NCBI GenBank assembly: GCA_051710525.1 | Contig: JBPESR010000007.1 | Location: forward strand, 8,994-72,993 | DNA: 64,000 bases | Source: Symbiopectobacterium sp. | GTDB lineage: Bacteria; Pseudomonadota; Gammaproteobacteria; Enterobacterales; Enterobacteriaceae | Reading direction: 5' to 3' | Part shown: positions 1 through 64,000 of the stretch, in pieces | Position numbering within the stretch: the stretch's first letter is position 1 | Layout of the letters: every line of letters starts with the position of its first letter | Notes under the pieces: generated by a model | The model's database searches: none | Told to the model about the DNA's origin: nothing | Seen by the model: the letters and a program-made list of their open reading frames with translations, nothing else | Made by a program: the position numbers and the translations under genes

Positions 1-1003
1 TGTGAAGTCACATAAGAAAAAATTTGCACAGCCCATTTTAATTATTTCACCACGACCTGATGTGATGACTAATATTGTTAGTCAGTTGTTAATGCATCAT
101 TTAGCTGATGTCATACCGCATGAAGCGGATTTTTTTACTATGAATGATAATCCAGCTGCCAGCGATGCCATAGCGGTTATTATCGTCGATATTGACGATG
201 TGGATAATGTTGAACTTATTATGCAGTGGATAATGTTGAACTTATTATGCAGATGGTTGCGCTACTCATCCCAGTTTCGGCAAAACCGATTCTGGTGGGC
301 AATAATGACTCAATCTGCTTTGCACATGCGTTGATGATGGCAGGAACCAACTATAGGCATATTGGATCACAGTTAGCGCAATTTCCCAATCTGATTCGTG
401 ACCCTATTCCGGCTACGCGTAACAGAGTTACGATGAAAATCAGCGTTCTGGGATGCAAAGGAGGGGCAGGTGCATCCACTGTAGCACATCAGCTTTTTAA
501 GGCTGCTGGAATGCTGACCTCAATACCAATGCTATTGGTGCAGTGGTGCAGCGGTAGTTGGGATTTGGATTTATTGTTAGCGAAGCATTACCCAGCGACG
601 GCAGCATTGCCGATCTTACCGCTCATCAGTCGGTAAAGATGGAAACGTGCGACGCAGCATGGCTGTATGAAGATACCGCGTTTAATCGATATAATCTGGC
701 TTTCTTTGATTATGGAATTCATACCTCGAACAGTAGCTGGAACAGGTAGTTATGCAGTACAATGTTATTGTGTTGGTGATTTCACGGGCGTTAGCCTCAT
801 TACTTGTGGCGAAAAATATACTTGAAGAGTATAAACGTTTTTTTCTGGCAAACCCGCTGAAAGAAACGCGTATTTTTCTGTGTTTAAACGAGAGTCATCC
901 CAAAAATACGGATGAGCTTGTTAATGCTGATATTGAAGAGTATCTTAGACTTGTTATTTTTAGCGTAAATGCCTATAACGTTCATCATAATCCACTCTCC
1001 TAA
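1..1003 (+). pseudogene. tadZ: Tad pilus assembly protein TadZ/CpaE-like, fragmented, 5' end outside window
   Basis: Deviant P-loop GCKGGAGAST in ORF 226..636; directly upstream of tadA; split over several frames, including by a 26-bp duplication at 200-251. Confidence 0.65.
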
Positions 1004-1181
1004 GAGAATTCACTTTATCGACTTGCTGCTTACCTATTAGGCAAGTCATTGGGCCCTAAGTCCTCTCGTAATGTTCTGTTTTCCCTGCCGACTTTTCGTC
1101 GTACTGCGCGTCAAAATGCGATCGTGTGATTGTTGGTCTTTTTGATATCTGAGCGGTGGTAAACAGAAAAAGAGGGAAAAA

Positions 1182-2497
1182 GTGATGAATATTGAAACTG
1201 AAATGACCAGCACATTGCTCTATTTCCGCGAGCAGGTGCTTAAAAATATCGATTTAGAGCGCATTGATGAGTTGAAAAATCAGCGCTATGCACTGCTGCG
1301 AGAAGTTAACGACGCCATTCAGCGCGGGATGAATAACACAGGACAATATCTTTCAATCCGGGTTTGCAACTGCTGATGTAAGCTAATTGCCGATGAGATT
1401 ACGGGATATTGACCGCTGCGTGAGTTGATGGAAGATGAAAGTGTCAGTGACATTCTGGTTAATGGGCCTGAACGTATTTTTGTTGAGCGAGCGGGGAAAT
1501 TGAAATTAGTTGATAAGCGTTTTATCAGCAACTGAAATTAGTTGATAAGCGTTTTATCAGCAACGAGCAGTTGATTGATATTGCCCGTCGACTGGTTCGC
1601 CGGTGGGGTGCCGCCTTGATGACTCGCAATCGTTGATCGATACGCGCATGCCTGACGGTAGTCGCCTGAACGTGGTCATCGCGCCTGTTGCACTGGATGG
1701 TGCCTCTATCTCAATTCGTAAGTTTGGCTCCATTCGTAAGTTTGGCTCCGTGCAGAGAACGCTGGCCAATCTGATCGAGTACGGCAGTATGAATGAGATG
1801 ATGGCGAATTTCCCGGTCATCGCGAGTCGCTGTCGCGTAAATATTGAGTCGCTGTTGCGTAAATATTATTGTCTCTGGCGGGACCGGGTCTGGGAAAACA
1901 ACCCTGCTAAATGCCATGTCCCATTATATTGATGAAGGTGAGCTGGTACTGACGCTGAAAGATGCAGCTGAGTTGCGTTTGCAGCAACAGCATGTTGTCA
2001 GGCTGGAAACCCGTATGGCCGGTGTCGAGAAGCAAGGCCAGATCACTATGCGTCATCTCGTCGTCAATGCACTGCGTATAAAACCCGATTGCATCATTAT
2101 CGGGGAGTGCCGGGGAGAAGAAGCGTTCGAAATGTTGCAGGCAATGAACAGCTGCCATGATGGATCCATGTCAACCTTGCATGCCAACTCTCCGCGTGAT
2201 GCCTTAGCGCATCTTGAATGTATGGACATGATGTCAAGCGCGGCACTTCCCCTTGCAGCAATCCGCCGCAATATCGTATCGGCAGTTCATATCGTTGTTC
2301 AGGTATCGCGCCTGCCTGATGGCTCACGAAAAGTAATTAACATTACAGAAGTAATGGGTATGGAAGGCGATAACATTATCTTGCAAGATATCTTCAGCTA
2401 TTCCGCCAGGCCGAACGATCTGAAACGGGGGCAATTCAAGGTGGTTTTACCTCTTACGGTTTATTACAGCGCTCAACCGTATACCAACAGGCAATAA
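1182..2497 (+). pseudogene. tadA: Tad/CpaF secretion ATPase, fragmented
   Basis: Walker [19 protein letters not shown] and GSMSTLHAN motifs; broken by stops, frameshifts and duplications at 1501-1564, 1714-1749, 1824-1867. Confidence 0.9.
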
Positions 2498-2546
2498 TCC
2501 GTGATATGCAATAGCCCTTGAAGCAACTGTTCGGAAATAAATTACC

Positions 2547-3375
2547 ATGATCTTTATCTTCAGCATGCTTCTGCTTGGCTTGCTTCAACTCGTATTCGAG
2601 TATCGGAAGAAAAATATTCAACGAATACGTCACATTGCTACTGTACCTAGAACTAACAAGTTAACCCACCAACTTAAGCAGCATGCATTATGGCAACGTT
2701 TGGTGGCACTTATCAGTGATATTTCTCGGTATTTGCTAGGTAAAGGTATGACCTGGCGTTAAAAAAATGGTTTGGTTGTATTCGCTGTTTAAGGGGTAAG
2801 CATTTATAGTAGCCTGGAGTATTTACATATTGATTTACTTATTGTATCGCCGTTCATGTTATTTATTGTTGACATTGTATATACGTTTCCAACGGAGTAA
2901 AAAGCGGCGCGAATAGCATTCGAAACCACATTTTCTGAGGCGTTGAATATTATTAACATTAACAGTGTTATTAGTGCTGGGAATTTAGTGATGCTCGGCA
3001 TTGAGCAGTGTGGTAAGAAAATTGCAGGTATTGTTGGCGAAGAGTTTAGAAAAATATCTAAGCGTCTTGAAATTGGTGAGGATATTGAAAGTGTTTTGAT
3101 GGAATCGTATCAACGTTTACCTTATAGGGAGTATTATTTTTTATTGTCACTGTCTTGGTGAATATGAAAAGGGGAGGGCAAATCAAGGACGTCATGATGC
3201 GGTTAGCAACCATGATCTCTAATGAACGAATTATTGATAGAAAAATTGGCCATGATATCTGAAGTAAGAATGTCTGTAAAATATTAACGGCCATTCCGAT
3301 TTTTTCTTTTTTTTATAAAAAACACTTCACCATACAGTTTTGCTATTCCTCTGGCATTTTTATCCTTTGGTTAAT
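2547..3375 (+). pseudogene. tadB: Tad inner-membrane platform protein TadB, fragmented
   Basis: Fragments such as KISKRLEIGEDIESVLMESYQRLPYREY and downstream GGQIKDVMMRLA; position after tadA. Confidence 0.7.
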
Positions 3376-3398
3376 GATGAATAAGTTATAGGTAAGTT

Positions 3399-4340
3399 AT
3401 GTTTTATCTGTTTTCACTGCTCATGATGGTTCTTGGTCTGGGTGGACTTCTCATCTTTTTAAAGATAAGAATAAAAACAAATCATTAATGTTGTTGAGTG
3501 TCTAATATAAACATTCATTGAATGATACTGAAAATAAGGATAACGCATCGTATGTTGAGACGATTTTGATAAAATCAAGCCGTTTGATTTCGATTGCATC
3601 ATTATTAGATAAAAATGTGATACTAAAAATGTTAACCGTTGTTACGCCTTGGCGGTGTATTTTTTTTACTAAAAAAGTGGAATCCTCTAAGTGTCAATGA
3701 ATGTTTTACTCATTTGTTTTTTAATCCTGAGTGTATAAGTTATTATTTTACCTGATGTGGTCAAAAAAAACTTATTTTGGTAAAACGGTTAAAAGGCATA
3801 TTAAAAGATTTACCTTTTATTATTGAGATTTACCTTTTATTATTGATATGATGTCGGTTTGTATTCAGTCAGGAATGATAGTTGAAAAATCTATGCGATA
3901 TTTTAGTGATAAAACTAAACATATTAATAAGAATATTGCCAAAATTCTGGAACGTGTCATGCTAAAAGCATGAGGTTAGTGGGATCAATGCCGCGTTGGA
4001 ACAACTTTATCAATAGATAGCCAGTAATCAAATGAGAATGTTCTGTACTACAAAACAGTATAGTATAAACTTTGGCTCATCTATTTATAAAATGTTAATC
4101 GCTTTAGGTAAGGAAATGAGAGATATACAGTTACTCGATATGGCAGGATATACAGTTACTCGATATGGAAGAAAAAGTGGCAAGCTTATCTGCCAAAATG
4201 ACCATGCCGATGATTGGCTTTATTATGTTTCCATTATTGGCAATAATTGTCGGACCAGGTTTTATAGGGATCATGGCATTATGGGGAAATTAGTTGATAT
4301 TTTATTATCACTTTTAGTTTTTTTCTCGCAAAATGTGTAA
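3399..4340 (+). pseudogene. tadC: TadC, fragmented
   Basis: Hydrophobic N-terminus, fragment CIQSGMIVEKSMRYF, position; duplications at 3806-3845 and 4122-4171. Confidence 0.6.
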
Positions 4341-4344
4341 ATGT

Positions 4345-4930
4345 GTTATAAAAAGCGGAAACCACAATGCTATTGACGAGGAGCAGAAGGAGTTTATTCT
4401 TACCAAGATGAATGATTTTTAAGGGCTAATTAAGTTATATCGTGAAAAACTAAATCAAAAAGAAGATAAAAAAACACGGTATATTTTGGCAAATCATTAC
4501 CACTCTGTGATGGATTATGAATCATCAAGGCATTATTTAGCGCCTTTGCTGGTCGATCATCCCGATGAAGATATTCTGTTACTTGAAGGCAAGAATTTGC
4601 TGGAACAAGGACACATTGCTGAAGCGCTTGACAGAGTTAGGGCGGCTTTGAAAGTTAGGGCGGCTTTGAATAAACCCACTGAAAATGGGGAAGTATTAAA
4701 ACACAAGGCATGTTACTGGCGCAGTATGGCAATTATCTTGCCCCAAAGTATCATTTGATAAAGTCCGAACTCATTTTGTTGATGAAGATAAAGTCATTAA
4801 TAACCTCGCGATGCTGGCCATAAAGAGCTCGGTGATAGAGCGCTGAACCAGATAGTCTACGAATTACAAGGCGTGACGGCGAGTGATGACATATTGCGCA
4901 TAGGAAAAAAACTTGATGGCAGATGGTGAT
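4345..4930 (+). pseudogene. tadD: TadD TPR protein, fragmented
   Basis: TPR-like fragments (YESSRHYLAPLL, NNLAMLAI); position; boundaries approximate. Confidence 0.55.
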
Positions 4931-5252
4931 GGTAATGTAAGGTCAATTTCAATTGCACATAAAGATAAAAATATCATGCACATAAAGATAAAAATATCAT
5001 TTTGGTGAAGTTTTTATTAAAGAAAAAATGGATAAGTTGAAGGTATTTCACCTTGAGACTGAGAAATCAGCACCGGAGAAATTAGTGTTTGATTTCTATC
5101 ACGGCTAATTTTTATCGGAGATATTCTCTGAGTTGTATCATCAAACGGGTTTTTATTGTATTAGGTTGATTACCGGATCGTCTGTTGATTCATTATACCA
5201 TATAATTCAGTGGATTATAAGCGCTTCTGGTATTTTTAAGGGATGATGTAAA

Positions 5253-5681
5253 GTGAAAATAGAAGGGATACTGGCAATGGCTATTAGTATAATATTGACG
5301 TTCGTCTGTTATACGGATATTCGTTGTCGTAAAATTACCAATGCGACGACATTGCTCATTTTTTCTCTCTCACTTTTATTAGTCTTTCATCATCCTGAAG
5401 ATCTTTCTTTAACATTGCTGTTGCTATTGTTTTGTCTTGGTTTTGTTTTATCTATAGCCTGTATAATCGATACAGGCGATGTTGAAATAGTATATGTATT
5501 ATCAACGGGGCTTTCAACGACAGAGATGGGTAATTTTTTATTTTTGACGGGAATAGTAGGGATCCCACTTTCGCTGTTTACGTATTTTTTATATTATCGA
5601 CTGTTCTCAAAACAGAATATCACCACCATACCCTATGGTGTTGCTATTTGCTCTGGCTATTGGTTGTTGTGGGCAGTGTAA
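5253..5681 (+). CDS. Prepilin peptidase TadV/CpaA (A24 family); open frame with degenerate motif
   Basis: YTDIRCRKITN, TGDVE and PYGVAI motifs; multiple hydrophobic segments. Confidence 0.7.
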   Translation: MKIEGILAMAISIILTFVCYTDIRCRKITNATTLLIFSLSLLLVFHHPEDLSLTLLLLLFCLGFVLSIACIIDTGDVEIVYVLSTGLSTTEMGNFLFLTGIVGIPLSLFTYFLYYRLFSKQNITTIPYGVAICSGYWLLWAV

Positions 5682-5703
5682 GTAAAGTAAAAGGAATGAA
5701 AAA

Positions 5704-6240
5704 TTGAACAACAAGAGAAAAAATGTGCTTTTATGGTATCGTTCGAGTACTGGCAGTGCCGCGCTTGAGTTTTCTTTGATATTTATCCCTTTTATTATGG
5801 CATTTCTTTTTCTCGCAGAGCTTTGTCGGGTGATTTATATTTCATCTTCCTTGGATTTTGTTCTGGCTGAATCCAGCTATCGTACATCGCTTCGTCAGCC
5901 TGACAGCGATTATAAAGCTTATTTTACGAAAGCCTTAAATATTTTACGAAAGCCTTAAATAAGCGTTTAGGTGTATGGCCATTATTTACCAAAGAAAATA
6001 AGATAAGTGCATCTGCACAATATAAGATAAGTGCATCTGCACAATATTGTGATGACATTGCTACGTTAATTGAGAATGGCAAACATTGCTCATCGATTCA
6101 TGCAGTTTGAAAGCCGTTAGCATTGTATCACGTGAATATTATTACCAGCCTCTCTTCTTTTTATTTCCGACAGTGATAGTTGAACAGCAATGGAAGAGAA
6201 AGGTTGCTTTTGTTCAGGAATTTCAGCTAGGAGAATTGTA
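5704..6240 (+). pseudogene. tadE: TadE pseudopilin, frameshifted
   Basis: GSAALEF prepilin-like motif followed by a hydrophobic helix; 20-bp duplication at 5921-5960 breaks the frame. Confidence 0.7.
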
Positions 6241-6242
6241 AC

Positions 6243-6865
6243 ATGTCTTCGCTTTGCAGAAATGGAAAATTGCTGTCTGAGATAAAAAATGAGAAAGGAA
6301 GCGTAGCGATTGAGTTTTTTTTCTACTTTTTTTGTCGTACTACTCTGTTTTTTATTAGTTGATTACGGTCGATATTTTTAAACAAAGGCTGTATTGAACG
6401 TGTCAATCATTCTCTTGCCACAGTGCTGCACGAACGTACTGTACTTTATCATGGGAAAGAGATCTTGACACAGGATGATGTCAATCAGTTAGATTTATTG
6501 GCAAAGATGCTCTTGGGTGAATCCCACATCGGAGAAAAGTATAATCTCTATATTGATGCTATCTATTTTGATGAAGATATAAAGTCAGAAAAATAAAAGG
6601 TAAGCCCATATCCTTTACTCTAGTTCATGTAACCGATGGCAATTATCCAAAGTCAGAGTTTGCAAAGGATTTCACTAAACGTATTCCGCTTTCCCCTTTT
6701 TCTCATGCTAATACTGGATCGACGCGAACTGAGCATTGGCTACCTGTTTATCAGGTCACTCTCTGTACTCAAGTTCAATATAGTTTGTTACTAAAAATAT
6801 TAGGTGCTATTGGTATAACCAGAACTTCGTATAACAAGAACTTCAATGTAACAAGAACTTCAATG
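6243..6865 (+). pseudogene. tadF: TadF pseudopilin, fragmented and truncated
   Basis: NEKGSVAIEF motif; ends at the junction with the nrdE remnant. Confidence 0.65.
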
Positions 6866-8344
6866 CAGGTTCATTTGTCCGAGGCCAATGGCATAGGAGT
6901 CATCATTACCTTTTGCGATGGAGGGCACAGAGCGATGTGACTCATGTCAGAGACCGCCGTCAATGCACGAATTGCGGTTTCAACCGTATTGCCGAAATTA
7001 AGTGAATCCATGGTTTTAGCGATGTTCAACGACCCTAGATTACACGAGATATCCTTTACGATGGGCGATAGCCTAAGTCGTCATCGTAAAGGCTGGCTTC
7101 GTTGACCTGAAGGATCTCCGAGCACAGTTGACCTGAAGGATCTCCGAGCACAGGTTATTCATGGTGATTCGGCCATGAATCGGTTGGCGCGATTCACCGT
7201 ATCTTCAAACATCTAAAACTGTATTTCGGCCAGAATCTGGAAAAACTCGCGCGCCTTGATCTGCGATTTGCGGATGCGTTTATCGTTTACTATCTCATGG
7301 TACTTCTCGCTCACGCCGATTTCCGAGAAGGGCACTCCATACACCTGTTCCACATCGTAGGGAGAGAACAGGTACATCATCTGATTGGTTTTCGCCAATT
7401 GAAAGGTGATATCCGGGATCACGACGCCAAGATAAAATGTTTTAATCCGGATTTTCTCATCGGCGTTTTCACGCTTGGTATCGAGAAAATGCAAAATGTC
7501 GGGATGGTGCGCATTGAGATAGACTGCACCTGCACCTTGCCGTGCACCCAACTGATTGGCATAGGAAAAAGCATCCTCCAGCATCTTCATGATGGGGATG
7601 ATATCGGAAGACTGATTTTCAATACGTTTGATCGGTGCACCGGTTTCTGATCGGTGCACCGGTTTCGCGGATCTTGGTCAGGATAAAGGCAACGCCACCG
7701 TCACGCTTGGAGAGTTGTAACGAGGAATTGATGGTGCGCCCGATAGATTCCATGTTGTCTTCAATACGCAACAGAAAACAGGAGACCAACTCACCGCGCT
7801 GTTTTTTACCGCAGTTGAGAAAGGTAGGTATCATAGGTTGAAAGCGACTGCTGATGATCTTATCGACTAATGCGCTGGCAAGGTGGGTATTGCCCTTGGC
7901 AAACGCCAAAGCAACCAGACAGACCCGGTCCTCATAGCGTTCCAGATAGCGTTTGCCATCAAAGGTTTTCAGCGTATAGCTGATGTAATATTTGAACGCG
8001 CCAAGGAAGGTTTGGAAACGAATTTGTGCGCATAGGCCTGCTGAAACAGGCTCTTGATGCTGAAACAGGCTCTTGATAAAGCTGAATTGATACTGTTCCA
8101 ATACCTCTGCTTCAGAGTAGCTTTCTTCTACCAGATAGCGCAGTTTCTCCTCCAGATTGTGGAAGAACACCGTATTATGGTTTACTTGCTGAAGGAAATA
8201 GCGTCGTGCGGCCAGCCGGTCTTTTTCAAACTGAATATGCCCGTCAGCGTCATAGAGATTCAGCATGGCATTAAGCGCATGGTAATCGAGCATGTTGTCG
8301 CTTTTACCCTGTGTTGGTGTATTGATTACGGATGTTGTTGCCAA
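6863..8344 (-). pseudogene. nrdE: Class Ib ribonucleotide reductase alpha subunit; 3' third deleted
   Basis: [32 protein letters not shown] and GLGQMNLH motifs; frameshifts and duplications at 7101-7152, 7629-7666, 8040-8077; nrdF absent. Confidence 0.92.
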
Positions 8345-8730
8345 AATTGGATTACTCCTTTTTGCATATTGATTACATCTTCCTGTGTGCCGAGCAGTTC
8401 AAAACGATACAGGTACGGCACCTGGCATTTCTGCGCGATAATGTCGCCAGCCAGACAATATGCGGTGCTGAAGTTCATATTGCCTGCCGCAATCACGCCG
8501 CGCAGACCGGACCGGTTGTTGGCGTCGTTGAGGAATCGAATGACCTGGTGCGGCACGGCACCTTTGCTGCTTCCTCCTCCGTAGCTGGGCATAACCAGAA
8601 TAAACGGTTGTGCCACGTTGAGTACCGGCTGGTCTTCTGCTATCGGAATGCGCAGGGCGGGCAGACCCACACGAACGATAAACCGATGCGTGTTTTCCGA
8701 TTGGCTGGAAAAATAGACCAGTGGATTCAT
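8326..8730 (-). CDS. nrdI: Flavodoxin-like NrdI
   Basis: 134-aa open frame: [30 protein letters not shown]. Confidence 0.9.
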
Positions 8731-8739
8731 TGCGACCCC

Positions 8740-8962
8740 TTATTGCAACTGCTCTGAGTTTATCCGGGCAAAACCGCTCCAGTGGTCGTCCTCTGTCATA
8801 ACGACCGGTACCTGTTGATAGCCCAATGCCCTTACCCGCTGTAATGCCTGCTCATCTTCTGTCAGGTCTATAAGCTGATAAAAGTAATACCTTGTTTATC
8901 CAAAGCACGGCACGTCGCATTGTACTGAACACAGCACGGCTTAGTAAAATAGTAATACGCAT
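8740..8962 (-). pseudogene. nrdH: Glutaredoxin-like NrdH, frameshifted
   Basis: MRITI..KPCCVQ and QQVPVV...WSGF in shifted frames; upstream of nrdI. Confidence 0.8.
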
Positions 8963-9090
8963 GATTCGCATTTACTTTTTGGTTAAAGTCAGTATGGTAA
9001 AGTGGCCTTGTGACACCCTTGCGCTGCCGCCTTTCCTTGCGCTGCCGCTTTTTTGCGAAACCACCTCATCGATACCGTGGCATGTTTAAA

Positions 9091-9135
9091 CACATGATGT
9101 AGATGTTTTAAATTTCAACCATACAATATATGGTG
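9091..9135. promoter_or_regulatory. Probable tandem NrdR boxes
   Basis: cacatgatgtagatg (9091-9105) and atacaatatatggtg (9121-9135), 30 bp apart, upstream of nrdH; resemble the NrdR consensus. Confidence 0.5.
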
Positions 9136-9257
9136 ATTAGTGTGGATTCGTTGGGGAGGAGATAGGAATGGCGAAATAGGACAGTGCTACCAAGGAGAAA
9201 CGGGGGCGTGGTTGAGAATAAAAAAAATTGGACCACTGTGGGCCCGCTGCTGCGTCA

Positions 9258-10036
9258 TCTACAAAACTGGAAAATTCCACTGTAGTAGATCTATCGTATT
9301 TAACTGTAGTAGATCTATCGTATTTAATGATAGAGCAGATAGGTGATTCTTTTGAGTTCCACCGCCTCCAGATTTTCAGGCGCGGCATAGTGCCGCAGAT
9401 CGAAATCCTTGAGCGGCATTTCTTCTGAAGTTCTGAATGGAATTGATTTGATGGTTGATGAAATGTTTCACACCGTTGATATCACGCGTGAAACCGCGTA
9501 CGCGATAGTCAATGGTGACAATATCGGATTCCAACTAGTGAATCAGGTAATTCAGCGCTTTTAGCGGGGAAATCACGCAGCAGGTTGACACTTCAATATC
9601 GGCGCGAAAGGTGCATAGGCCACTATCGGGATGGCTTTTCGGGTAGGTATGTACACAAATATGGCTCTTGTAAATATGGCTTTTGTCTAGATGCGCAACC
9701 ACGGAATGGGGCAGCGGTCCGGGATCTTATGAGCTATCGACATCGCGCGGATCTATCGGCTCTTCGCTGAGCGGATCCATCGGCTCTTCGCTGACAAGAA
9801 TGGTCACGCTTGCGCCCTGAGGGTCGTAGTCCTGTCATGCGATGTTCAAAATATTGGCTCCAATGATCGTACAGGTCTCCGTCAGGATCTCTGTTAAACG
9901 ATTGGCGTTATACTGTTCGTCAGTACAGGCGATATAGCCGTCACGATCGTCAGCGGTTTTGGCATAGAAGATATCATAGATACAAAAGCTCAGGCTTTTG
10001 GTCAGGTTATTAAAGCCGTGCAGTTTCAGCTTGTGC
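9258..10036 (-). pseudogene. speD: S-adenosylmethionine decarboxylase
   Basis: [42 protein letters not shown]; stops, deletions and duplications. Confidence 0.9.
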
Positions 10037-10120
10037 AGTTTTCGTAACCCCTTTATAGTGTTTTCGTAACCCCTTTATATATATAGTATAGTTGTATGCG
10101 TCATAGTATAGTTGTATGCG

Positions 10121-11045
10121 TCAGGCTAATGAATTCAGTAGATATTGTGGTAGCGCAAAGCAGCGGATTGTAATAACGGCAGCTGATGCCTAAAGATGCC
10201 TAAAGAGTGATAACGGGCCGCAAGCGTGTCCTGTGCTACCAGGCGCAATGTCAGATCGTTGCTGCCCCAGGCAAAGGGCATGATACCACCGTAATAGGTG
10301 GGGATCGCTACCTGATAGAAGGTGACATCCGAAAAAGAGCGAAAAAGAGCGGTTGAGTAAGCGGTGGCTGTTGATGGCTTCATCCAGGCCGCCTGGATTC
10401 AGGCTGCGCGCACAACCATCATAATACGCTGAGCTGAAAGAAAAATACGCTGAGCTGAAAAGATACGCTGAGCTGAAAAGGCTTTCTCCGGGGCCGATGG
10501 GATCGGTGCAATCAGAAATGATCACATCAAACCTATTGCAGTTTTGGCTGGCAAAATCAACGCCATCGGCAATCACCAGCGTTAAACGCGGATCGTCATA
10601 AGCTCCGGCACTGTGGTTGGGAAGGTACTGGCGACAGAAACTGACCACACCCGCATCAATCATCACCATGGTGATGTGTTCTACTTACCATGGTGATGTG
10701 TTCTATTCCGGATGGCGATACACTTCGCGCAGGATGCCGCCATCACTTCGCGCAGGATGCCGCCATCGCCGAAAATGAGCACGCGCTTGGCAGCGCCATG
10801 TGTCAACAGAGGAACATGGGTTAGCATTTAGTGTTAGTGGTAGATAAACTCGTCGCGTTCGGTGGTTTGCACCACGCCATCCAGTGCCATCACGCGCCCC
10901 AGAGCCGCATTTTCGAAGATAATCAGATCCTGATGGGCGGTTTTTTCATGAAACAGACCTGGTCAATGGAAAAATATTGGCCGAAGCTGGCATGTAACGT
11001 TTAGCTGGCATGTAACGTTTCATGCCACATCCCTTTTCGGGACAT
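10121..11045 (-). pseudogene. speE: Spermidine synthase
   Basis: [44 protein letters not shown]; at least six duplications. Confidence 0.92.
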
Positions 11046-11157
11046 GTAAGAGCTTCTTCTGCGATCACCGCCGTGAAAATGAGCGCACCATCATAGCTAA
11101 TTCGCAGATGGCTTGCACAGCGAAATTTCAGGCAATGCGGGAAACGTTACGCGAGCA

Positions 11158-11505
11158 CTATTTCTCGTTCGCGAGCAGACCGAACGAGTTTTGCGCCAGC
11201 GATTGACACTTTTTGGGCATCGGGATTGGGATGTTACTCAGATCGCGGTAGCTATCCTCACCCAGGCTGGTCATATCAAAGTCGCTGTAATTTTTGAGAT
11301 TCCAACGGTTTTGCTGCGCAAAAGCGATCAGCACGCGTCGAATATGATCGTTGGGAATGTCTTGACAGCCACAGTTGTTTTTCAGATAGACGAAAATGGT
11401 CGTCAAGTCAGCGAGATCTTCCGCTTCAAATTCATTCAGTGCGTTACTGGCTGAAGAAAATCCCATCAGACTCATAAGCAACAGTGCCATCGCAGAGCCT
11501 TTCAT
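11158..11505 (-). CDS. yacC: YacC family pilotin-like protein
   Basis: 115 aa with signal peptide, EAEDLADLTTIFVYLKNNCG; synteny with speE. Confidence 0.85.
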   Translation of the reverse strand: MKGSAMALLLMSLMGFSSASNALNEFEAEDLADLTTIFVYLKNNCGCQDIPNDHIRRVLIAFAQQNRWNLKNYSDFDMTSLGEDSYRDLSNIPIPMPKKCQSLAQNSFGLLANEK

Positions 11506-11839
11506 GATTAAACCTTATCAAAAATCTTAAATTACCATTATCACAGATGGGGTAAGTGGGTTCAAGGTTTATTTTACGTTTTAACGTTAGTAAAACTCGT
11601 TATTCCCTGATGTGCCAATCTGTACGGTTGAGACCAATGGCCGGATATTAAGCCCCATTTATTCCGTGTTGATAACATGACGCCGTGCGCAGCCTCGATA
11701 ACATGACGCCGTGCGCAGCCTCTGTTATTTTATTAACAGATGATAGTAGTAAATAGGAACAGATGATAGTAGTAAATAGGATTTACCGTTATAGTTAACA
11801 GATGATGGTAAATAGGATTTACCGTTGCTGGTGTGATGA

Positions 11840-13530
11840 TATCGCTGGTGTGATGATATCGGGTCTCTGGCGTATCAGTTATTGGGTGATTAACGGAGCA
11901 TTTTTGCTTCCCGTGGGGATCGTCTTTGCGCCGGCATTTTGGCCCTAGGTTGGCGGCAGCTAACACTGTGGCAGCAGGGGATGCCGCTTTATCTGCTGCA
12001 TACGACGATTCTGGTCTGTGGTACGGTGTGCTGAGCCTGCTGATCGGGTTGCCTGCTGCTTGGGTCATGGCCTATTACCGTTTTCCCAGCAAACGCGGTG
12101 TTGCCTGGGCCTTGTACTTGCTGCTGGACATGCCCGCCTTTTTGTTGATGGCTGATTTTTATGCCGATATGTTGGGACAACATGGCGTGCTGTGGGACCT
12201 GTTGGATTTTCCTGTTCTCAGTGAGGAAAGTGCGCACACCTGAACGCTGTTGGGCGCTGGCGTCGTGCTGGCGCTGGCCTTTTACCCTTATGTTTATCTG
12301 CCGGTGTGTCATGCTGAAATCCCAACCTCCGAATTGGTTACAGGCCGCGCAGTTACTCAAACTAACGTCGCGCCAGGTATTCTGGCGTTTGTCTTTCCCG
12401 CTGGTGCGCCCGGTTATCGGAATGGGTGCCATGCTGGTGGCCGTTGAGGCCTTGAATGGTTATGGTAACGCGCGCTTGCTGGTACTGCCTACACCTGGTA
12501 CTGCCTACACCTGGTACTGCCTAACACCTGGTACTGCCTAAACCGACAACGCGTTTGATCGATGCTGGCGTGTTGCAAGGTGATACTCAGGCTGTCGCCC
12601 ATTGTACGCTCTCTCTGTTGCCTTTTGTTGTGCTGCTTACCTGGCTTGGCCTGCGTTTTGCCCGCCAGTAACAGTAACGGGAAATACCTTTCCGGGGATC
12701 GCAGATAGCATCGTCAAGCCGGTGCTGACGGCCGGTATGGCGCGATTGGTCACTCTGATATGCTGAGGGCTGGCTCTGTTGGCTTTCGGTTTGCCGCTCG
12801 GTAGCTTGCTGTATTGGCAATTAGCGAATATCCGCGACGGCTGGAGCGCAACGTTACTCGACGCGTTGTTGAACAGTCTGACCATGGTATCGCTGGCTGC
12901 CATTATTCTGTGCCCGATGATTATTCCTTTTCTGCTGCTTATTTGTCTGGCGGGATTACGTACCGGACGCGTTTCTTTTGCTCTGGCGCAGAGGGGCTAT
13001 GTGTTTCCGGCGGGGCGCTGGTGACGGGCATTGCCATTCCAATGATTGCACTGGATAACGTGCTTGGTTCTCTGGCTATGCTGGCGGAGATACCGTTTGT
13101 ACCCCCGCTGTTTTCCAGCGTCTGGTTGATCATGGGGCTGGTTTACTGAGCCAAATTCAGCTATTTTGTGCTGGAGCTGCTCAGTATACGTATGGCGAGC
13201 ATTCCAAACATTCTCGATCAGGCTAGCGCGATGGCTGGGCTCACGTTGATGGCTGGGCTCACGTTGTGGCAACGCGGAGCGCGCGTCTATTTTACGTTAC
13301 TGAAACCACAGGTGATGATGGGCGTGGTGATTCTGTTTTTCGAAGGCATGAAAGAGTTAAATGCCGCATTTTTATTCCGCACGTTCGGGTGGAATAACGT
13401 TGCCGACGTATGTTTTTCGTCTTGCTGCCGATAACCTGTTGCAGTGGGGGCGCTGCTAGCGCTGTGTTTAGTGCTGATTGGCGGTGTGCCGATATTGTGG
13501 TTTCAATGGCTTTGGATGGGAAATAATCGA
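11840..13530 (+). pseudogene. Fe3+/polyamine-type ABC transporter permease (FbpB/SfuB-like), fragmented
   Basis: Multi-TM fragments (LALAFYPYVYL, FWRLSFPLVRP, MKELNAAFLFR); adjacent ATPase; boundaries approximate. Confidence 0.65.
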
Positions 13531-14703
13531 TAACGCCCACAACGGTTTTGGCGGTGCAAAGTGCATCTTGTCATCTTAGGCAGCAGCCCGTGCTGGAAGC
13601 GGTAACCTTTTTAGTGTGCGAGAAGGAACTCATTTGCGTATTGGGTCCTCACGACAGCGGCAAGACCACGCTGTTGCAAGCGATCGCAGGCTAGTTGCCG
13701 GTGGCAAAAGGGGAGATAGCGCTTGTCGGTGAGCGCATGAGCACCCTGATGATATCTGTTCCCGCGCATCAGCGTCCTGTTGGGTTGGTGTTTCAAGACT
13801 ATGCCCTATTCCCGCATTTGACCTGGCAGGAGCATCTTCCCGCATTTGACTGGGCAGGAGCATCTGGCTTTTGCCTGCCCGGTTCCCATGACGCAAGAAG
13901 AATATAACGTGTTGTAACTCTTTTTTCTCTAAAAATGCGGTGCAGGAGATGCTGACGCTATTGGGATTGACCGAGTACGCGGCGCGCTATCCTCGAAGCT
14001 CTCTGCCGAGCAGCAACTGCGCGTGGCGTTGGGGCGCGCGTTATTGTGTAAGCCGCGCCTGTTGTTGCTGGATGTGCCGTTCCCCGCCATGGATAGCCAG
14101 CAGCGCGACCGGCTGATTGCGGAAATTCGCGACTTGCTCAAACAGCGTCAGATTGCTGCCATTCTTGCGACGGTCAGCCGCGAAGAAGCGTTTGCCTGGT
14201 CAGATCATGTGGTGTTATTGCATGAAGGCAAGGTGATACAGCAAGGCAATCCTTATGAACTCTATTATCGACCCGTTCAGCGCGCGGTGGCTGATTTTCT
14301 GGGCAACACCAACTATCTGCCGATTATCGTGCTGAGCGAACATTAGTGGCAAAGCCTAATGAGGGATTTTCATGCCAACCATCCGCTTGGTTTCCCTATT
14401 GGCAGCCAGTGCGATTGGCTGGTGCGGCCGCAAGAAATTGTGCTGGCTCTCGATCCGGATGGCGCAGCGCTGATTGAAGATCGCGTGTTTCTGGGAACCT
14501 CAAACATGTACCTGATTCGGCTGGCGGAACGCGTGCTGATGGTACAAAGCAGTAACTGGTTTGAGCCGGGGCAACAGGTCAGGATCAGTATCCGACCCGA
14601 TCAGCCCATTTTTTCCCCGCGTTGCAGCTTGATCCCATCGCTGAAGAGAATGCGTCTTGAGTGGCTATTTGTCGGCTTTGCTCACCTCCGCCGATGGTGT
14701 TAG
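13500..14703 (+). pseudogene. ABC transporter ATPase (FbpC/PotA-like), fragmented
   Basis: GPHDSGKTTLL, VGLVFQDYALFPHLT, ALGRALLCKPRLLLLD; internal stops. Confidence 0.8.
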
Positions 14704-15260
14704 CAGCTCGCGAATCATCACTCTCACTTCATAGTTTTTGTTCTCAGCCTGCGGGGCATTGGCAATCAGCTTACCAAACGCTTCTGCGGACTGGTGGGTT
14801 TGCGGTTTGCATCGATGCCTCGTAAAGCGGTGGTACAGACGGCGGAGGCGGGAGCTCGCCTTTGGCAAAGTGAGGGGCACTGATAGGAAGTGGCCGTGGT
14901 GTGTCTGGTGCGGCTTGCGCTATCCAAGAGAGCCCTAACAGCAGGGCAAACAAAAGAGTAGGGTGCGGGTGCGTTATGTTCATAAAAGACCTTTCTCGCT
15001 GGTTCATTCAGGCCTTATCAAAGCCGCTCTGGCAGGAGGGCCAATGCGTTTTACCCAGTTTTATGCTGCGATAACGCTTCACTTACACTCCTGTCATTTT
15101 GTGATCGTCTGGCAATGCGAGGCGCATAAGCCTTTTTCTGTTTCATTGAGAACCCTGTGCTGTGGCGTTATACTGCGCGCCTCAAAGAGACCGTGAACAG
15201 GCTGCGAATAAGCGGCGTAGCCTGTGGTATTGCCCCTTTTTAAAACGAGTGATGTGTATG

Positions 15261-15812
15261 ATGAAACATACTGTGGACGTCATGATTGCCGAAGAGGACG
15301 TTCGCGCGCGCGTGAGCGCATTAGGTCAAGAAATCAGCCAGCACTATCGTGGCAGTGACAGCGATCTGGTGTTAGTCGGGCTACTGCGCGGTTCATTTGT
15401 TTTCATGGCCGATTTATGCCGTGCTATCGATGTCTCCCACGAAGTGGACTTTATGACGGCATCCAGCTACGGCAACGGTACCAGCTCTACGCGAGACGTC
15501 AAGATCCTCAAAGATCTGGATGAAGACATCCGTGGTAAACATGTGCTGATCTTGGAAGACATCATCGATTCCGGCAACACTCTGAGCAAAGTACGCGAAA
15601 TTCTGCGTCCGCGTGAGCCTGCGTCGCTGGCGATCTGTACGCTGCTGGATAAGCCGGAGCGTCGGGAAGTGGACGTGAAAGTTCAGTGGGTCGGTTTTTC
15701 TATTCCTGACGAATTTGTAGTGGGATACGGCATCGACTACGCACAGCACTATCGGCATTTACCTTATATTGGCAAGGTAATTCAGCAGGATAAGTGGTCG
15801 CGCCAGATATAG
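15261..15812 (+). CDS. hpt: Hypoxanthine phosphoribosyltransferase
   Basis: [31 protein letters not shown]; short aberrant C-terminal tail. Confidence 0.95.
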
Positions 15813-15831
15813 GGGCACATAAGGTGCCCCT
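15811..15831. terminator. Hairpin between convergent hpt and can
   Basis: aggggcac-ataag-gtgcccct perfect 8-bp stem. Confidence 0.6.
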
Positions 15832-15837
15832 GTAAAA

Positions 15838-16533
15838 TTAGATCAGGGAAGAGATGGCACGGCGATAGCGCTATTCCAGCGTTTCGCGGCTAGTCGCGGT
15901 AACTTCTAGATCACTTAACAAACCGTCCTTGATGCCATACACCCAACCGTGAATCGTGACCTTTTGGCCGCGTTTCCAGGCGGATTGCATGGTGTTTCCA
16001 GGCGGATTGCATGGTGGTGGAGTGCCCAAGTTGTAACACTTGTTCTACAACATTGATTTAACATAGTTTATTAAAGCGTTCTTCGGGCGGCAATTCTCCC
16101 AACAGCGACTTATGCTTGTACCATAAGCACGGATGTGCTGCAGCTAGTACCATAATTCACGGATGTGCTGCAGCTAGTTGTTGATAAGCCCCAATTCAGG
16201 GTTTTCTACCGCCGCCTGCATGCCGCCGCAACCGTAATGCCCACAAATGATGATGTGTTCGACTTCGAGCACTTCAACGGCATACTGCACCATGGAAAGG
16301 AAGTTTAAATCGGTATGGATAACCAGGTTTGCCACATTGTGGTGAACGAACAGTTCGCCGGGCGCAAGGCTGGTCAGGCTTTCAGCGGGTACGCGACTGT
16401 CAGAGCAGCCAATCCACAAAAAAAAACGGGGTTTTTATGCCAACGCTAGACGTTCAAAATAACCCGGAGCTTCTTTAACCATGGTGTTGGACCAACACTG
16501 GTTGTTGGCGATGAGCGTTTCAATATCTTTCAT
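15838..16533 (-). pseudogene. can: Beta carbonic anhydrase
   Basis: [24 protein letters not shown]; frameshifts and duplications at 15972-16015 and 16118-16176. Confidence 0.92.
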
Positions 16534-16649
16534 GAAAGTAAATGGCCTGTGACAAAAAAACAGTGAAAGGTAATATAATATAAGGCAAGCGTGAATGTTT
16601 TAAAATCGAAACAGAGTCACTCATTGATAATAGGGCTAGTTAACTTGTT

Positions 16650-17603
16650 ATGACATATGCACTGGAACTGGAGAAACTGACCAAAACGTACCCAGGGGGC
16701 ATCAAGGCAGTGCGCGGTATCGATCTGCGCGTGGAGGCTGGAGATTTTTATGCGCTACTGGGACCGAACGGCGCAGGGAAATCGACCACAATAGGTATCA
16801 TCAGCTCAATGATAAACAAATCTTCCGGTAAGGTGCGCGTTTTCGGCTACGATTTGGAGCGCGATATCGTTAACGTCAAGCGCCAACTCGGGCTTGTGTC
16901 TCAAGAGTTTAACTTCAATCCGTTTGAAACGGTACTGCAAATCGTTACCCATCAGGCGGGGTACTATGGCGTGTCGCGCCAAGATGCCCTGCAACGGGCG
17001 GAGAAATACCTCAAGCAGCTCGATCTGTGGGAAAAGCGTCAGGAAAAGGCACGCATGCTTTCCGGTGGGATGAAGCGCCGTTTGATGATTGCGCGCGCCC
17101 TGATGCATGAACCCAAACTGTTGATCCTCGATGAGCCAACCGCCGGTGTGGATATCGAACTGCGTCGTTCCATGTGGGGGTTTCTCAAGGCGATGAACGC
17201 ACAGGGCACCACCATCATTCTCACCACGCACTACCTGGAAGAAGCGGAAATGCTGTGCTGCAATATCGGCATTATTCAGCATGGTGAATTGGTGGAAAAC
17301 ACCTCGATAAAGGCATTACTCGCCAACGTGCAATCGGAAACCTTTATTCTCGATCTCGCGCCGAAAAGCCCGCTGCCCAAGCTGGAGGGGTATACTCACC
17401 GTCTGACAGATACTTCAACGCTGGAAGTGGACGTGATGCGTGAGCAGGGACTCAATGGCGTTTTTAGCCAATTAAGCACGCAAGGGATTCAAATATTGAG
17501 TATGCGTAACAAGGCGAACCGTCTGGAAGAGCTGTTCGTCTCCATGGTTAACGGTGAAAGCATGAAGCATGTGAAGGCCTGCGTGGAGGCAAAAAAAGCA
17601 TGA
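16650..17603 (+). CDS. yadG: ABC transporter ATP-binding protein
   Basis: GPNGAGKST, LSGGMKRR, LLILDEP; synteny. Confidence 0.92.
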   Translation: MTYALELEKLTKTYPGGIKAVRGIDLRVEAGDFYALLGPNGAGKSTTIGIISSMINKSSGKVRVFGYDLERDIVNVKRQLGLVSQEFNFNPFETVLQIVTHQAGYYGVSRQDALQRAEKYLKQLDLWEKRQEKARMLSGGMKRRLMIARALMHEPKLLILDEPTAGVDIELRRSMWGFLKAMNAQGTTIILTTHYLEEAEMLCCNIGIIQHGELVENTSIKALLANVQSETFILDLAPKSPLPKLEGYTHRLTDTSTLEVDVMREQGLNGVFSQLSTQGIQILSMRNKANRLEELFVSMVNGESMKHVKACVEAKKA

Positions 17604-18370
17604 CGCAGTCATATTGGGTCGCCCTGAAAAGTATCTGGACCAAAGAGATCAACCGCTTCAGCCGCATCTGGATACAAACACTGGTGCAGCCAGTGATCAC
17701 CATGACGCTCTATTTCATTATCTTCGGTAGCCTGATTGGCTCCCGTATCGGTAAAATGCACGGTTTCAACTACATGCAGTTTATCGTGCCTGGGCTCATC
17801 ATGATGTCGGTGATCACCAACGCCTATGCCAACGTTGCAGCGTCTTTCTTCAGCGCCAAATTTCAGCGCAATATTGAAGAACTGCTGGTAGCGCCCGTTC
17901 CGACACACATCATTATTGCTGGTTACGTGGGGGGCGGTGTAATCCGCGGCGTGTGTGTCGGTGTGTTAGTCACGGCGGTTGCGCTGTTTTTTGTTCCGTT
18001 GCATGTGCATGCCTGGTGGATGGTGGTGGCTACGTTACTGCTGACGGCGGTACTGTTCTCGCTGGCCGGATTACTGAATGCGGTATTTGCCAAAACTTTT
18101 GATGACATCAGCCTTATCCCGACGTTTCTGCTGACGCCGTTAACCTACCTTGGCGGCGTGTTTTATTCGCTGACGCTGCTGCCGCCATTCTGGCAAGCGG
18201 TGTCCAAGCTTAATCCCATGGTGTACATGATAAGCGGCTTCCGCTACGGCTTTCTCGGCATTCAGGATGTACCGCTGGCTTTCACCATGGCGATGTTGCT
18301 GGTGTTTATTCTGGTGTTTTACGTGCTGGCGTGGTGGCTGATCGAACGTGGGAGCGGTCTGCGAAGTTAA
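17600..18370 (+). CDS. yadH: ABC-2 permease
   Basis: 256 aa, RIWIQTLVQPVITMTLYF; synteny. Confidence 0.92.
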   Translation: MTQSYWVALKSIWTKEINRFSRIWIQTLVQPVITMTLYFIIFGSLIGSRIGKMHGFNYMQFIVPGLIMMSVITNAYANVAASFFSAKFQRNIEELLVAPVPTHIIIAGYVGGGVIRGVCVGVLVTAVALFFVPLHVHAWWMVVATLLLTAVLFSLAGLLNAVFAKTFDDISLIPTFLLTPLTYLGGVFYSLTLLPPFWQAVSKLNPMVYMISGFRYGFLGIQDVPLAFTMAMLLVFILVFYVLAWWLIERGSGLRS

Positions 18371-18402
18371 GAGAAAACAGGGCCATTATGGCCCAGTTGC
18401 TT

Positions 18403-18779
18403 TTAGGCGATCTGAACCGGAATCGCCTTTGCCTGGCGCGATATCACGTTATCACCAGAGAAATAGGCGACTTTCGGGTGATGCGTGCGCGCTTCTTCGT
18501 CTGACATCTGTACATAGGAGCAGATGATCAGTTTGTCGCCGACGCAGGCGCAGCGTGCCGCCGCCCTATTGACAGAAATAATGCGTGATCCTCTTTCTGC
18601 CGCAATGGGGTAGAGAAACGCGCCCCGTTATCCACGTTGTAGATATCGATGGCTTCGTATTCCAGAATGCCAGCTGCATCCATGAAAGCCTGATCGATGG
18701 CGCAAGAACCTTCATAGTGGAGATCTACATGAGTGACTTTTACCTGGTGCAGCTTACCATGTAGCATGGTGCGTATCAC
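18403..18779 (-). pseudogene. panD: Aspartate 1-decarboxylase, frameshifted
   Basis: [11 protein letters not shown]...YEGSCAID...RFST, then a frameshift (apparent 4-bp loss); remainder to KAIPVQIA-stop in another frame. Confidence 0.9.
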
Positions 18780-18813
18780 TGTCGGTTACCTCGGTTAATG
18801 TCTATCATGCCAG

Positions 18814-19668
18814 TCAATCGACCAGAACGACCTGCTGATTATCAATCAAGCGGGCCTTACCCAGCCAGGCTGCCATCAATACCACTGCGCGCGTGCTGGC
18901 CACGGTCAGTTCTTGCAGAGTATCCGCATCGCGAATGTAGAGCTCATCGGGAGTGAACCCGGCTTCGCGTAACGCTTCTGCGGCGCTGGTTACTATTTCC
19001 TTAAGCTGTCGATCGCCGTTGCTGAGTTTATCTACCATCTGATCCATGATGCGTTTTAGCGCGGGCGCAGACTGGCGCTCTTCCGGGCTAAGATAACCGT
19101 TGCGCGAGCTGAGTGCCAGCCCGTCCGGTGCACGGACAATCGGCACACCGACGATATCAATGTCGTAGCCCATGTCGCGCCCCATTTGGCGAATCAGCGC
19201 TAACTGCTGGTAATCCTTTTCACCAAAGCAGGCGATATCGGGTTGTACCATGTTAAACAGCTTGCTGACAATGGTGGCCACACCGTGAAAATGTCCCGGA
19301 CGGCTGGCGCCTTCCAGCATGGTAGACAACCCCGGCACCTCGACAAACGTTTGCTGGCCCAGTCCATGCGGATAGACTGTCTCTGGTGACGGTGCAAACA
19401 CCAGATCCACGTTACGGCGGGTTAACTTTTCGCAATCCTCTTGCAAGGTGCGTGGATAACATTGCAGATCGTCGGGTTTATCGAACTGCATCGGGTTGAC
19501 GAAAATGGAGACGATAACAATATCGGCGCGTGCCCGCGCCTTGTCTACCAGCGTCATGTGTCCGTCATGCAGATTGCCCATGGTAGGCACCAATGCAATG
19601 CGTTTCCCCTCTTGACGCCAGCAGCGAATCTCACGGCGTAATAGTAAAGGGGTTTCAAGAATCAACAC
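18814..19668 (-). CDS. panC: Pantothenate synthetase
   Basis: [27 protein letters not shown]; 284 aa. Confidence 0.97.
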
Positions 19669-19728
19669 GGTCTTGCTCCTTTGTACGTACTCACCATTAT
19701 CAATACTTGCTGTGGTAAAGGGTTTAGA

Positions 19729-20523
19729 TTAACGGAACGCATGTTCCTCGGCAGGGTAAAGTCCCTGTTCAACTTCCTGCACATAAAGACGCGCGGCGGC
19801 GGGGATGTCGGCGCTTTGTGCTAAAAAGTTTTTAGCAAATTTTTGGGTGTTCTCGCCGGTGATGCCGAACGCATCGTGCATCACCAGAATTTGACCATCG
19901 GTGACGTTACCTGCACCAATGCCAATAACCGGGATCGACAATGCCTCGGTGACACGTTGCGCCAGCGGAACCGGCACGCATTCCAGCATCAACAGTTGGG
20001 CTCCCGCAGCCTCCAGCGCTAACGCATCATCCAGTAATTGCGCCGCGGCGGCCTCATCGCGGCTCTGTACCTTGTAGCCACCGAAAATATTCACCGATTG
20101 CGGCGTCAATCCCAGATGGCCGCACACCGGTACCGCGCGCTCGGTCAGCATCTTCACTGTGGGGGCAAGCCATTGGCCGCCTTCCAGTTTTACCGTGTTG
20201 GCACCGGCGCGCATCACTTCAGCCGCATTCGTAAACGTTTGCTCTGGCGTGGTATAAGCCATAAACGGCAGGTCGGCAAGCAGCAGGCACAGCGGCGCAC
20301 CGCGCCGTACACAGCGGGTGTGATAGGCAATGTCACTGACGGTCACTGGCAGCGTGGAATCATGGCCTTGTAACGTCATGCCCAGTGAATCACCCACCAG
20401 CATCACGCGAATGCCATTGTCGTAGAATAAGCGGGCAAAACTGGCATCATAGGCGGTAATGGTCGCGAATTTACGCTTCTCCTGCTTACATTTGCGTAGG
20501 TAGGTCAGGGTTGTCGGTTTCAT
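19729..20523 (-). CDS. panB: Ketopantoate hydroxymethyltransferase
   Basis: [22 protein letters not shown]; 264 aa. Confidence 0.97.
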
Positions 20524-20621
20524 TAGCAGCCTCCCAGAATCTAAAAAGTCAGGAGAGCATCTTAAAGGAAGCCTGCCTTAAGGCATAGCCGTTGAAGGGG
20601 GGAAATGCGACTTGAGTGATA

Positions 20622-21113
20622 TCAGCTTTGCTCATCCCACAGCATCATGCCGTTGAGCGGCACGGCGGACAAGCGCAATGCTAGCGCTTCACCATCAGGA
20701 AAGTGCAAATCCGGGGCGATATCGGCCAGCGGATACAGCATGAATTCCCGGTTTTTCATGTCGTAATGAGGCACGGTTAAACGCGTGGTGTGCAAGGTTT
20801 CATTGCCATACAGCAGAATATCTAGATCCAGAGTGCGCGGCCCCCAACGGTGCGCTTTACGCTCGCGGGCATGCTGCTGTTCAATGGATTGGGTATGGTC
20901 GAGCAGAATTTCCGGCGCGAGTGTGGTGTCCAATGCCACCACCGCATTGAGATAGTTGGGCTGATCTTGCGGCCCCAATGGACGACTGCGATAAAACGGT
21001 GAGCAGCACAGCACGCGGGTGTACTGCACGGTATCCAGCGCCGCCAGAGCGGAGTTAACCTGCTGTAGCGGATGCGCCAGGTTGCTACCCAGCGCCAGAT
21101 AAACGCGTGTCAC
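20622..21113 (-). CDS. folK: HPPK (folate biosynthesis)
   Basis: [20 protein letters not shown]. Confidence 0.96.
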
Positions 21114-22513
21114 GAGATTCTTTCTCTGCGCGGTGCACTCGGCTTACAGCGTCGAGAATGGCGATGTGGCGTAGGGCTATCATCCAGTGTACTGATCATG
21201 GTTTGCTGGCGCGGCAGCGTGGCGACCTGGAATTCTCCCCACCATTGAGAGAGACGTTGCAGCTCTGGCTGACGCTCTATTTCGGCGCGCAGGCTCAACA
21301 AATCGTAGGCAGCACGGAATTTTGGATGCTCCATCAGCTTATAGGTGTGTTTGCCCTGACGCCGTGACAGGCGAAACTGCAACTGCCAGATATCACGCAC
21401 TAACGAGGTGATGCGTTTGGGAATGGCAAGAGAGCGGCACTGTTCGTCCAGAATGTCGTTCATGGCAAGGGCGAAGGAGTCGAAGTAGGTTAATTCACTC
21501 TCCTGTGCCAGTTTCTGTGCATTCTCGATCAACGGGTACCACAGCATGACGGCAAACAGAAACGCTGGATTAACGCGCATGTCATTTTGCAACCGTTGGT
21601 CGGTGTTCTTTAACACCAGTGCCAACATTTTTTCCAGATGGCTATTGCCGTTAGGCGTAAAGTGACGACTGATTAGCGGGAACAGTGGCTGAAACAGTCG
21701 GTATTCGCACATCAAACGGTACGTCGGGTAACCGTAGCCCGCTTGCAACAGCTTCAGGGATTCTTCAAACAGGCGTGCGGCTGGGATATCGTGCAGCAAT
21801 GTCGCCAGACGTGGAATCGGCTCGGCGGTTTCCGGGCTGATGGTCATGTTTAGTTTGGCGGCGAAACGCACGGCGCGCAGCATGCGTACCGGATCTTCCC
21901 GATAGCGGGTTTCGGAATCGCCAATCAACCGGATCACTCCCTGACGCAGATCGTTTAACCCGCCGGTGTAATCACGCACGCTGAAATCGGCGACGCTGTA
22001 ATAGAGGCTGTTAATGGAAAAATCGCGGCGTTGCGCATCTTCTTCAATGCTGCCGAAAATATTATCGCGTAACAGCATGCCGCTCTGTGCCTGCTGAGAA
22101 GTGGTTTTTAGCTGCTGCTCCTGATGTTGCTCGTGATGGCCGCGAAAGGTCGCTACTTCGATCACTTCAGGGCCAAATATCACGTGAGCAAGACGGAAAC
22201 GGCGGCCAACCAGGCGGCAATTGCGAAATAATTTACGCACTTGCTCCGGCGTTGCATTGGTAGTGATATCAAAATCTTTTGGCTTTTTCCCCAGTAGCAG
22301 ATCTCTGACGCCGCCGCCAACCAGATAGGCTTCATAGCCCGATTTGTTCAGGCGATGTAGTACATTCAGCGCATTTTCGCTGATATCACTGCGCGAAAGG
22401 TTATGCTGGTCGCGCGGAATCACGGTCATGTCCTGACGAACGGGCTCCGTGGTGGCCACGTCATTGTCGCGGCTGAGTACCTTGCGACAGAAATTAGCGA
22501 CTCGGATAAAGAT
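21110..22513 (-). CDS. pcnB: Poly(A) polymerase I; predicted non-AUG (ATC) start
   Basis: [36 protein letters not shown]; GAGGT RBS followed by ATC at 22513. Confidence 0.95.
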
Positions 22514-22605
22514 GGTACACCTCGATAGTGATGAAAAAATAACGGTATAACAAAAATAGTGGCTAATCATAGCTCACCGCGCCACCTTTGAGAATGCTGA
22601 TGTTG

Positions 22606-23500
22606 CTAAGCCACCCAGATTAACGGAATTGACGTGAGCGACCAATGGCTAATGGCCCACTGTAAAAGGAGTGAAAATGCCATACTTTGCCAATGATCCG
22701 GCACTGGCTGATTAAGAAAGCGCAGCGCGCTTAACAACACCAGACGCGGATCGTCATCCGGTAGCGCTGGCGCGTGGTTCTGCTTGGAAAGCTTATTTCC
22801 CTGGGCGTTGAGCGCCAGCGGTAAATGGATGTAATCTGGCACCGGATAGCTTAGCTGTTGATAGAGCGCGATCTGCCGGACGGTAGAAGCGATCAGATCT
22901 GCGCCGCGCACGATTTCCGTTACCACTTGATCGTGGTCATCCACCACAACGGCAAGATTATAGGAGAATAATCCATCGCGGTGGTGAATGATAAAATTTT
23001 CCTGTGCCAGCGCCGGGTCGGCACACAACTCTCCGCACAGCCTGTCGTGAAAGTGCAACACCGGGTTATCTTGACGCAAACGGAGGGCTGCGTTGGTGGG
23101 GCCCAATTGGCGCGTACGGCAATGGCCATCATACTGCCTGCCCTGTGAATGAATGCGTTGGCGCGTGCAATCGCAGTAGTAGCACTGGTGGCGCGCTTTC
23201 AATGTGGCTAGCACTTCCAGATAACGAGCTTGCCGTTGGGCACTGATAAAGCACTGGGCCATCCCACAGCAAACCGTAGTGTTCCACACTGTGAAAGAAT
23301 GCGACTTGCCGTGCCAGCGACATGCGACTTGCCGTGCCAGCGACTTCGCTCGGCAGATCGATGTCTTCAATGCGCACCAGCCAGCGGCCACCATAGGCGC
23401 GTGCCTGTAGATAGCTGCCTGATGCAGCGATCAGAGAACCAAAATAATGAAGATTGCCGGAAGGCGATGGGGCAAAACGGCCGGTATAACGATGGGTATC
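22606..23500 (-). pseudogene. gluQ: Glutamyl-Q tRNA(Asp) synthetase
   Basis: [26 protein letters not shown]; frameshifts and a 23-bp duplication at 23299-23344. Confidence 0.9.
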
Positions 23501-23609
23501 AGGCACATAAGGGTGAAAATGCCTGCACGTCATCTCCAGGCACAGAATGCGGGAGATGACGTGCAGGCAAAAACGTAAAGCGGAACAGCTTTTCCGCCCT
23601 ACAGTGGGA

Positions 23610-24065
23610 TTATCCTGCCATCTGTTTCTCGCGGATTTCCGCCAGCGTTTTGCAGTCAATGCATAAATCGGCGGTAGGACGCGCTTCCAGGCGACGGATA
23701 CCAATTTCAACACCACAAGAATCACAGTAGCCGAAGTCCTCGTCTTCAATTTTCTGTAGTGTTTTGGAAATCTTTTTGATCAACTTGCGTTCCCGATCGC
23801 GGTTACGCAGTTCCAGACTGAACTCTTCTTCCTGTGCAGCGCGATCGACCGGATCCGGGAAGTTGGCTGCTTCATCGCGCATATGGGAAACGGTGCGATC
23901 CACTTCATCCCTGAGTTGGTTGCGCCATGCTTCAAGAATACGCTTGAAATGAGCTAATTGGGCGTCGTTCATGTATTCTTCGCCCGGCTTTTCCTGGTAC
24001 GGCTCCACTCCAGCAATTGCGAGAATGCTCAGAGAGGATGTTTTACGGTTTTGCTCTTCTTGCAT
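23610..24065 (-). CDS. dksA: RNA polymerase-binding factor DksA
   Basis: 151 aa, FPDPVDRA, C4 zinc finger. Confidence 0.97.
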
Positions 24066-24245
24066 GTTGCTTCTCCTACATAACACGACACGCACTATCG
24101 ATCCCTAAGGGGGGAGAAAAACAGGCCGCTATAAATAGCAGATGGAACTGGGGTTGGCAATAATTCCTGTCACAGGCCTGATAAGGTGCCAGGAACCTCG
24201 TCGTCACATCCGATAATAAACAACAGGTAAAGGCACCTACCGTCT

Positions 24246-24977
24246 TTATCGCGTTACGGTTAACGGCAACGGGTACGTGAGCGTAATACCGTCAGGGCAT
24301 AATGTGGTGGCATAGCAAAAAATTTCAACCCCCTTTTGCCGCGCTTCGCAAAATAATTCTGCATAGCGGGCATCGATGTGCTGTGCAGGCGCAACCTCAG
24401 CGATGCCAGAGTGCAGTACTGCGAAAAACAGCACTGCACGTTCGCCGTTTTCGGCCACCTGCATCAATTCGCGCAGGTGTTTTTGTCCGCGCTGCGTCAC
24501 GGCGTCGGGAAAAAATCCCTGTTGAGGCGATATATGCAACGGCGTTTGTTGAAATAATGTAACTGACTTCACCTCGATATAGCAGTTAATCTGCCCCGAT
24601 GCCTGTAACAGCAGGTCAATGCGGCTGTTCTCCGTGCCATATTTCACTTCGGGGGTGATTTGGTGGTAGCCAGCCAATTCAGGAATGCGTTGTGCCAGCA
24701 GTGCTTCATGCACCAGATGATTGGCGCGCAGCGTATTGACACAGATCCAATGCCCCTGCGCGGTTTCTGTAAGTTCCCAATTGTGCGCGTATTTACGCTT
24801 GAGATTATCCGAGGTGGAGTACCACACGGTATCACCCGGTGTAGCGCACCCGGTCATCGCACCGGTGTTGGCACAATGCAGCGTAAAGGTTTCTCCTTCG
24901 GGTGTAACAACATCGGCAAGGAAGCGTTTGTAACGCTTAATCAACCGTGCCGGTTTGAGCGGCGGCGTAAAGTTCAT
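24246..24977 (-). CDS. sfsA: Sugar fermentation stimulation protein A
   Basis: [42 protein letters not shown]. Confidence 0.95.
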
Positions 24978-24981
24978 TGGG

Positions 24982-25428
24982 TTATCCTACGTTATGGTGG
25001 GCCAACGGCCATTCCGCGACCTGTTGATAGCGGGTTTTTCCCTGTTCCCAGCGAGATTCATACAGGGCAAAGCGCTCGGCCGACAACGCCCAGTCAAAAT
25101 TGGCGGGGGGAAGCGTCACGAGGAGCGTGGCACCACGCAACAGTGTGATATGCGGGTGAAAGTGTGTGATATGCGGGTGAAAGTGTTGCGGGATTTTGTA
25201 GCAACGCTTTGTAGCAACCGCTGCGTGCCACTTGTGATCGCCGCAGGACGGCCAATTGTAGCAAGCCGCACGGTGCCTGACGGCAGCCCAGCCATACTAA
25301 GCCGGGGCGCAGGCCACTAGCCTGCGTCGTTAAGATGCAACTGAAAGCGGGCTGACGGATTCTGTCGGCCAGCAGCCGAAGGGCGTGCTCTTTTTGCTCG
25401 CTCACGTCACCCCAAAAGGCCAGCGTCA
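24982..25428 (-). pseudogene. thpR: RNA 2',3'-cyclic phosphodiesterase, 3' remnant fused to nhaB
   Basis: [13 protein letters not shown]...RIRQPAF; normal position after sfsA; 5' part missing. Confidence 0.85.
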
Positions 25429-26510
25429 TTACTATCGTATAGTACAGTGCCATAATCATCATTTTACCATAAGAAAGTCGAATGAGCGGGGCTAGGGCCG
25501 AAGTTAGCAAAAAGAGAAAGGCGGCCTGTCCATTGGGCGTTGCGAATGAAGGCAAGTTAGTACCTGTGGCAAGTTAGTACCTGTATTGATCGCTACCGCC
25601 AACGATCGCTACCGCCAACAGCTCAAACTGCTTCTGTGAGATGCGGTCTTGTACAAAGGCCTGATGCGCCTCGTTGATAAATAGAGCCGACGAACACATT
25701 GTCGGAAATAATAGAAGAGAGCAGGCCGTTAAACAGATAAAACAGCGTAAGCTGGTTTTGCGCCGAACCCTGAAGCACAAACTGAATCAGCGATGTGAAC
25801 AGTTACTGGTCAATAATCACCGCGACGATGGCGAAGAACACGGTAAGCAGTGCCGTAAAAGGCATAGCATCCTGAAAGGCTTTGCCAATGGCGTATTCTT
25901 TGGTGATGCCGCAAAACGACGTAACCAGAATAATAACGCTCAGTCCGATTAAACCCACTTCCGCCAGATGAAACGCTAAGGCTGCAATCAACAGATGCCA
26001 ATAACACCCTGAATCCATAGCATAACGCGTTCTTGCGGTGCTCGTTCGGCACTCATCTTACGTTCGTAATCCTCCAGTACCTGACTCACAGTGTCCGGCA
26101 GTGTGGCACCGTATCCGCAAATTTTTACACGCTCTACCAGAATGCAGGTAGCAGTACCCACAGGAAGACTGGGACGGTAACCACAGACATACGCAAGAAA
26201 AAGCTGGCAAAATCCCAGCCAGCAGTTTTGGCAATAATCAGGTTTTGTGGTTCACCCACCATGGTCATCGCGCCGCTGAGGGCCGTGCCCACGCCCGCGT
26301 GCATCAACGTGCCCATGCCCGCGTGCATCAACAGACTGCGTAGAAAGGCGCGAAATTGTTCCAACGTTTGTGCATGCTCATTGGTGATGGACCCGCCTGT
26401 TGATCCAACCCGGTAATGTACCGGTGGTAAATATCGTAAAACCCGGTGGCGACGCCAATCACCACAGCAATGACGGTCAAGGCATCCAGAAAAGTCGACA
26501 GAAATGCAGC
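25420..26510 (-). pseudogene. nhaB: Na+/H+ antiporter NhaB, internal remnant
   Basis: [50 protein letters not shown]; both ends lost. Confidence 0.9.
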
Positions 26511-27083
26511 ATGGTAATCCCACGAAAATTAATAATTTTGGGAAACATCAGGGCTAAATATCCTGGAAACGCTGGCACGACTCGATCATGACAGCGTGCC
26601 GCAAGATCATGACAGCGTGCCGCAACTGATTGATAATCTGCTGGCCGTGCGCACCAACATTGCTGCGATCTTTATTCGTACCGCCCTGCGTCAACACCCT
26701 GATAAGAGTCAGGAAGTATTAATACAGCGTGCCAGTGTCGAAGATAACGCCAGCGTGCCAGTGTCGAAGATAACGCCGATGCCTTTGCGCAACTGGATTA
26801 TGCTGTTTTCCGCGGATTAGCGTTTGTTTCTGGCAACCCGATTTATGGATTAATCCTTAACGGGCTGAAAGGGCTGTATATGCGGGTTGGGCGTTACTAC
26901 TTCTCCAACCCGGATGCGCAGAAGCTGGCTATTGATTTTTATGCTCGTTTGGAAACCATCGCGAAAGAAGGGCAAAACGAGCGTGTGATGGATGCGGTGC
27001 GTACCTACGGAAAATAGAGCGGTGCTATCTGGCACAGCATGCAAAACCAGATCCCGCGCGATATTGCTGAGGTTCGTCGCTAA
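26507..27083 (+). pseudogene. fadR: FadR regulator remnant lacking the N-terminal DNA-binding helix
   Basis: [38 protein letters not shown]; duplications and an internal stop. Confidence 0.9.
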
Positions 27084-27135
27084 TTAACGCCGCCACGTGT
27101 CACGAACTGTGTGAACGCGACACGTCACATGGGCT

Positions 27136-28852
27136 TCAGTTGACCTCTGGATTACGCGGCGGACAGCGTTCAACCAACTCTACGCTGCCATCTGCATTCT
27201 GCTGCTCCAGATACACATCAAATCCCCCCAGTCGGTGTACATGTTTCATCACATCGTGGCTGCTCTTGTCGAGCTGTGCGCGGTGGTGAGGAACATAGCG
27301 CAGCGTCAGCGAGCGGTTACCGCGCAGATTCACATTCCAGACCTGAATATTTGGCTCCTGATTGCTGAGGTTATACTGCGCGATTGCTGAGGTTATACTG
27401 CGCGGACAGCTCCTGACGGATCATCCGGTAGCCTTCCTCATCGTGGATCGCGGCAATTTCCAGATAATTGTTATGGTCATCATCCAGCACGGTAAATAGC
27501 CGGAAATCGCGTATCACCTTGGGTGACAAGTATCACCTTGGGTGACAAAAACTGGCTGATAAAGCTTTCATCCTTGAAGTTCTGCATGGCGAAATGCAGA
27601 GTTTCTAGCCAGTCCTTGCCTGCTATATTCAGGGAACCAGTAGCGGTCCTCCTCCGTTGGTGTCTGGCAAATACGCTTGATATCCATGAAATATGGCGAA
27701 CCCGAGCGCATAAGGGTTAATGCCATTGCATAAGGGTTAATGCCATTGTAATAAGGGCTGTTGTACGGGGTCTGATAGACCACATTGGTGCGGCTGTGCA
27801 GGAACTCCATCATAAAGCGCTCGGTCACTCTCCCTTCATCGTAGAGATGATTGAGAATGGTGTAGTGCCAAAACGTTGCCCAGCCCTCGTTCATGACCTT
27901 AGTCTGTTTTTGTGGGTAAAAATATTGACTGACCTTACGCACAATGCGCAGTACTTCGCGTTGCGCGGGTTCCAGTAACGAAGCATTTTTCTCCATAAAT
28001 TTTTCTCCATAAATTTTTCTCCATAAAATAGAGAATATTTTCCTGCGGCTCGCCGGGAAACAACGCGCTGCTTCGAGCGAAGCATCGGGATCGCGACGTG
28101 GCAGGGTGCGCCACAGTCCATTGACCTGACTTTGCAAATAGGCCTCACGGCTTTTCTGACGCAGTTTTTCCTCTTCCAGCAAAATCTTTTGCGGGCGTTT
28201 GTAGCGATCGACACCGTAATTCATCAGCGCATGGCAGGATCAAGCAGTTGCTCGACCTCTTATATACTACACCATAACGCTCTTCGCATTGGGCGATGTA
28301 TTGACGGGCAAAAATCAGGTAGTCAACGATGGAGGCTGCATCGGTCCAACTTCGAAACAAATAATTACCTTGAAAAAAGGAGTTGTGACCATTGTGACCA
28401 TAATAGGCATGGGCCATCACAAAGGCTTGCACGGTGATGGTGTTTTCTTCCTTCAGATAGGAGATACAGGGATAGGAGTTGACAACGATCTCATAGGCCA
28501 GCCCTTGCTAACCGTGTTTATAGCGCTGTGCGGTTTCGATAAACCGCTTACCAGTTTCGATAAACCGCTTACCAAAAGAACAATGGGAATAATTGATGGG
28601 CATGCCGATGCTTGAATAGGCATCCATCATTTGCTCAGATTGAATAGGCATCCATCATTTGCTCAGATGTGATGACCTCGATTTGATGTGGGTAGGTTTC
28701 GAAGCGATAGTGCTTCGCCACCCGATCAATCTCCTAAGGTAGGTTTGCAGCAAATCGAACGTCTAGTCTAGTCCATCATTCAACGTCTAGTCTAGTCCAT
28801 CATTCAAACGTGTCTCAGCTTGCGGTACCCTAGTCTTTGTTTTTGTCACCAT
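27136..28852 (-). pseudogene. ycgB: SpoVR-family protein
   Basis: KTKVMNEGWATFWHY, MAHAYYGHN; at least seven duplications. Confidence 0.9.
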
Positions 28853-29129
28853 CAGCGCGCCCCACAAAGTGCCTTCTACACGCTTTCGTGCAGACTCTAT
28901 TAATCATAGCTCACTCTGATAAAAGTGCCGTTAAAACTAGTGCTTGGCAGAAAAGATTGTGACGAAAACAGCAGCATAAAACGGCACTTCATCTGCGTAA
29001 TATAAATAGTATGTTAGCCAAGCGTGACAACGGTAAATCACGTGTTATATTAGCTTTTTATTTTGGGTAGTGGCGATTCATGTAGCATATTATGCCGAAA
29101 ATGGCGAGTTATCACGGAGATAAGTCAAC

Positions 29130-30457
29130 ATGCGGGTTGTAATTTTAGGCAATGGCATTATTGGCGTCAGCACGGCGTGGTATTTGTGTCAGGCAGGGCA
29201 TGACGTCACGGTCATTGACCGATAGCCTGATCGGCCTTGGAAACCAGTGCGGGAAACGCTTGGCAAATTTCCTCTGGTATTATTGAGCGCATTGTGCCGC
29301 TCCCGGCATCCCATTGAAAGCCATATAGTGGCTATTCCAGCGCCATGCGCCGTTAGCTATCCGGCCAGATTGCTCCAGTGACCAGTTGCGTTGGATATGG
29401 CAGATGCTGATGAACTGCGATTCCGCACATTATCAGGTCAACAAGGCAAAGGCACGTATACGTATGGTGCGCTTGGCAGAATACAGCCGTGACTGTTTGC
29501 AGGCACTGCGCGCGCACGTTGATTCAGTACGAAGGACGCCAGGGCGGGACGCTGCAGACGCCAGGGCGGGACGCTGCAACTGTTTCGCAGAGAGCAACAG
29601 TATGACAATTCCAGTCGCGACATTGCCGTTCTGCGTGATGTTGGCGTGCCGTACCAGTTGTTGACCTCGCAGGAACTGGCGACCGTGGAGTCTGCGCTCG
29701 CTTCGGTTGCGCATAAGCTCAGCGGCGGGCTGCGTTTACCCCATGATGAAACGGGCGACTTCCAACTGTTTACTCAGCGCCTGGTTGAAATGGCGCAGGC
29801 GGCGGGTGTGTTTTTCGTTTTGGCGAATCCGTCGAACCATTGCAGGTAGCTAGCGATCGCGTCACTGAGGTGCGCTGTAATGAGCAAACAGTAACCGCTG
29901 ATGCCTACAAACAGTAATCGCTGATGCCTATATGGTGGCCTGCAGTTCCTATTCGACGGCGTTGGTAGTCAGTGGATACACCTGCCGGTCTATCCCATGA
30001 AAGGCTATTCATTAACGCCCCCTCTTGATTAACGCCCCCTCTTGCCAACGAAGCCTCTGCATCGGTTTCAACGGTGCTTGATGAGACGTTTAAAGTGGCT
30101 GTGACGCGCTTCGATCGTCGTATTCGTTTTGGAGGCATGGCAGAAATCGTTGGCTTTGACACAGCCCTTAACCCTAAAAGCCGAGAAACGTTGGAAATGG
30201 TGGTTCGCGATCTTTACCCTGACGCTGGGCCGGTAGAGCAGGCGACGTTCTGGACCGGGTTGCGCCCGATGACACCTGATGGCACGCCGCTAGTAGGTCG
30301 TTCACCGCTCGCTAATCTTTATCTTAATACAGGACACGGTACCTTAGGTTGGACGATGGCGTTCGGTTCAGGGCAACTGCTGGTAGATATCATTTCTGAT
30401 AAGACGCCTGATATTGCCCATGACGATTTGTCGATATTTCGTTACGCCAGCGCGTAA
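29130..30457 (+). pseudogene. dadA: D-amino acid dehydrogenase
   Basis: [41 protein letters not shown]; stops, frameshifts and duplications; dadX does not follow. Confidence 0.92.
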
Positions 30458-30459
30458 AT

Positions 30460-31540
30460 CTACCGGGTTGTCGCGCACAACATGGCAAGCACCAGCATGC
30501 TCTGTGGTAAGAGGGGTAGCGCCATCACCGCCAGCCCAATACACGCACCGCATGTCATTTGCACGAATCCTACCAGCGCCGATGCCGTACCCGCTTCATT
30601 CTCATAAGGTTCCAGTGCATAGCTGGTGGCTGGGCCGATGGCAAACGCCAGGCCAGCGAACGCCACCACCACCGGAGCCATAAAGATCCACCAACGTGCC
30701 TGTAGCACCTCGGGCAGCCACAGGATGATGGCGCATCAGTAACAAAAAACTGCTACCAATCAATATCACTCTGATCGTCAGGCAAGCGGGGCGGTTAGGC
30801 AAGCGGGGGGCCAATTTTCATGATCGCGCGTGTCGCCAGCAGGCTCACTGCCATCACCCAAAAGCCGTTTGCGCCGAACACCAGTGAGAACTGTAACGGT
30901 GACAAGCCGCCATGTACCATCAAGAAGACCATTGATGCCACTGACAGATAGGTCAGGGCCATCCCCATAATGCCCGTATTGCAGCCAGCAAAGCCGATCA
31001 AGCGAGGGGTAAAAAGGATTCGCGCGTATTGTTTGATGGGCAAATCCAGCAGGCGCAGGGTGTCAGCCGGGCGGGTTTCTGGCAGATAGCACAGGGTGAG
31101 CAGCAAAACCACGCTGGCATACAGCGTCAAAAACCAGAAGCAGGGTCGCCAACCGAATACGGCGGACAGTAAGCGGCCAAAAAATGGCACTAGAGCAGAC
31201 ATTGATATTCAATGTACCGTTAAGAAAGCCGAAAGTGCGTGCAGCATCATCACCGTTTGACCGGTCACGCACGGCGCTAAACACCACCACGGCGGTGCAA
31301 CACACAGCAACGCTGCAGTACGCGGGAAGCAATAAACACCGACCCACTGGTTGCCAGCGCTGCCGTGATGTCACCCACAATATAATTCACGGTCCCGATC
31401 AGTGCCATTGGGCGGCGTTCTAACCAACGCCAGTGCAATCGTCATTTGGAAGGCATAATGCGGACGCCTCGTTGGGCTGATGCTTGGGCGGGCAAGGATC
31501 CGCTGCGCAGTGCACGTCCCAGTATCAACTGCAGTAGCAG
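30460..31540 (-). pseudogene. Bcr/CflA-family MFS transporter
   Basis: YCLPETRP, YALEPYENEAGTASALVG; fragmented. Confidence 0.75.
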
Positions 31541-31542
31541 GT

Positions 31543-32131
31543 TAAGGGGTACCGATCAGTGTTGCAATCAACAATAGATCAGTGTTGCAATCAACAATAA
31601 CAGTAGAACGAATAACAGTAGAACGCCGCATTACAGGGCGGGCAGATCCTGTGCGGCTGCGGCCCCAAGCGTGGCGCGCCACTAACCGGGGATAGCAAAG
31701 ATCTTTTCTACCGCCACTGCTCACCCGTCAGTCCTACGGTGATTAAGCCAATCTGTGTCAGTAACGCAGGCAGCGAGCGCCGCAGAACCGCAATGGCACA
31801 ATCAAATTGGCTCAAGCCCTCACGCCCGCCACGGCCAGGTGATAAGCTACGGCTCGGCGAAGGTGCTGCGCAGTGCAGAAGGTGCTGCGCAGTGCATCTG
31901 CCGGCAAGCATGCCAGTAATCCCCCTGCGGACAGCCCCAACGATAACGCAGGCAGCACCATATGCTGTACTCCGTGCTAGCCATACGGAGGAAACAGAGG
32001 CAGCCAGACTGCCCCGACCATCAGCAGCAGGGACGCCAGCAAATATTCTGGCAAGGTAGTTAACTCCATCGCCCAAGCCCCGTGGCTGCTGTTCGCCTTA
32101 CCACTCAGCCCATTGCGCAGCGTGGAAACGC
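31543..32131 (-). pseudogene. Peptide/nickel ABC permease (DppB-like) remnant
   Basis: TLPEYLLASLL, VEKIFAIPG, AQDLPAL fragments. Confidence 0.65.
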
Positions 32132-32879
32132 ACGCATCGGCTTCAATATGGGCATATTCACGCACTTCTTGTTGAGCGGTAAACCCGACTGCAGTTAACT
32201 ATTGTGCCAGATAAACGGCAACTTCTGGTAGCTCTGCACGATCGCTGAAGGTAGCCAGGTTGATAACCTCTCCCTGTGGATGGCGTGCCTGGGGTCGGCT
32301 GGTCTACCGCATGGCGCAGCGGCGCAGCCCAACGCAGCGCCGGACCGAGCAACCCGCGGACGATATCCGCCCGGTTCTCATACACGTTCTTTACCAGAAC
32401 GCCACGCTGAACGGCGTCGCGTACAGCGGCACGCTGTCCGGCATCACGCAGTGGGCCGAGGCGGGTCTTGAGATACAGAGTATTAGTGCGTGACATAGGC
32501 ACCTTATGGATCAGCGCCGGATCGATCAAAGGCGCTTGCGCCACCAGCACGGCTTCCACAATATCCGCGCTGCCGCTTCGCAGCGCGGCGGCGCGATCTG
32601 TTCCGTCTGGAACGAAATCAACATCAATACCTGAAGCTTACGCAGGCGTGCCCAGTAGCCATCAAAGCGCTCAAGGGTAGCGTGACTGGTGCCCTGAACC
32701 TGAAAACGGTTAACACAAAGGGGCTACTGCCGTGGCGGATCGGGTCAACGCGGCCTTCCTTATACGCATAAGGTGAAAGGATAGCCAATTGTGGGCTAGA
32801 GAGTCGCTGGGGCAACAAGGGATCTGGGGCGGTAGTTACCCGCACCGCGTTGTCGCCGTCAACACTGATGTGTAACGTA
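32132..32879 (-). pseudogene. Family-5 ABC substrate-binding protein remnant, cut by IS1
   Basis: LAILSPYAY, GSSPFVL, FVPDGTDRAAALRSGSADIVE fragments. Confidence 0.7.
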
Positions 32880-33752
32880 GGTCGTGTATTCAATAAGTTG
32901 ATATAGCATCAAACGTAATACTCGCGTTCAATGTAAGTGCCGATGAGCCTATCGTGCATTTCCGATGATGTTGAATACCCCAACGTCTTACGATTGAGGC
33001 GTTTCAATCGGTTGCGCAGCGTCAGATTTTCACGCTCAATACGCTGTGTATACAGTTTGCCAAAAATGTGTTTCGCTTTTGGAAGTTCGTCGTTGTAAAC
33101 CCTGTAGCCATCAGTGCACCAAAATGCCACTCTGAATCCCGAGAACAGTCTCAGCAACTTACGCAGCGTTTTCTTGCTTCGAGAGCCAAATGCATGATCG
33201 ATAATCCGCTTCAAACTCGGCGCCCATGCATACCACAGTCAGCGCTGTCGTTTTTTGTTGCCAACAAATGATCACATCTCATCCACTTCGCAAATCAGAT
33301 GAATTTGCAGGTTATCCAGTGGCAATGTTGTTACATTCCGCGGCGAGAGTTTTTTTAAGTACGCACGATGGCATTGATACTAACACGATGGCATTGATAC
33401 TAACACGATGGCATTGATACTAACGATGGCATTGATACTAATATGTAACGTGTAACATATGTAACGTGTAACGCCCGAGCATTGTCATGCACGAATATCC
33501 GCATTATTCATTGCCAAGTAAATGAGTTGGTCTGTCATTCCCGGTTGGCAGGCACGATAGGAATAATCGAGCTGGAAGGTGCGTTTACATGACTGACAAC
33601 GGTAACGCTGATAGGCACTTTTGCCATAACCATGTTTTTTTACAGAGGCTGTCTGTTCACAAAACGGGCATCTTACATCAACGTTAGCCACTGTATCTCC
33701 ACATCCAAAACCACAGAGTTTACACTGTAATCAACTCATTGAATACTTGACC
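32880..33752 (-). mobile_element. IS1-family element, degraded
   Basis: 23-bp imperfect terminal IRs (ggtcgtgtattcaataagttgat / ggtcaagtattcaatgagttgat); InsA zinc finger 33485-33691; InsB fragment 32909-33214; no target-site duplication seen. Confidence 0.9.
33364..33473. repeat. Four copies of a 20/18-bp unit plus a 16-bp duplication inside IS1
   Basis: cacgatggcattgatactaa x3, then cgatggcattgatactaa; tatgtaacgtgtaac(a/g) x2. Confidence 0.95.
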
Positions 33753-33886
33753 TTATCTGTAATCAATTCATTGAATACTTTGTAATCAACTCATTTGACC
33801 TTATGATTGAGAATACTTGACCTTATGATTGATATGAGCAAAATACGATTTTGATAATTCATATCAGTAATAGGAATCATAACGTT

Positions 33887-34636
33887 ATGAAAAAATCATC
33901 TGTAATTTATACCTCTTTGCTGTTGGCAGGGTCGCTGGCGGCAACAACGGCAGTTGCGGCGGATTTCTCTTTGGGAGCAGGGGTCTTAGGTTCCATCAGC
34001 CCGTATCGCGGGGGCGATAACTCACTGTATCCGTTGCCAATAGTGACCTATGAAAGTGACAACTTTTATTTTCGCGGGCTGGGCGGGGGGTATTACCTGT
34101 GGAATGACGGACAAAACCGCCTGTCGGTAACGACACTCTATTCCCCGCTGGGATTCAAACTGAGTGATAACGACGATGCGCAGATGAAGCAACTGGATAA
34201 GCGCCGTGGCACGCTGATGGCGGGTCTGGCCTATTCTCACTCAGCGTCCTGGGGGATTTTGCGCACCTCTGTGGTGGCCGATACTCTGGGCTACAGCGAC
34301 GGTTATCTGTGGGACAACACCTACCTGTATCGCTTCGAATTGGGTGACTGGTCATTGACGCCGGGCGTCGGTGTAACCTGGAGCAGCGAAAGACTCAACC
34401 GCTATTACTTTGGTATCAGTGGCAAAGAAGCATCCCGCTCAGGTTTAGGGGCTTACAGTCCGGATGGTGACTATAAGCCGTACGCCGAGTTGAGTACCAG
34501 CTACCGTATCAACGATAGCTGGAGCGCATGGGCCACCGGCCGCTATGTGCGCCTGGCGGATGAAGTGAAAGAGAGCCCGATGGTCGATCGCAGTTATACC
34601 ATGGTGTTTTGCGCGGGTGTTAGCTATCGCTTCTAA
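33887..34636 (+). CDS. mipA: MltA-interacting outer-membrane protein
   Basis: Signal peptide, SPYRGGD, C-terminal YRF; synteny with yeaE-yeaD-gapA. Confidence 0.9.
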   Translation: MKKSSVIYTSLLLAGSLAATTAVAADFSLGAGVLGSISPYRGGDNSLYPLPIVTYESDNFYFRGLGGGYYLWNDGQNRLSVTTLYSPLGFKLSDNDDAQMKQLDKRRGTLMAGLAYSHSASWGILRTSVVADTLGYSDGYLWDNTYLYRFELGDWSLTPGVGVTWSSERLNRYYFGISGKEASRSGLGAYSPDGDYKPYAELSTSYRINDSWSAWATGRYVRLADEVKESPMVDRSYTMVFCAGVSYRF

Positions 34637-34784
34637 CACCTAATGCGCTAAAACAGGGCGCGCTAAAACAGGGCAAGTGCGGCACAATAATAATAGGGTG
34701 ATTTTACCCCATTTGCACGTTTAGGGCGCGCGACAGCTCAGCTAGGGTATTATATATATTAAACAGGATGCAAGGAGGATAGCG

Positions 34785-35669
34785 ATGGCAACCCGAAAGA
34801 TTCGATTTCCTGATGGTTCAACGCTGCCCTCTGTTGGGCAGGGCACGTGGTTTATGGAGGAAGCGGCCAGTGAGAAGGCACGTGAAATAAAAGCCTTGCA
34901 GGCGGGGCTTGATCTCGGACTTAGGCTTATCGATACCGCAGAAATGTACGCCGACGGCGGTGCGGAGCACTGCGCGAGTGGTGCTCCGAAGCATTTCTAG
35001 TCTCCAAGGTCTATCCCCACAATGCAGGCGGCACGCGTGCGATTGAAGCCTGTGAACGCAGCCTGAAACGGCTGCAAACCGATGTGTTGGATTTATATAC
35101 CTGCTGCACTGGCGCGGCGGTATCCAGTTGGAAGATACCATCACTTGGAAGATACCATCACGGCGATGGAGGCGCTGCAACAGGCAGGCAAGATTTGTCA
35201 GTGAGGTGTGTCCAATTTGGACGTGGCGAACATGAATGAACTCTGGTCCTTGTCAGGCGGTGAGCGCTGCATGACTAATCAGGTGCTTTATCACGTTGCT
35301 TCGCTCGGTATCGAGTTTGATTTGCTGCCCTGGTGTCAGGCACGCGCGGTGCCAGTGATGGCCTACTGTCCATTAGCACAAGCAGTTACGTTGCGCCGCA
35401 ACCTGTTTTCTCATCCTGTGATCTGTTTTCTTATCCTGTGATTGTGATAATGCGCATGGCGGACAAATACCAGGCGACGTCCGCACAAATTATGCTGGCA
35501 ATGGGTATTGCGACAACCCGGCGTGATTGCGATTCCGAAAGCGAGTTCGGTAGCCCACGTTGAAGAAAACGCACGCGCTCTCACCTTGGAATTGGATAGT
35601 AGTGATATCGCTGCGCTGGATGCCGCTTTTCCCGCACCGACCAGTCAGCAGCCGTTGGATGTTGTGTAG
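34785..35669 (+). pseudogene. yeaE: Aldo/keto reductase (YeaE-like)
   Basis: LPSVGQGTW, LIDTAEMYADG, VMAYCPLAQ; frameshifts. Confidence 0.85.
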
Positions 35670-35766
35670 CGGGATAGGGCAGTTAAGTATTACGGGTTAG
35701 CGCTATGTGTTGGCGCCGCACGCAAGCGGCGATTTCGAATCTATCGAGGCAACCCCGTTTCTCTGA

Positions 35767-36632
35767 TCAAAGTCTTACGCTAATCACCGTGGTCAAACGC
35801 GCTGGTGCTGCGGGGGTGGCAACAAACGGCTGAGTCACACGAGCCGTTTCCACGCAGACAAAGGTTTTATAACCGTCATCCGGCATGTCGGCGATGGTTT
35901 TAGACAGTTCCGCCGCCGGGTTCCAGGCAACCGCATCGCTGTGGTGCGTGTGGTGCACGTCGATAGTGAGTTTCAGCGTTGGGTCCACGATGCAGTTCAC
36001 TGCTTCTGGATGCGTATAGATGCGGTCGGTGCGTTCAGTGAACGTCATATCGCCACCTTGCGTCGTCAACTTGCCTTGATTGACCTTATCGATAAAGGTA
36101 TCGCAAAACCGCTAACGCGGATATGGTCAATATCACCAATCTGGAAGTAGGTGTGCATGGCGCTGGTGATGCTGTAATCACCCTGCGCTTCTAACTCGAT
36201 TGTGCAGGTCTTAGCCAGTTTATAGCGCGCGGTCAGCGTAAAAGCGTGTGGCCAGCTTACCAACGTCTCCGGCGTATCACGCAGGGTGAAAGTCAAAATT
36301 TAACGCCGTCGGCATCTTCACGGTGCGCGGTGAGTTCCTACGGCAGTAAACGGACAAAACCGTGGTTAGGTTCCGCGAATGGGCCAAACCACGGGAAGCA
36401 GATCGGTACACCCCCGCAATGGCGACGCCTTCTGCAAACGGCGTGTTGTCGTCAACCACAGCACGGGGGCTTCCCCTTGAGGCTGCCAGTGCAGCAGATA
36501 GGCGTTGCAGCGTGACGGCTGCGCATACCTGCGGATGATCAACGACAATAACTGGCAGTTGGTCTACCTGGCGTTGACTGAGCGTGGATGAAATTTCATA
36601 TTTGATGGGAAGTGAAAAATTTTATCGTTCAT
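35767..36632 (-). pseudogene. yeaD: D-hexose-6-phosphate mutarotase
   Basis: SAMHTYFQIGDI, VAWNPAAEL, FVCVETA; frameshifts. Confidence 0.85.
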
Positions 36633-36695
36633 GATGTTACCTTGTTTTATTTGTATTTCGTGTTGCATCATGACGGAACGCAGCTAATAAATAAT

Positions 36696-36720
36696 AAAAA
36701 GGGCGACATCATGTCGCCCC
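36696..36720 (-). terminator. Rho-independent terminator of gapA
   Basis: gggcgaca-tca-tgtcgccc stem next to an A5 run (U tail on the minus strand). Confidence 0.75.
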
Positions 36721-36745
36721 TTGCATTGCTTATCGCACCGTCGCC

Positions 36746-37867
<1,122 letters not shown>

Positions 37868-38068
37868 CTATCTATAATGAAACTTAGGGACATCTTCCCT
37901 TAAATGGGAGCGTTTGCACCAAAAAAAGCCCGCAGGCCAGATAAATGTGATGGACATCACAATTGCTAGGGCTTGGTCGGTTACTCATCATTTAGTCGGA
38001 AAAAAGTTATAGGGATATTAATTCTTATTAAACTAAGTCATGTCAAACAAAATGATGACGAGACAATC

Positions 38069-38500
38069 ATGGATAAGCCAGCTTCAACGTCTGCAATGGA
38101 AGGCAAGGGTACGTTGACGGAGATGCAACAATACGTGACTCAGCAGCGCGGCACTGAGCCTACCTATTCAGGCAAACTGTTGCATCATAATAAACGCACT
38201 GGGGTATATCACTGCCTGTGTTGCCAAAGCGCGCTGTATTACTCCGACAACAAATATGACTCTGGATGCGGCTGGCCCAGCTTTGATCGGCCCGAGGCGA
38301 AGGGCGTAATCCGCTATCTGGAAGATTTTTCGCATAACATGCACCGAATCGAAATTCGCTGTGGTAAATGCGATGCCCATTTGGGGCATGTGTTCCCCGA
38401 TGGTCCGCAAACCACCGGAGAGCGTTACTGAGTTAACTCAGCCTTCGTTGAGCTTTATCGATGGCAGCGACGGTGAGGCCGTGCTGACGGCCGTTATCAT
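38069..38500 (+). pseudogene. msrB: Methionine-R-sulfoxide reductase
   Basis: [18 protein letters not shown]; TGA at the catalytic Cys of RYCxNS, plus a +1 frameshift about 12 nt later. Confidence 0.9.
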
Positions 38501-38550
38501 CGAGTAGCCTCGCTGGATAAAATGGCTGCGCAGAGCGATTACGATCCGGT

Positions 38551-38712
38551 AAAGAAAATTGTCTGAAAATGGTGATGTTATGGCAATCACGCCACAACGT
38601 CGATGCGGAACACATGACCATCAATACCGACGGAGAGTTGGTGATGAAAAGTAAGGAAGAGCTGAAGCAGGCGTTTGTCATCGCCAACCTGATTCAGCGA
38701 GAACGCCAGTAA
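38551..38712 (+). pseudogene. yeaC: YeaC family 3' remnant
   Basis: KENCLKMVMLWQSRHN...HMTINTDGELVMKSK; 5' part missing. Confidence 0.7.
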
Positions 38713-38845
38713 CCGAGGCTCCTCAATGCACTGGGGCTCTGCGTTATACGGGATGGTGTGCTGATACCGCGATAAAGTCGGCCAGGCCAATACGGAGTGC
38801 TCCGTGAACCACCATGTCGGCCAGCGCTGCTTCTCTATCATCTTG

Positions 38846-39450
38846 TTAGAGATTCACCCTGCGGCAGCCCTCTTCAATGATCTGCACGTCATACCTGAGT
38901 TCCAATGCATCTAGCACGGTAAATTTTACGCAGTAGTCCGTTACCAGCCCCATGATGGTAAAATTCATGATACCACGTTGGCGTAACAGGCTATCCAGTG
39001 TAGTGGCGACGCGTTTGCCGTTGTCAAAAAAAGCGCTGTAGCTGTCAATGTCATGCTGAGTGCCTTTCTGTATCACCGCATCAAACGCCTCACGATTAGA
39101 TTAAGGTAAGGGTGAAACTTCTCACCTTGCGTGCCTTGTACGCAGTGCACTGGCCACCATGTTTGCGCTAATCCTGCCAGTTCACCACGCTCTCCCACGA
39201 CAGCGTCCGGGTTATTGGCGGCGAAGCTCAGATGATTGGCCGGATGCCAGTCCTGGCTGGCGATGACGGGTATCCCGGCTTTCTGTGCTGCCACTATTGC
39301 TACGTTGACAACATCGATGGTGACATCGCCCTGTGCGACAGGCAGTGCACAGTTCAGACAAAAATCATTCTGCAAATCAACAAACAGCAGGGCATGGTTT
39401 ATGACAGTGTGGTTCATGGCAACTCGCTCCAGCATCCCCGAGTTATGCAT
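38846..39450 (-). pseudogene. pncA: Nicotinamidase
   Basis: LLFVDLQNDF, SQDWHP, WPVHCVQ, DSYSAFFDN; 5-bp duplication frameshift near 39085-39095; 3' end lost. Confidence 0.9.
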
Positions 39451-40462
39451 CCTGGGTCAATTCGCCGCGCAGGTCTTGTTGCATTAATTGGCGAATGATA
39501 TGAGGGGTTAAATCAGGTTGGCTCAGAAGATAATGCAGTTTAGTCAGCGTGGCTTCCACTGTCATATTAAAACCACTGATCACGCCAGCCTGCGCCAGCG
39601 CATTGCCGGTGGCGTAGCCCTCCATATTCACCCGTCCAGAAATGCACTGGGTGAGGTTAACCACGACAATACCCCGCTCCGATGCCTGACGCAGTTCGTC
39701 CAGTAGCGATGGGCTTTGCGGGGCGTTACCCACACCATAAGAACGCAATATCAACGCCTTGACCGGCTGTCGCAGGAAGTTACGCACTATATCCGCTGAA
39801 ATCCCTGGATAGACGGTGATCACACCGATCGGTTGTGGGGTAATCGGATGTACGATCAGCGATGCGCTAGGGGTTTCCGACTGCTCTGGCACCAGGCGGC
39901 GTATATGAATATCGGCCTCCAGTAGCGTCGGGAAGTTGGGGGAGGCGAACGCATCAAAACCGTCGGCATGGGCTTTTGTGGTTCGATTGCCGCGCAGCAG
40001 CTTGTTATTGAAAAACAGACTGACTTCATTCACCGGGTGATTAGCCGCGACATAGAGTGCATTAAGCAGGTTGGTTTGCCCATCAGAACGCAATTCGGTC
40101 AACGGAATTTGTGACCCTGTAACAATGAGCGGTTTTGCCAAATTCTCCATAATGAAGGAGAGGGCAGATGCCGTAAAGGCCATGGTATCGGTGCCGTGCA
40201 GAATCACGAAGCCGTCATACTCATCGTAATGTTGTTGAATATCCTCAGCGATGGCCTGCCAATCGGCTGGGGTCATGTCGGAGGAATCAATCAGCGGGTC
40301 ATATTCATGGATGGTAAAATCTGGCATCTCCGGGCGATGAAATTCCGGCATGTCAGCCAGCTGTTGTTGCAGGTGACCCAAAACCGGAATGTAACCGTTG
40401 GCGGAACGTTGCATACCTATTGTACCGCCGGTATACGCGACATAAATGGATTTCTTTTGCAT
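39443..40462 (-). CDS. ansA: L-asparaginase I
   Basis: YTGGTIGM, HGTDTMA; 339 aa. Confidence 0.97.
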   Translation of the reverse strand: MQKKSIYVAYTGGTIGMQRSANGYIPVLGHLQQQLADMPEFHRPEMPDFTIHEYDPLIDSSDMTPADWQAIAEDIQQHYDEYDGFVILHGTDTMAFTASALSFIMENLAKPLIVTGSQIPLTELRSDGQTNLLNALYVAANHPVNEVSLFFNNKLLRGNRTTKAHADGFDAFASPNFPTLLEADIHIRRLVPEQSETPSASLIVHPITPQPIGVITVYPGISADIVRNFLRQPVKALILRSYGVGNAPQSPSLLDELRQASERGIVVVNLTQCISGRVNMEGYATGNALAQAGVISGFNMTVEATLTKLHYLLSQPDLTPHIIRQLMQQDLRGELTQDA

Positions 40463-40550
40463 GCTGTTCTTATTAAAGAGATGAAAAACAGCCCGACATA
40501 AGCCAGGATGAGGGAAAATCAGGATGAGGGAAAATCCTGTGTGACAATAT

Positions 40551-42504
40551 TTATTTCACTTCACCGCAGGCCATGCAAAGGGCATAGCGATGCTGGGAAT
40601 CGTTAAACGTATTGAGCAAGGCAGGTTGTGCTTGTACCACCTCAGCCAACTGCGCTACCGGAGCAGGTAACATAGTCTGCCGGGCCGGTAATCAGGCATG
40701 GGCGGCAGCGTTGACGCGGTTTAGGATCATATCCAGCAGGCTTGGCTGCTCTTTAAACCAGTTGAGCTGGTATTGGCCCATCTTGGGCAGTTCAGCGGCT
40801 TTTTTGACTGCATCTTCAAAGTCACTAAACTGATCGACCAACCCGTTGGTTTTGGCGTCGTCACCGGTCCATACGTGCCCCTGGGCGATTTTATCAATCT
40901 CTTCCAGGCTTTTCTCACGTGATTGTGCGACCAGATCGACGAAGTTTTTATAACCATGCTCGATTCTGATTTGCATCATCTGAGAAAACTCGGGCGGCAG
41001 TGTTTGGTGATGCTGAGATCCGCCAACGGCGAGGTTGCCATACCATCTGTATGTACGCCGATAGCGCCAAGGGTATTTTCAAAGGTGGTGATCACGCCAA
41101 ATATACCAATCAAAAATATACCAATCAAATATACCAATCGAACCCGTCAGGGTGCTCGAACTGATGATGATGGCGTTCGCTGGCGTGGAGATCCAGTAGC
41201 CGCCGGACGCGGCCATACCTCCCATGGATACCACGATCGGTTTGCCAGGTAGACGTACTGCCATCAACTCAGAGCGAATCTTCTCCGAAGCGATTACGCT
41301 GCCTCCGGGACTATTAACGCGCAGCACAATCCCTTGATTTTAGGATCCAGTCTGGCCTGACGAATTTGATCCGCCGTGGTATCACCGTATCACCACCGAC
41401 CACCCCCGGGGTTTCCGGACCATCAACAATAGTGCCACTGGCAAAGATCACCGCAATTTCTGCACCGCTTTCAGTGGTCTGTTTTTCGGTGTAGTCGTAA
41501 ATCAGTGGTCTGTTTTTCGGTGTAGTCGTAAATGCTGGTGTAGTTGAAGCTCTGATTTTTGGTGTCCCAGCCGAAGGTTTTACCAACTTCTGCTCAATGA
41601 CCGAACGTGATGCCACTCGTCCACCAGTTTGTTTTCCAGCGCATAGCGTGGCCGGATCGCCTTGCACAGCCTGAAGGCCGGCAATAATCGCGCTGGCACC
41701 GGGGAACACTTGTTGCGGGTGTAATTTGTCAGTTTACTGCAACCGTATTCAGGTAGTTTTGCCACAATCTACCGACCCAGCGCATATCAGCTTCGCGCGC
41801 CTCGGGGGACATATCGTCACGCAGGAAAGGCTCTACCGCAGATTTGTAGGTACCAACGCGGAATACATGACTGATTACATCTAGCTGTTTCCAACAGCGA
41901 TTTGTTATAGAGGCCATTGGTGGCGAAACCGCGCAGATCAACGTTACCCTGCGGGGGGAGTGAAATGCTGGTCGCAAAACTGGCCAGATAGTATTGCGTT
42001 AGGCTATAACTGTCTCCGATCGCAAAAATTAGCTTGCCACTGTCGCGGAATTCACGCAATGCCTTGCAGATATACGCAATGCCTTGCAGATATATTGCAG
42101 AGAGGGTTGGTCGGCACCGACGAAATCGCTCAGATCGAGTACCATACCGGTAACATTGCTGTCGGTTTTGGCCTGACGAATTGTATTAAGTATTAACAAA
42201 GTATTAACAATATCAAACAGCGAATTTTCCTGACGGCGATTGCTAGAAGCACCAAAAAATTCTCTGCCCAACTGACGCAGTTTATTATTGACCATCGGCT
42301 TATCGACGACAACGCTGGTGAGATCAACGATCAGCGCGCCTTGAGGCGTTTGGGGTGGTGCATTTTTAAACTGCACACATAAATACCGACACCCCACAGA
42401 ATCAACACAATCAGAAACAGGTTAAGAATAAACTCGCGGGTGAAATTGAGCAGACGCCAAGTCCACTTGAAGAGTCCGCTAAAGATTCGCCACAGTGTGC
42501 GCAT
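40551..42504 (-). pseudogene. sppA: Signal peptide peptidase (protease IV)
   Basis: MRTLWRIF, LRVNSPGGS, SMGGMAASGGYWIS, FRVGTYKSAVEPF; many frameshifts and duplications. Confidence 0.92.
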
Positions 42505-42607
42505 GTTATCTCCAAAAACGCCAAACATAATACCTGCTAGCTGTTCCTTTTGATGGCACAGCTAGCAGTAAAGGGTTGCCATGCGACATTCACGCTAATT
42601 AAGAGCG

Positions 42608-42811
42608 AAATTACTATCTAAAAATCTCTAAAATTACTATTTTACTATCTATTCTATCTTCTATCTATTACTATCTATTATTTTATCTTCTATCTTCTAT
42701 CTTCTATCTTCTATCTTCTATCTTCTATCTATTATCTATATTATCTTATCTATTTATTATCTATTATCTATTTCTATCATCTATTCTATTCCTATTTCTA
42801 TCTATTCTAAT
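42608..42811. repeat. 204-bp G-free low-complexity tract with a (TATCTTC)6 core
   Basis: No G on the + strand from 42608 to 42811; six perfect heptamers at 42684-42725. Confidence 0.95.
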
Positions 42812-42944
42812 GAGAATATTGGAAAATGCCAACTTCATTAGTATCCTTTTTTGATAAAAATGTGTCTATTTTGCAAAGAAAAACGATTGGTTACGCGGCG
42901 ACCTTTTTCGTGCGGCGTGATGTGGCGATAACCGGAAGAGGAAT

Positions 42945-42985
42945 TGTAGTGGTCAACTAATTACTGACTGGCCACCGCATTAGAC
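42945..42985. mobile_element. Isolated IS911-like terminal inverted repeat (right-end type, reading inward)
   Basis: tgtagtggtcaactaattactgactggccaccg resembles the end at 43033; 4-bp actg stutter. Confidence 0.6.
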
Positions 42986-43032
42986 TGTAAGTAGTACAGT
43001 AGCTCAGATTCGTTTGGCATCAGACTGCTGTG

Positions 43033-43838
43033 TGTAGTGGCACACTGAATTTGGCCACCTGAACAGAGGTGATATGCTCACCTCAGGACAACACAGGTGC
43101 CCCAATGAAAAAAAGAAATTTCAGTGCAGATTTCAAACGTGAATCTGCTCAGTTTGGTTGTCGATCAGAGCTCTACACCATTGCTGAAGCAGCCAAAGCC
43201 ATGGATATCGGCCTCTCAACCATGACCCGCTGAGTCAGACAATTACGGGACAAACGGCAGGGAAAAACACCTAAAGCCTCTCCCATTCCTCCAGAACAGA
43301 TTGAAATACGTGCGCTGAAGAAAAACTATAACATATTGAAATAGAAAACAAAATATCTAAAAAGGCTACCGTGCTCTTGATGTCATACTCTATGAACGGC
43401 TCTCGTTAATCAGAAAACTCATGTGGCGCGTTATCCCGTGGCCACACTCTGCCACGTGTTCATGGTTCACCGCAACAGCTATAAATACTGGAAATGCCGT
43501 CCTGATGAACCGGACAAAAGGCGTACAGAGCTGCGCAGCTAGATTCAAGAACTGCACAACATCAGTCATGACTCAGCCGGTGCGAGAAGTATCGCCGCAA
43601 TGGCAACGCTCAGGGGCTTCAGGATGGAGCGCTGGCTTGCCGGCAGAATCATGAAAGAGCTGGGGCTTGTAAGCTGCCAGCAACCAAAACACAGAATATA
43701 CGCAACATAGAATATACGCGGTGGTCGGGAGCATGTTGCCATACCGAATTATCTTGAGCGCCAGTTCGCCGTCACAAAACCTAACCTGGTGTGGGGCGGC
43801 AATGTGACATATGTCTGGACAGGAAACTCTGGGCGTAT
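43033..43838 (+). mobile_element. IS3-family (IS911-like) element, degraded and truncated
   Basis: Left IR tgtagtggcacactgaatttggccacc; orf[17 protein letters not shown] at 43104; orfB to [24 protein letters not shown], then an abrupt junction. Confidence 0.9.
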
Positions 43839-44467
<629 letters not shown>

Positions 44468-44686
44468 CCATCGATTTTTGCGCAGAATATGCCACATCTT
44501 GCCAATAGGAAACGGTTGCAGGGCGATTATCCTGGAGTTTAAAAACGGAATTATTCATATTGCAGCGCACAAATGATAAGTCAAGAGTATGGCGTACTCA
44601 CAACAACATCGCGTAATTTTACGCGATAAAATGCTGTTAGCTTAACGCTATGCCGTGTTTTCCAACGCGGCACTTTACGCTCTGCG

Positions 44687-45445
44687 CTATAGGTACGATG
44701 GCATTGGACGCTGGCGCGCTTCCTTGATCCACAACCAGGTGCCGTTGAGTGCGGTACCGGTCAGGATTAGGTATTCCAAAGCCATCACATATTCCAAAGC
44801 CATCACATAAACACCCTGGTAGGTGAAGATCACCACGCTGATGATAATGTTAACCACGGCCCACAGAATCCAGTTCTCCACATACTTAGGCGTCATCAGA
44901 ACCATCGCTATCATGGAGAGCACCATCATGCTGGAATCCCAGAAGGGAAAAGTATCCGGCTGCAATGTCGGCGTGGTCACCTGCCCCCGCATGCTCTGCA
45001 TCACGGTCACCGCTATGCCAGTCAGCGCGGCAAACACCGCGTAGATGTAGACGGTCATTAATCCAATCGTGAGTACACCCAGCGCTGACCAGGCAAGCAA
45101 TCTGGGGAGTGGCAGCCAGCGTATTTTCAAGGCGATATCCAGCTGTTCCGTGCGCCGCGCCCAGGCATACCAACCATAAACATTGGCAACAAAGAACATA
45201 AACATTGGCAACAAAGAAAAAGATTTGCAGCAGCAGGCTGGCATAAAGCTGAATCTGGAAAAAATAACGACAAACAATGAGACGTTGATCAATCCAAACA
45301 GGTAATTGATCGTTTTTTCCAGGCTGGCAAGCCAGATACAGAGCAGGCCGCACAGTGCACCAATGGCTTCAATCCAAGAAAGATCGTACCCTCCAGCACC
45401 GAAAGGGATATAAATCAAAATGTTGCTGGTACTGAAAAAGTCCAT
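44687..45445 (-). CDS. pnuC: Nicotinamide riboside transporter PnuC; open frame despite four indels (may be a pseudogene)
   Basis: MDFFSTSNIL..GGYDLSWIEA, KYVENWILW; a -1 and +22 pair restores the frame; +3 and +18 insertions are in frame. Confidence 0.75.
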   Translation of the reverse strand: MDFFSTSNILIYIPFGAGGYDLSWIEAIGALCGLLCIWLASLEKTINYLFGLINVSLFVVIFSRFSFMPACCCKSFSLLPMFMFFVANVYGWYAWARRTEQLDIALKIRWLPLPRLLAWSALGVLTIGLMTVYIYAVFAALTGIAVTVMQSMRGQVTTPTLQPDTFPFWDSSMMVLSMIAMVLMTPKYVENWILWAVVNIIISVVIFTYQGVYVMALEYVMALEYLILTGTALNGTWLWIKEARQRPMPSYL

Positions 45446-45614
45446 CTTGCCACCCCATGTTTATCCTCTAAATGAGGAAATCCTGCTTCTACCAAACTCC
45501 AAAACGGGGCATATGGTAGCAGTCGGTTAGCAAGAAAGCACTTAGTGTTTTACACACTAAACAAATAATGGGTAATTATTTTAATTACTTCTCTTTTGTT
45601 TAGCACAAATAAAA

Positions 45615-46240
45615 CTAGCCAACCAGCGATATGATAATGCCGCCACAGGCTGCAAAATCCTCCATGGTGATGTCATTCATAAACGGCATGATCAATTGCG
45701 CGGAAAAAAACAAGAGCGCCTGAACCAGAAATTGCGGCACGGCGATTGAAATCACTGCCGCGCCGAGCGTAATAGAAAAAATCAGCGCGGTAAACACATC
45801 CAGCGCCAATTTGATAATCAGCAGTTGATAATAGTCACCCGTAAGCCCTTCCGTCAGCGCGCCAACCATCCCTGTGCCGCTGGCACAGAAAAGCACGATT
45901 AAGGCAGTGAAATTCTGTGTATACACGTCCGTCGGCAGTTTGTGCCGTGGCGGCGGCAGAATACGGCTTAATACCCGTTGGAATCCAGATACCTCCAAGT
46001 TGGATACCGTGCTCCAATCGCAACAGTTCATCCAATGCCACCCCCAGCACCACCGCCTGTGCGACCGCCGGCAATAGGTGCACCTTGATAACCAAGGTTA
46101 TCCCCATCGCAATGGAGATCATGGCAAATCAGGGGGAAGACTATCGCGCAGGCACTGGAGAATAAAACGGCTCAGGGAAATACCCTGTACGCCGCCAATA
46201 ATAATGACGGAACCGTTAATCAGAGGACCAATAATAACAC
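45615..46240 (-). pseudogene. DUF554-family membrane protein
   Basis: IGPLINGSVII, LFCASGTGMVGALTEGLTGD, KLALDVFTA; frameshifted. Confidence 0.75.
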
Positions 46241-46507
46241 TCCTTACATCCACATCGGGGTGTTACAGACAACGAGACTTTAGTGGGTTTTCCCCGGCAA
46301 TCACAGCGGTCAGAAAAATATAAAGAACTTATTATTCTCCCACCAAACTCCGGCAGGATGCATATCAGGTATAAGTCAATCAATCACGCTCAGGTGAGTA
46401 AGCAGGATTGTAGTACTTGCATTTATGTAAGTACTTAATAAAAGTTATTTAAGGCCTTATAGTGAGTTCCACATCAATCACGCCTCCGTCGAAGGAGTAA
46501 GATCATA

Positions 46508-47437
46508 ACGATTGCCGTAACAGGAGCCACCGGCCAACTAGGCCAGTTAGTTATCGTCAAACTCAAAGAAAAAACGGCGGGTAGTAATATTTTGCCGCGC
46601 CGGTACGCAGCCCGGAAAAAGCCAAAAGTCTGGGTGTCACCGCTCGCGCGGCCAATTATACGCAGCCAGCCATACTGGAAGCCGCCTTATCCGGTATAGA
46701 AACCTTGCTATTAATTTCTGGTAATGAAATTGGCCAGCGTGCGGTACAATACGCCAATATTATCGCTGCGGCAAAAAAAGAGCGGCGTAAAGCTCGCTGC
46801 GGCAAAAAAGAGCGGCGTAAAGCGCATTGTGTATACCAGCTTGTTGCACGCGGACACTTCGCCGCTCAATTTGGCACCAGAGCATGCTGTAGACGGAAAA
46901 AACTCTGAAAGCGTCCGGCATTGATTACACTATCCTACGCAATGGCTAGTAGACCGAAAACTATACCGGTTCTATCGCCCCAGCGCTGGCTAACGGAGCC
47001 TTCCTGGCTAACGGAGCCTTCTATGGCAGCGCTGGAGAGGGGAAAATTACCTCTGCCGCGCGTGAAGATTTTGCGCAAGCCGCCGTTATAGTGCTTATAC
47101 AGCAAGGTCACAGTACAGTACAGCAAGGTCACAGTACAGCAAGGTCACAGCGGGAAAACCTATGAATTAGCCGGCGATGAACCTTATACACTGGCGCAAC
47201 TGGCTGCTGAAATCACCAAGCAAAGCGGCAAGCCGATTCCCTAAAAGCGGCAAGCCGATTCCCTATAAAGATATTCCCGAAACTGATTACGCCGCAGCAC
47301 TAAAGGCGCGGGCCTGCCGGCAGGGTTCGCCGTCGCTATCGCATCGTGCGATGTGGGTGCGTCACAAGGTGGATGGAGGATTATATGAAGCGCCACACCA
47401 ACTCTCCGCGCTGATTGGCCGTCCTACCACGCCGCTG
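46508..47437 (+). pseudogene. qorB: NAD(P)H:quinone oxidoreductase QorB/YtfG-like
   Basis: IAVTGATGQLG (start appears as ACG), LLLISGNEIGQR, VYTSLLHAD, LSALIGRPTT; many duplications. Confidence 0.85.
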
Positions 47438-47634
47438 CCAGTGCCGGAGGCACTAAAGCGCTGTGTACCAGGCAGTAACACAATCATCACCAACACACCC
47501 CAACGGCTGGTGAGATGCTTAACCACCTCGCGTGAAAGGCAGTTTGCCGCCAAGACATCACCGTGATCGAGTTTCTCCGAGATGGTGAGGGTTTGCCGAT
47601 CGATATCGGCTTGTGGCACAGGAGATGTGGTCAT
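47438..47634 (-). pseudogene. HxlR/DUF24 redox regulator (YtfH/QorR-like), truncated
   Basis: GDVLAANCLSREVVKHLTSRWGVLV...GTQRFS, then the junction. Confidence 0.8.
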
Positions 47635-47955
47635 TAAGCGCTTACCTGGGTGTTCGTACTATCTAAAAGTAATGTTCGTACTATCTAAAAGTAATTGAAT
47701 GCTACGCCAGTCTCTCCTCTAAAATAAAAGTAGTCTCTCCTCTAAAAGTAATTGAATGCTACGCCAGTCTCTCCCCAAACGTAAATCTGACCAGAATCGG
47801 TTCAGATGTGTTTATACCGCATCACCGATCAATGCGTTTTTGACCGACAAAAGAAACTCATCCGACAATGCATCTCCGGCAATAGCCCGCTCCAGTGTCA
47901 ACTCGCCCAACAGTAGGGATGCGTCAAGAAAAGTCGTCATCCTCGGCGTAGGCCT

Positions 47956-48053
47956 GGGATCTTTAGCAGGATAAACGTGTCTCGCTTCGCTCGGCTCGAG
48001 CCTGCGACCAATTGATTAAAAGTCAACTGCTCTACCGACTGAGCTAACGACCC
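47956..48053 (-). pseudogene. tRNA-Lys(UUU) pseudogene with a T-loop insertion
   Basis: GGGTCGTTAGCTCAGTCGGTAGAGCAGTTGACTTTTAATCAATTGGTCGCAGG intact; 23-nt insert in the T loop; 3' acceptor strand and CCA lost. Confidence 0.85.
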
Positions 48054-48217
48054 ATCATCGTGCTATTTCGGCGTTTTTGCCTTGGCAACGGCGGCATATA
48101 TTACTAATATATCCGCTCAGTGTACCTATTTTCCTGAAAAACGGTTCAACTGCTTACTAATCAAAAGACAAAGCACAAAAATCGCTCATGTCTAGCAATT
48201 TTTGTGCCTGGAAAGGG

Positions 48218-49009
48218 TTAGAGCCCAGTCAGCCGTTTTTGTGCCTGCTTGGCGCTTTCGGTATTAGGATATTGGTTGATAACCTGCTGGTAGACAGCCT
48301 TCGCTTTATCCGTCTGCCCCTTTTCCTGCATGATCACCCCAACCTTGAGTAAGGCTTCGGAGCTTTTAGGGGACTTCGGATAATTCTTGACCACGTTCGC
48401 AAAATAGTAAACGGCGTCGTCTTTCTTACCTTTGTTGTAGGTCAACTGACCCAGCCAATAGTTGGCATTTGGCTGGTAAGTTGAATCAGGATATTTTTTG
48501 ACAAATACCTGAAAAGCCACAATAGCCTGATCGTACTGCTTTTTCTCTAGCACCAATGCCGCCGCAGTGTTGTAGTCGCTGTTGGCATCACCAGTACTGG
48601 CCGGTGCAGCAGCCGCGCCTGTACCATTGCTGGTGGAGCTGGAGGTAGACGACCCCGTATCCGTTGCTGGCGCTGAAGCCGCCGACGGCGTTGACGAATA
48701 GGAGCCCATGCTATCTATTTGCTGATAGATTTGCTTCTGGCGTTCAATAACCTGATTCAACTGGTACTGATTTTCCTGAATCTGCCCACGAAAACTGTCA
48801 ATATCGCGCTGCGTATCAGAGATAAGCAGCTGAAGTTGAGTTAATAGCTGGCTATGAGCGTTAGAAATACGCTCCATTTGGGTGACACGGTCTTCCACCG
48901 AGCCAGAGCCGACATTACTGATTGGCGCTTGGGCAGTAGCGTCCCAAGGGACCGCTACGCCAACCAATAACGACAGACCTACGAGATGACGTCTGAAGTT
49001 ACTATTCAT
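48218..49009 (-). CDS. cpoB: Cell division coordinator CpoB (YbgF)
   Basis: GSVEDRVTQMER, TPR region with YQPNANYWLG. Confidence 0.95.
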   Translation of the reverse strand: MNSNFRRHLVGLSLLVGVAVPWDATAQAPISNVGSGSVEDRVTQMERISNAHSQLLTQLQLLISDTQRDIDSFRGQIQENQYQLNQVIERQKQIYQQIDSMGSYSSTPSAASAPATDTGSSTSSSTSNGTGAAAAPASTGDANSDYNTAAALVLEKKQYDQAIVAFQVFVKKYPDSTYQPNANYWLGQLTYNKGKKDDAVYYFANVVKNYPKSPKSSEALLKVGVIMQEKGQTDKAKAVYQQVINQYPNTESAKQAQKRLTGL

Positions 49010-49018
49010 GCAATACTC

Positions 49019-49525
49019 TTAGTATACCAGGACCGCACGACGGTTTTTGGACCATGCAGCTTCGTCATGACCCAAAACCGCAGGTTTCTCTTTACCGTAA
49101 GAAACGATAGAGATCTGATCGGAAGAAACACCTTTGCCTTGCAGGTACATCTGAACAGCGTTAGCACGACGTTCACCCAGGGCGATGTTGTATTCCGGCG
49201 TACCGTGTTCATCGGCGTGACCTTCAATAGTCACTTTGTAGGACGGGTTGCTGCGCAGGAAGGAAGCGTGTGCGTCCAGCATCTGAGCGAAGTCAGAACG
49301 GATATCGTACTTATCCAGATCGAAGTATACGATGTTGTTGCGTTGCAGCTCTTTCATTTGCAGGCGAGCCTGCTCAGAAGAAGATATATTGCCGTTTTCA
49401 TAACCGCTGCCTGCAGTACCAACGGTAGACTGGTCATTGCCGTCTTTCTTGTGTGAACTACATGCGGCGATAGCCAGCACAGACAGAGCCAACATCAGGC
49501 CTTTCAGTACATTATTGAATTGCAT
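49019..49525 (-). CDS. pal: Peptidoglycan-associated lipoprotein
   Basis: Lipobox [22 protein letters not shown]. Confidence 0.97.
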
Positions 49526-49556
49526 CTATTATGTCCTTTGAAAAAATTATTTATGT

Positions 49557-50855
49557 TTAAAAATACGGCGACCAGGCAGGGAATTTAACCTGTCCATCAG
49601 TTGCCGGAAAACGCGCTTTGAAACGTCCGTCAGTAGACACCAGTTGCAGTACTGAGCCCAGCCCTTGTTTAGAGCTGTAAATCACCATCGTGCCGTTCGG
49701 TGCGATACTCGGCGTTTCGTCTAGATAGGTGCCAGTAATTACTTGAATGGCCCCCGTCACTAGATCTTGTGTAGCAATATGTTGAGTGCCACCGGTGGAG
49801 CTCACCATCACTAGCATTTTGCCATCGCCACTGACTTCTGAGTCCTGATTCTGCGCACCTTCCCAGGTGATACGCTGCGGAGGCCCGCCATTGATGTTGA
49901 TTTTGTAGACTTGCGGACGTCCAGCCTGATCCGAAGTATATGCCAAAGTTTGGCTGTCGGGGAACCAGGTTGGCTCAGTATTGTTGCTGCGACCATCCGT
50001 CACTTGACGGATCTGACCGGAGCCGATGTCCATGACATACAGGTTCAGGCTGCCGCTTTTGGAAAGTGCAAAAGCCAATTTGTTACCATCAGGGGAAAAC
50101 GCCGGAGCACCGTTGTGACGCGGGAAGGACGCAACCTGAAAGATTGCACCATTGGCCAACGTTTGAATCACCAGCGCAGAACGACCGCTTTCAAAGGAAA
50201 CGTATGCCACTTTGCTGCCATCCGGCGACCAGGCCGGTGACATCAGCGGTTCCGGAGAACGGTGCACTACAAACTGGTTGTAGCCATCGTAATCAGATAC
50301 GCGCAGTTCGTAAGGGAACTGACCGCCGTTGGTCTGCACCACATAGGCGATACGGGTACGGAAGGCACCTTTGATACCAGTTAGCTTCTGGAACACTTCA
50401 TCACTGGCAGTATGCGCGGCATAGCGCAGCCATTGCTTGGTGACCTTGAACTGGTTTTGCTCCAATACGTTGCCTGGGTTACCCGAGGTATCAACCAGTT
50501 GATAAGAGATCACGTAACTACCGTCCGCACCGGGCTGAACCTGGCCAACGATGACAGAGTCAATCCCCAGTGCCGTCCAGGCAGCAGGCGTGACTTCCGA
50601 GGCAGAACCCGGCTGCTGCGGCATACGGCTGGGATCGATCGGATCGAATTTACCGCTGTTGCGTAGATCCGCAACAACGATACCGCCAATATCTTCATCT
50701 TCCGGCGCTACGCCACCGCCAGCCCACTTGAACGGAACCACGGCGATAGGACGTGCGGAGTCAACCCCTTGGGTAATCTCGATACGCACTTCGGCGTGTA
50801 GCGCTGTGACCCACAGCATTAAAAAACCTAGTGCAACTTTACATGCCTGCTTCAT
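49557..50855 (-). CDS. tolB: Tol-Pal periplasmic protein TolB
   Basis: [23 protein letters not shown]40-like repeats; in-frame 6-bp duplication at 50691-50702. Confidence 0.97.
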
Positions 50856-51011
50856 TTTATCTTATCTCCCTTATCCAGAGGTATCGCCTCGGATAAATTA
50901 TCAGAATTTTAACAAACCGGTATCACCAAAACACAATACCCGTGGATTGTGCTATCATACTTGTCCTAAAGGTGCCATGCGGCACCGTTAGCATCGTACT
51001 TCACGCCACGA

Positions 51012-51977
51012 TTATTGCGGTTTAAAATCAATCGGTGCGTTTTTAAAAGCTTCATACACATCCGTGCTTGGCGGCTTCGGTATTCTTGCCTGCTTGGCTG
51101 CGGCAATCGCTGCCTGACACAGTGCCGGATCGCCACTTTCCGCTTCAACGGAAACGAGCAGACCGTCCGGTGCCAGCTTGATGCGCAATGTACAGGTTTT
51201 ACCCCGATAAAGCTGCCAGTCATAGAATTTACTCTGGATCTCCGCGCGCATTTGGCCGCTATAACTGTCCAGAGCGGCACCTGAGGCACCGCTCTTTTTC
51301 GCCGCGTTGGCACCGGCTGGCGCATCGCCACCTGATTTAGGCGCGTTTTTCGACGACGCCAAACCACTGAGCAGATCGTCAACGGAATCAGACTGTGCAG
51401 CGGCTTCTGCGGCGGCTTTTTTATCCGCAGCCGCCTTGGCTTTTGCGTCTGCTGCGGCTTTGGCTTTCGCATCAGCTACCGCTTTGGCCTTCGCTTCTTC
51501 TTCAGCCTGCTTTTTCGCGGTAACAGCTGCCTGTTTCTTCACTGCTTCTTCAGCTTTTTTCTTCGAGTCAGCGGCTGCTTTGGCTTGTTGTTCAGCTTCG
51601 GCTTTAGCCTTCGCGGCAGCAGCTTCTGCCTGCTTACGCTGTTCGGCCTGCTCTTGCGCCTGCTGCTTGGCGTCCTCTTGCGCTTGAAGACGTTCTTTCT
51701 CAAGCTCTTTTAAACGCTGTTGCTCAGCAGCCTGCTTTTGCTGCAACTCTTCATGCTGCTGGCGGTTGTACTGTTCAACGACGGCATTGGGATCAACCAT
51801 TACCGCATCGATTGCCGAGCTGCCACCGCCGCCGACACTGGCATCCATAGAGACACTGGCATCCATAGAGAAGTGGAATGAGCTCCACACCAACAAAGCA
51901 ATCAGTATGATGTGCAAAACGGCCGAGACAATAATGGCACGTTTCAACTTATCAGGTTTTTCGGTGGCCTTTAGCAC
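51012..51977 (-). CDS. tolA: TolA (about 321 aa, shortened helical domain)
   Basis: KLKRAIIVSAVLH, IDAVMVDP, Ala/Lys repeats; in-frame 18-bp duplication at 51834-51869; GTG start inferred. Confidence 0.92.
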   Translation of the reverse strand: MLKATEKPDKLKRAIIVSAVLHIILIALLVWSSFHFSMDASVSMDASVGGGGSSAIDAVMVDPNAVVEQYNRQQHEELQQKQAAEQQRLKELEKERLQAQEDAKQQAQEQAEQRKQAEAAAAKAKAEAEQQAKAAADSKKKAEEAVKKQAAVTAKKQAEEEAKAKAVADAKAKAAADAKAKAAADKKAAAEAAAQSDSVDDLLSGLASSKNAPKSGGDAPAGANAAKKSGASGAALDSYSGQMRAEIQSKFYDWQLYRGKTCTLRIKLAPDGLLVSVEAESGDPALCQAAIAAAKQARIPKPPSTDVYEAFKNAPIDFKPQ

Positions 51978-52055
51978 AATCGGTTCCCCAAATACTGTAT
52001 TGCCGTAATAAACGATTGCCAGAAAAAACATCACGCTTTGACTGCAACACATTGA

Positions 52056-52478
52056 TTATATAGGATCAGTCATCAGACCTACTGATTTGACCCCAGCTTG
52101 TCGCAGCAAGTTTAGCGCTTTGATAATCTCATCATAAGGCACGTCTTTCGCGCCCCCGATCAGAAACACTGACTTGAGGTTTTCAGCCATACGCGCCTGG
52201 GCTTCCGCCACAATCTGCTCAGCGGGAAGTTGTTCCATCCGCTTTTGTTCAATAACCAGACTGTACTGACCAACGCCAGACACTTCGACAATCACCGGTG
52301 GATTATCCTTGCTGGAGACGGTTTTAGAATCTGTCGCATCAGGCAAATCCACTTCCACGCTCTGTGTGATGATGGGGGCCGTTGCCATGAAGATCAGCAA
52401 CAACACCAGCAGCACGTCCAGTAATGGAACGATGTTAATTTCGGATTTTAGATCCCGGCGCCCACGTGAACGAGCCAT
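52056..52478 (-). CDS. tolR: TolR
   Basis: EINIVPLLDVLLVLLLIFM. Confidence 0.97.
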   Translation of the reverse strand: MARSRGRRDLKSEINIVPLLDVLLVLLLIFMATAPIITQSVEVDLPDATDSKTVSSKDNPPVIVEVSGVGQYSLVIEQKRMEQLPAEQIVAEAQARMAENLKSVFLIGGAKDVPYDEIIKALNLLRQAGVKSVGLMTDPI

Positions 52479-52490
52479 GCTGCCTCCTGA

Positions 52491-53571
<1,081 letters not shown>

Positions 53572-53700
53572 TTTACATCCCGGTAACACAACGAAACACC
53601 GCTACTATACTACGCAAGAGAAATAAGGTTTGAAATGGGTTGCTTAGAGGGAAATAAAATATCATGGGTTGGCTACAACCTATAACCAAACGGAATAGAA

Positions 53701-53827
53701 CATACCCGCCCTACTTCAAGCTGCAGATGCGTTGGCTACGCTTACTCACCCGAATCACTTACCTAAGTAAGTTCACCGGGATTCGCTCTCTTTCCACTTT
53801 CTTACAACTCGAATTATTTAGGGTAAA
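53701..53827. repeat. ERIC element (127 bp)
   Basis: Minus strand tttaccctaaataattcgagttg...gtaagtga...gcagcttgaag..gggtatg matches the ERIC architecture. Confidence 0.85.
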
Positions 53828-53829
53828 TA

Positions 53830-54123
53830 CTAGCGAAAGAAGTAAATGAACCCTGCGAGCAGGATCACAAAGGCAGGAAAAGGCGCAAAATCACGCGCCA
53901 CAGCAAGCGTTGCTGGCGAAACCCTACCCCGTATATCACACCGGTACAAACGGCCCATAACAGAAACGGGCCTTGCCACACTTCCAACGCGCTGGTGCGT
54001 GCAGCAAAAGCGTGTCGGGTCCCACATCACACAGCCTGCCATCAGCAACGCCATGAGCAGGACAAGAACCCGTAACGGGCCCTTGTCCATCAGTTGGTAG
54101 AGTTTATCAACCAGACTGCTCAT
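53830..54123 (-). pseudogene. ybgE: YbgE; full length, but the central ~39 codons are read out of frame
   Basis: MDKGPLR..WDPTRF; +1 and -1 in T runs; native sequence WAVCTGVIYGVGFR lies in another frame. Confidence 0.75.
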
Positions 54124-54242
54124 TGCGCGTTATCTTCTGCCGCTTTCGCTTTAGTTGCCTCGCTCTGCTCTAGCGCCAGAGCGGTAATAATCCCCAGCGA
54201 GCAAGCAAGAAGAGTTCCGAGTATCCAGGCAAAATACCACAT
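54120..54242 (-). CDS. cydX: Cytochrome bd-I small subunit
   Basis: MWYFAWILGTLLACSLGIITALALE; 40 aa; not in the supplied ORF track. Confidence 0.92.
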   Translation of the reverse strand: MWYFAWILGTLLACSLGIITALALEQSEATKAKAAEDNAQ

Positions 54243-54257
54243 CATTAAGCTCCTTAC

Positions 54258-55397
54258 TTAGTACAGAGAGTGGGTGTTCTGTTCAACATGCTCTTTGGTA
54301 ATGCGACCGAACATTTTGTAGTAACACCATGCCGTATAAGAGAGCACGCTGGGTACAAAAATAATGGCGGCGATCGTCATCACTTTCAGCGTGTACAGGC
54401 TTGAGGTGGCATCCCACATGGTCAGACTCACGTTCGGTTGCGTGATGGAAGGCATCACAAACGGGAACATGGCAACCCCAGCGGTCAGGATAACGCAGGC
54501 GATAGTCAGCGAACTGAACAGGAAAGCCAGGCCGCCCTTGTTCGCACGTGCCGTCGCGATAGTCAGCAGTGGCAGCACCACGCCTATCAATGGGATAGCC
54601 CACAGCACCGGATGCGCAGTGAAGTTAGCTAGCCAGGCCCCGGCCTGATGCGCCACTTCTTTGTGCAGCGGGTTAGAATCAGCCGCCTTGTCCAACACGG
54701 AGGTAATGGTAAAACCATCAATACCGTAGATCACCCACACGCCGGCCAACGCAAAGGTAACCATCATCACTAACGCCGACAGTTGAGCCGCATCTTTCGA
54801 GCGCACATACAGATCGCCATTGGTACGCATCATCAGGTAGGTAGCACCTTGCGCCAGAATCATAGTCAGGCTGACAACGCCTGCCAACAGGCCAAACGGG
54901 TTCAGCAGTTGGAAGAAGTTACCGGTGTAGAACAGGCGCGCATTGGCATCAATATGGAACGATACGCCCTGCAACAGGTTACCGAACGCAACACCAATCA
55001 CCACTGGCGGCACAAAGCTACCGATGAAGATGCCCCAGTCCCACATATTGCGCCAGCGCGCGTCTTCCAGTTTAGAGCGGTAGTCAAAACCGATCGGACG
55101 GAAGAATAGCGATGCCAGCAACAGGATAATTGCGATATAGAAACCGGAGAATGCGGCGGCATACACCATCGGCCAGGCAGCAAATAGTGCCCCGCCCGCG
55201 GTGATCAGCCACACCTGGTTACCGTCCCAGTGCGGAGCGATACTGTTAATCATGATACGGCGTTCTACATCATTACGCCCCATCACGCGCACCAACACGC
55301 CAACCCCCATATCGAAGCCGTCAGTGATAGCAAAACCGATCATCAGCATGCCAATCAACAGCCACCAGATAAAACGTAATACTTCATATTCAAACAT
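54258..55397 (-). CDS. cydB: Cytochrome bd-I subunit II
   Basis: 379 aa, DGFDMGVG, PHWDGNQVWLI. Confidence 0.97.
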   Translation of the reverse strand: MFEYEVLRFIWWLLIGMLMIGFAITDGFDMGVGVLVRVMGRNDVERRIMINSIAPHWDGNQVWLITAGGALFAAWPMVYAAAFSGFYIAIILLLASLFFRPIGFDYRSKLEDARWRNMWDWGIFIGSFVPPVVIGVAFGNLLQGVSFHIDANARLFYTGNFFQLLNPFGLLAGVVSLTMILAQGATYLMMRTNGDLYVRSKDAAQLSALVMMVTFALAGVWVIYGIDGFTITSVLDKAADSNPLHKEVAHQAGAWLANFTAHPVLWAIPLIGVVLPLLTIATARANKGGLAFLFSSLTIACVILTAGVAMFPFVMPSITQPNVSLTMWDATSSLYTLKVMTIAAIIFVPSVLSYTAWCYYKMFGRITKEHVEQNTHSLY

Positions 55398-55410
55398 AGT
55401 GGACTCCTGT

Positions 55411-56979
55411 TTACCTTGCGTCCTGAGTCAGCGTCAACGGGTGTTCAAAGTGGTAACGTCCTGTTTTCAAGCTGCTTGGGCCGAGGCGAGCGAATTTGAA
55501 CATCAGATACATTTCGGCGACCAGGAACAGAGTATACAAACCACAGATCAAGCCCATCGATAGCAGAATGTCACCTGCCGTCAGCGAAGAGTTCGCCACC
55601 GCCGTGGGCAGCACTTCACCGATAGCCCACGGTTGGCGACCGTACTCGGCAACAAACCAACCAGCTTCAACCGCAATCCACGGTAACGGAATACCGAACA
55701 AGGCAGCACGCAATAGCAGCTTGTTTTTACCGATACGGTTTCTGATAATGCTCCAGAACGACAGGCCGATAATCAGCAGCATCAGCACGCTACAGGCCAC
55801 CATGATGCGGAACGAGAAGTAAAGCGGCGCAACGCGAGGAATAGAGTCCTTAGTTGCCTGCTGAATTTGCGCTTCAGTCGCATTAGCAACGTCCGCGGTG
55901 TAACGTTTGAGCAGCATGCCGTAACCCAGATCCTGTTTGGACTGGTTAAAGGCTTCACGCACAGCCGGATCGGTATTACCCGCGCACAACTGCTCCAGCA
56001 ACTCATACGCTTTCATGCCGTTGCGAATACGTACCTGGTGACTATCCATCAGTTCACGCAGCCCCAGTACCACGCCGTCCGTCGAACGCGTGGCAATAAG
56101 CCCCAGCATAAACGGAATGTGCACAGCGAACGAGTTCTCCATTCTCTCCTGATTGGGAATGGCGAACAGCGTAAAGCTGGCAGGTGCCGGTTGGGTTTCC
56201 CACTCGGCTTCAATCGCGGCCAGTTTGGTTTTTTGTACGTCGCCAATTTCATAACCGGATTCATCACCCAGTACGATAACTGACAGCACAGCTGCGGTGC
56301 CGAAGCTGGCAGCAATGGCAAATGAGCGTTTGGCAAAGGCCAAATCACGGCCCTTAAGCAGATAGTAAGCACTGATGCCCAGAATGAACATGGCACCCGT
56401 GGTGTAACCGGCAGCGACAGTATGAACGAACTTCACCTGCGCAACCGGGTTCAACACCAGCTGTGAGAAGCTCACCATTTCCATACGCATGGTTTCAAAA
56501 TTGAATTCAGAAGCGATGGGATTTTGCATCCAGCCGTTTGCAACCAGAATCCACAGCGCGGAGAAGTTAGACCCCAACGCCACGAACCATGTCACGGCCA
56601 TGTGTTGCACTTTGCCCAGGCGATCCCAGCCAAAGAAGAACAAGCCAACAAACGTTGATTCGAGGAAGAACGCCATCAGGCCTTCGATAGCCAGCGGCGC
56701 GCCAAAAATGTCCCCGACATAGTGGGAGAAATAGGACCAGTTAGTACCGAACTGGAACTCCATGGTCAGCCCGGTGGCCACGCCCAGCGCAAAGTTAATA
56801 CCAAACAACTTGCCCCAGAACTTGGTCATATCCTTGTAGATTTGTTTGCCAGTCAACACATAGACCGTTTCCATAATCGCCAACAAAAACGCCATCCCCA
56901 GCGTTAATGGTACGAAAAGGAAATGGTACATCGCGGTTAAGGCAAACTGTAAACGTGACAGTTCGACTATATCAAACAT
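55411..56979 (-). CDS. cydA: Cytochrome bd-I subunit I
   Basis: 522 aa from [13 protein letters not shown]; GRQPW. Confidence 0.97.
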
Positions 56980-57421
56980 CTTGACTCCTTGCTCCTCGCA
57001 GGAAGGTGTTAGCATTTACAACAAGCCGCTAAAACCCAAAAAGAACACAACAGAAAATTGCTTCAGCACCGGCTTTTATAAACAGCGAGAGTTCACCGTT
57101 AAACCAATAACACGCCAAAGAAAACATGTTAAAAATAGCTAAAAACGATACCACAAACAGGGTAGCGGCTATATTATGCCTATAATCCCCTACAGCTATA
57201 TTATGCCTATAATCCCTTACAATAAATAGGTTTTTACGTGACACAGATTGTGTTTTTGGTTTCAAACCAACTTTCCCCTTTCGGAGCACCTTTGGTGAAA
57301 ATTGATGTGGCCAATTTAAGCGTATTTCTCCATTGATAGCCAGCTTCAGATTTTGATCTGACGCAAATAGCACGCTCAATGTTAATTTCTGGTTTACCAG
57401 GTTTTCGCCATACGATTATTT

Positions 57422-57436
57422 GTTAAATAAATGTAG
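57422..57436. promoter_or_regulatory. Possible ArcA box in the cydA upstream region
   Basis: gttaaataaatgtag resembles GTTAATTAAATGTTA; cydAB is ArcA-regulated in enterobacteria. Confidence 0.35.
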
Positions 57437-57647
57437 AATAGACTTAACAATAACATCAATTAGCAAACTAATTTTTGACTTGCTCACGCAGATTTAATTT
57501 AACGCACTATCAAGTGTAGATGATTTAATCATAACCATATTGTTTAAATTGTTAATTTAATATTGCCATGGTTAATATATTGAGCGGTGAGTTAATAACG
57601 GTTCTTAATTATTTTTTGTTTTCATCTTTTATTACTGTACCGACAAT

Positions 57648-57673
57648 AAAAAAGGACCATCCAAAGATGGCCC
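57648..57673 (-). terminator. Probable terminator after sucD
   Basis: ggaccatc-caaa-gatggccc stem next to an A6 run. Confidence 0.5.
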
Positions 57674-57796
57674 CCAGACTGCTGGCAAATCACTTTACCC
57701 TCGTCATCCTCGGCGAAAGCTGACGATGGCTAGCATATGTCACTCTTGTTTAATAAGGTCGGTTCATCAGCAGCAACTCACGCGTATGGTAAGGCG

Positions 57797-58669
57797 CTAA
57801 CGCGCCAACACAGCTTTCACGGCATCGCCGATATCCGCCAGGCTGCGGACCGTTTTCACGCCAGCCGCTTCCAGCGCCACGAATTTATCATCCGCCGTAC
57901 CTTTACCACCCGCAATGATGGCACCTGCATGGCCCATGCGTTTGCCCTTCGGTGCCGTCACACCGGCGATGTATCCTACCACCGGTTTGGTTATATGCGC
58001 TTTGATATAGGCTGCCGCTTCCTCTTCCGCCGTACCACCGATTTCACCGATCATCACGATGGCCTCGGTTTGTGGATCCTGTTCGAACAACGCCAGAATA
58101 TCGATAAAGTTGGAACCCGGAATCGGGTCACCGCCGATACCAACACAGCTTGACTGACCAAGCCCGGTGTCGGTGGTCTGTTTCACCGCTTCGTAGGTCA
58201 GCGTTCCTGAACGAGAAACGATCCCCACCTTGCCCGGTTTGTGAATATGGCCGGGCATAATGCCAATTATGCACTCACCGGGAGTGATAACACCCGGACA
58301 GTTAGGCCCAATCATCCGCACGCCGCTTTGTTCCAGCTTCACCTTCACGGTCAACATATCCAGCGTCGGGATACCTTCAGTGATACAGATGACCAGTTCA
58401 ATTCCCGCATCAATCGATTCCAGAATCGAGTCTTTGCAAAACGGTGCCGGGACGTAAATAACCGAAGCCGTCGCGCCGGTCGCTTCCACCGCTTCGCGCA
58501 CGGTATTAAACACCGGTAAGCCCAAATGTTCTGTGCCGCCCTTCCCGGGCGTCACGCCTCCCACGAGCTTGGTACCGTAAGCGAGTGCTTGCTCAGAGTG
58601 GAAGGTGCCTTGGCTGCCGGTGAATCCCTGGCAAATGACTTTAGTGTGCTTATCAATCAGAATAGACAT
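57797..58669 (-). CDS. sucD: Succinyl-CoA synthetase alpha subunit
   Basis: 290 aa, [11 protein letters not shown]. Confidence 0.98.
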
Positions 58670-59835
58670 TATTTACCCTCCGCTGCCTTCACAACCTGCT
58701 GAGCTGCATCTGTCAAACTGGTGGCGGCAATGATGTTCAGGCCGCTGTCTGCCAGTTTCTTGGCACCCAGTTCCGCATTGTTTCCTTCCAGGCGCACCAC
58801 AACAGGTACGTCAACGCCCAGTTCGGCTACCGCACCGATGATACCGTCAGCAATCAGATCACAGCGCACGATACCGCCAAAGATATTGACCAGTACCGTT
58901 TTCACGGTATCGTCGGAGAGAATGATTTTAAAGGCTTCGGTCACACGCTCTTTGGTTGCACCACCCCCCACATCCAGGAAGTTGGCCGGCGCTCCGCCAT
59001 GCAGCTTGACGATGTCCATGGTGCCCATGGCGAGACCCGCACCGTTCATTATGCAACCAATGTTGCCATCGAGCGCCACATAGTTCAGTTCCCACTGTGC
59101 GGCATGCGCTTCGCGAGAATCTTCCTGGCTCTGATCGCACATTTCGCGCAGCTCCGGCTGGTGGAACAGCGCATTGCCGTCAGCTCCGAGTTTACCGTCC
59201 AGACAGACCAGATCGCCCTGCTTGGTGATCACCAGCGGATTAATCTCCACCAGTGCCAGATCACGTTCGAGGAACAGGGTCGCCAGACCCATGAAAATCT
59301 TGGTGAACTGTGCCACTTGCTTGCCGCTCAGCCCCAGTTTAAAGGCCAACTCACGCCCCTGATAAGGCTGTGGGCCGGTCAATGGGTCGAGCGCGGCTTT
59401 ATGAATCAGTTCCGGCGTCTCTTCCGCCACTTTTTCAATTTCAACCCCACCTTCGGTCGAGGCTATAAACACCACACGACACGTAGCGCAATCGACCACG
59501 GCACCGAGGTAGAGTTCTTGATCGATGTCGGTTGCAGCTTCCACCAGAATCTGATGCACAGGCTGGCCTTGCGCATCCGTTTGGTAGGTAACCAAACGTT
59601 TACCCAGCCAATTTTCCGCAAACGCGCGAATATCTTCTTTGCTGCTCACTACTTTTACGCCGCCCGCTTTACCGCGGCCACCCGCATGTACCTGGCATTT
59701 CACTACCCACGGACCGGCACCAATTTTCGAGGCAGCCTCTTCTGCTTCGCAGGGCGTGGTGCAGGCATAACCGGTCGGCGCCGGCAGGCCATATCGAGCA
59801 AAGAGCTGTTTTGCCTGATATTCATGTAAATTCAT
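58669..59835 (-). CDS. sucC: Succinyl-CoA synthetase beta subunit
   Basis: 388 aa, [20 protein letters not shown]. Confidence 0.98.
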
Positions 59836-59918
59836 GATGTTCTATCCATCTCGGTTTGAAGATAAGTCGCATGACTTTCTTGATATTATTGGATAACGCC
59901 GCCAAGGGCGGCTGCATA

Positions 59919-59980
59919 GCACAAAGAATACCTTTACCGCACAAAGAATACCTTTACCGGCACAAAGAATACCTTTTACC
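59919..59980. repeat. Three copies of a ~20-bp unit in the sucB-sucC spacer
   Basis: gcacaaagaatacctttacc x3; the third copy is slightly altered. Confidence 0.9.
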
Positions 59981-60026
59981 GTATGACCGCCGCTCGGCAG
60001 GCGGCGGCAGTCTACGCCATCACGCG

Positions 60027-61247
60027 CTATACATCGAGCAGCAGGCGTGTTGGATCTTCCAGCATCTCTTTTACCGTGACCAAAAAACCCACGGATTCAC
60101 GACCATCGATCAACCGGTGATCGTAAGAAAGCGCCAGATAGATCATCGGCAGAATCACCACCTGACCATCCACGGCCATCGGTCTGTCTTTAATGGCATG
60201 CACGCCCAGAATCGCACTCTGTGGCGGGTTGATTATGGGGGTGGACATCAGGGAGCCGAACACGCCACCGTTGGTAATAGTAAAATTACCGCCGGTCAGT
60301 TCTTCTACCGTCAGCTTGCCGTCTAGCCCTTTTACTGCGAACTCTTTGATTTTCTTCTCAACGTCAGCCATGCCTAACGCATCAACATCGTGTAGCACTG
60401 GCGTAACCAGACCGCGCGGCGTGGAGACGGCTATACTGACATCAAAATAGTTGTGGTATACCACATCTTCGCCGTCGATGGATGCATTCACCTCAGGATA
60501 GCGTTTCAGCGCTTCCACCACGGCTTTGATGTAGAACGACATAAAGCCCAGACGCACGCCGTGGCGTTTTTCAAACGCTTCGCCGTACTGCTTACGCAGA
60601 TCCATAATCGGTTTCATATTAACTTCGTTAAAGGTCGTCAACATGGCGGTACTATTTTTCGCTTCGAGCAGGCGTTCAGCAACCCGCTTACGCAGGCGCG
60701 TCATTGGCACGCGTTTTTCGCTGCGATGAGCCAACGCCGGTGCAGCATCTGCGGCTTTCTCTGCTTTTTTGTCGCTGCCGCTGGCAGCCTGCGCTGCCAG
60801 ATGTTTTTTGACATCTTCACGCGTGATACGACCACCCACACCACTGCCTTTAATCGCAGCCGTATCCAGACCGTGCTCACCGATCAGGCGACGAATCGCC
60901 GGACTGAGCGCGTCGCTGTTCTCTTCGGTCAACCCTGCGGTATGACGCTCGGTAGGCGTAGACTCTTTGCTCTGCGCTTTTTCGCTGGTTTCCTTGCCGG
61001 AGCTATCGCCACGGCGCAGACGCCCAAGAATTTGGCGCGATGTCACCGTAGCGCCTTCGTTTTCCAGCACGGCATCTAGCATACCCGCTTCTGGTGAAGG
61101 CACTTCCAACACCACTTTATCCGTTTCAATTTCGACCAACACTTCATCATGCTGGACGCTGTCACCCGGCTTTTTGTGCCAGGTCACCACGGAAGCATCA
61201 GCTACCGATTCGGGAAGGTCAGGGACAAGAATATCTACGCTACTCAT
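60027..61247 (-). CDS. sucB: 2-oxoglutarate dehydrogenase E2
   Basis: Lipoyl motif [16 protein letters not shown]. Confidence 0.98.
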
Positions 61248-61262
61248 TATCTATCCTTTTAT

Positions 61263-64000
61263 TTAATCAACGTTCAGCGCGTCGTTAACCAGATCTTGCT
61301 GTTGTTTCTGATGCACAGACATATAACCGACCGCTGGAGAGGCGGAGGCCGGACGTCCGGCGTAACGTAAAGACGCTCCAAAGGGAATCACTTCGCGGAA
61401 ATGGTGCTGGCTGCAATACCATGCCCCCTGATTGAGCGGCTCTTCCTGACACCAGACAAAATCATGCACGTGCGCAAACGGCGCTAACGCCGCCTGCACC
61501 GCCTGCTGCGGGAACGGGTAGAGTTGTTCGATGCGCACTATCGCCACGTTGTTCTGTTCATTCTTACGACGCTGTTCCAATAAATCATAGTAGACCTTGC
61601 CGGAACATAGCACGACGCGCTTCACTCCTTGCGGATCAAGTTCGTCAAGTTCACCGATAGCCGATTGGAACGCGCCGTTTGCCAACTCTTCCAGCGAAGA
61701 GATCGCCAGCGGATGGCGCAACAGCGATTTCGGTGACATCACCACCAGCGGACGACGCATACCGCGCAGCGCCTGACGACGCAACATATGGTAAACCTGC
61801 GCCGGAGTGGACGGAATGCACACCTGCATGTTTTGCTCGGCACACAGTTGCAGATAACGTTCGAGGCGCGCTGAGGAGTGCTCGGGCCCTTGGCCTTCAT
61901 AGCCATGCGGCAGCAGCATAACCAGGCCGCACATACGTCCCCACTTCTGCTCACCGGAGCAGATGAACTGATCGATCACCACTTGAGCACCGTTGGCGAA
62001 ATCACCGAACTGTGCTTCCCAAATGGTCAACGTGCTCGGCTCTGCCGTGGCGTAGCCGTATTCAAACGCCAGAATCGCCTCTTCGGATAATACCGAGTCC
62101 CACACGTTAAAGGTGCCCTGCGCATTATGCACATGTTCCAGCGGCGTGTAGCTCGAGCCATTCTTTTGGTTATGCACCACGGCATGGCGGTGGAAGAAGG
62201 TGCCACGGGCACTGTCTTCACCAGAAATACGAATAGGAATGCCATCATCCACCAGCGTGGCGTAGGCCAGGGTTTCCGCGCCGCCCCAATCGAATGGTTT
62301 GTTACCCAGCGCCATTTCGGCACGATTGGCGTACACCTTGACGACGCGCGGATGCATTTCAATGGAATCCGGTACTTCACTGATTCGTTTTGCCAATTCT
62401 TGCAGGCGTTTCATCTCCACCTTGTGCGGATAAGGCTCATCCCACTCGTGGTTCAGGTAAGGCGTCCAGGTGAAGGATTGCATGTCCATTTCACGCCACT
62501 CTTCCACCACGCATTCTCCTGCATCCAGCGCATCGCGATACAGGTTAACCTGCTCGATGGCATCCTCCAGCGTGATGCTTTTTTCCAATTCCAGGCGATC
62601 GGCATACACTTTGCGCGGCGTCGGGTGTTTTTTGATCTTCTGGTACATCATCGGCTGCGTAGCACTTGGCTCATCCGCTTCGTTATGACCATGACGGCGA
62701 TAGCAAATCAGATCAATAAACACATCGCGTTTGAATTCATTACGGAAATCCAACGCCAGGCGCATCACATAAGCGACCGCTTCCGGATCGTCAGCGTTAA
62801 CGTGGAAAATCGGCGCCTGCACCATCTTGCCAATGTCGGTGCAATATTCCGTGGAACGAATATCCAGCGGGTTGGAGGTGGTAAAACCGATGCGGTTGTT
62901 GATAACGATACGCAACGTACCGCCCACTTCATAGCCGCGCACGGTGGACATGTTCAGCAGTTCCTGCACCACGCCCTGCCCGCTGATGGCCACATCGCCG
63001 TGAATGGTCACCGGCAACACGCGTGGACCGCTCTCACTGCTGAGACGATCGAGGCGTGCACGCACGGAACCGGTCACCACCGGGCTGACAATCTCAAGGT
63101 GCGAGGGGTTAAACGCCAACGCCAAATGCACCAGACCGCCTTCGGTGGCAAATTCGGACGAAAAGCCCTGATGGTATTTCACATCACCGGTGCCGAGATG
63201 CTCTTTATGCTTACCGGCAAATTCATCGAACAAATCCTGCGGCTTTTTCCCCAACACGTTAACCAGAACATTGAGGCGACCACGGTGCGCCATGCCCAGC
63301 ACCACTTCACGCGTGCCGTTGTTGCCCGCATGGCGGATCATCTCTTTGAGCATCGGCACCAGCGCATCGCCACCTTCCAGCGAGAAGCGTTTAGCACCCG
63401 GGTATTTGGCCCCTAAATAGCGCTCCAGCCCTTCCGCCGCCGTCAGCTCTTTCAGGAAGCGACGTTTCTCTTCCAAACTGAAAGAAGGCTGGCCGGTAAT
63501 GGATTCGATACGCTGCTGAATCCAGCGTTTCTCATCGGTGCAGGTGATATGCATGTATTCCGCACCGATAGAGCCGCAGTAGGTGCGCTTCAAGGCGTCA
63601 TACAATTCACCAAGCTTCATGGTCTCTTTGCCGATGGCGAAAGAGCCAACGTTATAGGTATCCTGAAGGTCATCAGCCGTCAGGTTATGGTAAGCCAGAT
63701 CCAGTTCTGCAACCGGCGCTTGCGGGCGTAAATCGATCGGATCTAGCTTGGCTTGCTGATGTCCACGGAAACGAAACGCGTTTATCAGCTGCAATACTTT
63801 GACCTGCTTGGCGTCAATGTCAGGATCGATCACAGAGGAGCTAAAGCGCGAAGCGTCTTTCGCCAGACGACGGAAATAGTCGCGCGTTTTGGAATGCAGT
63901 TGATCGGGTTTGACCACAGCAGTGGGCAACTGCTGGAAGATAGACCGCCAGCTAAGATCGATAGAATCCGGATCGGTTAAAAAATCTTCATAGAGCTGTT
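61263..64000 (-). CDS. sucA: 2-oxoglutarate dehydrogenase E1 (start outside window)
   Basis: GMAHRGRLNVL, WEAQFGDFANG, PHGYEGQGPEHSSAR. Confidence 0.98.
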   Translation of the reverse strand, partial: QLYEDFLTDPDSIDLSWRSIFQQLPTAVVKPDQLHSKTRDYFRRLAKDASRFSSSVIDPDIDAKQVKVLQLINAFRFRGHQQAKLDPIDLRPQAPVAELDLAYHNLTADDLQDTYNVGSFAIGKETMKLGELYDALKRTYCGSIGAEYMHITCTDEKRWIQQRIESITGQPSFSLEEKRRFLKELTAAEGLERYLGAKYPGAKRFSLEGGDALVPMLKEMIRHAGNNGTREVVLGMAHRGRLNVLVNVLGKKPQDLFDEFAGKHKEHLGTGDVKYHQGFSSEFATEGGLVHLALAFNPSHLEIVSPVVTGSVRARLDRLSSESGPRVLPVTIHGDVAISGQGVVQELLNMSTVRGYEVGGTLRIVINNRIGFTTSNPLDIRSTEYCTDIGKMVQAPIFHVNADDPEAVAYVMRLALDFRNEFKRDVFIDLICYRRHGHNEADEPSATQPMMYQKIKKHPTPRKVYADRLELEKSITLEDAIEQVNLYRDALDAGECVVEEWREMDMQSFTWTPYLNHEWDEPYPHKVEMKRLQELAKRISEVPDSIEMHPRVVKVYANRAEMALGNKPFDWGGAETLAYATLVDDGIPIRISGEDSARGTFFHRHAVVHNQKNGSSYTPLEHVHNAQGTFNVWDSVLSEEAILAFEYGYATAEPSTLTIWEAQFGDFANGAQVVIDQFICSGEQKWGRMCGLVMLLPHGYEGQGPEHSSARLERYLQLCAEQNMQVCIPSTPAQVYHMLRRQALRGMRRPLVVMSPKSLLRHPLAISSLEELANGAFQSAIGELDELDPQGVKRVVLCSGKVYYDLLEQRRKNEQNNVAIVRIEQLYPFPQQAVQAALAPFAHVHDFVWCQEEPLNQGAWYCSQHHFREVIPFGASLRYAGRPASASPAVGYMSVHQKQQQDLVNDALNVD

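What the first reader, a model, noticed from the sequence alone, without database searches (positions are those of the whole stretch)
200..59980. Window-wide short tandem duplication mutator, with little or no junction homology
Seen: more than 70 head-to-tail duplications counted by eye, mostly 15-32 bp and clustering near 18-26 bp. Examples: 200-251 (26 bp), 1501-1564 (32), 7629-7666 (19), 23299-23344 (23), 25551-25584 (17), 35128-35161 (17), 41472-41533 (31). All of these have 0-1 bp of flanking direct repeat, and the units share no motif. Established: degrading endosymbiont genomes are normally deletion-biased, and RecA-independent slippage usually uses several bp of direct repeat. Homology-poor duplications resemble fill-in of staggered breaks or failed 5'-flap removal; flap-nuclease defects raise duplication rates in yeast rad27 and in Pol I 5'-nuclease mutants. 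Inference: a lineage-specific replication/repair defect or a nicking activity is the main pseudogenising force here.
Basis: partly seen in the sequence, partly recalled or inferred. Interest (0 to 1): 0.85.

Follow-up and report, generated by a model that had tools for sequence, protein, structure and literature searches.

The report
Topoisomerase-marked tandem duplication burst
A shrinking insect-symbiont-type bacterium (Symbiopectobacterium) has gained about 2,400 exact head-to-tail copies of roughly 21 bases, and both ends of each copy carry the cutting signature of DNA topoisomerase I on opposite strands, which suggests how new tandem repeats arise in nature.

Summary
The window holds 61 perfect two-copy tandem duplications (TDs) of at least 13 bp. 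The 2.63-Mb genome holds about 2,400 (0.95/kb). Unit length is bell-shaped, 21.5 +/- 5 bp. Other Enterobacterales show 0.007/kb, and nine congeners, including three strongly reduced ones, show 0-0.03/kb.

All classifiable events are single-copy in three relatives. Junction homology equals chance and junctions are precise. In-frame TDs are 7-fold depleted in long ORFs, and copy pairs show an age spectrum, so this is not an assembly artefact. Raw reads could not be checked.

Both boundaries carry one weak motif on opposite strands, reading into the unit: T C W T Y | T/A. This matches in register and polarity the published E. coli topoisomerase I site TCNTT|A. Independent dead IS1 copies reuse the same boundary sites.

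Best model: paired type IA topoisomerase nicks with converging 3'-OH ends, then fill-in and precise rejoining. Ku is absent.

The flap-nuclease idea is not supported. polA is intact, and the losses of xni, rnhB, topB, recQ, xerCD and sbcCD also occur in TD-free relatives.

TopA is intact but carries unusual substitutions (P181Q, A12V). The laboratory precedent is the E. coli topA R168C mutator.

The parts
200..59981 (.). Span holding 61 perfect tandem duplications (unit at least 13 bp). Density is 1.4-1.5/kb in degraded stretches (1-16200, 23250-48000).
200..252 (.). Single copy in G003 and G005, no hit in G001.
1501..1564 (.). 32-bp x2 duplication with 0 bp junction homology. Single copy in three relatives.
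7629..7666 (.). 19-bp x2 duplication with 0 bp homology. Single copy in relatives.
23299..23344 (.). 23-bp x2 duplication with 0 bp homology. Single copy in relatives.
25551..25619 (.). Two adjacent duplications, 17 bp x2 (25551-25584) and 16 bp x2 (25588-25619).
35128..35161 (.). 17-bp x2 duplication. Single copy in G003 and G005.
41471..41533 (.). 31-bp x2 duplication. Single copy in three relatives.
27985..28027 (.). 14-bp x3 array, a secondary expansion of an earlier duplication.
12479..12544 (.). 16/17-bp x4 nested array.
32882..33752 (-). Dead IS1-family copy, one of 117 copies of at least 600 bp in the genome. It carries nested 18-20 bp and 16-bp duplications at 33364-33472.
51834..51871 (.). 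In-frame 18-bp (6-aa) duplication tolerated inside the intact tolA gene (ORF 51012-52052, minus strand).
16200..23250 (.). Block of intact ORFs with no duplication at all, showing purifying selection against them.
48000..64000 (.). Block of intact genes (tolA, aceE and others) with 2 duplications in 16 kb (0.12/kb).

Best explanation
These are real, derived, recent or ongoing mutations of one Symbiopectobacterium lineage. Each duplication arises from two single-strand nicks on opposite strands, 13-35 nt apart (mode 21), placed so that the two free 3'-OH ends point toward each other (5'-overhang geometry). A polymerase extends each 3' end across the stagger, so both ends now hold the intervening segment. 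The ends are then rejoined precisely, giving a blunt head-to-tail duplication with no microhomology. The nicks are most likely made by topoisomerase I (TopA), the only intact type IA topoisomerase. It cuts 4 nt 3' of a C in T-rich single-stranded DNA, stays bound to the 5' phosphate and leaves a free 3'-OH. Because it conserves the bond energy, it could itself reseal the filled-in ends, which would explain precise joining without Ku/LigD. Shown: reality, polarity, lineage specificity, lack of homology, junction precision, the symmetric motif and its match to the Topo I motif, and hotspots. Inferred: that TopA is the nickase, that fill-in happens by strand displacement, that the topoisomerase or LigA does the joining, and that the trigger is an altered TopA allele (candidates P181Q next to the -4 cytosine pocket, and A12V next to catalytic E9/K13).
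For: Derived state: 37-41 of 61 window TDs are cleanly single-copy in each of three relatives and none is shared. Among window-specific indels of 12-40 bp there are 56 insertions and 6 deletions. Lineage-specific: nine congeners show 0-0.03/kb against 0.95/kb here. Not an artefact: 3n TDs run at 0.056/kb inside ORFs of at least 300 aa against 0.39/kb outside, and 55% versus 33% of TDs are 3n. Copy-pair mismatches of 0/1/2/3 number 983/223/79/66, and single mismatches are spread through the unit. No microhomology. Precise junctions: 620 runs equal the period against 35 one base short. Motif: the left PFM and reverse-complemented right PFM correlate at r=0.96, with -5 T, -4 C (0.36; G 0.125), -2 T, -1 T/C, then a T-rich stretch. 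TCNTT sits exactly in phase (71 at offset 0, about 10 elsewhere; opposite strand flat), and TCNTT|W is 10-fold over local controls. The published EcTopoI in-vivo motif is TCNTTA/T, cut at T|A 4 nt after the C, with the enzyme on the 5' end and a free 3'-OH (PMC9352719). One loose process rather than a mixture. The cross-validated partner site is top-ranked 14% of the time against 4.3% by chance. Independent IS1 copies reuse boundary sites (14+14 against 6.9 expected), one left site pairs with 4 different right ends, and the top hotspots have C at -4. Ku is absent from the genus, with a working control. There is no Y1/HUH transposase and no third type IA gene. TopA has 26 lineage-specific substitutions against 1-11 in congeners. 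P181 is P in 131/143 diverse homologues and never Q. A12 is never V. Laboratory precedent: E. coli topA R168C gives repeat-independent tandem duplications at hotspots (PMC6954433).
Against: C at -4 occurs at only 36% of boundaries (A 28%, T 24%), whereas wild-type E. coli Topo I is reported to need it strictly. The whole motif carries only about 0.55 bit, and the full TCNTT pentamer marks 2.5% of boundaries. All TopA catalytic and cytosine-pocket residues (including R168, R169, R173, Y177) are conserved, and the unusual substitutions could be ordinary symbiont drift. Congeners also have TopA yet lack TDs, so an allele-specific or context-specific trigger must be assumed. Paired type IA cleavage followed by fill-in and topoisomerase-mediated rejoining has no direct biochemical precedent that I could find. 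Units are longer (14-31 bp) than in the E. coli R168C mutant (2-19 bp). Raw reads were not available.
Confidence: 0.6

Rival explanations
1. Paired opposite-strand nicks are the mechanism, but the nickase is not TopA acting directly. Either an unidentified lineage-specific nicking enzyme with a T-rich preference is responsible, or altered supercoiling or R-loops indirectly expose AT-rich bubbles to some other nuclease. Pol I would fill in and LigA would join.
For: The motif is weak and C(-4) is only 36%. TD density rises with AT content, from 0.4/kb at 60% GC to 1.8/kb at 40% GC. Bachar et al. left indirect supercoiling effects open. I did not screen every ORF for nucleases.
Against: The register, strand and polarity of TCNTT| match type IA cleavage exactly. 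No Y1/HUH enzyme is present. Blunt joining by LigA without Ku is inefficient, yet the junctions are at least 95% precise. Generic melting would not place a C exactly at -4.
Confidence: 0.2
2. Replication or Okazaki-maturation defect. Unprocessed 5' flaps or polymerase slippage create the duplications, through loss of a flap nuclease (Pol I 5' nuclease, Xni) or of RNase HII.
For: xni and rnhB are pseudogenes in this genome. Flap-nuclease mutants of yeast and E. coli raise duplication rates (general knowledge).
Against: polA is intact with all 15 checked 5'-nuclease residues and an ordinary substitution load. xni and rnhB are equally broken in TD-free G002 and G012, and in G000 both contain TDs themselves, so they may be victims. 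There are no flanking direct repeats. A single-nick or flap model predicts different sequence features at the two ends, but the ends are mirror images (r=0.96).
Confidence: 0.05
3. Assembly or library artefact: the duplications are not in the organism's DNA.
For: This is a draft assembly of 31 contigs. Raw reads and independent assemblies could not be consulted.
Against: In-frame TDs are 7-fold depleted in long ORFs, and two blocks of intact genes carry almost none. There is an age spectrum with substitutions inside copies, and nested arrays occur. A strand-specific enzyme-like boundary motif and hotspots are present. An artefact would be blind to gene function.
Confidence: 0.03
4. Footprints of a mobile element: target-site duplications left behind after excision, for example by the abundant IS1 family.
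For: An IS1-family element is present in more than 100 copies. Symmetric target preferences are typical of transposases.
Against: IS1 makes duplications of about 9 bp (general knowledge), whereas these units vary continuously over 13-35 bp. All IS1 copies examined are decayed and are themselves hit by TDs. About 2,400 scar-free excisions are implausible in bacteria. No element sequence remains at any junction.
Confidence: 0.02

Closest known systems
E. coli topA R168C mutator (Bachar et al., Nucleic Acids Res 2020, PMC6954433)
   Same: Both show de novo head-to-tail short duplications that are independent of pre-existing repeats and concentrated at hotspots. Both are linked to topoisomerase I, and the altered residue lies in the same DNA-binding element (R168 there, P181 here, flanking R169/R173/Y177).
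   Different: That case is a laboratory allele, with units of 2-19 bp, tens of events, no motif found and the mechanism left open. Here the lineage is natural, with about 2,400 fixed events and units of 14-31 bp. R168 is conserved. The boundaries show the type IA cleavage motif on opposite strands, which argues for direct paired cleavage. Causation by the topA allele is not shown here.
Trapped eukaryotic topoisomerase II de novo duplications (Stantial et al. 2020; TOP2A K743N signature; reviewed in PMC11477040)
   Same: A topoisomerase bound to 5' ends leaves a 5'-overhang break. Fill-in plus joining then duplicates exactly the staggered segment.
   Different: That stagger is fixed at 4 nt by one dimeric type IIA enzyme, the duplications are 2-4 bp, and NHEJ (Lig4, Pol4, Tdp1) is required. 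Here the spacing is variable at about 21 nt, two type IA nicks are implied, and Ku is absent.
Tandem duplications from paired nicks in plants (work cited by Bachar et al. as their ref. 31; named from my own knowledge as Schiml et al. 2016)
   Same: Adjacent single-strand breaks on opposite strands in 5'-overhang orientation yield tandem duplications of the intervening sequence.
   Different: Those nicks were made by engineered nickases and repaired by eukaryotic end joining. Here the nick source is endogenous and bacterial.
rad27/FEN1 and Pol I 5'-nuclease duplication mutators
   Same: Elevated rate of short duplications.
   Different: Those duplications are flanked by direct repeats of several bp (general knowledge). 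Here homology equals chance, and polA is intact.

Membership tests
topA-type tandem-duplication mutator signature (Bachar et al. 2020) | Head-to-tail duplications independent of existing repeats | tested here: met
   The junction extra-match distribution equals chance. The sites are single-copy in relatives.
topA-type tandem-duplication mutator signature (Bachar et al. 2020) | Events concentrated at hotspots | tested here: met
   Independent IS1 copies reuse boundary positions, 14+14 sites against 6.9 expected, and one site pairs with 4 different partners.
topA-type tandem-duplication mutator signature (Bachar et al. 2020) | Unit length 2-19 bp | tested here: not met
   Mean 21.5, sd 5.0, 5-95% range 14-31 bp. 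This is a variant of the signature.
topA-type tandem-duplication mutator signature (Bachar et al. 2020) | Caused by a substitution at a conserved DNA-binding residue of TopA | tested here: inconclusive
   R168 and R35 are conserved. P181Q (P in 131/143 homologues, Q never) and A12V (V never) are candidates. Causation was not tested.
Type IA topoisomerase cleavage site | Cytosine 4 nt 5' of the scissile bond, in a T/A-rich context (TCNTT|A), on the strand that keeps the free 3'-OH | tested here: inconclusive
   The correct register, strand and polarity are seen. TCNTT| is 6-10-fold enriched only at offset 0. However, C(-4) occurs at 36% of boundaries, not near 100%.
Flap-nuclease (rad27 / Pol I 5'-exo) duplication mutators | Duplications flanked by direct repeats of several bp, with the nuclease defective | tested here: not met
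   No excess microhomology. polA is intact. xni loss is shared with TD-free genomes.
Top2/NHEJ de novo duplications | Unit equal to a 2-4 nt stagger, with dependence on Ku/Lig4-type end joining | tested here: not met
   Units are 14-31 bp. Ku is absent in all 14 genomes, with a positive control.
Transposon target-site duplication footprints | Fixed duplication length set by the transposase, with an active element present | tested here: not met
   The length distribution is continuous and bell-shaped. The IS1 copies are dead and are themselves targets.

The most novel reading that the evidence does not exclude
A naturally fixed, altered-function TopA allele (candidates P181Q beside the -4 cytosine pocket and A12V beside catalytic E9/K13) acts as a heritable tandem-duplication mutator that is remodelling a symbiont genome. 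The two-fold symmetric cleavage motif would mean that type IA topoisomerases create de novo tandem repeats directly. Two enzymes would cut opposite strands of a roughly 21-nt bubble, the ends would be filled in, and the topoisomerases themselves would reseal them without ligase or NHEJ. That would be a new route of illegitimate joining and a general source of new tandem repeats in bacteria.
Probability: 0.3. Interest if true: 0.85.

Novelty: new variant of a known kind. Interest (0 to 1): 0.75.

Why it matters
How tandem repeats arise from non-repeated sequence is an open question. The only experimental lead is one E. coli topA mutant, with a few dozen events and no mechanism. This genome offers about 2,400 fixed natural events with exact breakpoints. 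They show blunt, precise junctions, opposite-strand symmetry and a topoisomerase I-like cut site, which favours direct enzyme action over indirect supercoiling effects and defines a testable geometry. It also shows that genome decay in a young symbiont is not only deletional. In the 12-40 bp class, insertions outnumber deletions 9 to 1, and they contribute a quarter or more of gene-breaking indels. Finally, it supplies candidate TopA residues (P181, A12) for mutagenesis.

Tried and rejected
- Independent assemblies: an exact-product look-up of TolA carrying the in-frame TD found nothing, and a metagenome scan for a junction 28-mer found nothing. Both may withhold the window's own records, so they are uninformative.
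- Literature searches for Symbiopectobacterium plus tandem duplication or genome size returned nothing. The host and the source paper remain unidentified.
- First multiple alignment was too noisy to read and was replaced by per-event BLAST and block alignments.
- First TopA alignment was wrong because minus-strand loci were not flipped. It was redone.
- Gene-loss candidates rejected as sufficient causes, because TD-free congeners share them: xni, rnhB, topB, recQ, xerC, xerD (xseA gave only partial hits in G002) and sbcCD.
- Ku/NHEJ is absent.
- IS200/HUH nickase is absent.
- A mixture of two mechanisms was rejected. The motif is identical whatever the -4 base, and the two ends are uncorrelated.
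- Upstream versus downstream of genes: the contrast is weak and confounded, so it was not used.
The right end read on the top strand is A-rich.


Full report
**What the window is.** The window is C7:8994-72993 of a 2.63-Mb, 31-contig, 50% GC draft genome, 99.3% complete by the tool's estimate. AceE is 97-98% identical to Symbiopectobacterium purcellii and Candidatus Symbiopectobacterium NZEC151. The organism is therefore a reduced Symbiopectobacterium, a genus with members of 1.1 to 5.7 Mb. Only 24% of the genome lies in ORFs of at least 300 aa, so it is heavily pseudogenised.

- The window has 61 perfect TDs with units of at least 13 bp.
- The genome has 2,412 TDs of 13-40 bp, at 0.84-1.2/kb on all large contigs. 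Unit length is unimodal: mean 21.5, sd 5.0, 5-95% range 14-31 bp.
- A composition-matched simulation yields nothing above 8 bp.
- 1.7 Mb of other Enterobacterales loci carry 0.007/kb.
- Samples of 31-100 kb from nine congeners carry 0-0.03/kb. These include the strongly reduced G002 (2.0 Mb), G012 (2.5 Mb) and G009 (1.1 Mb).

**The duplications are derived, real and recent.**
- Of the 61 window events, 37-41 are cleanly single-copy in each of three relatives and none is shared. The remainder sit in nested or adjacent arrays, or give no hit in the relatives.
- In a four-way alignment of 53 kb, window-specific insertions of 12-40 bp number 56 against 6 deletions. For 1-3 bp indels the counts are 44 insertions and 80 deletions.
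- The syntenic blocks of the relatives are longer, so large deletions still dominate net size.
- Window-specific substitutions are 3.5%, against 0.85% for the closest relative.
- Against an assembly artefact: in-frame TDs do not break ORFs, so this test is not circular. They are 7-fold rarer inside ORFs of at least 300 aa (0.056 against 0.39/kb). 55% of TDs inside such ORFs are multiples of three, against 33% outside.
- Two blocks of intact genes in the window have 0 and 0.12 TD/kb, against 1.4-1.5 elsewhere.
- Copy pairs show 0/1/2/3 mismatches in 983/223/79/66 cases net of background, and single mismatches are spread along the unit. That is an age spectrum. Under a constant rate it corresponds to roughly 1.6% neutral divergence, which is younger than the dead IS1 copies at 4.5%. 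The estimate is rough, because loss of perfect repeats would bias it.
Two attempts to find independent assemblies returned nothing.

**Anatomy of the junctions.**
- Extra matching bases at the junction follow chance expectation: 60/25/9.5/3.5% observed for 0/1/2/3 bp, against 56/28/10.5/3.5%. There is no microhomology.
- Junctions are precise. 620 match runs equal the period exactly and only 35 are one base short.
- Both boundaries carry a position-specific bias from about -6 to +7. The left profile and the reverse-complemented right profile correlate at r=0.96.
- Read 5'->3' into the unit, the consensus is -5 T (0.35), -4 C (0.36; G 0.125), -3 A/T, -2 T (0.37), -1 T/C, then a T-rich +1..+4 with C depleted.
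- The most enriched words are TCATT|A (21-fold), CTTT|AT and CATT|AT (16-fold) and TT|AT (7-fold).
- TCNTT peaks sharply in phase, with 71 at offset 0 against about 10 at other offsets. It is flat on the opposite strand, and it is 6-10-fold above controls taken 45-60 bp away.
- Boundaries with A or T at -4 show the same pattern at all other positions. Scores form one shifted distribution, and the two ends are uncorrelated. This is one process with loose specificity, not a mixture.
- In cross-validation, the real partner site is the best of 23 candidates 14% of the time (null 4.3%) and in the top five 49% of the time (null 22%).

**A natural replicate experiment.** An IS1-family element survives as 117 decayed copies of at least 600 bp (92 kb, median 4.5% from consensus). 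These copies carry 155 perfect TDs, about 1 per 27 substitutions. Mapped to the consensus, boundary positions are reused far more than chance: 14 left and 14 right sites against 6.9 expected, after removing possibly inherited identical events. One left site (CATA|TT) pairs with four different right ends and another site with four. The top hotspots have C at -4. So each end is chosen separately by local sequence.

**What this implies.** Mirror-image preferences on opposite strands exclude slippage and single-nick or flap models, because those predict unlike ends. The geometry is two nicks on opposite strands whose 3'-OH ends converge. Extending each 3' end across the stagger gives two ends that both contain the segment, and precise rejoining yields a blunt duplication.

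The motif, its register and its polarity match the published in-vivo motif of E. coli topoisomerase I. That motif is AT-rich and asymmetric, with core TCNTTA/T, cut at T|A four nucleotides after the conserved C. The enzyme is bound to the 5' end and leaves the 3'-OH free (PMC9352719). E. coli topoisomerase III is described as having weak specificity, including at -4 (PMC13476441).

In this genome topA is the only intact type IA gene. topB is a pseudogene and there is no third paralogue. Ku is absent from the whole genus, with a valid control, and there is no Y1/HUH transposase. A topoisomerase that keeps the 5' phosphate activated could reseal the filled-in ends itself, which would explain the precision. 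That step is inference.

- Full length: polA, recA, recBCD, mutSLH, ligA, recJ, sbcB, rnhA, uvrD, ruvAB, recG, dam, dnaE, dnaQ and topA.
- Pseudogenes or lost: xni, rnhB, topB, recQ, ruvC, xerC, xerD, xseA, sbcCD and ligB.
- TD-free G002 has also lost xni, rnhB, topB, recQ, xerC, xerD and sbcD, and xseA gave only partial hits there. G012 has lost xni, rnhB, topB and recQ. sbcD is also broken in G003 and G007. None of these losses is therefore sufficient.
- Several of the G000 pseudogenes contain TDs themselves, so they may be victims rather than causes.
- Pol I retains all 15 checked 5'-nuclease residues. Its 17 lineage-specific substitutions lie within the congener range of 2-29.
- In seven pseudogenes compared with intact G003 orthologues (7 kb), I count 12 TD-type insertions of at least 8 bp, 7 insertions of 4-11 bp, 24 indels of 1-3 bp, 4 larger deletions and 309 substitutions. 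TDs are a major cause of gene breakage but not the sole one.

**TopA itself.** TopA is intact. It keeps E9, D111, D113, E115, G116, R168, R169, R173, Y177, Y319, M320, R321 and H365, and R35 on my reading of the sequence. It has 26 lineage-specific substitutions against 1-11 in seven congeners. Among 141-143 diverse homologues, P181 is proline in 131 and never glutamine. It lies four residues after Y177, in the element that reads the -4 cytosine. A12 lies between the invariant E9 and K13, is always a small residue and is never valine. R169A is known to shift the -4 preference from C to A (PMC3467081). These are candidate causes only, because symbiont proteins drift.

**Precedent and novelty.** E. 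coli topA R168C produces de novo tandem duplications of 2-19 bp, independent of repeats, at hotspots, at about 5e-4 per genome per generation. The mechanism was left unresolved and no cleavage motif was found. The phenomenon is therefore known in kind.

New here are four things:
- a natural lineage with about 2,400 fixed events;
- longer units;
- breakpoint evidence (opposite-strand symmetry, the type IA motif in register, blunt precise joints, no NHEJ) that favours direct paired cleavage;
- specific candidate residues.

Here they are clearly on opposite strands.

**Caveats.** The motif is weak, at about 0.55 bit, and C(-4) occurs at 36% of boundaries. Causation by TopA, or by any particular allele, is untested. 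The fill-in and rejoining steps are inferred. The reads were not seen.

**Confidence by level.**
- The duplications are real and lineage-specific: about 0.95.
- They arise from paired converging nicks: about 0.8.
- The nickase is topoisomerase I: about 0.6.
- An altered topA allele is the trigger: about 0.3-0.35.

Noticed in passing
window 32882-33752 (minus strand), plus 116 other copies of at least 600 bp genome-wide: A decayed IS1-family insertion sequence (InsB-like C-terminus) is present in 117 copies of at least 600 bp. All are pseudogenised, at a median 4.5% from their consensus. This implies an old IS burst that preceded most of the duplications.
   Followed up: partly
G000 contigs C14:39374-40157, C10:79990-81003, C1:156650-157117: Both chromosome-dimer resolvase genes, xerC and xerD, are pseudogenes, and ruvC carries a stop, while recA and recBCD stay intact. 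This is an unusual combination for a genome that can still recombine. G002 shows the same xerCD loss.
   Followed up: partly
window 42652-42809: An imperfect 7-bp microsatellite-like array (TTCTATC, about 22 copies, 72% matches) lies in a window-specific insertion of about 184 bp that is absent from three relatives.
   Followed up: no
window 53702-53825: A roughly 124-bp element matches many tens of places at 80-88% identity in each of the larger congener genomes. It looks like a REP/MITE-type dispersed repeat of the genus.
   Followed up: no
window 1-8000: The first 8 kb has about 40% GC, against about 50% for the genome, and a high duplication density. It may be horizontally acquired or prophage-derived DNA that is also present in the relatives.
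   Followed up: no
L001 (JADMXW010000014.1): A public contig labelled Serratia marcescens encodes an AceE 98% identical to this Symbiopectobacterium. The label or the assembly probably reflects a mis-assignment or contamination.
   Followed up: no
window 51012-52052 (minus strand): An intact tolA carries a tolerated in-frame 18-bp (6-aa) duplication, and nearby low-complexity 12/24-bp repeats lie in its linker region.
   Followed up: partly

Follow-up and report, generated by a model that had tools for sequence, protein, structure and literature searches.

The DNA analysed here is a stretch of 64,000 nucleotides (hereafter the window; C7:8994-72993) in the 2,626,003-bp, 31-contig genome of the Symbiopectobacterium of the bat bug Cacodmus vicinus (sample C28; 50.5% GC, 2,065 pseudogenes), which is a metaSPAdes assembly (k = 21-127) of NovaSeq reads and carries ~113 transposase genes, its erosion having been put down to transposases (PMC12710357). 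The encoded TolB shares 95% identity with proteins of Symbiopectobacterium. At the locus of interest, an intact ansA gene and an sppA pseudogene lie to the left of an intergenic tract in which the + strand is devoid of G (Table 1). The sppA pseudogene has its ATG at 42504 on the minus strand; the tract starts 104 bp upstream of this codon and ends 132 bp before a repeated element of ~88 bp, beyond which lies an IS3-family pseudogene, the window from ~43005 to 43838 being 78% identical to the E. coli ISEc52 transposase genes. The E. coli gene upstream of sppA at the matching position is presumably ydjA. Many copies of the ~88-bp element occur here and in the relative G002, often beside IS3-family ends, and the element is either MITE-like or a portion of a composite IS end. 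Lineage-specific tandem duplications are scattered through the sppA region at 41098-41139, 41379-41394, 41471-41533 (31 bp, two copies), 42054-42094 (20 bp, two copies) and 42182-42210, with a further one just past the sppA 3' end at 40504-40536 (16 bp, two copies); TRF detected the repeats, and alignment showed the sppA-region insertions to be missing in the relatives G003, G001 and G007.

Table 1. Features at the G-free tract and in its surroundings (window coordinates)
Feature	Coordinates	Strand	Basis
ansA (asparaginase I), intact neighbour	39443..40462	-	NCBIfam PRK09461, 647.7 bits, full length
sppA pseudogene, several ORFs	40551..42504	-	fragments match NCBIfam PRK10949; 3' limit approximate
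G-free low-complexity tract	42608..42811	+	composition, run length, tandem contraction
Lineage-specific 184 bp, expansion proper	42614..42797	+	MAFFT alignments, abutting BLAST segments in 7 relatives
(TATCTTC)6 core	42684..42725	+	genome regex; TRF period 7
Intergenic flank, conserved, orthologous	42812..42944	.	query 896-1045 aligned in relatives, 82-91% identity
~88-bp dispersed repeat, abuts IS end	42943..43031	.	multiple matches, query 1042-1132, in G000 and G002
IS3-family (ISEc52-like) element, degraded, in-frame stops	43031..43840	+	similarity to ISEc52; left end repeated genome-wide

The run without G extends for 204 bp and consists of T (110, 54%), A (54, 26%) and C (40, 20%). No other G-free run in the window exceeds 47 bp, and when runs lacking one base were ranked genome-wide the tract was second, a 206-bp G-free run at C4:39699-39904 being longer. 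Stop codons number 11-19 per frame on the minus strand and 0-2 on the + strand. At the centre of the tract lies a perfect (TATCTTC)6 array, the sole array of this kind detected by a whole-genome regex search, which covers 42 of the 204 bp; the remainder is composed of nested, permuted modules, and TRF assigned a period of 7 with 72% matches to 42652-42803. An Rfam search at the site returned no family, a sub-threshold chance match alone being obtained. An earlier reading of the window, made from its letters alone (hereafter the sequence-only reading), had described the G-free run, its heptamer core, the stop-dense minus strand, the location upstream of sppA and a distance of about 130 bp to IS ends, and each of these was reproduced, the run and the core at exactly the same coordinates.

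Comparison with relatives points to the origin of the tract. In seven related Symbiopectobacterium genomes the left and right flanks abut as BLAST segments, and between GAGCG and GAG the relatives carry only a G-free seed of ~20 bp, AACTTACTCTCTATCCTAAT. At the insertion site they read ...GAGCGAACTTACT / CTCTATCCTAATGAG..., where the slash marks the position of the additional DNA. A four-way MAFFT alignment with G003, G001 and G007 defined the insertion as exactly 184 bp and specific to this lineage; a second alignment of the locus (A1) comprised ten sequences. A homologous long tract or repeat array within the same flanks, which would have indicated an ancestral microsatellite, was absent from the seven relatives, where the seed is unexpanded. 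Exact tandem contraction with units of at least 3 bp reduced the tract from 204 to 40 bp, while dinucleotide shuffles used as a control ended at 140±15 bp with a minimum of 93, and contraction of the tract together with its flanks yielded a sequence close to the ancestral site. Alignment and contraction together indicate that the tract is a lineage-specific, in-place growth of the ~20-bp intergenic seed by many local tandem duplications, in agreement with the proposal of the sequence-only reading that it is filler made de novo from a short seed. The reducible units within the tract are mostly 3-14 bp, under the genome-wide mode described below, and these small units and the perfect 7-bp array suggest a contribution from slippage. 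Part of the tract was therefore probably made by ordinary slippage once repeats existed.

Two further observations concern insertions at or near this site in relatives. At the same seed, G002 (L085, G002:C40, locus ~2170-2230; window ~42610-42800) carries a different small insertion, GTTTGTAGCGGCGTGGTTA flanked by two copies of TTCTATCCT, which resembles a target duplication around foreign DNA, and the seed site may thus be fragile in more than one lineage. Separately, the gapA-sppA syntenic block of G007 (L158) contains two lineage-specific 94-bp insertions, and these may represent a small mobile element in two copies.

The sequence-only reading had also placed the tract near a rearrangement breakpoint and offered, as an alternative, that a polymerase or reverse transcriptase had synthesised repeats on a short template and that the product was captured here. 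A causal tie to rearrangement is contradicted by the conserved right flank, since the 133 bp that adjoin the tract are still orthologous to the relatives and the tract is consequently not at the breakpoint itself. The same holds for the four other longest one-base-free tracts (C4:39699-39904, C9:107048-107188, C1:23206-23321 and C1:330607-330720), in each of which one strand is G-free. In G001, G003, G004 and G007 their flanks are adjacent or almost so, and all four are therefore in-place expansions at syntenic, unrearranged sites. Dozens of stuttering three-letter tracts are present genome-wide. Capture at a break of such a product, made by a reverse transcriptase or aberrant polymerase, would account for the three-letter, strand-asymmetric composition, but the flanks in relatives are contiguous, the tract contracts to the local seed, no Rfam RNA lies at the site, and a PF00078 search for reverse transcriptase returned nothing in the 2.63-Mb genome, 3 of 14 control genomes being positive. 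We regard capture as extremely improbable.

The growth of the seed has a counterpart throughout the genome. Two-copy perfect tandem duplications with units of 12-40 bp number 2,417, and their unit lengths form a smooth bell with a mode of 21 bp and a mean of 21.5±5.1 bp. In the 18-24 bp class the density is 5.1 per 10 kb, compared with 0-0.09 per 10 kb in samples of 20-200 kb from six relatives, giving a duplication load ~100-fold above these relatives. A surplus of long duplications that seemed to exist in one relative, G012, was discarded, its source being a masked stretch of N. Within a 7-kb syntenic block, this lineage has gained insertions of 184, 31, 28, 20, 18, 16, 8 and 7 bp, five of the eight being exact tandem duplications and the 28-, 18- and 184-bp insertions appearing nested or compound, while G003 and G001 have no insertions of that class in the block. 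That the tract arose by iterated in-place duplication and belongs to this genome-wide burst is therefore considered very probable, and the suggested place of the tract at the far end of a duplication process visible in the window holds, with ~2,400 duplications, for the entire genome. Across the whole window, ~100 TRF rows, mostly perfect two-copy repeats of 15-30 bp, are distributed throughout pseudogenes and spacers; the intact genes checked (pcnB, tolB, cydA, gapA and ansA) retain full-length family matches. No description of tandem duplications in Symbiopectobacterium turned up in a literature search, and the word 'tandem' is absent from the main text of the paper describing this genome (PMC12710357).

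Several properties of the duplications bear on the process that generates them. Microhomology at their ends equals the random expectation, 60% having 0 nt with a mean of 0.67 nt, indicating that the duplications were not formed between pre-existing direct repeats. In pairwise alignments with four relatives, segments of 12-40 bp that are extra here outnumber those that are missing by 78:7, 50:5, 27:5 and 19:4, an excess of duplications over deletions of ~10:1, which suggests that the process yields duplications and not reciprocal exchanges. Duplications are 16-fold depleted in ORFs of at least 400 aa and 70% of those inside such ORFs are in frame, a figure that is partly circular; genome completeness is 99.3% despite ~1 duplication per kb. 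Thus, the burst is duplication-specific, independent of microhomology and filtered by selection. With units of 16-30 bp, 2,090 pairs of copies are perfect, 497 have one mismatch and 159 have two. As most copies are perfect, the burst is young, and recent when set against the ~10% by which the nearest available relative diverges.

Since the assembly is a short-read metagenomic draft, an artefact of sequencing or assembly has to be weighed. The NovaSeq and metaSPAdes procedure with its k range of 21-127 lends itself to such a reading, and some artefacts do exist in the assembly, as a contig ends in 109 nt of poly-G (C20:30694-30802) that is almost certainly a product of the two-colour chemistry of NovaSeq. 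However, the distribution of unit sizes across 12-40 bp is smooth with no spike at a single k, long ORFs are avoided and completeness is high, the ends carry position-specific motifs, and about one quarter of the copies have already diverged. Furthermore, G002, which matches a Cimex hemipterus draft from the same sequencing and assembly pipeline, is among the burst-free relatives. With respect to the tract, which probably exceeds the length of a single read, the longest internal repeat is 40 bp, below the larger k values of the assembler, and none of its 45-mers is found again elsewhere in the genome; combined, these provide indirect support for its assembly. An artefact is accordingly thought to be highly unlikely.

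The sequences at the ends of the duplicated units were analysed for events with unambiguous boundaries. In the raw logo (n = 2,896 ends), position -4 outside the unit is C in 36% and G in 13%, the first four bases within the unit are T-rich and C-poor, and the mirror image appears at the opposite end; random pseudo-events gave a flat logo. Events occur on either strand, with the result that an aggregated logo is always symmetric, and a two-orientation mixture model was therefore fitted. Eight starts converged on one solution, which exceeded the symmetric model by 840 log-likelihood units compared with 200-270 for shuffled end pairs. The gain was +363 and +370 on held-out halves, and the motifs recurred in each of three size classes fitted separately. 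The consensus along one strand is 5'-T C W T T / T T ...unit... M A W C / G, with slashes at the boundaries. At the first boundary T occupies -5, C makes up 45-46% and G 1-2% of position -4, and T stands on either side of the cut. Position -4 of the second boundary, read along that strand, is A in 42%, C in 35-36% and G in 5%. As an independent check, events were sorted by a flank-base rule in place of the mixture model, and the second motif returned at positions unused in the sorting (with C at 7% in the fourth base within the unit), while the rule held at both ends in 38 events versus 58.6 expected. The two ends of a unit thus differ and are coupled, each lying 4 nt past a non-G base (C or A) on one strand. 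This end pattern resembles type IA topoisomerase cleavage.

Our first reading of the symmetric logo, namely the same site on opposite strands, was ruled out by the mixture analysis. The result bears equally on a mechanism in which the two strands are nicked at paired, staggered positions, as happens in target-site duplication or when transposition aborts, with fill-in and blunt joining to follow. Tandem geometry free of microhomology fits the fill-in of 5' overhangs, and the genome has ~113 transposase genes (PMC12710357). Against this, the end motifs are different and a symmetric model is worse by 363-840 log-likelihood units, so the half-sites are not equivalent; lengths are broad (SD ~5 bp) where target-site duplication by a transposon has a fixed length; no element remnants lie between the copies; and no Ku for blunt joining was found in the genome. 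Staggered nicking is on these grounds very unlikely. The strand of the events was also compared with that of ORFs, and no association was found; an R-loop model was consequently dropped, rnhA being intact. A link to the replicating strand was likewise set aside, as the odds ratio with GC skew (~0.7-0.8) is weak and confounded by the avoidance of G in the motif itself.

Ordinary replication slippage, in which a low-complexity intergenic seed stuttered and no special enzyme was involved, has observations in its favour as the sole maker of the tract, specifically the perfect (TATCTTC)6 core and the predominance of 3-14 bp among the reducible units. Slippage is, moreover, at work elsewhere in this genome, as long perfect arrays are present, (AGA)~28 at C5:48356-48441, (TCA)~25 at C3:116599-116678 and a 9-bp unit repeated 20 times at C7:114756-114934, from which it follows that classical array expansion runs beside the ~21-bp duplication process. 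Slippage alone is nevertheless unlikely, because the seed never expanded in relatives that carry it, the genome-wide duplications begin in non-repetitive DNA with microhomology at the random level, duplications exceed deletions of the same size ~10:1, and the ends bear coupled, asymmetric motifs. The repair status of the genome does not assist slippage either, mutS and mutL being intact here and one or the other broken in two relatives in which there is no burst, and a mismatch-repair defect was rejected as the cause for the same reason. The idea of repeated realignment on a seed put forward in the sequence-only reading therefore stands with regard to the seed; the slippage that it implies is at odds with the lack of microhomology and the enzyme-like end motifs genome-wide.

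The resemblance of the ends to type IA sites suggests that the duplications may be initiated by topoisomerase I. The base favoured at -4 by type IA topoisomerase I is C, read by a pocket that includes R169, R173 and Y177, and the R169A substitution changes this preference to A (PMC7587558). In the model that we favour, topoisomerase I would nick single-stranded DNA at the first site and remain linked to the 5' end, the freed 3'-OH would be extended by ~21 nt through strand displacement, and the enzyme would rejoin the bound 5' end to the new 3' end with no need of template or alignment. The resulting loop would become a tandem duplication at the following replication. The four terminal bases of the extended 3' strand would sit again in the groove of the enzyme, which under the model places the second boundary 4 nt past a non-G base. 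Nicking, extension and rejoining would account for the missing microhomology, the 10:1 excess of duplications, the pair of sites on the same strand and the dispensability of Ku. The mode of 21 nt may be set by the length of the patch synthesised by Pol I. Assignment of the motifs to topoisomerase I is inferred from their resemblance to the published specificity, and the T-rich character of the motif (or its AT richness) could partly reflect DNA that melts easily as opposed to contacts with the enzyme.

The model would also offer a reason for the composition of the tract. On its G-free strand, 50% of positions score above the genome 95th percentile for the first-site motif and 12% above the 99th, while the other strand is at background. 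This asymmetry of motif score was repeated in three of the four other tracts, C9:107048 being high on both strands, and the ancestral seed already contained several good first-site positions. A G-free, T-rich strand would be dense in preferred sites and every duplication would add more, leading to a runaway G-free tract to which later slippage would add perfect arrays, (TATCTTC)6 among them. There is some circularity in this argument, in that any T-rich, G-free sequence scores well.

Candidate genes were examined for changes that might explain why the burst is confined to this lineage. topA (C6, ~132-134 kb) is intact, and its product is the one type IA enzyme that this genome has kept intact; the residues of catalysis and of the -4 pocket are all present (E9, K13, R168, R169, D172, R173, Y177, R195, Q197, Y319 and R321 are retained). 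Changes in TopA unique to the lineage include A12V, R133C, P181Q and S499F. Of 143 diverse representatives, 131 have proline at position 181 and none has glutamine; this position is four residues past Y177 and sits one helical turn from the pocket for the -4 base; A12V adjoins E9 and K13, and neither A12V nor S499F is seen among the representatives. In a conservation scan of 147 diverse representatives, P181Q was the one unique change at strongly conserved TopA positions, while the burst-free relatives G009 and G012 have 2-3 such changes, with the consequence that the scan is not discriminating and the evidence from the allele is weak. It is therefore doubtful that a TopA change of this lineage (P181Q, A12V, S499F) is the cause. 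Loss of the second type IA enzyme, topoisomerase III, or of ExoIX was rejected as a cause, as both topB (C2:219361-220677) and xni (C23:14181-14658), which are pseudogenes here, are dead also in some relatives that have no burst.

A defect in flap processing of the rad27/FEN1 type, in which a weak PolA 5' nuclease, loss of xni or both would allow flaps of ~20 nt to be ligated in as duplications, was also weighed. In its favour, the Pol I patch is near ~20 nt in length. In addition to the xni pseudogene, PolA (polA at C8, ~56.5 kb) carries a lineage-unique Tyr-to-Cys change in the conserved GAMYGV motif of its 5' nuclease domain. On the other hand, polA is otherwise intact, and xni is dead in G012 and absent from G009, neither of which has the burst. 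Flap-ligation duplications reportedly need short direct repeats at the ends, where microhomology is at chance level here, and a non-G base at -4 of both ends on one strand is not predicted. A flap defect is thus distinctly unlikely. Returning to topoisomerase I, we give it, by analogy with its published specificity, an even chance of being the initiating enzyme; as a whole, the explanation that joins in-place expansion, the burst and nicking, extension and rejoining by topoisomerase I is the best at hand and appears marginally more probable than not.

Slippage covers the growth of tandem repeats but not their birth, and how such repeats are born from non-repetitive DNA is an open question. The ~2,400 events in this genome are young and lightly selected, and they suffice for reading a mutational mechanism off the sequence. 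One mutational process may underlie a large share of gene inactivation in the lineage, and this same process adds DNA to a genome that is shrinking overall. The tract is one symptom of a lineage-specific mutational burst for which we found no published report, with a plausible enzymatic cause. The burst turns a laboratory curiosity, the topA R168C mutator, into a hypothesis testable in nature with concrete alleles and sites. A wider proposal, that topoisomerase I is a natural maker of de novo tandem repeats and that the TopA allele of this lineage made a side reaction the dominant mutational process, is tentative and on balance improbable. If the allele reading were true, the side reaction would have broken genes, added at least ~50 kb of new DNA and produced runaway G-free tracts at site-rich strands.

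Several known systems resemble the burst in part. Short duplications of tens of bp form a distinct mutational class in rad27/FEN1 yeast and in E. coli polA 5'-nuclease mutants, as they do here. The flap-ligation duplications of rad27 are said to require short direct repeats of 3-12 bp at their ends, and the short tandem duplications of the polA mutants are reportedly bounded by short direct repeats also. In contrast, the duplications described here combine microhomology at the chance level with end motifs. Another parallel is Portiera of Bemisia whiteflies, a host-restricted symbiont that has gained many lineage-specific tandem repeats in non-coding and dead DNA (PMC7821994). The present case differs in being a young, 2.6-Mb, pseudogene-rich symbiont of the Enterobacterales with mutS, mutL, polA and rnhA intact, and in having events with a defined size mode and end motifs. 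With respect to the cleavage specificity of type IA enzymes, the likeness lies in the enrichment of C and near exclusion of G at -4 of the first boundary, and the difference in a -4 preference that tolerates A and T and falls short of the strict one reported for wild-type E. coli topoisomerase I.

A further system like the present one is the E. coli topA R168C mutator, in which repeat-independent de novo tandem duplications of 2-19 bp arise by a mechanism that its authors left open (PMC6954433; Bachar et al., Nucleic Acids Res 2019/2020). In both, duplications are formed head to tail from non-repetitive DNA with no pre-existing repeats required, events fall in hot spots, duplications outnumber deletions (in the mutator, for that allele) and a type IA enzyme is implicated. 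The units differ in size, those here having a mode of 21 bp and a main class of 12-40 bp, and R168, the residue mutated in the E. coli strain, is unchanged in this lineage. Finally, R168C is a laboratory allele with few events per line and no cleavage motif, whereas the Symbiopectobacterium of C. vicinus is a natural genome with ~2,400 events and a resolved two-end motif.
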